Source: Fidelibacterota bacterium | GTDB taxonomy: Bacteria; Fidelibacterota; Marinisomatia; Marinisomatales; S15-B10 | NCBI GenBank assembly: GCA_046861655.1 | Contig: JBHIAI010000017.1 | Coordinates: 1 to 22,180 of the forward strand | DNA: 22,180 nucleotides | Reading direction: 5' to 3' | Part shown: one piece after another, positions 1 to 22,180 of the stretch | How positions within the stretch are numbered: position 1 is the stretch's first letter | Layout of the letters: every line of letters starts with the position of its first letter | The notes under the pieces: generated by a model | What the model was told of the DNA's origin: nothing | What the model saw: only the letters and a program-made list of their open reading frames with translations | Databases searched by the model: none | Position numbers and translations under genes: made by a program

Positions 1-581
1 GGACCTCCCCCTTTGTCAGGCACCTGGCCCCGTTGCGTGTCCTGAACGTTCTCAGCCCAGTTCACATCCACTTCTCCTTCATACACGAGAATGGAACTTT
101 CTTCTTCGCCTGCCACTGCCCGGTACTTGGTTCCCCGGATGGCCGCCACTGCCGTAGGGGTCCGGATGGCCACATTTTTCTTCTCACCGAAAGCGGCTTT
201 GGCACTCACCCATATCTGACCCTTCTTCAGATTGGCGGAAAAGTCTTTCTTCAGGGGCGCCACGCTGGCCTCAGTGAGAATGAGTTCCGCGTTTTCCCCG
301 ATCCGGACCTTGCCTCCCCCGGTAAGGGTGATCTCCGCCCGGGATTTGGCCTTGGTCTGCACCCCATCCTTTACAAAAACAGGGTGTTTTACCCTGGCCT
401 TCTGCCACTCCTGGGCCTCCGCCGGCCGCACCTGAACCATCCCCAGGGGAAGAGTTATCTTCCCGAATTCTCTGGCAGGCCCCGGGGAATTTCTAACATT
501 GAACGGGGCAGGCGGGGAAACCGAAATGGCGACGGTGGCCACAACGACAATCAACGTCATCAAGATAAGTTTTGGTTTCAT
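1..581 (-). CDS. FecR-domain protein with N-terminal signal/TM segment (3'-truncated by window edge)
   Basis: Not in the ORF track because it has no stop in the window. Manual translation from ATG at 581: MKPKLILMTLIVVVATVAISVSPPAPF...GVQTKAKSRAEITLTGGGKVRIGENAEL...LKKGQIWVS...IRTPTAVAAIRGTKYRA...ILVYEGEVDV, open to the edge. These are FecR-like motifs. GAGGGAGGGAG lies upstream of the ATG. Confidence 0.85.
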   Translation of the reverse strand, partial: MKPKLILMTLIVVVATVAISVSPPAPFNVRNSPGPAREFGKITLPLGMVQVRPAEAQEWQKARVKHPVFVKDGVQTKAKSRAEITLTGGGKVRIGENAELILTEASVAPLKKDFSANLKKGQIWVSAKAAFGEKKNVAIRTPTAVAAIRGTKYRAVAGEEESSILVYEGEVDVNWAENVQDTQRGQVPDKGGG

Positions 582-600
582 GGTTGTTCTCCCTCCCTCG

Positions 601-642
601 CGGAATAAGTTATGAAACATCCCATGTTTATACACGGAATAA
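601..642. promoter_or_regulatory. Possible operator/promoter region upstream of the FecR gene
   Basis: AT-rich stretch with inverted repeat AAACAT-ccc-ATGTTT (615-629) between two direct copies of CGGAATAA (601-608, 635-642). No convincing -35/-10 pair. Confidence 0.25.
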
Positions 643-647
643 TGAAC

Positions 648-699
648 GGTTAGGGGGTTAAGGGTTAGGGGGTTAGGGGTTAGGGGTGAGAGGTCAGGG
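648..699 (+). repeat. G-rich 7-8 bp tandem repeat (GGTTAGG-like), G-quadruplex-capable
   Basis: GGTTAGGGGGTTAAGGGTTAGGGGGTTAGGGGTTAGGGGTGAGAGGTCAGGG. TTAGGG occurs at 650, 665, 673 and 680. Confidence 0.85.
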
Positions 700-713
700 C
701 GACGAATTACGTT

Positions 714-740
714 TGTCCCGGTCTCCCGTCTCGCGTGTCC
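714..740 (+). repeat. Degenerate heptamer repeat (GTCTCCC family)
   Basis: tgtcccg gtctccc gtctcgc gtgtcc lies directly after the xdhC stop and resembles the TCTCCGG units at 9928-9962. Confidence 0.45.
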
Positions 741-1502
741 TTATTTCTGCCCAGTGTCGCTGTCTCCTGCCACTTCCGTCAGGGGCTTTCCTGTTCCCCC
801 GTAGCGGTGCATAACGATTTCCGCCAGGATGCTCAAAGCCATCTCCTCGGGAGACTTCCCTCTAAGATTAAGGCCCGCGGGGGAGTGAAACCGGCTGAGT
901 TCCTCCACCGTGACCCCCTCTTTCATCAGGTAGTCCCTTACAAGACCCGTCCTTTTCCTGCTGGCGACCATGGCCACAAAGGGAATGCCCCTCTTTAGAG
1001 CCTCATGGGCCACCTTGTGATCGTCCCGATGATGCGTTGCCAGGATGAGGTACTCGGGTTCCCGGTTCTCCTCACTCAGGACCTCTCGCCCAGTAACAAC
1101 CTCAAATCCCAGAAGTTGTCCTAACTTGACAAGAGTCTCCACCAGCTTTCCAATCCCCCGGACGACCATAACCGGTTTCTTCAGCTGGGGTTCCACCAGA
1201 ATTGACATGGCTCCTCCACACGGAATTCCCGATGCCAGGGTGTCGCTGTCCAGGGTAATCGTTACCATCCGGGGTGTCCCGTTCCGGAGCGTCTCTTTCG
1301 CCATCTTCCCGATCCTGTCTTCCACACACCCCGCTCCAATCCACCCTGAAATGCGGTTTCCCCGGAGGTCATAGATGGCCCGGTCACCCACCTTGCCGGA
1401 GGTGGACCCTTCCACAGCTACCACGGTGGCCAGGGCAAAGTCCTTTCGGGCCGCCTTCAGGTCCGCCGCAAGCTGGAAGATATTGTTGTCGGTATCCGTT
1501 AT
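741..1502 (-). CDS. xdhC: XdhC/CoxI family molybdoenzyme maturation factor (start uncertain: ATA 1502 or GTG 1424)
   Basis: Motifs FALATVVAVEGST, IGAGCVE, PCGG, ILATHHRDD, VAMVASRKR, HSPAGLNLRGKSPEEMALSILAEI. The frame is open upstream of GTG 1424 to 1505 (HITDTDNNIFQLAADLKAARKDFALAT) with no ATG/GTG/TTG. Confidence 0.88.
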   Translation of the reverse strand: MTDTDNNIFQLAADLKAARKDFALATVVAVEGSTSGKVGDRAIYDLRGNRISGWIGAGCVEDRIGKMAKETLRNGTPRMVTITLDSDTLASGIPCGGAMSILVEPQLKKPVMVVRGIGKLVETLVKLGQLLGFEVVTGREVLSEENREPEYLILATHHRDDHKVAHEALKRGIPFVAMVASRKRTGLVRDYLMKEGVTVEELSRFHSPAGLNLRGKSPEEMALSILAEIVMHRYGGTGKPLTEVAGDSDTGQK

Positions 1503-1523
1503 GTGTTATGAGTTATGCGTTAT
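1496..1523 (+). repeat. 4 x heptamer NNGTTAT at the mocA/xdhC junction
   Basis: ccgttat gtgttat gagttat gcgttat. Contains the mocA stop codon. Confidence 0.8.
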
Positions 1524-2153
1524 CCTTGCCACTTCATCTTTGTTCCTTGATACTTGGCACATAATCTCCCAGTAGTCAGAGACCGTATCATAATCGAGGA
1601 GAACCTCATCCGACGGCACCGGAGTGACCTCTGAATCCTCCCGGTGATCCTCCAACACACCCTTGCATCCCCGGTCTCCGGCAACGGCCATGATCTCCGG
1701 GAAAAACGTTCGGGGAAAGATAACGGGATTCCCCTGGTTTCCCCTGAAGGTGGGAAAGACAATATGTTTTCCTTTTGACGACTCAAACCGGTTTCGGAGG
1801 TGGGTCAGCGTTTCCACGGTCAGAAGCGGCATATCCCCCAGGATGACGGCGGCGCCGTCACACCTGTTTCGGATCGCTTCCACTCCCGTTCTTATAGATC
1901 CTGACATCCCTTCTTTCCACCGACGGTTCCGGACCACCCTCACGGGAAGTGCATGGAGTGCCTTGCGCACGCGCCACCCCTGGAACCCCACAACCGCCAC
2001 CACCGGTTGGAATCCCGCCTCCACTATCCTCTGGCAGATTCTCACAATCACGGGCGTCCCATCCGCCGGGAAACTGAAAAGAAGCTTGTTCTCTCTCCCG
2101 GTACCGAACCTTCGGGACCCCCCCGCGGCCAGAATCACCGCCCCCACCTTCAT
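1506..2153 (-). CDS. mocA: Molybdenum cofactor cytidylyltransferase (MocA/YgfJ-like NTP transferase)
   Basis: ILAAGGSRRFG..NKLL, GMSGSI, LGDMP, GNPVIF, GDRG and DYDT motifs. Adjacent to xanthine-oxidase-family genes, which typically use MCD. Confidence 0.88.
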   Translation of the reverse strand: MKVGAVILAAGGSRRFGTGRENKLLFSFPADGTPVIVRICQRIVEAGFQPVVAVVGFQGWRVRKALHALPVRVVRNRRWKEGMSGSIRTGVEAIRNRCDGAAVILGDMPLLTVETLTHLRNRFESSKGKHIVFPTFRGNQGNPVIFPRTFFPEIMAVAGDRGCKGVLEDHREDSEVTPVPSDEVLLDYDTVSDYWEIMCQVSRNKDEVARITHNS

Positions 2154-2168
2154 GGACCGATTTTCCTT

Positions 2169-2196
2169 AGGAGTGATAGGATATCCTACGCTCTTA
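2169..2196. repeat. Palindromic element, AGGAT...ATCCT family
   Basis: AGGAGTGATAGGATATCCTACGCTCTTA with perfect palindrome TAGGATATCCTA (2177-2188). Similar to 20749-20778. Confidence 0.5.
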
Positions 2197-4978
2197 GCGC
2201 CTCAAGGACCTTCTCCGGGGTGATGGGCAACTCCCTGATTCTGACCCCGATGGCATCATACACCGCATTGGCAATGGCACCGATAACCGGGAGCGTGGCT
2301 CCCTCTCCCACTTCCTTTGCCCCGAAGGGTCCCCTCGGTTCATACGATGGAACCGTCGAACTCTCAATGTGAGGGATATCCCCGGCCGTGGGCAATAGAT
2401 AGTCATGGAGATTAGGATTTAGAATCTGGCCCTTTTTGTCGAAGATCACCCCCTCAAGAAGGGTCTCACCGAGCATCATGGCAATGGCCCCTTCCGCCTG
2501 GCCTTCCACACCCAGAGGATTGATGGGTGTGCCCACATCGTGGGCATCGGTGAATTTCACCACCTTGATCTCACCGGTATCCAGATCCACCTCAACTTCG
2601 CACACGCACGCGGTAAAAGAATAGGCGGGGGAGGTGCCTACGGTGGCCCCTTTGAAGGATCCTCCAAGGTCTTTTGGAGGCGAATAGTGCCCCCGGCCCA
2701 CCACCGGTCCGTTCAGAGCGAAACAACGGGCAGCCACTTCGTGCCAGGCAAGGCCATTACCGGGATGTCCTTTCTCGAACACACGGTCGTCCCGGATTTC
2801 CAGGCGTTCGGCAGGAACGTCCATCATTTGGGACCCTACTTCGAGAAGCTGCCGCCGGATGCTTTCCCCTGCCATCTTGCACGCGTTGCCGCCCATGAGA
2901 GTAACCCGGGAAGAGTAGGATCCGAATCCCAGGGGTGTGGTGTCGGTATCGGCATGGACCACCTTAATCCTGTCGTAGGTGATACCCATGGCCTCCGCTG
3001 CAATCTGAGCCAGCACCGTCACCGATCCCTGGCCGATTTCTGTTTCCCCGGTGTAGAGAATAGCGGTATGTCCGTCCTCACTCACCTTGATGGTGGCGCT
3101 GGAATGGGGAAAGCTGGACCGGTAGATGGGGTATCCCGCACCGCTGACAAAGCCGCCGCATCCCACTCCGATGCCCCTTCCGAAGGGGAGCTTTCCCCTT
3201 TTCTTATCCCAGTTGCTTTTCTTCCGTACGGTTTCCAGACAAGCTTTGAGTTCGCACGATCCGATGTCCAGATCGTTTACAGTCCGGGTGTCGGGATCCA
3301 TGGCGTTTTTCAGCCTCACATCGATGGGATCGAGTCCCAGTTCCATGGCCATATCGGTCAGAAGACTTTCAAAAGCGAACCGGGGATGGGGACAGCCGTG
3401 ACCCCGCATGGCTCCGCAGGCCGGAAGGTTGGTGTTCACCCGGAATCCGTCGTACTTGAAGTTTGGGATCCTGTACAGGGTAGGAATCATGGCCCCGGAA
3501 TAGTAGGCGGCAATGACCCCGAAGGAACTGTACGCGCCCCCTTCCAGGATGGATTTTTCATGAACGGCGGTGATGGTGCCGTCTTTTCTCATGCCCATCT
3601 TCAGATCGATGATTTGCCGGTGTCTTCCCCTGCCGTGGCGGAACATCTCCGGCCGGGTGTACCGCATCTTCACCGGACGGCCCGTCTTCCTGGCCAGGAG
3701 GGCAGCACAGATTTCCAGGGGGTTGACCTCCGCCTTCCCCCCAAAACCGCCCCCGCAGTGGGTCCCGATCACCCGGATGTCCCCCTGGGGCATATCCAGG
3801 AGACGGGCCAATTGATAGCGGACGTAGTGTACCACCTGGGTGGACGTGTAAACGGTAAGCCTCCCCTCCCCGTCCCACTGGGCAATGGCGCAGTGAGGCT
3901 CCATGGGATTCTGGTATGTGCGGTTTCCCTTATACGTATCCGACCTAACCAGGTCCGCCTGCTGAAATCCCTTTTCCACATCCCCGAAGTGCCATTCAAC
4001 CCGGGTGTTTATGTTGTTGGGGTACCGCTTGAGGATGACAGGGGCACCCGCCTTCATGGCCTCCGACGCATCGAAAACAGCAGGCAATTCCTCGTACTGA
4101 ACCTGGATGAGATCCAGGGCCTTGTAACAGGTTTTCTCATCCACCGCAGCCACTGCCGCCACTTCGTCTCCCACATAACAGACCTTTTCTTTGGCGAGAA
4201 TATGTTCATCGTAGCGGGCGGGACTGACCCCATACAGGGTATCGGGGACATCTTTCCCGGTCAGGATCGCTTTCACTCCCGGGAGATCCTGGGCCTTTTT
4301 CGTTTCGATTTTCTTGATTCGAGCATGGGCCACCGGACTGGTAAGGATCTTTCCGTACAGCAGGTTGGGGAGCTTGATATCATCGGTAAACCGGGCCGAT
4401 CCAGTGACCTTTTCCAGGGCGTCTTTGCGGACCACCGGCTGACCTACCACGGAATAAGAGCCCTGTTTTCCGCCGGGTGGCGGGCTTCCCTTGCGGTACG
4501 CCTGCCAGTTTGAAATGGCTCTTACAATCTTGGCATAGCCCGTGCACCGGCATAAGTTTCCGGCCAGGGCTTCCCGGATCTGTGTGTCTGACGGACTGGG
4601 GTTTTCGTCCACGAGTGCCTTCGCCGTCATCACCATTCCCGGCGTGCAGAACCCGCACTGGATGGCCCCCTCCCCCGCGAAGGCCCGTTGAAGGGGATCC
4701 AGTTCGCCCTGGGAGGCCAGACCCTCGATCGTAACAATCTCCTGGCCCTCGGCTTCCACCGCCAGAAGCAGACACGAATTTGTGGGTTTGCCATCCACCA
4801 GCACCGTGCACGCACCGCAGTCCCCCACACCACACCCGGTCTTCGTTCCAGTCATACCGAGATCTTCCCGCAGGACTTCCGCCAGGGTCGAGGTGGTCCG
4901 CACGAGGAGGGTGAAATGGTCACCGTTCACCGTCAGACCCACCACATACCCCTTACCGTTCACGGTGGCGGGATTCAT
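2186..4978 (-). CDS. Fused 2x[2Fe-2S] + molybdopterin subunit, 4-hydroxybenzoyl-CoA reductase-like (HcrC-HcrA fusion)
   Basis: N-terminal GTKTGCGVGDCGAC...SC and QCGFCTPG...GNLCRCTGY. Mo domain with GGGFGGK, GAMRGHG, WDKKRGKLPFGRG, GSYSSRVT and GPFGAKEVGEG, which match my recollection of Thauera HcrA. Start placed at ATG 4978 (ATGA overlap with the upstream stop), 930 aa. Confidence 0.85.
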   Translation of the reverse strand: MNPATVNGKGYVVGLTVNGDHFTLLVRTTSTLAEVLREDLGMTGTKTGCGVGDCGACTVLVDGKPTNSCLLLAVEAEGQEIVTIEGLASQGELDPLQRAFAGEGAIQCGFCTPGMVMTAKALVDENPSPSDTQIREALAGNLCRCTGYAKIVRAISNWQAYRKGSPPPGGKQGSYSVVGQPVVRKDALEKVTGSARFTDDIKLPNLLYGKILTSPVAHARIKKIETKKAQDLPGVKAILTGKDVPDTLYGVSPARYDEHILAKEKVCYVGDEVAAVAAVDEKTCYKALDLIQVQYEELPAVFDASEAMKAGAPVILKRYPNNINTRVEWHFGDVEKGFQQADLVRSDTYKGNRTYQNPMEPHCAIAQWDGEGRLTVYTSTQVVHYVRYQLARLLDMPQGDIRVIGTHCGGGFGGKAEVNPLEICAALLARKTGRPVKMRYTRPEMFRHGRGRHRQIIDLKMGMRKDGTITAVHEKSILEGGAYSSFGVIAAYYSGAMIPTLYRIPNFKYDGFRVNTNLPACGAMRGHGCPHPRFAFESLLTDMAMELGLDPIDVRLKNAMDPDTRTVNDLDIGSCELKACLETVRKKSNWDKKRGKLPFGRGIGVGCGGFVSGAGYPIYRSSFPHSSATIKVSEDGHTAILYTGETEIGQGSVTVLAQIAAEAMGITYDRIKVVHADTDTTPLGFGSYSSRVTLMGGNACKMAGESIRRQLLEVGSQMMDVPAERLEIRDDRVFEKGHPGNGLAWHEVAARCFALNGPVVGRGHYSPPKDLGGSFKGATVGTSPAYSFTACVCEVEVDLDTGEIKVVKFTDAHDVGTPINPLGVEGQAEGAIAMMLGETLLEGVIFDKKGQILNPNLHDYLLPTAGDIPHIESSTVPSYEPRGPFGAKEVGEGATLPVIGAIANAVYDAIGVRIRELPITPEKVLEALRA

Positions 4979-5826
4979 GCGGTCACACACTTTCTTATGG
5001 CCCGTCTGACGAGAACGTCCACAAGGTCCCGCCTGAACTCTCGGGTTCCCCGTACGTCCGTGATGGGTTTCGCCTCGCTTTTCGCCCGTTGGGCGGCACC
5101 AGCGATTACCTCTCCGGTGAGGGCCTTTCCCTCCAGGAACCGGCTGGCCTTTTCTGCCATCAGGGGGGTGGGAGCCACCGCTCCCAGGACGATCCTCGCT
5201 TCAACACATTTTCCCCCCTCAAGATGAACATAGGCTGCCACCGAAACCACCGCCAGGGAATTGGAAGCCCTGCGGCGGAATTTCTCGTACCGGGCGGCCG
5301 CACCCGGCGGCTTGGACGGAACGACAATCCTGGTCAGGATCTCATCCCCGCGTCGAATCGTCTCCCGGTTGTCGATGAAGAAATCCTTCAGCGATACCCG
5401 CCGGATTCCCTTCGAAGAGACCAGCTCCACCTCCGCGCCCAGAGCCATCAGGATCACAGGAAAATCCCCACAGGCCACAGCACTGCAAATATTGCCACCC
5501 ACAGTAGCCCGTGTCCGAACCTGGGGGGAGGCAAATGTCACCACCATGCCCGCCAGTTCGGGCAGTGTCTCCCGGACCAACGGAGACCTCTCCACCATGT
5601 GGGCGGTACACCCCGACCCGATGAAGATCGTGGAGTCCACCTTCTCAATCAGGGAAAGTTCCTCCAGCCCCTTCAATGAAATGACGTGGCTGGCCTGACG
5701 GATGCCGGAGTCGATATCCACCAGCAAATCCGTCCCCCCCGCCAGAACCTGGGCCTCCTGGAGTCCGGCCAGGAGGGAACACGCTTCGTTTAGATCCGCG
5801 GGGCGGTGGTAGTGGAAATTCTTCAT
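4975..5826 (-). CDS. Xanthine-dehydrogenase-family FAD-binding subunit (HcrB/CoxM-like, lacking the [4Fe-4S] loop)
   Basis: LAGGTDLL, ASPQVRTRATVGGNI, LGAVAPTP and PITDVRGTREFR motifs, 283 aa. Confidence 0.9.
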   Translation of the reverse strand: MKNFHYHRPADLNEACSLLAGLQEAQVLAGGTDLLVDIDSGIRQASHVISLKGLEELSLIEKVDSTIFIGSGCTAHMVERSPLVRETLPELAGMVVTFASPQVRTRATVGGNICSAVACGDFPVILMALGAEVELVSSKGIRRVSLKDFFIDNRETIRRGDEILTRIVVPSKPPGAAARYEKFRRRASNSLAVVSVAAYVHLEGGKCVEARIVLGAVAPTPLMAEKASRFLEGKALTGEVIAGAAQRAKSEAKPITDVRGTREFRRDLVDVLVRRAIRKCVTA

Positions 5827-5833
5827 GGGAATG

Positions 5834-5945
5834 TTATGCGTGATGCGTCATTCGTGATGCGTGATGCGTAATGCGTAATGCGTAATTCGTGATACGTAAT
5901 GCGTAATTCGTGATGCGTGATGCGTAGTGCGTAGTGCGTAATGCG
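5834..5945 (+). repeat. 16 x heptamer tandem array, consensus TRATGCG
   Basis: ttatgcg tgatgcg tcattcg tgatgcg tgatgcg taatgcg taatgcg taattcg tgatacg taatgcg taattcg tgatgcg tgatgcg tagtgcg tagtgcg taatgcg (112 bp, unbroken 7-bp register). Confidence 0.95.
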
Positions 5946-5977
5946 TGAGACTGCAGACGTTTAACGAACCTCATCAT
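5834..5977 (-). CDS. Putative 47-aa repeat-encoded bridging mini-ORF
   Basis: MMRFVKRLQSHALRTTHYASRITNYALRITNYALRITHHASRMTHHA*. Starts 8 nt after the upstream stop behind AGGAAG and ends 7 nt before the next ATG. Translation is unproven. Confidence 0.25.
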   Translation of the reverse strand: MMRFVKRLQSHALRTTHYASRITNYALRITNYALRITHHASRMTHHA

Positions 5978-5985
5978 CTTCCTGC

Positions 5986-7965
5986 CTACTGCCCACTGCC
6001 GCCTGCCGCCCGTTCCAGGCCCCTGAGGGCGTCTTTGGTGGAAAAAATCTCCTCAAGGTATTCAAGTTCAGAGGATGGACCCCCTTGTTCATCGATGAGC
6101 CGTTCGGCGATTTCCAGGGCCCGGGGCGCTCTTGACCGGATCCGTTTCACCAGGGGCCGCCATCTCTGGGACGGAAACTCCCCCGTCAGTAGACTGGACA
6201 CAGAATGGTCCTGGAAGAACGCTTCAACCTCCCGCCATTTGTCCCCCCTTTGAGCCCTCTTTTTCTTCACCTTACCCTTTCCCTCCACAATCTCCCGCAG
6301 TTCATTCCAGTCGATTATCCCATCGATGAGTCCTATCTCAAGGGCCTCCCTGACGGAAACCATCTGGCCGGTAAAGATGAGGAACTTGGTGAGCCCAGGG
6401 CCGATTCGCCGGGCCGTCCTCTGAGTTCCTCCCAAACCGGGATAGATACCCAACCCGGTCTCCGGAAAAGCAAACCGGGCGGACCCCAGTGCCAGCACCA
6501 TATCCGCTGTCAGAGCCAATTCCAGGCCTCCGCCCAGGGCAAACCCGTTGACTGCGGCAATGATGGTCTTGTCCGATCTATCAATCCTGTTGAACAGTCC
6601 CTGGACCTTCCGGGTGAATGTCACGATCTCACGGATACTCTGGGTACGGAGGCGATCCACAAAAAACTTCAGGTCTGCGCCAGCGGCGAAAGCCTTCCCG
6701 TACCCTGTGATCACGACAGTGTGCACCCGGTCATCCCCCTCGAGGCCCATGAAGGCCTCGGAAAGCTGGTCCACCACGGTGGGATTCAGGGCATTCAGAT
6801 CCTCCGGCCGGTTCAAGAACACCACCCCGGTTCCATCCCTTTTTTCCTGGGAGATGAAGGCTTGCTTCCAGCGGTCCCCTGACAGGGATTCCGGCACCCT
6901 TACCCGTCGGGAATGGCTCTCTGTCACGCGGCGAACCAGGTCGCGGACACCCGGTTCCCCGGTTTCCTGGTACAGTTCTCCGGGCCCCCGGCTCCACCTG
7001 AGGCCGATTCTTGCCCCCTGATTAAGATCCCTGACCGTGCAAACCTTTTCCTCCAACAACTGTCCGCAGGCAAAAAAGACTGCTCCCAGCAAGCGGTCCT
7101 CGATGGCCTTCCGGCGATCTGAATCCCCTGTCCGGTCAACTTCGATGGTCCATGGATCCCCTGCGCGGGCCTGACGCTCCAGGATTCCCGCCGGCCGGTA
7201 GAATGACCCAAAGGCCTCCCCCAGGGTCTGGCTCGCCTTGTAAGCGATGGACACCCCGGTGGCATTCATGAGAGCAAATGGACCCATACTGCACCCGAAT
7301 GTTTCGCAGGCCACCCTGTCGATCAAGCCCGTCTCTCCCAGTCCCTCTTCCACCATACGGGCCGCCTCGTTCAGCCACGGAACGAAGAACCGGTTCACCG
7401 CGAACCCGGGGCTATCCTTGCACACGATGGGATCCTTGCCACATCTGCGCATGAACCACAGGGTTTTCCGGAAGACGGTATCGTCTGTGGCTTTGCCTTT
7501 GACCACCTCCACCAGACGGTTCTTGGCTGCGTGATAGAAGAAGTGAAGGCCCAGGAACCGTTCCGGATGAGGAACGGACTTAGCCAAAATGGACACGGAA
7601 AACGACGACGTATTGGTCCCCACAACTGCGTCGCCGGCCACCGTTTCTCCCACCCTTGCCAGAAGGTCCTTCTTCACACCGAAATCTTCAAACACGGCCT
7701 CGATGACCAGCTGACACCCAGCCGTATCCCGCAAGTCGACCGTGGGCTCAATACGATTCACGATTTCAGCCGCCTGTTTCTCCGAAAACAGTCCCCGGTT
7801 GGTCCCTTCGTCCAGGGTCTCCTTGACCCTTTCCAATCCCCTTTTGAGAAAGCGGTCCTCCGTATCGACCATGATCACTTTCATCCCCTCCTGGGCGAAT
7901 TTCTGTGCCAGGGCCGAACCCATGGTCCCGGCTCCCACGATGCCCACGGTGCGTATCTCAGCCAT
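5986..7965 (-). CDS. 3-hydroxyacyl-CoA dehydrogenase / enoyl-CoA hydratase fusion (HAD N-terminal, crotonase C-terminal)
   Basis: True start MAEIRTVGIVGAGTMG at 7965. The longer ORF overlaps dch. Motifs IEAVFED, TNTSS, HFF, KDSPGFAVNR, then LNRPEDLNALN, AFAAGAD, GFALGGGLEL, PETGLGIYPGLGGTQR. 659 aa. Confidence 0.92.
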   Translation of the reverse strand: MAEIRTVGIVGAGTMGSALAQKFAQEGMKVIMVDTEDRFLKRGLERVKETLDEGTNRGLFSEKQAAEIVNRIEPTVDLRDTAGCQLVIEAVFEDFGVKKDLLARVGETVAGDAVVGTNTSSFSVSILAKSVPHPERFLGLHFFYHAAKNRLVEVVKGKATDDTVFRKTLWFMRRCGKDPIVCKDSPGFAVNRFFVPWLNEAARMVEEGLGETGLIDRVACETFGCSMGPFALMNATGVSIAYKASQTLGEAFGSFYRPAGILERQARAGDPWTIEVDRTGDSDRRKAIEDRLLGAVFFACGQLLEEKVCTVRDLNQGARIGLRWSRGPGELYQETGEPGVRDLVRRVTESHSRRVRVPESLSGDRWKQAFISQEKRDGTGVVFLNRPEDLNALNPTVVDQLSEAFMGLEGDDRVHTVVITGYGKAFAAGADLKFFVDRLRTQSIREIVTFTRKVQGLFNRIDRSDKTIIAAVNGFALGGGLELALTADMVLALGSARFAFPETGLGIYPGLGGTQRTARRIGPGLTKFLIFTGQMVSVREALEIGLIDGIIDWNELREIVEGKGKVKKKRAQRGDKWREVEAFFQDHSVSSLLTGEFPSQRWRPLVKRIRSRAPRALEIAERLIDEQGGPSSELEYLEEIFSTKDALRGLERAAGGSGQ

Positions 7966-7970
7966 GGTCT

Positions 7971-8747
7971 CTACCGGTTCTTCCACCGGGGGGGGCGCTT
8001 TTGAACGAAGGCGTCGATGCCTTCTCCGGCGTCGTGAGTGGACATAAGCTCTTCGAGATAGAATTTCTCCACGCTCTCCAGCTGGTTTCTCAAAACGCGG
8101 TTGAATTCCCATCGGGCAGCCTGGACTCCGTACCTCAACGAAGACGCACTCTTGGGGAGAATGTGTTCTCTGACCCATTTCTCCACCCCCGATTCCAGGG
8201 CCTTCCGGTCCTCAAACAGACGGGTTATGAGCCTCATGGAGGCCATCTCTTGAGCCGAAAATGTTTTCCCGGTCAAGATCACCTCATCGGCCCGGCTCTG
8301 CCCGATCTTCAGGGGAAGAATGAGGGAAGCCTGTGGGGGAAAAAGCCCGAGATTCATTTCGGGCTGTCCCAACCGGGCCGTCCCATCGGCAAACAAGAAA
8401 TTACACATCAAGGCCAGTTCCAGACCCCCTCCCAGACAGTTCCCGGACACCAGGGCCGCTGATGGAATGGCCAGATCCATAAGGGTAAGAAACAGCCCGT
8501 GAAATTGTTTCAGCATGGCCCCCGCCTGTTCACGCCTGTGCTCTGGAACACTGGCTCCGAAGCAGAAATGATCGCCGGCACCGGTCAATTGGACCAGCTT
8601 GATGTCCGGTTGGTCCCGGAGACCATTCAGGGCCCTTTGAAGCTCTTCCATCATAGGTCCATCAAGGATATTCCCCTTCGGGCGGTTCAGGATCAGGCGG
8701 ATCACCTGACCCTCGTTGAGAACTTTCTGGAGGATAGGGCCGGCCAT
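7971..8747 (-). CDS. dch: Cyclohexa-1,5-diene-1-carbonyl-CoA hydratase
   Basis: Crotonase family with RPKGNILD, HFCFGASVPEH, CLGGGLE, GQPE, SASSLR and YLEELMSTHDAGEG, resembling Thauera Dch. Next to oah and had. Confidence 0.9.
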   Translation of the reverse strand: MAGPILQKVLNEGQVIRLILNRPKGNILDGPMMEELQRALNGLRDQPDIKLVQLTGAGDHFCFGASVPEHRREQAGAMLKQFHGLFLTLMDLAIPSAALVSGNCLGGGLELALMCNFLFADGTARLGQPEMNLGLFPPQASLILPLKIGQSRADEVILTGKTFSAQEMASMRLITRLFEDRKALESGVEKWVREHILPKSASSLRYGVQAARWEFNRVLRNQLESVEKFYLEELMSTHDAGEGIDAFVQKRPPRWKNR

Positions 8748-8754
8748 TCGGATA

Positions 8755-9840
8755 TCACCGGGGCATGATGGCTTCGATCAATTCATCGTTCCAGGGGTGA
8801 CCTTCCGCGAGCATCCGGCGAAGTTTGGCGTAGTCCACCACCCGGTTGTCCTTGGGACCTTCGTGGAAGGCCCGGAATCCGGCCCTGGCTTCCGTCATCA
8901 TGTTCAGGGCCAGCCAGTCCCGGTTGGTCTGCTGGTTCCGGTCCCAGTGCTCCAGCTTCTTCTTTCTGAGACTGTTCAAAGTCTTGCTAAGACAGTCGGG
9001 CATGGTGGACAGCAGCTTGGTGCACATGACGTCAACAGCCCGGTCCAGGGGATCCAGATCGATGGTCCCTTCCGCCAGAGTCCTCTTTCCATCTTCCAGG
9101 GCACTCCCCGTTTTTCGTCTTCCGTAGACCAGCTCTCCCGAGTCGTCCAGCCACCGGTCCGTTATCACCAGGGGATTCCTCACAACCACGCCGTCTACGT
9201 TCAGGACCGGAACCGCCTGGGATATCAATCCGAAGGAGAGAGCCTCGTAGGCACTCCACAGCTCGCAGAGGGTACAGCTCTGCATGGCCCGCTCAATGCC
9301 CACATACAGGTGGAGAAAATCGGTGCTGCCGCCATCGGGGGCACTCCCGTGCTTCGGCCCGGCCTGACCGAAAACGGCCAGATCACTGGCCACGGAAAAG
9401 TCGCAGGCCATCCCCATTTCCTGTCCCCCGGCGATACGCAGGCCATTTACCCGGCAGATGACCGGTTTGTCGCAATGAAGGATGGAGGTGATCATGTCGT
9501 TGAACAGCCGCATGTACTGCTTGTACTCCAGGGGCCGGCCAGCGTAGTATTCGGCATATTCGGTGACGTTTCCGCCCGTGCAGAAGGCTTTGTCTCCCAC
9601 CGCAGACAGTACTACCGCCACCACAGAGCGATCCATGGAGGCCTGCCGGAAGCCCAGAATAATCTCTTTGACCGCCTGGGTTGTGTAGGAGTTATACTGC
9701 TTCGGGTTGTTCAGGAATATCCAGGCATTGTACAGACCTTCCACGGGCTCCCCGCTGGAATCCAGACAGGGACGAACCTCATACAGAATCTCCGAGAACT
9801 CCCTCTCCACCAGATTGTGGCTTACCAGATCATATTTCAT
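8755..9840 (-). CDS. oah: 6-oxocyclohex-1-ene-1-carbonyl-CoA hydrolase (Oah/BamA)
   Basis: NNPKQYNSYTT, AFCTGGN..EYAEYYAG, QYMRLFNDM, FGQAGPKHGSAPDGGSTDFL and WLALNMMTEA signatures. Confidence 0.95.
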   Translation of the reverse strand: MKYDLVSHNLVEREFSEILYEVRPCLDSSGEPVEGLYNAWIFLNNPKQYNSYTTQAVKEIILGFRQASMDRSVVAVVLSAVGDKAFCTGGNVTEYAEYYAGRPLEYKQYMRLFNDMITSILHCDKPVICRVNGLRIAGGQEMGMACDFSVASDLAVFGQAGPKHGSAPDGGSTDFLHLYVGIERAMQSCTLCELWSAYEALSFGLISQAVPVLNVDGVVVRNPLVITDRWLDDSGELVYGRRKTGSALEDGKRTLAEGTIDLDPLDRAVDVMCTKLLSTMPDCLSKTLNSLRKKKLEHWDRNQQTNRDWLALNMMTEARAGFRAFHEGPKDNRVVDYAKLRRMLAEGHPWNDELIEAIMPR

Positions 9841-9856
9841 GGGTATTGTACACTCC

Positions 9857-9962
9857 GTTATGCGTTATGGGTTATGCGTTCGACGTTTGATGTTCGACGT
9901 TCAGATCTCAACCTTAACCTCAACCTGCCTCCCGTCTCCTTTCTCCGGTCTCCGGTCTCCGT
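9857..9962 (+). repeat. Mosaic of short tandem repeats in the had-oah spacer
   Basis: 7 heptamers in one register (gttatgc gttatgg gttatgc gttcgac gtttgat gttcgac gttcaga, 9857-9905), 3 hexamers CTYAAC (9907-9924), 5 heptamers of TCTCCGG type (9928-9962). Confidence 0.88.
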
Positions 9963-9965
9963 TTT

Positions 9966-11039
9966 TCATACATCCGGCACCAGGACCGGTCTTTTCACGA
10001 TCCTCTCTCCAGGATCCTCGGGCGGCACCACCAGTCGCTGGAATACGGAATTGATCTCCGACAGGGGATACGACTCGGTAAACGGAGCTATGGTGACCTT
10101 CTCATCGGCCACCAGTTTCACAACATCCGGAAACAGTTCGGGCTTACAGCCCCAGGTACCTATTACTTCGGCGTCAAAGGCCATGAGGTTACTGAGCCGC
10201 ACCTCCACCTTGTCCAGGGTGAATCCTACGATGGAAAGGGTTCCGGCAGTGCCCAGGAGGGCAAACGCCAGTTCCTGCCCCTCGCCGGTACCGGACACTT
10301 CATAGATTTTCCAGCTGTGACTGGGAGCGCCTATCTCGCCAGCCAGGTCCTTAACCTTTTTCTTCACTTCTCTCACATCCAGGTCCCGGTTATTCACCGT
10401 GGCGGCTGTTCCAATCTCCCCAAGACGGTCCAGTCGCTCCTGGGAGATATCGATGGCCACCACCTTCGCCCCCAGTACCTGCGCCAGTTGGGCAGCATAG
10501 ATCCCCACTCCCCCCACTCCGATCACTACCGCAAGGTCCCCGGGCTGGAGGTCACTTTTTGCCATCACCTGGTAGGGCGTCGACACCGCATCGGAAATGA
10601 CGGCCAATTGGGCCAGGGAATGTTTGCCCAGAAGATCGTCCGGGACCGGGCACAGGAACCGGGCCGGGACCACCACGTGGGTGGCAAAACCCCCGTGGAA
10701 GTCGTTCCCGGGCATCACCTGATTCCGGCAGATGTTGCTTCTCCCCCTCCGGCACAGGTCGCATGTTCCGCAGGGGAGAACGGCCGGCACGATGACCGGT
10801 TTCCTGTTGAGGGAGGACTGTCCTTCCACCACCCTACCGCTGATTTCGTGCCCCAGGATGAGAGGGAGCTCGTGCCGGGTGGGGACACCGTAGTGCCAGA
10901 AACTCAAATCTGTATGACACACGCCACATCCGGCAACCTCCACCAGAACCTGGTCCTCCTTGAGTTCCGGAACAGGATACGAGACCTTTTCAAGGGGCCT
11001 GTCAGGAGCGATCATCTGATACCCTGTTATCCGGGTCAC
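9966..11039 (-). CDS. had: 6-hydroxycyclohex-1-ene-1-carbonyl-CoA dehydrogenase (Zn-dependent MDR)
   Basis: VAGCGVCHTDL, LGHEISG, PAVLPCGTCDLC...IC, MPGNDFHGGFA, RLSNLMAFDA..GTWGC. GTG start with GAGG upstream. Confidence 0.93.
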   Translation of the reverse strand: MTRITGYQMIAPDRPLEKVSYPVPELKEDQVLVEVAGCGVCHTDLSFWHYGVPTRHELPLILGHEISGRVVEGQSSLNRKPVIVPAVLPCGTCDLCRRGRSNICRNQVMPGNDFHGGFATHVVVPARFLCPVPDDLLGKHSLAQLAVISDAVSTPYQVMAKSDLQPGDLAVVIGVGGVGIYAAQLAQVLGAKVVAIDISQERLDRLGEIGTAATVNNRDLDVREVKKKVKDLAGEIGAPSHSWKIYEVSGTGEGQELAFALLGTAGTLSIVGFTLDKVEVRLSNLMAFDAEVIGTWGCKPELFPDVVKLVADEKVTIAPFTESYPLSEINSVFQRLVVPPEDPGERIVKRPVLVPDV

Positions 11040-11041
11040 GG

Positions 11042-12307
11042 TTATTCCTCGAGATTCGTGTTCTCCACCAGGATGGCAGTTCCCTGTCCTCCCCCCACGC
11101 AGGCCGAGGCGATCCCGTAGCGGTCTCCCCTCCTTTGTAACTCCAGGGCCAGGGTCAGGGTCAGACGTGTACCTGTGGCCGCCAGGGGATGACCGATGGC
11201 AATGGCACCCCCGTTCACATTCATCCGGTCGCGGTCGATTCCCAGTTCCCTCTCCACGGCGATAATCTGGCTGGCGAAGGCTTCGTTGATCTCGAACAGA
11301 TCGATCCTGTCCAGAGACAGTCCCGACACGTCCAGCAGTTTCCGTATGGCAGGAACGGGACCGATGCCCATGAACCGGGGGTCCACCCCTGTGGATGCCG
11401 ACGCCATCACCCGGGCCAAAGGGGTGACCTTTTTCGTTTTCACAAAATCCTTCGAGACAACCACCACCGCCGCTGCCCCATCCACAATACCGCTGGAATT
11501 CCCCGCGGTTTGAACCCCGTCCGGATCGAAAACAGGGGGCAGTTGAGCCAGCTGTTCCAGATCGGTTTTCCGGATGCTTTCATCCTTGTCCAGCTGGCCC
11601 CCCGACGGGTTGGTCTGGTAGGGCCTGGGTCGAAAGCCCTCCATTTCCAGGACTCCCGACGCCACGGTCACCATCTCTTCCGACAGCACCCCGTTTCCGC
11701 TGGCCGCCGTGGCCAGGGTGTGGGACCGGAGGGCATAGGCGTCGGCCTCCTCCCGGGTGATCCCGTGCTTGCGGGCCAGATTCTCCGCCGTCTGTCCCAT
11801 GGACAGTTCCACTGCCGGATCCTTCAACCCCTCCCACAACATATCTCCAAACTGGAGCTGCCCCAGCCTGTATCCCAACCGGTTTCCGAAGGACGAGGTA
11901 GGGGCCCGGGTCATGTTCTCGCTTCCTCCCGCCAGTCCGGCCCTTCCCTTCCCCAGGACTATCTGTTCCGCCGCTGAAACGATGGCTTCGAATCCCGAGC
12001 CGCAGATGCGTTGCACCATCATGGCGGGAACGGACGGGGGAATACCACAGTAAAGTCCTACGTGCCGCGGCAGGTAGATGGCGTCGAATCCCGCCTGGAT
12101 GATATTGGCGAAGACAACGTGATCGATGTCTTCCGGATGGATTCGACACCGCCTGATCGCCTCCCGACCGACAACGATGCCTAGATCTGTGGGAGAGACA
12201 GTCCCCAGGGTGCCGCAGAACTTGCCAAAGGGGGTGCGGACCCCTCCCAACAGATAGACGTCGTCGTAGCAGGCGGCAGACCCGTAGTGAGTAGGAGAAT
12301 CAGGCAT
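11042..12307 (-). CDS. Thiolase (acetyl-CoA C-acyltransferase)
   Basis: RTPFG, QRICGSG, NEAFA, GHPLAATG and SACVGGGQG catalytic motifs. Start set at ATG 12307, overlapping the activase stop by 8 nt. Confidence 0.93.
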   Translation of the reverse strand: MPDSPTHYGSAACYDDVYLLGGVRTPFGKFCGTLGTVSPTDLGIVVGREAIRRCRIHPEDIDHVVFANIIQAGFDAIYLPRHVGLYCGIPPSVPAMMVQRICGSGFEAIVSAAEQIVLGKGRAGLAGGSENMTRAPTSSFGNRLGYRLGQLQFGDMLWEGLKDPAVELSMGQTAENLARKHGITREEADAYALRSHTLATAASGNGVLSEEMVTVASGVLEMEGFRPRPYQTNPSGGQLDKDESIRKTDLEQLAQLPPVFDPDGVQTAGNSSGIVDGAAAVVVVSKDFVKTKKVTPLARVMASASTGVDPRFMGIGPVPAIRKLLDVSGLSLDRIDLFEINEAFASQIIAVERELGIDRDRMNVNGGAIAIGHPLAATGTRLTLTLALELQRRGDRYGIASACVGGGQGTAILVENTNLEE

Positions 12308-13070
12308 CGCGGGCCAGAATGGCCGCCCCCTGGGCCACCGCGTACAGGGGATTGGAAAAGACGGTGACATCCACGCCCAGATTCTCTGCCAGCAAATCTC
12401 CTATGTAGCCGTGGAAGGCGATGACCCCTCCACACAGAAACACGGGAAGATCCGTGCGAACGGGCAGCTTGCATATGCGGTTCACGATGGACAGGTAAAT
12501 GCCCCGGGCCATATCTTCAATGGGAACACCGTCAAATTTCCACCCCAGGATTTCTGTTTTGGCAAACACGGTGCAAAAACTGTTGATCACTCTGTCAGAA
12601 GACGATTTCCGGGCCAGATCACTCATTTCCTCAGGTTCCATTTCCGCCTTTTCCGCAATCTCCGTGATGAAGGCACCTGTGCCTGCGGAACACTTGTCGT
12701 TCATGTAAAAGCTTTCCACCTCGCCCCGGGGACCGCTCCGGATTATCTTGATGTCTTCCCCGCCGATATCGATGATGGTTTTCGGGAAGGGATGCCCGTC
12801 TGAGACACCCGCGGACGCGCAGATCAATTCTGTTTTCTTAAGAGCACTGTCCAGGGTATCCCGTCCGTATCCCGTGCTGCAGGTGCCGGCAATACCGAAG
12901 TGATCCTGAATGTCGTCCAGAACTTCCTGAAAGGTCTCCCGCCGGCGGGTCAAGGTGGGAATCACCTTCCGGTAGCAGGCCTCTCCTTTTGAATCCACCA
13001 CCACAAACTTGGTGTACAAAGAACCGAGATCGACACCGAGATAATGACCGTTTTCCCGGCTTTCCATCAT
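12300..13070 (-). CDS. 2-hydroxyacyl-CoA dehydratase activase (HgdC/FldI/HadI-type ASKHA ATPase)
   Basis: GVDLGSLYTK, STGYGR, IDIGGEDIK, MNDKCSAGTG and INSFCTVFA (two [4Fe-4S] Cys), CGG. Single 256-aa module. Confidence 0.92.
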   Translation of the reverse strand: MMESRENGHYLGVDLGSLYTKFVVVDSKGEACYRKVIPTLTRRRETFQEVLDDIQDHFGIAGTCSTGYGRDTLDSALKKTELICASAGVSDGHPFPKTIIDIGGEDIKIIRSGPRGEVESFYMNDKCSAGTGAFITEIAEKAEMEPEEMSDLARKSSSDRVINSFCTVFAKTEILGWKFDGVPIEDMARGIYLSIVNRICKLPVRTDLPVFLCGGVIAFHGYIGDLLAENLGVDVTVFSNPLYAVAQGAAILARDA

Positions 13071-13073
13071 CCC

Positions 13074-14018
13074 TTAGGGGTGGGTTATCCGTTTCTCCAC
13101 CAGCCGGATTAATGCCGCAAGGGTACCGTTGGTGGGTGTGGCAACGCCGTGCCTTTTGCCATACTCCACGATTTTCCCGTTCAGATGATCAATCTCGGTG
13201 GGGAGACCCTTTTCCACATCTACAAGCATGGAAGGCCGGTGCCGGCCTCCCTTTTTCATGTAGTCGAGAGCCTGATCCCGGAATCCCTCTGGCAGGTGGA
13301 TACCTTCCTTTCCCGCCACCTCAATACCCTCATCCAGGATGGCGGTCACCGTTTCCACTCCGAAGGCCGTTTCCATGACATCCTCCATAGTCAGTCCAGT
13401 CAGAGCCGACACGGGACACAGGGCTGCGTTCATGATGGCCTTGGTCCACACATGAACCCGGATGTCCCCGGGGATTTGGGTTTTCAGTCCAACGGAATTG
13501 AGCAGGCCCACCAGTCTTTGGGCCAGCAACTCCCCGTGGTCCGACAGGGGAGCCAGGTAATTGGGAGGGTTAAAGAATGTCACGTCCACTGTGTTCAAGT
13601 CTTCCATGCTGCCCGCATAATTGATCACCATCCTCAGGGTGCGGTCTCTCCCGAACACCCTTGCCACCTCTTCTTCATTGTCGATGCCGTTCTGGGCGCT
13701 CATGACAAACAGCGAGGGGGACGCCACCGGCAATAACTCCTTAAGAACCCGTTTCAGGTAAGGGGTCTTTACCGAGATGGAAACCAGGTCCAGATCGTGC
13801 CCTCCCAGTTCGGTGACGGAATAGCACGTTTTGGCCACTTTCACCTGTTTCTCGATGGCATTTACCAGGCGAATCCCCGAATCCCGTATCCGGTCTGTTT
13901 TCTCCCGTACGACGTCGCAGGCCACCACCCAGGCTCCAGCGTCCGCGAAATGAGCGGCCAGAATACTCCCCACGGGACCCATCCCGACTACACCGATCTT
14001 TAACGATGCATTGTTCAT
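13074..14018 (-). CDS. Ketopantoate reductase (PanE/ApbA) family 2-oxoacid reductase
   Basis: GMGPVG Rossmann motif, ISVK, AQNGID, WTKAIMN, RPSMLVDVEKG.PTEIDHLNG and PTN motifs. Asp at the end of beta-2 (VACD). Confidence 0.88.
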   Translation of the reverse strand: MNNASLKIGVVGMGPVGSILAAHFADAGAWVVACDVVREKTDRIRDSGIRLVNAIEKQVKVAKTCYSVTELGGHDLDLVSISVKTPYLKRVLKELLPVASPSLFVMSAQNGIDNEEEVARVFGRDRTLRMVINYAGSMEDLNTVDVTFFNPPNYLAPLSDHGELLAQRLVGLLNSVGLKTQIPGDIRVHVWTKAIMNAALCPVSALTGLTMEDVMETAFGVETVTAILDEGIEVAGKEGIHLPEGFRDQALDYMKKGGRHRPSMLVDVEKGLPTEIDHLNGKIVEYGKRHGVATPTNGTLAALIRLVEKRITHP

Positions 14019-14021
14019 GAT

Positions 14022-14168
14022 TTAACCACAGAGCCACAGAACATGATCCATGCAAAATGCAAAGTCCAGAGTGCAAAACCCAAAATCGGACGTGGCATCC
14101 GGTGAGTAAGCCGCTGAGAGGGGTCCGCGATGGATAACTTTTTCACTTTTACATTTTTCAATTTTCAT
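14022..14168 (-). CDS. Putative 48-aa bridging mini-ORF / remnant of an inserted element
   Basis: MKIEKCKSEKVIHRGPLSAAYSPDATSDFGFCTLDFAFCMDHVLWLCG*. ATGA overlap with the upstream stop, and TAA-ATC-ATG junction to the PanE-like gene. Confidence 0.3.
   Translation of the reverse strand: MKIEKCKSEKVIHRGPLSAAYSPDATSDFGFCTLDFAFCMDHVLWLCG
14026..14167. repeat. Imperfect inverted heptamer arrays plus octamer doublet
   Basis: ccacagag ccacagaa (14026-14041). tgcaaaa tgcaaag tccagag tgcaaaa cccaaaa (14051-14085). Opposite-sense tttttca cttttaca tttttca attttca (14139-14167). Confidence 0.7.
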
Positions 14169-15361
14169 TCTGCCTTGAGTTGTTCGATAAAGGTTTCCAG
14201 CTTGGTCCGGTTCTGCCCATCGGAGAAAAACCGGAGGTCGTTGAGGTCCCCGTCAATCACCAGGGTGTCGACCCCTGTCTCCTCCTGAAGCCGCCCCGGG
14301 AGACCGAACCGGCTATTGGTGTTGTTGAAACAGGTCTTCGAATCATGGAAGACGACTCCGTCCACGCCGTAATCCTCTACCATCTGTTTCATCACAGACA
14401 GTTTGGTGTTCTCACCCCGGTTGATGAAAATCTGGGTGAAGGCATAGGCCATGGATTCCACGGGTTTGTCAGGGTCAAAGTCCTCAAAAATCCAGCTGTT
14501 ACAGTAGGTGGACGCCACCACCGCAGCCCCGTTCTGGGCAAAGATTTCCGACAGGAACCTGAGTCTTCCCCACACGGGCATGCCGTCCCAGTAGATGCGC
14601 ACCCGTTCGTCTTGTACGGCCGGAATGCCGTCTTTTGTCCGGCGGTTCAATTCGTCCAGGAGATTTCTGTAGAAGTCCACGCACACCCGGGTTCCCCGGA
14701 GCACCACAATGGGAGCCATCAGGATGGTCCCGTCAAAAAAGGTGAGGGGAGCTGGAGAATTCTGAGCCGTTTCAAGCACTCTGGCCCACAGCGTCGAGGC
14801 CTCATGACCCAGGCGCACGGTTTCCACCAGTCGGTCCGGATCCAGGGGATGCCCCACCACCTCCTCCCCCGCCAGAATCAATTCTTCCAGCTGGGCCACA
14901 ACGTGATCAATATCGGCCTGGCTTATCTCTTCCAGGTACCGGGGAGGGAATACCCCCGCCACAGGGCAGTCAAATTCCCGGCCGAAATAGTTGAACCATT
15001 CCGCCACTTCCCGGCACTGGTTGGTATTGTAGACGATAAGGTCGGGATGAGGAATCGATGGGAGTCCGTACGCCACGGTCAGGGGCGTTTCCCTGAGAAG
15101 CCACGCTCCGATGTCGCTGGTAAGGTAGGAACAGATCTCGCTGTCGTATCCGGCCTGATGGGCTCTGGGAATGGTTCGCTCGGTAAGACGCTTGGCCCCC
15201 AGGATAGCGCCATGATTCTCGGGGAAATAGACATTGAATCCCAGGGCACGGAGGATCTCCGCCGGTCCGGCACTGCTGCACCAGGCCACGGGGGAGGTCA
15301 GATGGGTATAGTAGTCCTGCAGAAGACCGTTCAGCAGGGTCTGGGATTTCAATCGGGGCAT
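14165..15361 (-). CDS. 2-hydroxyacyl-CoA dehydratase family alpha-type subunit (HadB/FldB-like)
   Basis: VAWCSS...FPENHG, three Cys (EICSY, TNQC, SKTC), RIYWDGMPVW, DGVVFH and IDGDLND motifs. 398 aa. Confidence 0.88.
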   Translation of the reverse strand: MPRLKSQTLLNGLLQDYYTHLTSPVAWCSSAGPAEILRALGFNVYFPENHGAILGAKRLTERTIPRAHQAGYDSEICSYLTSDIGAWLLRETPLTVAYGLPSIPHPDLIVYNTNQCREVAEWFNYFGREFDCPVAGVFPPRYLEEISQADIDHVVAQLEELILAGEEVVGHPLDPDRLVETVRLGHEASTLWARVLETAQNSPAPLTFFDGTILMAPIVVLRGTRVCVDFYRNLLDELNRRTKDGIPAVQDERVRIYWDGMPVWGRLRFLSEIFAQNGAAVVASTYCNSWIFEDFDPDKPVESMAYAFTQIFINRGENTKLSVMKQMVEDYGVDGVVFHDSKTCFNNTNSRFGLPGRLQEETGVDTLVIDGDLNDLRFFSDGQNRTKLETFIEQLKAE

Positions 15362-15417
15362 ATCTTAGCAGTACAGGATTCGAACAGAATCGAATTTAGA
15401 AGCCAAATCCTGCCCTC

Positions 15418-17202
15418 CTACTCCAGACTGATGACGTACACCTTCCCAACACGCCCTCCCGGTTCATCGAGGGATCCGGACAGATCGTCCTCGTTATCGG
15501 GTTTCGACCCGTACAGACGTTCGATGTCGGCTTTGAACACCTTCCCCACCACATTCGGCGCCAGTTTCATGGAGGGAGTCAATTCCTGGTTTTCGATGGT
15601 CAACTGTCTGTCGAGAAGCATGGTGGAGCCCAACCGGTAATAGGGAATATTCAGGGCCTGGTTCAGTTCCCTTAAACAGGTGCGAAGACACCGGGACAGT
15701 TGCTCGAGACTTCGCGGCCGACGGCATCCCTTTTTCAGCCGCCCTTCATCGGGCATCTGGGAAAACATGGACTTATTGGGAAACAGCAGCGCCACCGGGT
15801 AATCCCGTCCGCTTCCCGCCACGAAGGCGTGGGAAAGAAAGGCGCAGTCTTTCACGATCAAATTCTCAATTTCCGTCGGTACAACCATCTCTGCGTTGGA
15901 GAGCTTGAACATGCGGTCCTTCCGGGATATGAGCCGAAGTCCCTGTTCGGTGAACTCCCCCACGTCTCCTGTCCGGAACCAGCCGTCTTCGGAGAGAGCT
16001 TCCCGGGTGGCCTCCTCATTCTTGAAATACCCCTTCATGACGTTGGGACCTTTCACCAGGATCTCCCCGTCGTCGGCCAGTCTTACTTCAACCCCAGGGA
16101 TGGGTTTACCCACGACCCCCCGTTTCCGGGGCAGATTGGGATCGGTGACGGTGCAACAGGGTGAAGTCTCAGTCAGCCCCCATCCTTCAACCACCGGAAT
16201 TCCCCGTTCCTCAAAGATTCTGGATATGTTCTCCGGAAGCGGTGCCGCGGCCGTAAAAACGAACCGTAACCCCTCGTGAAAAATGACCCTGTCCACGGCC
16301 CTGTCCTGAAGGGCCCGGGTGACCAGTTCCTGGTAGATCCGGGGTACGCTGAAAAAGACGGTAGGGTGAACTTTTTCCCAGTTCTCGAGCAGGGCGTCGG
16401 TATTCTTCCCGTACCCGTTTTCCAATGACAGTACCGCACCGTTGGTGATGGCGGCGTATTTTTCGAAGATGCCCCCGAAACTGTGGTGCCAGGGCAGATA
16501 CGACAGAAACCGGTCCCTGTGACTCAGCTTCCACAGAACCCTCATGGCCGACTGCTGCGACAGAATATTTCCGTGGGTCAACTGAACACACTTAGGTCTC
16601 CCCATGGTGCCCGAAGTGTACATCATGAGAGCCACAGCACCGGAAGAAACCCCGGTCCCTTTGATCTCCCCGGGGGTTCCGTCCGACTCCAGGAGTTCCC
16701 TGAAGGGAATCAGGTTGCCGGTTCCCGGGCTATCCAGGGGATCGAAATGAACGATACCGGCAAAGTCCCCGGGTGAGCTCAGTTTGTCGTACTGCTCCTG
16801 ATCGGACACCGCCACCAGGGTGGGTTCACAGAACCTGACCAGGCTGTTCGCCCTGGCCCCCGGATAGCCGGCAAAAATGGGCACGGAAACGGCCCCCATG
16901 GCCATGACAGCCAGTTCCGTTTCCAGCATTTCCTGGCGGTTTCGGGAAAGGATGGCCACCCGGTCGCCTTTCTTCAGACCGAGCCGGGCCAGGAAAGTCT
17001 GGATGGAGGCCACCTCCTTCTGAAACGCCGACCAGGAAAGGGGCACATACCTTCCGTCTCTCACCTCCTGGTAGATAGGGCTCTGGTCAAACTTGTGGGC
17101 GTTTTCGTTGAGCATGACGGCCAGGTTCCGGGGGTATTCCGGAAGGGAATGGTCAGACCGGAAAACCGTGGGGATTCTCACGCCTCCGCTAAACTGATTC
17201 AT
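15418..17202 (-). CDS. AMP-forming acyl-CoA ligase (long-chain FACS-like)
   Basis: YTSGTMGRPK, SYLPWHH, EGWGLTETSP, GPNVMKGY, WFRTGDVG and ELTPSMK motifs. Start set at ATG 17202 (14-nt overlap with bcrD). Confidence 0.9.
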   Translation of the reverse strand: MNQFSGGVRIPTVFRSDHSLPEYPRNLAVMLNENAHKFDQSPIYQEVRDGRYVPLSWSAFQKEVASIQTFLARLGLKKGDRVAILSRNRQEMLETELAVMAMGAVSVPIFAGYPGARANSLVRFCEPTLVAVSDQEQYDKLSSPGDFAGIVHFDPLDSPGTGNLIPFRELLESDGTPGEIKGTGVSSGAVALMMYTSGTMGRPKCVQLTHGNILSQQSAMRVLWKLSHRDRFLSYLPWHHSFGGIFEKYAAITNGAVLSLENGYGKNTDALLENWEKVHPTVFFSVPRIYQELVTRALQDRAVDRVIFHEGLRFVFTAAAPLPENISRIFEERGIPVVEGWGLTETSPCCTVTDPNLPRKRGVVGKPIPGVEVRLADDGEILVKGPNVMKGYFKNEEATREALSEDGWFRTGDVGEFTEQGLRLISRKDRMFKLSNAEMVVPTEIENLIVKDCAFLSHAFVAGSGRDYPVALLFPNKSMFSQMPDEGRLKKGCRRPRSLEQLSRCLRTCLRELNQALNIPYYRLGSTMLLDRQLTIENQELTPSMKLAPNVVGKVFKADIERLYGSKPDNEDDLSGSLDEPGGRVGKVYVISLE

Positions 17203-18037
17203 GTTCCAATCCTGCACTCCTGAGTTTGAGGTACCGGTACCCGCCCCACAAGGCGGCTCCGATCGCTCCGGCCAGGGCACATTGCTCCGCGGCAAACACC
17301 GTCACGTTCATGTTCTTTTCATCCATCAACTCTTTGATAGCGTCCACGATACCCACATCATGGGCCATCCCGCCGGTGAGAGCCACGGGGGATTCAACTT
17401 TGAGTTTTCTCAAAAGGGCGATCACGCGGCGGGCGATGGACAGATGAATGCCCTTGACGATGTCCGCGGTGGCGATGCCCTGTGAGACCATGTTGATGAC
17501 GTCCGTCTCCGCCAGGACAGCACAGATGCCGCTGGTCCTGGCGGGCTGGGTCGACTTCCGCGACAGGGGTCCCACTTCCTCAAGGGTGAGACCGAGGTAA
17601 CGGGAAATGTTTTCCAGGAATTGACCCGAACCCGAGGCACACTGTCCGGTCATGGTGTATCTGCGGACCCGGGGACCGTTCTCCAGGGTCATGGCCCGGG
17701 TAAACAGGGCACCCAGGTCCACCACCCCCCTGATGTCCGGATGGTAGTGGTAGGCTCCCCGGGCATGAGTGGTCATGCTGTAAAAGTGGCCCGTCTTTCT
17801 GGGAACCAATTCCCCCTCACCCGTGGAGGCCACGTAGACGAGATCCTCATACGAAAGGCCTTGACGCTCTAGCAGCTCGTCCACCACCTTTTCGATGACC
17901 AGGGTAGGGTTTCGCTTGCGGATCTTTTCATTGATCGTATCCACTACGGTGGAGGGATCCCCGTATTGGGCCAGGGCAGCCTTGATGAAGCTGCTTCCCA
18001 CGTCGATGCCTAACGTAAGGTGATTGTCAGTCCCCAT
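17189..18037 (-). CDS. bcrD: Benzoyl-CoA reductase subunit D
   Basis: STGEGE, GHFYSMTTHARGA, QCASGSGQFLENI, ICAVLAETDVINMVS and AGAIGAALWG match BcrD/BadG. Confidence 0.95.
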   Translation of the reverse strand: MGTDNHLTLGIDVGSSFIKAALAQYGDPSTVVDTINEKIRKRNPTLVIEKVVDELLERQGLSYEDLVYVASTGEGELVPRKTGHFYSMTTHARGAYHYHPDIRGVVDLGALFTRAMTLENGPRVRRYTMTGQCASGSGQFLENISRYLGLTLEEVGPLSRKSTQPARTSGICAVLAETDVINMVSQGIATADIVKGIHLSIARRVIALLRKLKVESPVALTGGMAHDVGIVDAIKELMDEKNMNVTVFAAEQCALAGAIGAALWGGYRYLKLRSAGLEHESV

Positions 18038-18039
18038 AA

Positions 18040-18145
18040 TCCTGTCACCCTGAGCCTCTTCCTGTGACCCTGAGCCTGTCGAAGGGTGACCCCATCAGAA
18101 CCGTCCGGCTCATTGTAAGTCATGCTTCGTCAAGCTCAGCATGAC
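18040..18145. repeat. REP-like inverted pair with partial 20-bp duplication
   Basis: GTGACCCTGAGCCTGTCGAAGGGTGAC (18064-18090) and GTCATGCTTCGTCAAGCTCAGCATGAC (18119-18145) are inverted relatives, 20/27 identical by hand alignment. tcctgtSaccctgagcct is repeated at 18040 and 18060. Confidence 0.75.
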
Positions 18146-19457
18146 GGGAAGGATGACGGCCCTCATCCTGTCGCCGGGAACTGAAAATGGCAGCCCCCAG
18201 GGCTCCCATGAAAATAGAGTCGGGGTGAACGTTGATGGTCACGTCCCCGTAATTGTCCTGAACCATCTGGTTCACGTATTTCACCACGGCATCATTCCTT
18301 GCCACGCCACCCGTGAAGGTGAATTCGTCTCGCACGCCGCCGGACCGGGCAAGGAGGGAAAACGCCCTCTGCACGATGGCTTTGTGAAGTCCGGCCAGGA
18401 TGTTTTCCTGTTTCTCTCCCAGATTCAGGTATTCCCTCAGTTCGGCCCCGGCAAAGACTGTACAGGTGCTGCAGATGTTGGATTCGTATTCAGCATCCAG
18501 GGCCATGGGACCCAGTTCGGTAACGCTCATGCTCATCTCGTCTGCGATATACCCCAGATACCGGCCGCAGCCGGCGGCGCATCGATCGTTCATCTGGAAA
18601 CTGGTGACAAACCCATGCCGATCCACCTGAATGGCCTTCGTGTCCTGACCGCCGATATCCAGAACGGTGCGGGTCCGCGGAAAACAGGCATGAGCCCCCA
18701 GGGCATGGCACAGAATCTCCGACTTTATGTGGGTCTGGTCAAAAGGAAGGAGCTGCCGGCCGTAGCCCGTTCCGATATAGTCGGCCGGTTCCAGACTCAC
18801 GGTGGCGGCATCCTCCAAAAAGCCGGCTACAACCGACCACGATTCGTCCATCGTTTCAGGAAGAATACCCAGGGCCCTGTCTGTGAGTTCCGCGAAATCG
18901 AAATCGATGACCATGTTTTCCACTCCCACGATGGAACGGTCGTAGAGGGCGGTCAGCTGGTCGAAGAGATCCTTTGGGAGATCCTCGATATGTTTGAGAT
19001 AGCCTTCACCGAAGAGGTCACGGAAGAATTCCATCCTCGTGCCCCCGCCTTCCGCGAAAAGTTTCTTTTTCGCGTTGTCCTCAATCAGGGGCTCAACCCG
19101 GTCCAGGTGTGACAGGATATTCCTCCGGACCGGCCCGTCCGGCATGTCTCCAGCCTTTCTTCTCATCACGTCCATCAACCGCTGAAACCGCTCTCTGAAT
19201 TGAAGATACCGGAATCTCCCCTCGAGACCGGAGAAAACTTCCTTCCAGTTACTGTGGTCTGCTTCAGAGGCCTCCACCTTACGTCGAAGGAGAGTGAAGC
19301 GGGAATTGAATTCCCCCTCCATCCGGGCGATCTCCGCCGCCACCTCGTAGTCCGCCCGGGTGTTGGTGATCCCCCGGCCTATGATTTTCCCCCTGTCATC
19401 CATGTACACGGCTTTGGATGTGGTGGAACCCAGGTCGATTCCCAGATAGACCTTCAT
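18120..19457 (-). CDS. bcrA: Benzoyl-CoA reductase subunit A
   Basis: True start MKVYLGIDLGSTTSKAV at 19457 (ATGA overlap with the bcrB stop). Motifs GRGITN, FFRD, SEILCH, FQMNDRCAAGCGRYLGYIADEM and STCTVFAGAELR. 445 aa. Confidence 0.95.
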   Translation of the reverse strand: MKVYLGIDLGSTTSKAVYMDDRGKIIGRGITNTRADYEVAAEIARMEGEFNSRFTLLRRKVEASEADHSNWKEVFSGLEGRFRYLQFRERFQRLMDVMRRKAGDMPDGPVRRNILSHLDRVEPLIEDNAKKKLFAEGGGTRMEFFRDLFGEGYLKHIEDLPKDLFDQLTALYDRSIVGVENMVIDFDFAELTDRALGILPETMDESWSVVAGFLEDAATVSLEPADYIGTGYGRQLLPFDQTHIKSEILCHALGAHACFPRTRTVLDIGGQDTKAIQVDRHGFVTSFQMNDRCAAGCGRYLGYIADEMSMSVTELGPMALDAEYESNICSTCTVFAGAELREYLNLGEKQENILAGLHKAIVQRAFSLLARSGGVRDEFTFTGGVARNDAVVKYVNQMVQDNYGDVTINVHPDSIFMGALGAAIFSSRRQDEGRHPSRHAELDEA

Positions 19458-20743
19458 GCTGCCGCTTTCTCCCTGGAACCCAGGGAAATGCGCTGCTCGA
19501 GCATCTGAAAGAATGAATCGAGACGGTTCTTGATATTGGAATAGGAATAGTAACGGGGATCCACCAGGTCCGTTTCGATGAATCCCACCGGTATTCCCAA
19601 CCGTTCCTCCAGGTTTCGCATCATCACCAGCTGCCCCACAGAAAAGGAATTGCAGCTCTTTATGGAGTTCACCAGCAGTCCGTCGGCGTGGTAGGCGGTG
19701 ATGAACCGTTCCAGCAGGTCGATTCGCCGCGGAAGGTTCCGATTGGTGTAACACCCCAGACAGTACTGGGCCAGATTCACCAGAGGGTTCCGGGAGGAAT
19801 GGCGAAACCCGTCGTCGTACACCCCTCCCACGCGGGTATAGGTCGAACCCACGAAAACGGCACCCAGATCGTAGAAAATCTTCCAGAAGTCCCGGAAATG
19901 AGTCCAGTTGGGCGGTCCCTCCACCACCAGACGGTAGCGTTCTTCTTCAAGCACGCCCTCGGGAGTGATGGGACCCGTGCCCCCTTTCACCCTCCCGGTC
20001 ACCTCCTCCAGGAGTTCTTCGTAGTACTCCACGCAGGCCTGACTACCCCGGAACGAGGTGAAAATGGGACCGATGTAATAGACACCGCCGAAATAGGCGT
20101 CAATGGGAGAGGGGCGATGGCGGGCGGACTCGAACACCTCCACCAACAGGTCCTCCGCCCGGCCTGAAAGATCCAGTTTTTCTGAAAGGGTGTCCATGTC
20201 CAGTTTCTTCCCCGAAACCTTCTCCAACTTCGGAATCACTTCCCTTTGAAGCTGATCCACAATATAGGTGACGGCCCCGGAATCCACTCCGTCCCCGTCC
20301 ATGTAAGGAATATGCAGCATGGCAATCTCTGCACCGGGATAGAGGTGTTTGAGGTTTTCGAACCACTTCATGAACACAAAACATCCGGTGTAGCTCAACA
20401 GAAGAAGGTCGGGAGGGGGGAGCCTCTGCCCCGTGGGACCGGTATTGCCCTGGAGCATCATGCCGATATCACATTTCACGTAGGAGCAAACATCCTCCGA
20501 AAACCCTCTTTCCTCCGCCTCCCGGATGTAGTCCCGTGATTTCTGTCTCATGCCGGACTGAAGGGCGTTGATCTCGGGGTAAACGGGGAGCATACCAAAA
20601 GCTGATATCAGTTCGGCCAGATTCCCGGGGACAAAGGTATAGACCACCTTGGTTCCCGTTTCCTTCACCTGGGAGAGGGCCATGAAGTGATCGGCCAGCA
20701 TCCTTTTCTGCCGGATCATGCTGTTTTCTTTTTGAATCTTCAT
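19454..20743 (-). CDS. bcrB: Benzoyl-CoA reductase subunit B
   Basis: TFVPGNL, SEDVCSYVK, LLLSYTGCF.FMKWFE, PSPIDAYFGGVYYIGP, VVEGPPNW and SIKSCNSFS match BcrB/BadE. Confidence 0.95.
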   Translation of the reverse strand: MKIQKENSMIRQKRMLADHFMALSQVKETGTKVVYTFVPGNLAELISAFGMLPVYPEINALQSGMRQKSRDYIREAEERGFSEDVCSYVKCDIGMMLQGNTGPTGQRLPPPDLLLLSYTGCFVFMKWFENLKHLYPGAEIAMLHIPYMDGDGVDSGAVTYIVDQLQREVIPKLEKVSGKKLDMDTLSEKLDLSGRAEDLLVEVFESARHRPSPIDAYFGGVYYIGPIFTSFRGSQACVEYYEELLEEVTGRVKGGTGPITPEGVLEEERYRLVVEGPPNWTHFRDFWKIFYDLGAVFVGSTYTRVGGVYDDGFRHSSRNPLVNLAQYCLGCYTNRNLPRRIDLLERFITAYHADGLLVNSIKSCNSFSVGQLVMMRNLEERLGIPVGFIETDLVDPRYYSYSNIKNRLDSFFQMLEQRISLGSREKAAA

Positions 20744-20745
20744 CC

Positions 20746-20775
20746 CTCAGGAGTGCAGGATCAATCCTGCACCCC
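20746..20775. repeat. Palindromic element in the bcrC-bcrB spacer
   Basis: GTGCAGGAT-CA-ATCCTGCAC (20753-20772). 20746-20761 is the exact reverse complement of 17209-17224. Confidence 0.65.
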
Positions 20776-21945
20776 TTACTCCCATAGTTTGATCATGTCG
20801 GCAAAGGTGCCTGCCTGTTCTTTGATGACATGGAACTGTCCCAGGTTCTCATGATACTGGAAACTGAAATGGCGGATGTGGTGTCTGTCCATGGCTTCCT
20901 CCAGCCTGGGCCTGTCCAAAAGGGCTGGATCGCAGAAACTGGGTGCACAGAAAATAACGCCCTGGGCATCCCGGTTCTGAACCTGCCGGGCGAAGGCGTC
21001 CTCCTTGGGCCGGTCACCGTCATAGATGGCAGAAGAGACGGTGCCCGCCTTCAGATAAGTCTCCACCAGCACGCCCAAGGGGTCATCGGTGTCATCGGCC
21101 AGGGCCCCAGTGATCGACCTTGACCCCAACTGGAAGTCGTCGTCAACTACGTAACACCCGGCATTCTCAATGGTCTTGATCAATCCCAGAGGGGGCTGTT
21201 CGCAGAATGACCCTGATATGACAACCCGTATCTTGTCCTCAGGCTCCCGGTCCACCTTCTCCAGGATTGAGAGGACCCGGGTGAGAAAATCATTGTGGTC
21301 CTCTACACTCATGATGTAGCCCGCCCGCAGTACCAGGTAATGATCTACCGCGGAGATCCGGTGGGGAACCTGGGCCCTGAAATCGGACAGTCTTTTGACC
21401 AGACGGCGGTTCTCGTTGTATACCCTTATGGCCCGGTTGAGCCGGTCGATGGTCACCCGGCGACCGTTCAGTTTCTCCAGATGTTTTGCCAGGAGTTCAA
21501 GCTGGCGACGGTAGAACTGCCCTCCGGTGGACGGATCGAGATTCTGGGGAAAGTCAAGATAGAAAACGAAGGACTGGGGAAAATGCAGCCGGAACACTCC
21601 CGACAGGTTGCGAATGACGTCACAGATGGAGGGAAACAGAAATCCATCGAAATCCTTGAAATTCCCATCCAGGGCCATTTCTATGACCGTGCGGGGCAGG
21701 TGACAGATATACGATTGGAAAAAGGCATCCCCTTTGACCACGGACACTCTCTCCCCCCCTCCGAAGATTCCCACGGGAAGCATACCGGCCGCATGGATGA
21801 TCTCCCTGGGGACATAGATGGGCAAAAACCCGATGACCCTGCGGTCCGTCCCCTGTTTCTTCCACTGGGTGACGTAATCGAAGGAAAGGTCCTCGTAGAG
21901 ATCCCGGGCCAGCTCCATGGCTTCAGGATAGGTCTTAGGGACCAC
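20776..21945 (-). CDS. bcrC: Benzoyl-CoA reductase subunit C
   Basis: LYEDL, YVPREIIHAAGMLP, QSYIC, FPSICDVIRNLSG, GSFCEQPP, APSFCDPALL and EQAGTFAD.IKLW motifs. GTG 21945 is preferred because GGAGG lies 6 nt upstream. The alternative is ATG 21960. Confidence 0.95.
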   Translation of the reverse strand: MVPKTYPEAMELARDLYEDLSFDYVTQWKKQGTDRRVIGFLPIYVPREIIHAAGMLPVGIFGGGERVSVVKGDAFFQSYICHLPRTVIEMALDGNFKDFDGFLFPSICDVIRNLSGVFRLHFPQSFVFYLDFPQNLDPSTGGQFYRRQLELLAKHLEKLNGRRVTIDRLNRAIRVYNENRRLVKRLSDFRAQVPHRISAVDHYLVLRAGYIMSVEDHNDFLTRVLSILEKVDREPEDKIRVVISGSFCEQPPLGLIKTIENAGCYVVDDDFQLGSRSITGALADDTDDPLGVLVETYLKAGTVSSAIYDGDRPKEDAFARQVQNRDAQGVIFCAPSFCDPALLDRPRLEEAMDRHHIRHFSFQYHENLGQFHVIKEQAGTFADMIKLWE

Positions 21946-22180
21946 CGGGCTCCTCCCCATTGGATTTCTGCCAGATCCGGTTGAGCATCCCCCGGAACTG
22001 TCTCAGCTGTTCCGGGGTCAGGACGCTGACCAGGTCACTGTCCACGGAGGTGGCAATTTCGTCCATACGACCAAGCAGTCTGCGTCCCTTGGGTGTGAGA
22101 TACAGTCTCACCACCCGCCGGTCGGACGAGGTTCGCCTCCGCTGGACCAGTCCATCCTTTTCCAGCCTGTCTGCCAGTCC
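21935..22180 (-). CDS. MarR family transcriptional regulator (5'-truncated by window edge)
   Basis: Manual translation: GLADRLEKDGLVQRRRTSSDRRVVRLYLTPKGRRLL...LTPEQLRQFRGMLNRIWQKSNGEEPGGP*. Shows the winged-helix DRR and LTxxG motifs. Its stop overlaps the start of bcrC. Confidence 0.9.
   Translation of the reverse strand, partial: GLADRLEKDGLVQRRRTSSDRRVVRLYLTPKGRRLLGRMDEIATSVDSDLVSVLTPEQLRQFRGMLNRIWQKSNGEEPGGP

Follow-up and report, generated by a model that had tools for sequence, protein, structure and literature searches.

ERIC, RUP and Correia elements combine a TA duplication with stop-codon overlap. According to PMC3733652, bacterial MITEs are folded sequences of 70-300 nt with terminal inverted repeats and no transposase, located beside coding sequences, and neighbouring ORFs often take their TAG from the ends of GTAG REP sequences. 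ORFs occur within ERIC/RU units, which also fuse with genes (PMC2759123), and 36 pneumococcal genes have a stop codon encoded by a BOX element (PMC3049150). The MIRU is a short junction repeat whose internal ORF has been proposed to keep the next gene coupled (PMC12548453). In integrons, short ORFs in attC sites and ORF-11 of attI1 span a mobile palindrome and relieve its hairpin block by termination-reinitiation (PMC8876359). The MIRU is the published form of the idea, raised in the initial annotation of the present locus, that mini-ORFs relay ribosomes across long spacers.

The window, the whole 22,180-nt stretch of Fidelibacterota DNA analysed here, contains one long operon whose gene order is common to relatives. 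We denote its genome G000, the sister genome G001, and three relatives G003, G016 and G032.

741..21960, minus strand: benzoate-degradation operon with bcrC-bcrB-bcrA-bcrD, CoA ligase, dehydratase subunit, panE-like gene, activase, thiolase, had, oah, dch-like gene, 3-hydroxyacyl-CoA dehydrogenase/hydratase, xanthine-dehydrogenase-family FAD and Mo/FeS subunits, mocA-like and xdhC-like genes

bcrB, bcrC, had and oah match NCBIfam models above cut-off, and the remaining genes are named from sub-cut-off best matches or broader families. bcrC-bcrB-bcrA-bcrD are the putative genes of a class I benzoyl-CoA reductase. The xanthine-dehydrogenase-family FAD and Mo/FeS subunits are 4-hydroxybenzoyl-CoA reductase-like. 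Gene starts were called with our own caller, and at least three of those in the window are misplaced.

We consider that the long spacers of this operon are probably insertion scars of small mobile repeats and that the mini-ORFs within them are mostly by-products. Three kinds of dispersed repeat are the putative recent inserts: heptamer arms of four-helix-bundle cassettes, hairpins of REP type, and a palindromic, MITE-like element with TA ends. Empty sites in G001 explain the junction geometry, and the second option of the initial annotation, in which the spacers are remnants of small mobile elements, is supported. The first two kinds, together with other short-period arrays, are as follows.

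1498..1523, minus strand: heptamer array spanning the end of mocA and the start of xdhC
5827..6010, minus strand: heptamer arm (5981-6010), linker and 16-unit array (5836-5946), carrying ORF 5977-5834
9841..9965, minus strand: four stacked short-period arrays (9929-9961, 9907-9926, 9877-9902, 9856-9880) in the had/oah gap, with ORFs 9969-9901 and 9923-9858
14019..14169, minus strand: empty inverted heptamer arm pair (14137-14169, 14050-14086) in the dehydratase/panE-like gap, carrying the 48-aa ORF 14168-14022
18035..18160, minus strand: REP-like hairpin repeat at the bcrA-bcrD junction (z -4.17)

The sister genome preserves shorter states of several of these sites. The 14019..14169 site is a GTGA overlap in G001 and the 5827..6010 site a 20-nt spacer; the had-oah spacer there is a shorter remnant of 49 nt, and this spacer ranges from 13 to 623 nt across 11 relatives. 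The xdhC ATG of G001 is absent from the window, where the 1498..1523 array lies. With arm 5981-6010, the upstream gene has acquired a new 3' end and its TAG, and 36 other loci match this insert. The bcrA-bcrD repeat adds about 15 residues to BcrA, and the ATGA comes from the repeat's conserved end; 6 of 10 relatives have an ATGA overlap at this junction, and 10 further loci in the genome carry the repeat. No match to it was found in 12 Y1 loci, and the only free-standing GIY-YIG gene is not its neighbour. In G032, the had-oah spacer contains a 53-aa ORF that resembled a GxxExxY remnant; NCBIfam and pairwise comparison gave no match. Among sequencing runs searched for the locus, none of RNA was listed as containing it; joints in DNA contigs at the spacers most likely derive from other repeat copies and were left unused.

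At the same junctions of relatives, the genes either lie tightly together or are separated by a four-helix-bundle cassette with inverted heptamer arms, intact or broken, or by a pair of arms with nothing between them. TIGR02436 genes occupy bcrC-bcrB, bcrA-bcrD and activase-had in G016 and bcrA-bcrD in G003; the window has none, while four lie elsewhere in G000. In G001, a four-helix-bundle gene (L187) is flanked by the arm family of 14019..14169. Of 31 TIGR02436 loci, 13 have flanking period-7 arrays (14 were scored, of which one was discarded because of N-masking), versus 4.6% of 1455 G000 genes, and our literature search found no paper tying these genes to heptamer arrays. Within the window, the inverted period-7 arms are 14137-14169 and 14050-14086, placed where one host gene stops and the next starts, and the other spacers contain mixed single arms. 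The window holds cassette scars, not cassettes.

The operon junctions would once have been tight or overlapping and would then have been entered by small non-autonomous repeats, because a stop/start junction is a rare place where an insert spares both genes. The arrays of the window may be stacked cassette remnants, and the ATGA ends either relics of -4 overlaps or repeat sequence. Mini-ORFs would arise from these inherited ends and stop-poor periodic sequence, without being required for the persistence of the inserts, and downstream genes would mostly initiate by themselves, with no Shine-Dalgarno (SD) motif.

The third repeat kind is represented three times in the window.

15366..15420, minus strand: 55-nt internally deleted copy inserted in the ligase stop codon, with an empty site in G001; it aligns to full copies
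17182..17222, minus strand: left half of the element in the 3' end of bcrD; the corresponding position in G001 holds a copy of 25 nt
20748..20777, minus strand: 30-nt hairpin copy between bcrC and bcrB (z -4.25)

The TA-ended element is palindromic, 25-283 nt long, contains no transposase and has 28 copies in G000. Its 18-nt terminal arms are paired at 526 of 540 positions in 30 full-length copies, with the register optimised per copy. Three filled/empty pairs show an exact TA target-site duplication (ligase-dehydratase, and C44:10855 and C59 versus G001), and two more are compatible with it (C113, C4). For 14 of 28 copies, each offering two ends, a called stop coincides exactly with a terminal TAG, versus 11.5% of 4634 TAGs outside gene interiors. 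The filled/empty pairs show that the element enters the TA of a TAA or TAG stop codon and duplicates it, its left end giving the new TAG and the old stop coming to lie before the next ATG. At 15366..15420 (hairpin -18.4 kcal/mol, z -1.7), which holds ORF 15406-15365, the left TAG is the present ligase stop and the right TAA the old one; the TAA-GAT-ATG motif that the initial annotation took as a mini-ORF end is this old stop, because the MITE duplicates the TA of the stop codon. The half copy at 17182..17222 provides the bcrD stop and an ATG in the ligase frame. The 20748..20777 copy yields GTG-CAG-GAT-TGA and the TTG-initiated ORF 20764-20747, and at this junction G001 has kept the left arm alone.

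Inside the class, the element is present in G000 and G001, with one weak match among 201 genomes otherwise; a loose first look, scoring two candidates per genome, found none in 250 other genomes of the phylum. It is also present in distant phyla. In the five carrier genomes, which are incomplete, no IS630-family (DDE_3) transposase was found; all five have Y1 transposases, but these are not flanked by the element. A search for a mobilising partner of the repeats among IS630, RAYT and GIY-YIG enzymes found none. The only Rfam hit that came near the cut-off was a tRNA in flanking sequence.

The best-surviving alternative, which is compatible with the scar model, is that this element acts like a MIRU. 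Translation would terminate at the left TAG, restart at a GTG 2 nt past it or at an ATG 17 nt on (with AGGA 7 nt upstream of the ATG), cross the hairpin in an open frame and end on the duplicated stop, 1-6 nt ahead of the next gene, and copies or deletions that keep the frame would be better tolerated. Lengths of 1 mod 3, which place the GTG in frame with the terminal TA, are found in 18 of 28 copies (p 0.0008), in 12 of 18 distinct lengths (p 0.004), in 10 of 15 distinct deleted lengths (p 0.009) and in 14 of 24 entries of a frame-blind copy catalogue (p 0.010). The spacing of microhomologies is nearly flat mod 3, and simple deletion models leave the bias unexplained, which counts against a pure scar model. 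The A-to-B frame is open in 8 of 11 copies longer than 50 nt, with one stop versus 5.2 expected (p 0.018; opposite strand 14 versus 11.1), and sense-oriented copies have one stop versus 4.4 (p 0.039). Element spacers are bridged within -8..+6 in 6 of 18 cases, versus 0 and 2.1 in the two frame-shifted controls and 1.3 in shuffles. At bcrB of G001, the GTG of the element is the only start ahead of the conserved N-terminus (QKE).

On the other hand, three reversed copies (C8, C44, C123) persist with a closed sense frame; the 10 copies longer than 50 nt between co-directional genes divide into seven one way and three reversed. Counted over all nine copies, the sense frame has four stops versus 6.3 (p 0.20). 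Synonymous changes are not in excess (25 of 106, versus an expected proportion of 0.27), and the 91-codon frame has no relatives among proteins of 50-160 aa and no Pfam match. Among the 26 copies from four other lineages, only 7 have a length of 1 mod 3 and 4 an open frame, and a strict bridge occurs in none of the five evaluable junctions of those lineages. The numbers are small, the copies share ancestry, and the family was picked after several groups had been viewed. It accounts for two of the six window spacers, both degenerate, and neither the GTG nor the ATG survives in the ligase-dehydratase copy. The MIRU-like reading is a tentative one, with roughly one chance in four: possible, but unlikely. 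The relay idea may survive in this restricted form, for the TA element family alone. It is conceivable, though we lean against it, that a cross-phylum, stop-TA-targeting MITE-like element acquired a translational bypass in this genus, comprising its own TAG, the GTG and a stop-free frame up to the duplicated stop. We similarly regard as doubtful, but worth stating, that deletions were filtered to multiples of three with the peptide not conserved, and that the GTG can be captured as a host start, as in bcrB of G001. If this were true, the element would be a stop-codon-targeting counterpart of MIRUs. If the frame bias is real, selfish hairpin DNA can settle in tightly coupled operons without cutting expression, and in-frame, shifted and reversed copies form a natural series for studying reinitiation across structured inserts.

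Coupling by RNA unfolding, a model described in PMC12548453, would work without any mini-ORF: with the upstream stop at the foot of the terminal stem and the following start just past the other arm, termination on the left arm would open the stem and make the downstream start accessible to ribosomes. The terminal arms remain paired despite sequence variation, and the left-end stop in half of the copies suits this geometry. However, such pairing is expected equally from DNA-level mobility or gene conversion, the mod-3 bias is left unexplained, and structure right after a stop is reported to lower coupling (same review). We consider this explanation improbable.

The mini-ORFs themselves bear on the broadest claim of the initial annotation. 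All of them occur in the window at the coordinates and lengths given there. The three TGA-terminated genes before long spacers (had, dehydratase and bcrA) do end in ATGA, and all six downstream genes lack a well-spaced strong SD. ORF 18123-18010, by contrast, fails as a stop-to-start bridge, its stop falling 28 nt inside bcrD (start 18037); a 22-aa ATG ORF with entry at +6 and exit at +7 fits this junction better. ORFs 15406, 20764 and 9923/9911 are present but depend on TTG starts. The first two start 11 nt past the upstream stop, and the had-oah chain stops 17 nt short of oah. When the reinitiation window of -8..+6 (PMC10666635) is applied at both ends, 14168-14022 is the only single ORF that fits (-4 entry, +3 exit; one of six spacers), and one two-step chain at bcrC-bcrB also fits. 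Two further long spacers (2154-2185, 582-740) have no bridge. The mini-ORFs are mutually unrelated, with negative or near-zero coding scores, and the seven tested have no Pfam match over cut-off. Sigma-70-like promoters number five versus 7.0 in shuffles, with none within the six spacers.

Under three rules, the two looser of which derive from the initial annotation's own examples, 3, 5 and 6 of the nine long spacers of the window are bridged (length-matched P 0.0006, 0.003 and 0.02). This richness counts against the scar model; some run of nine long spacers in the genome reaches the same counts in 19%, 53% and 99% of permutations. The initial annotation had proposed that inserts persist only where termination-reinitiation is kept. 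Yet 34 of 50 heptamer spacers in the genome are unbridged under a rule as loose as its own, and in the same operon of relatives a strict bridge is absent from 29 of 35 long spacers and a loose one from 17 of 35. The composition shuffle that it suggested gives a false positive: six bridged heptamer spacers versus 2.2 shuffled, but versus 7.1 and 7.8 frame-shifted. Shuffles mislead because periodic, stop-poor arrays beat shuffles but not frame shifts. Composition and dinucleotide shuffles, which destroy periodicity and inflate the signal, were dropped as the deciding null.

Against the two frame-shifted controls, the 50 heptamer spacers gave 2 versus 2.6/2.1, 6 versus 7.1/7.8 and 16 versus 14.2/15.0 bridges under the three rules, and 2 versus 3.5/3.2 for the -8..+6 window; pooling with parts of G016 and G003 gave 8 versus 6.7/4.8 of 42 (p 0.12). 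Heptamer spacers show no frame keeping beyond chance, and their stop density is equal on both strands (0.038 versus 0.042); the TA element has a length bias and a stop deficit, but not in its reversed copies or in other lineages. None of 17 spacers with other repeats is bridged within -8..+6, and an internal ORF coupled at both ends is a minority condition in all three groups. Genome-wide, ATG-only bridges number 15 of 563 versus 18.0 in shuffles. The loosest rule gives p 0.023 for the 31-spacer period-7 set of G000 and p 0.042 for the operons of relatives, which counts against the scar model. Non-repeat spacers likewise exceed the frame-shift null (44 versus 35.7/26.8), mainly in gaps of 25-50 nt (32 versus 17.5/18.0). 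We argue that this excess reflects null bias and missed small genes. The null probably runs low, since junctions with a near-stop start in the frame of the next gene get called tight, and three of the ORFs are presumably ribosomal L36, L31 and S14.

ATGA occurs at 6 of the 25 TGA stops that precede heptamer spacers and at 39 of the 219 that precede other long ones (p 0.30), and such ends are paired with a downstream ATGA in 5 of 6 heptamer versus 13 of 39 non-repeat spacers. Start-compatible TGA stops (not CTGA) are more frequent before heptamer spacers (21 of 25 versus 136 of 219, p 0.022), an excess that fits relics and selection equally. An SD of at least 4 nt follows 166 of 479 spacers that contain no repeat; for repeat spacers the counts are 23 of 71 without a bridge and 3 of 13 with one. 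Absence of an SD appears to be the norm in G000, for about two thirds of genes after long spacers.

A general relay, in which every repeat spacer of the operon is kept only through a ribosome-relaying mini-ORF, is thus very unlikely and largely refuted by the operons of relatives: the five of nine spacers bridged under the intermediate rule, the geometry of 14168-14022 and the lack of a well-spaced strong SD at the six downstream genes speak for it, but most repeat spacers lack a bridge, a single ORF fits in one of six, the ORFs are unrelated and score poorly, in two other copies the linker ATG of ORF 5977 is uncoupled, at distances of 29 and 117 nt from the stop of the upstream gene, and a missing SD is usual in this genome. 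As a lesson in method, shuffled repeat spacers make relay ORFs look enriched, and frame-shift controls and empty sites show that coupling-like geometry can come simply from target-site duplication.

Among known systems, the TA element resembles bacterial MITEs (ERIC/RU of enterobacteria, RUP, Correia/NEMIS) in size class, terminal repeats, lack of a transposase, folding and gene adjacency. It differs from them in having no Rfam match, a nested two-module interior, a scattered occurrence and no IS630-family transposase in its five carriers. MIRUs insert at start codons with -4 coupling, whereas the TA element inserts at stop codons and has long terminal repeats, a GTG at +2 and bridges in only 6 of 18 spacers. 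The short ORFs of integrons have been tested by experiment; the mini-ORFs here are known from sequence, and no integron is present. Like REP and BOX, the repeats of the window provide stop codons, but unlike REP, the bcrA-bcrD repeat is not beside a Y1 transposase. With the TIGR02436 cassettes, the spacers share arm families and junction position; these cassettes stand whole at orthologous junctions, and the window has empty arms only.

The unusual spacers of the benzoate-degradation operon are real, and their cause is mostly ordinary: they are scars left by insertions, with ends that resemble coupled junctions. The operon, on the minus strand of contig C197 (host genome 2.06 Mb, 93% complete), encodes anaerobic benzoyl-CoA degradation, with class I reductase genes bcrCBAD followed by had, oah, a dch-like gene and a 4-hydroxybenzoyl-CoA reductase-like module. 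The DNA runs containing this stretch are hydrothermal-vent metagenomes from a single study. The relative G009 (contig C92, locus L028) has its had gene interrupted by about 380 nt.

At the ligase-dehydratase junction, the sister genome G001 reads stop TAA, GAG, ATG, and the window carries 53 additional bases within that TA. Since these bases were inserted inside the TA of a G001-like stop, the TAA-GAT-ATG of the window is the ancestral stop plus spacer. TA duplication was found in two further filled/empty pairs, and two others are compatible with it (231 orthologous junctions, about a quarter of G001). At heptamer-array spacers, an upstream ATGA end is matched by a downstream ATGA in 5/6 cases vs 13/39 elsewhere, as would follow from duplication of an overlap. 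Heptamer spacers are not preceded by ATGA more often than other long spacers (6/25 vs 39/219, p = 0.30), but they are by non-CTGA stops (p = 0.022). Several downstream genes were reported to lack a clear Shine-Dalgarno (SD) sequence; this is the norm in the genome (65% after non-repeat spacers, by a gene caller that itself uses SD when choosing starts). The bcrA-bcrD junction is an ATGA overlap in 6/10 relatives. In five host proteins, four of which were compared with G001, repeat arms have also rewritten the C-terminus, and they supply several of the stop codons.

Repeat-derived gene ends and junctions in the window
1506-1530, rewritten C-terminus of mocA
5986-6010, rewritten C-terminus of hbd
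13074-13090, rewritten C-terminus of the panE-like gene
17189-17222, rewritten C-terminus of bcrD
18120-18165, rewritten C-terminus of bcrA
bcrA-bcrD junction, REP-like hairpin with 10 further loci; its conserved repeat end supplies the ATGA

A small GIY-YIG gene in the host genome (C181:5750-5810, L162) is not followed by REP hairpins; the sequence after it presumably resembles a tRNA 3' end. In the xdhC-like gene (1523-1424, minus strand), the ATG present in G001 is lost beneath a heptamer array, and about 25 conserved codons precede the first GTG (1424), in frame after the mocA stop (TAA-CAC-ATA). An AUA start, readthrough or truncation is possible. This start region shows 0-1 differences in contigs from sequencing runs X2 and X3.

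The heptamer arms seem to derive from gene cassettes. The host genome holds four TIGR02436 (four-helix-bundle) genes and one GxxExxY gene between host genes, adjoined by the short-period families of the window. Across relatives, a period-7 array lies on at least one side of 13/31 TIGR02436 loci (one N-masked match dropped; control 4.6%, from host-genome genes only). Cassettes occupy bcrC-bcrB, bcrA-bcrD and activase-had in the relative G016, and a broken one lies at bcrA-bcrD in G003 (C98); the gaps at these junctions are -4 to a few bases in most relatives. We infer that the three array spacers of the window are empty or stacked arms. The bcrC-bcrB and bcrA-bcrD cassettes of G016 (C45) and the bcrA-bcrD cassette of G003, which belongs to another family, are closely alike, all with apparent breaks.

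The initial annotation proposed that mini-ORFs relay ribosomes across these spacers. Each listed ORF is present, and their stop-to-start bridging holds only in part: 18123-18010 terminates 28 nt within bcrD. Three ORFs need a TTG start, and the gap between gene and ORF is as long as 11 nt on entry to an ORF and 17 nt on leaving it. According to PMC10666635, a +14 nt gap cuts reinitiation by 40-80% and the range is -8..+6. Within this range, a single ORF (14168-14022) bridges one spacer, and a chain of 3 + 5 codons bridges bcrC-bcrB. A weak terminator-like hairpin (14101-14087, minus strand) lies within the 48-aa ORF between the dehydratase and panE-like genes and could be masked by translation of that ORF. 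Another heptamer-array stack, downstream of xdhC (582-740), has no bridging ORF.

Bridging was scored genome-wide with a custom gene caller (1898 genes, 91% coding; at least three window starts misplaced) on 563 co-directional spacers of 25-350 nt, 84 repeat-bearing and 50 with heptamer arrays. ATG-only bridges were not enriched over dinucleotide shuffles among the 563 (15 vs 18.0). With three start codons, heptamer spacers were bridged more often than their shuffles (6 vs 2.2). They did not exceed a frame-shift null in which the spacer stays the same except for the loss of 1-2 internal bases (6 vs 7.1/7.8; under the loose rule, 16 vs 14.2/15.0). An extended heptamer set (the host genome plus 365 kb from G016 and 321 kb from G003; different period-7 filter) showed no significant excess under three rules from strict to loose: 3, 8 and 14 of 42 bridged vs 2.0/1.3, 6.7/4.8 and 12.8/12.8 (p = 0.12-0.18); under the loose rule, its host-genome share alone gave p = 0.023. 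Among 35 spacers (25-400 nt) from the orthologous operons of 12 relatives, 3, 6 and 18 were bridged vs 5.1/3.4, 9.0/8.2 and 16.4/14.5 (p = 0.80, 0.92 and 0.042). In 19-99% of permutations, some part of the genome equalled the bridge richness of the window (P = 0.0006-0.02). Bridging is therefore not required for inserts to persist, contrary to what had been supposed, and the general relay claim fails.

A restricted relay, in which a single MITE-like subfamily carries a MIRU-like function, seems rather unlikely. This TA element is palindromic (277-283 nt, TA ends, many deleted forms), with 28 copies in the host genome, three within the window. Its left end has a GTG 2 nt past its TAG, and in copies whose length is 1 mod 3 this GTG shares its reading frame with the terminal TA. 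Such lengths are in excess (18/28 copies, p = 0.0008; 12/18 distinct lengths, p = 0.004; 10/15 deleted lengths, p = 0.009) in a hand-compiled list. One of its lengths had to be inferred because a contig end truncates the copy, and two doubtful pairs (24 and 317 nt, both outside the 1 mod 3 class) are omitted; a single catalogue alone gave 14/24 (p = 0.010). One strand's frame is also short of stops (1 vs 5.2 expected, p = 0.018; opposite strand, 14 vs 11.1). However, reversed copies with a closed sense frame persist, all sense frames together hold 4 stops vs 6.3 (p = 0.20), no synonymous excess is seen, and the family was chosen after the fact. Neither length nor frame is kept in four outside genomes (one gammaproteobacterial, two Patescibacteria-type, one further); the terminal stem is retained in the gammaproteobacterial, Patescibacteria-type and further genome.

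In half or short copies at bcrC-bcrB in G001 (C30, L040), at L048 and at C89:9470-9495 of the host genome, the GTG shares the reading frame of the gene that follows; for G001 bcrB, it is the sole start upstream of the conserved N-terminus. A single copy gives stops to both genes of a convergent pair at each of two loci, C44:20164-20191 of the host genome and L102 (carrier G213). Extra 30-100 nt inserts occupy internal sites of full-length TA-type elements at L090, L093, L104 (G212) and L089 (G214), and the L101 element is nested within a different inverted-repeat element.

Our literature search, with subscription journals largely outside its coverage, found no paper on the TA element or connecting four-helix-bundle genes with heptamer arms. 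Published work describes an over-representation of heptameric repeats in bacteria (PMC4692102), MIRU and translational coupling models (PMC12548453), short ORFs in attC and attI (PMC8876359), ORFs in ERIC/RU (PMC2759123), BOX and RUP (PMC3049150), and REPs and MITEs (PMC3733652).

What the first reader, a model, noticed from the sequence alone, without database searches (positions are those of the whole stretch)
14165..15361. Orphan dehydratase alpha subunit: homodimer, or sharing BcrC with benzoyl-CoA reductase?
Seen: only one extra dehydratase-family subunit, with W-x2-S and P-E-N motifs (E lies 21 residues after W). From recollection, this matches the spacing of catalytic Ser37/Glu55 of C. 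difficile HadB, whereas BcrB here has YTFVPG at that site. That favours a dehydratase over a second ring reductase. Established: these enzymes are alpha/beta heterodimers. Inference: the only beta-type homologue in the window is BcrC, so the protein may homodimerise or swap with BcrB on a shared BcrC, driven by its own activase.
Basis: partly seen in the sequence, partly recalled or inferred. Interest (0 to 1): 0.7.

Follow-up and report, generated by a model that had tools for sequence, protein, structure and literature searches.

The report
Partnerless radical dehydratase feeding benzoyl-CoA breakdown
This gene encodes the catalytic half of a normally two-part iron-sulfur enzyme, yet in many genomes its close relatives have no second half at all, so it likely pairs with itself and, with three neighbouring enzymes, probably turns phenylalanine-derived acids into benzoyl-CoA precursors in oxygen-free environments.

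Summary
The 398-aa ORF is an alpha-type BCR/HAD subunit with W27-x2-S30, E48 and three cluster cysteines. The genome (92.8% complete) has only three family members: BcrC, BcrB and this one. The motif argument is weak, because the reductase BzdO also has the Ser and Glu. BcrC sharing is unlikely: in 18 of 50 Desulfobacterales-order genomes carrying an orthologue, there was only one PF06050 match. The clade travels with its own activator (36 of 36 loci of 20 kb or more), a KPR-family 2-oxoacid reductase (28) and a CoA ligase (30). It nests in neither BcrB nor BzdO, but its sister group is unresolved. A homodimer model scored 0.72 against a best control of 0.00, possibly by likeness to solved dimers. 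Best reading: a beta-less, probably homodimeric aryl-lactyl-CoA dehydratase (arylpyruvate to aryllactate to cinnamoyl-CoA, then beta-oxidation to benzoyl-CoA). No activity is shown. A matching beta-less cluster is annotated in Desulfococcus multivorans, where the route to benzoyl-CoA is stated to be unclear. This scan found the module before on five other windows. New variant of a known kind.

The parts
14165..15361 (-). Beta-less alpha-type BCR/HAD (PF06050) subunit, 398 aa; proposed homodimeric aryl-lactyl-CoA dehydratase
   Evidence: NCBIfam HadB 190 bits (cut-off 750), BcrB 132, BzdO 86, DCCP 58; Foldseek best match HadB, TM 0.92; own clade
15218..15283 (-). W27-x2-S30 ... E48 active-site segment
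   Evidence: Aligns to HadB W34/S37/E55; invariant in 113/113; also present in BzdO as Ser44/Glu65
14330..15133 (-). Span holding the predicted [4Fe-4S] ligands C77, C116, C344 and an extra invariant C287
   Evidence: 113/113 each; C287 aligns with a DCCP/BzdN cysteine that other alpha subunits lack
12300..13070 (-). Stand-alone ATP-dependent activator (archerase), 256 aa, with two cluster Cys motifs (DKC127SAGTG, SFC166TVF)
   Evidence: TIGR00241 145 bits, over cut-off 125; motifs
13074..14018 (-). KPR/PanE-family 2-oxoacid reductase, 314 aa; proposed arylpyruvate reductase
   Evidence: TIGR00745 188 bits, over cut-off; only ApbA_C gene found in the genome; fused to a paralogue of the orphan in 87 of 88 longer relatives
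15418..17202 (-). AMP-forming acyl-CoA ligase, about 594 aa; proposed aryllactate-CoA ligase
   Evidence: PF00501; best NCBIfam PRK06187/PRK12582, below cut-offs; far below the benzoate-CoA ligase cut-off, 95 vs 375 bits
17189..21960 (-). Class I benzoyl-CoA reductase bcrC (20776-21960), bcrB (19454-20743), bcrA (18120-19457), bcrD (17189-18037)
   Evidence: BcrC and BcrB over their TIGR cut-offs; BcrA and BcrD best hits just below theirs
11042..12307 (-). Thiolase
   Evidence: TIGR01930 over cut-off; start
7971..11039 (-). had (9966-11039), oah (8755-9840), dch (7971-8747) of the benzoyl-CoA pathway
   Evidence: TIGR03201 and TIGR03200 over cut-off; TIGR03189 best hit, below cut-off
5986..7965 (-). 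3-hydroxyacyl-CoA dehydrogenase / enoyl-CoA hydratase fusion; candidate for cinnamoyl-CoA beta-oxidation
   Evidence: Pfam domains; 41% identical to the 679-aa fusion in the IOR-KPR-activator-orphan locus L083
2186..5826 (-). 4-hydroxybenzoyl-CoA reductase-like genes: FAD subunit (4975-5826) and fused 2Fe-2S/Mo subunit (2186-4990)
   Evidence: HcrA model 960 bits vs cut-off 995; HcrB model only 130 vs 405

Best explanation
The gene encodes an alpha-type [4Fe-4S] subunit of the BCR/HAD radical-enzyme family whose clade has no dedicated beta partner; it is predicted to work as a homodimer and likely dehydrates (R)-aryllactyl-CoA to cinnamoyl-type CoA esters. Proposed route, all steps inferred: arylpyruvate from Phe or Tyr is reduced by the KPR-family enzyme to (R)-aryllactate, and the AMP-forming ligase makes its CoA ester. 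The private activator hydrolyses ATP to inject one low-potential electron. The cluster (C77/C116/C344, open iron site by S30/E48) forms a ketyl radical, hydroxide leaves, and the enoyl-CoA results. The partner protomer's cluster would take over the electron-storing role of the missing beta subunit. The hydratase/dehydrogenase fusion and a thiolase then beta-oxidise cinnamoyl-CoA or 4-coumaroyl-CoA to benzoyl-CoA or 4-hydroxybenzoyl-CoA plus acetyl-CoA, for the Hcr-like enzyme and BcrABCD of the same operon. Shown: anatomy, conservation, absence of a beta gene, gene linkage and fusions. Predicted: fold and dimer. Inferred: substrate, direction and electron storage.
For: No beta needed: one PF06050 match only in 18 of 50 orthologue-bearing genomes from a draw filtered at 95% completeness (for 17 the listed match is the orthologue itself), and in 5 of 79 others. 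Geobacter argillaceus has three orphan-clade paralogues plus one fragment and no intact beta. No alpha-beta fusion among 88 longer relatives. Homodimer: ipSAE 0.72, best of 3 controls 0.00, symmetric interface, runs agree in at least 95% of contacts, pLDDT at least 93; the mark was reached by 20 of 30 solved homodimers and 1 of 23 single chains. Dehydratase-like: closest solved structure is HadB by sequence (2e-45 vs MbdO 1.6e-27, BzdO 1.9e-22) and fold (TM 0.92 vs 0.85-0.88). It shares W-x2-S, E-N and N-x-C with HAD-like alphas and has V119 where BzdO-type has His. Y79 and Y286 align with BzdO's thioester-binding Tyr97/Tyr298. Context in 80 loci: own activator 72, CoA ligase 55, KPR 52, thiolase 46, IorA 12, PaaK-like ligase 8, HcrA 22. 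KPR is fused to a paralogue of this protein (87 of 88), to the activator (L027) or to an AOR (L058). KPR-family members act as D-2-hydroxyacid dehydrogenases (bioRxiv 10.1101/2024.01.05.573888, passages). In this genome no benzoate-CoA ligase over cut-off, IOR or PaaK was found, so BCR has no other obvious feeder. Desulfococcus multivorans has iorAB - ACT domain - 'putative phenylpyruvate reductase' - activator - 'R-phenyllactate dehydratase subunit alpha' - two ligases - TRAP, with no beta listed, in its phenylacetate/phenylpyruvate region, and it grows on phenyllactate (PMC5109826 section 9 and Table S1).
Against: No activity, cluster or oligomer was measured. The dimer pass may reflect likeness to solved HadBC and DCCP dimers, and the BcrC pair was not modelled. 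The tree does not place the clade with dehydratases: sisterhood to BcrB plus Mbr-like reductases is not rejected (p-AU 0.48). The Ser/Glu motif is shared with BzdO. The thiolase and HCD-ECH could serve only the lower benzoyl-CoA pathway. KPR was missing from 28 of 80 loci and 8 of 36 long ones. The D. multivorans link rests on gene order and lengths, not on a named sequence (searches found none); its authors read the trio in the opposite direction (phenyllactate to phenylpyruvate), and their text does not say the dehydratase itself was detected. This genome is 7% incomplete. The cluster-less paralogue in some lineages suggests a second cluster may not be needed, which weakens the electron-storage step.
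Confidence: 0.6

Rival explanations
1. It is a beta-less radical dehydratase for another substrate: it hydrates glutaconyl-CoA from the lower benzoyl-CoA pathway to 2-hydroxyglutaryl-CoA (then 2-oxoglutarate via KPR), or handles aliphatic 2-hydroxyacyl-CoAs from branched-chain amino acids.
For: It sits among central benzoyl-CoA genes (Had/Oah in 34 of 80 loci). A reversible ADP-forming ligase is the neighbour in 22 loci. The closest solved enzyme acts on a leucine derivative.
Against: The AMP-forming ligases in this window and in 33 loci point to activation of a free acid (direction from established knowledge of the family). IOR, PaaK-like ligase, ACT-domain and TRAP neighbours point to aryl acids. 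The D. multivorans cluster is tied to phenylacetate/phenylpyruvate.
Confidence: 0.14
2. It is a second, homodimeric ATP-dependent reductase for aryl-CoA esters (ring reduction or reductive removal of a substituent), not a dehydratase.
For: Ser and Glu are shared with BzdO. Sisterhood to BcrB plus Mbr-like is not rejected. It co-occurs tightly with BCR in its own class (22 of 34 genomes with any PF06050 match have exactly three). The extra invariant C287 at a double-cubane ligand position hints at unusual redox chemistry.
Against: It does not nest in BcrB (p-AU 0.0016 against orphan+BcrB alone) or BzdO. It lacks the BzdO His131. A reductase does not explain linkage and fusion to a 2-oxoacid reductase. 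HadB is the closest fold.
Confidence: 0.12
3. It is a dehydratase that works as a monomer, or with a partner outside PF06050, and is re-reduced by its activator far more often than canonical HADs.
For: KPR-fused paralogues have lost the cluster ligands (C116 kept in 0 of 87, C77 and C344 in 3 of 87), so a second cluster may be dispensable. The PF06050 searches would not see an unrelated partner.
Against: A confident symmetric homodimer model. All solved family members are dimers. No recurrent unexplained gene of partner size was found next to it.
Confidence: 0.09
4. It swaps with BcrB on a shared BcrC, forming a hybrid alpha/BcrC enzyme.
For: BcrC is the only beta-type gene in this genome and lies in the same operon; 14 of 80 loci carry bcrC nearby.
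Against: The clade occurs with no other PF06050 gene in 18 of 50 and 5 of 79 genomes, and beside BzdN or a third beta type elsewhere. BCR-type enzymes are described as permanent heterotetramers (PMC11971306). Local sharing in this genome was not modelled, so it is not excluded.
Confidence: 0.05

Closest known systems
(R)-2-hydroxyisocaproyl-CoA dehydratase HadBC with activator HadI (Clostridioides difficile; PDB 3O3M/3O3N)
   Same: Alpha-subunit fold (TM 0.92, rmsd 2.1 A), three cluster Cys, W-x2-S and Glu, separate single-gene activator.
   Different: About 26% identical, 190 bits vs cut-off 750; no beta subunit; extra invariant C287 and G32 where HadB has Phe; KPR-type reductase and CoA ligase as neighbours; sits in a benzoyl-CoA operon.
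Phenyllactate dehydratase FldBC/FldA/FldI system of Clostridium sporogenes
   Same: The proposed reaction, phenyllactyl-CoA to cinnamoyl-CoA (described in PMC13416013 passages).
   Different: FldABC is heterotrimeric with a CoA-transferase and serves reductive fermentation (recalled); here there is one subunit type and the product would be beta-oxidised to benzoyl-CoA. No Fld sequence was compared.
Class I benzoyl-CoA reductase catalytic subunits BcrB, MbdO (9G87) and BzdO (8S02)
   Same: Same family and fold (TM 0.85-0.88); Glu conserved in all, Ser in Aromatoleum BzdO, thioester-binding tyrosines conserved.
   Different: 26% identical to the window's BcrB; separate clade; lacks BzdO His131; these need a beta subunit and a two-subunit activator.
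Double-cubane cluster protein DCCP with DCCP-R (and E. coli YjiM/YjiL)
   Same: One gene plus one activator gene; DCCP is a homodimer (PMC7317905 passages); C287 aligns with one DCCP cysteine.
   Different: Lacks the 7-Cys motif; 58 bits vs cut-off 350; TM only 0.73-0.80; alpha-type active site.
Desulfococcus multivorans phenylacetate/phenylpyruvate cluster Dmul_24830-24900 (PMC5109826)
   Same: Gene order and lengths (reductase 319 aa, activator 269, 'dehydratase alpha' 416, ligases 518 and 526) match Desulfobacterales-type loci of this clade such as L073, L086 and L089; no beta listed.
   Different: Predicted annotation only; the authors read it as phenyllactate to phenylpyruvate and state that the route to benzoyl-CoA is unclear; class II BCR and IOR there, class I BCR and no IOR here. 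Orthology not tested on a named sequence.

Membership tests
BCR/HAD radical enzyme family, catalytic (alpha-type) subunit | PF06050 fold | tested here: met
   208 bits vs cut-off 28; model pLDDT 92, TM 0.92 to HadB
BCR/HAD radical enzyme family, catalytic (alpha-type) subunit | Three cluster-binding Cys and active-site Glu | tested here: met
   C77/C116/C344 and E48, 113/113
BCR/HAD radical enzyme family, catalytic (alpha-type) subunit | Linked ATP-dependent activator | tested here: met
   72 of 80 loci, 36 of 36 long loci
Canonical (R)-2-hydroxyacyl-CoA dehydratase (HadBC/FldBC/HgdAB) | Alpha/beta heterodimer with a dedicated beta gene | tested here: not met
   No dedicated beta in genome or loci; sole PF06050 match in 18 of 50 genomes
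Canonical (R)-2-hydroxyacyl-CoA dehydratase (HadBC/FldBC/HgdAB) | HadB equivalog score | tested here: not met
   190 vs 750 bits
Canonical (R)-2-hydroxyacyl-CoA dehydratase (HadBC/FldBC/HgdAB) | Clade membership with HAD alpha subunits | tested here: inconclusive
   Unresolved backbone; grouping with Fusobacterium/Proteus HAD-like alphas not rejected, p-AU 0.135; proxies used, not HadB/FldB/HgdA themselves
Canonical (R)-2-hydroxyacyl-CoA dehydratase (HadBC/FldBC/HgdAB) | Radical dehydration of a 2-hydroxyacyl-CoA | not testable with these tools
   Needs an enzyme assay
Class I benzoyl-CoA reductase catalytic subunit (BcrB/BzdO/MbrO) | Equivalog score | tested here: not met
   BcrB 132 vs 487; BzdO 86 vs 449
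Class I benzoyl-CoA reductase catalytic subunit (BcrB/BzdO/MbrO) | Nests within a reductase clade | tested here: not met
   Own clade 98/98; orphan+BcrB rejected, p-AU 0.0016; sisterhood to BcrB+Mbr-like left open, p-AU 0.48
Class I benzoyl-CoA reductase catalytic subunit (BcrB/BzdO/MbrO) | Aromatic ring reduction | not testable with these tools
   Needs an enzyme assay
Double-cubane cluster proteins (DCCP/YjiM) | 7-Cys motif binding [8Fe-9S] | tested here: not met
   Four invariant Cys align with DCCP cysteines, C28 is one column off, the others are absent; 58 vs 350 bits
Double-cubane cluster proteins (DCCP/YjiM) | Homodimer with single activator gene | tested here: inconclusive
   Gene pair met; homodimer predicted only, 0.72 vs 0.00

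The most novel reading that the evidence does not exclude
This is a widespread, uncharacterised homodimeric 2-hydroxyacyl-CoA dehydratase at the core of an unrecognised anaerobic route from Phe/Tyr and arylpyruvates to benzoyl-CoA via aryllactyl-CoA and cinnamoyl-CoA. In strict anaerobes that also have IOR and a PaaK-like ligase, phenylacetate would be degraded by first carboxylating phenylacetyl-CoA to phenylpyruvate, filling the stated gap in sulfate reducers that lack the Pad pathway. Lineages with the cluster-less KPR-fused paralogue would run the radical chemistry with a single [4Fe-4S] cluster per dimer.
Probability: 0.4. Interest if true: 0.82.

Novelty: new variant of a known kind. Interest (0 to 1): 0.63.

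Why it matters
Characterised 2-hydroxyacyl-CoA dehydratases are described as alpha/beta dimers whose beta cluster stores the catalytic electron (PMC11574389). A beta-less clade spanning Fidelibacterota, Zixibacteria, Bacteroidota, Proteobacteria, Desulfobacterota, Acidobacteriota, Gemmatimonadota, Planctomycetota and Verrucomicrobiota would show how that chemistry works without the accessory subunit. It would also give a concrete, assayable pathway for an open question: how anaerobes without Pad genes get from phenylpyruvate or phenylacetate to benzoyl-CoA (stated as unclear in PMC5109826). Practically, these genes are labelled 'benzoyl-CoA reductase/2-hydroxyglutaryl-CoA dehydratase subunit' in databases, which can inflate class I BCR counts in metagenomes.

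Tried and rejected
The W-x2-S/Glu motif as a dehydratase marker: rejected, since BzdO has both and the Glu is family-wide. A beta subunit elsewhere in the genome: none by HMM or tblastn. Alpha-beta fusions: none among 88 longer hits; the one non-KPR fusion (P0407, joined to an FAD/FeS oxidase) lacks the N-terminal motif and looks frameshifted, so it was not used. The first FastTree grouping of the clade with BcrB plus Mbr-like was not kept by IQ-TREE. A named record of the D. multivorans protein was sought and not found. The carboxylation route via IOR is rejected for this genome, where no IorA/B or PaaK was found. Hydroxylation of phenylacetyl-CoA to mandelyl-CoA was considered and set aside because an ATP-driven low-potential electron donor does not fit an oxidation (inference). 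Whether the genome has Pad genes is unresolved: six Mo-enzyme matches were seen and three scanned, with no family over cut-off on partial sequences. The promoter scan was at chance level, 2 vs 2.1 expected. The orphan-BcrC complex was not modelled because the one job went to the homodimer. Ten literature searches found no characterisation of a beta-less HAD; two searches returned nothing. Subscription papers (the HadBC structure paper, the BCR/HAD review, the D. toluolica study) were not available.
Full report
Observation. Window 14165-15361 on the minus strand is one 398-aa ORF inside a co-oriented operon: bcrC-bcrB-bcrA-bcrD, CoA ligase, this gene, KPR-family reductase, activator, thiolase, had, oah, dch, HCD-ECH fusion, hcr-like genes, mocA, xdhC (gaps of -17 to 159 bases with the starts used). 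It is PF06050 (208 bits). Its best NCBIfam model is HadB alpha (190 bits, cut-off 750), ahead of BcrB (132), BzdO (86) and DCCP (58); none reaches cut-off. Against PDB it aligns best with HadB (2e-45), with W27/S30/E48 on HadB W34/S37/E55 and C77/C116/C344 on the cluster cysteines. These are invariant in 113 of 113 relatives that I chose. BcrB has YTFVPG at that site.

The motif argument. The BzdNO structure paper (PMC11971306; parts 1 and 2 of 8 plus passages read) shows the reductase BzdO has Ser44 hydrogen-bonded to Glu65 at the same site. The Glu is also in BcrB and MbdO. So the motif does not separate dehydratases from reductases. The catalytic roles of HadB Ser37/Glu55 were not found in passages of two reviews (PMC11574389, PMC7771511) and remain recalled. 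Other positions lean to the HAD side: E-N at 48-49, N-x-C at 114-116, and Val where BzdO-type has His131. The AlphaFold model (pLDDT 92) matches HadB best (TM 0.92), then BzdO and MbdO (0.85-0.88), DCCP (0.73-0.80) and beta subunits (0.70-0.73).

Is there a beta partner? This genome (92.8% complete) has three PF06050 matches, BcrC, BcrB and the orphan, and three activator-family genes over cut-off. With a profile built from these loci, beta-type genes appeared in 16 of 80: BcrC in 14, each beside its own BcrB, and BzdN in 2. Many loci are cut short by contig ends. In whole-genome searches of the 79 genomes, 5 had a single match over cut-off, completeness not shown. Geobacter argillaceus had three orphan-clade paralogues and one fragment. 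I then drew 151 genomes from the order of G079, asking for at least 95% completeness (not displayed). Fifty-four had a match at 47% identity or more, the next best being 38%. Of the 50 not already searched, 18 had exactly one PF06050 match; for 17 the listed match is the orthologue, and the 18th row was not printed. Missing 5% of a genome cannot explain 18 of 50, although kin are not independent. In the window's own class, 22 of 34 genomes with any match had exactly three (identities read from match lengths only). The clade therefore needs neither BcrC nor any other PF06050 partner. A longer-length search gave 88 hits, 87 of them KPR fusions and none an alpha-beta fusion (weak as a negative, as the tool notes).

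Oligomer. Two copies folded with the 113-row alignment scored ipSAE 0.72 against a best control of 0.00, with a symmetric interface, at least 95% contact agreement and pLDDT of 93 or more; 20 of 30 solved homodimers and 1 of 23 single chains reach that mark. Similar dimers are solved (HadBC, DCCP), so the pass may show likeness rather than binding. The BcrC pair was not modelled.

Phylogeny. In an IQ-TREE LG+G4 tree of 61 rows picked from 189, the orphans form a clade (98/98; 100/100 with the KPR fusions) outside BcrB, a Mbr-like pair and BzdO, on an unresolved backbone. On 30 rows, AU tests rejected orphan+BcrB alone (p 0.0016) but not orphan+BcrB+Mbr-like (0.48), orphan+paired Desulfobacterota-type alphas (0.39) or orphan+HAD-like alphas (0.135). 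Authentic HadB, FldB, HgdA and MbrO were not available. Proxies were unannotated Fusobacterium vincentii and Proteus mirabilis alpha/beta pairs (HadB model 439 and 503 bits); 'Mbr-like' is my label.

Function from context. Among 80 loci, a non-BcrAD activator lies nearby in 72, a CoA ligase in 55, KPR in 52, thiolase in 46, HCD/ECH in 43, Had/Oah in 34, HcrA in 22, IorA in 12 and a PaaK-like ligase in 8; among the 36 loci of 20 kb or more the figures are activator 36, ligase 30, KPR 28, BcrC 10 (family names for IOR and PaaK are from Pfam domains and recall). KPR is fused to a paralogue of the orphan, to the activator or to an AOR. Some KPR-annotated enzymes are D-2-hydroxyacid dehydrogenases (bioRxiv 10.1101/2024.01.05.573888, passages; supplements closed). 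Reductase, ligase, alpha subunit and activator are the four functions of a 2-oxoacid to enoyl-CoA sequence. In this genome I found no benzoate-CoA ligase over cut-off, no IOR and no PaaK, so the module is the most plausible feeder of BCR; the Hcr-like genes fit a tyrosine branch. In D. multivorans (PMC5109826; section 9, passages and part 1 of 2 of the supplement read) the phenylacetate/phenylpyruvate region has iorAB, an ACT protein, a 'putative phenylpyruvate reductase', an activator, 'R-phenyllactate dehydratase subunit alpha', two ligases, TRAP, thiolase and an HCD-ECH fusion, with no beta listed. The organism lacks padB and padEFGHI, grows on phenyllactate, and the authors call the step to benzoyl-CoA unclear. 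Order and lengths match loci L073, L086 and L089, but I did not test orthology on a named sequence, and the text does not say the dehydratase was detected. A 2026 paper (PMC13416013, passages) sketches the same phenylpyruvate-cinnamoyl-CoA-benzoyl-CoA chemistry for another organism and mentions an undetected singular FldB-like gene. PMC11887813 (passages and one supplement) added nothing. PMC7317905 (passages) supplied the DCCP motif.

Mechanism and odds. Most likely (0.6): a homodimeric alpha-only radical dehydratase converting (R)-aryllactyl-CoA to cinnamoyl-type CoA esters, primed by its own activator, feeding beta-oxidation and then Hcr and BCR. Rivals: another 2-hydroxyacyl substrate (0.14), a homodimeric reductase (0.12), a monomer or non-family partner (0.09), BcrC sharing (0.05). 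Shown: anatomy, conservation, lack of a beta gene, linkage and fusions. Predicted: fold and dimer. Inferred: substrate, direction and electron storage.

Novelty. It works like the catalytic half of a HAD but fails the canonical HAD test (no beta), the BCR tests and the DCCP motif. Ten searches of the open library found no characterisation of a beta-less HAD; subscription papers were not searched. Five earlier notes of this scan describe the same module on other genomes; I stated my reading before seeing them, and they are not independent support. Verdict: new variant of a known kind, interest 0.63.

Noticed in passing
L042, L063, L066, L067, L075, L082, L085, L087, L088 (e.g. L088:6741-9152); P0321-P0408: A paralogue of the orphan fused behind KPR has lost its cluster ligands: 9 of 9 loci lack all three Cys; among 87 database fusions C116 is kept in 0, C77 and C344 in 3 each. 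In the Gemmatimonadota loci it lies upstream of an intact orphan, with a second, divergent activator gene between them. It may be a cluster-less pseudo-subunit that tethers KPR.
   Followed up: partly
window 14501-14503 (C287) and 15278-15280 (C28): C287 is invariant (113/113) and aligns with a DCCP/BzdN cysteine absent from other alpha subunits; C28 is kept in 112/113, one column from another DCCP cysteine.
   Followed up: partly
L056, L090, L091 (G046); L052 and L100 (G042); L046 and L101 (G036): Some genomes carry two or three paralogous copies of the orphan clade, suggesting substrate-specific versions.
   Followed up: no
L058:16244-19165, L054, L077; L027:16129-17967: KPR fused to an aldehyde:ferredoxin oxidoreductase (checked for L058; same family in L054 and L077), and KPR fused to the activator in L027.
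   Followed up: partly
window 2186-5826: The Hcr-like enzyme has its 2Fe-2S and Mo subunits fused (934 aa) and a short FAD subunit (283 aa) scoring far below the HcrB cut-off, so it differs from the Thauera-type architecture.
   Followed up: no
L093, L094 (G006, G007): A third type of class I BCR-like alpha/beta pair (BcrC model about 250 bits, BcrB 199 for L094), sister to BcrB, in genomes that also carry the orphan; possibly MBR-type, not tested.
   Followed up: partly
L096-L099, L126, L132: A short (about 330-aa), very divergent PF06050 group with little or no NCBIfam match in the three scanned.
   Followed up: no
window 21938-22180 (-) and 3-740 (-): A cut MarR-family regulator gene just upstream of bcrC (also seen in 6 related loci) and a FecR-domain gene at the other contig end.
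   Followed up: no
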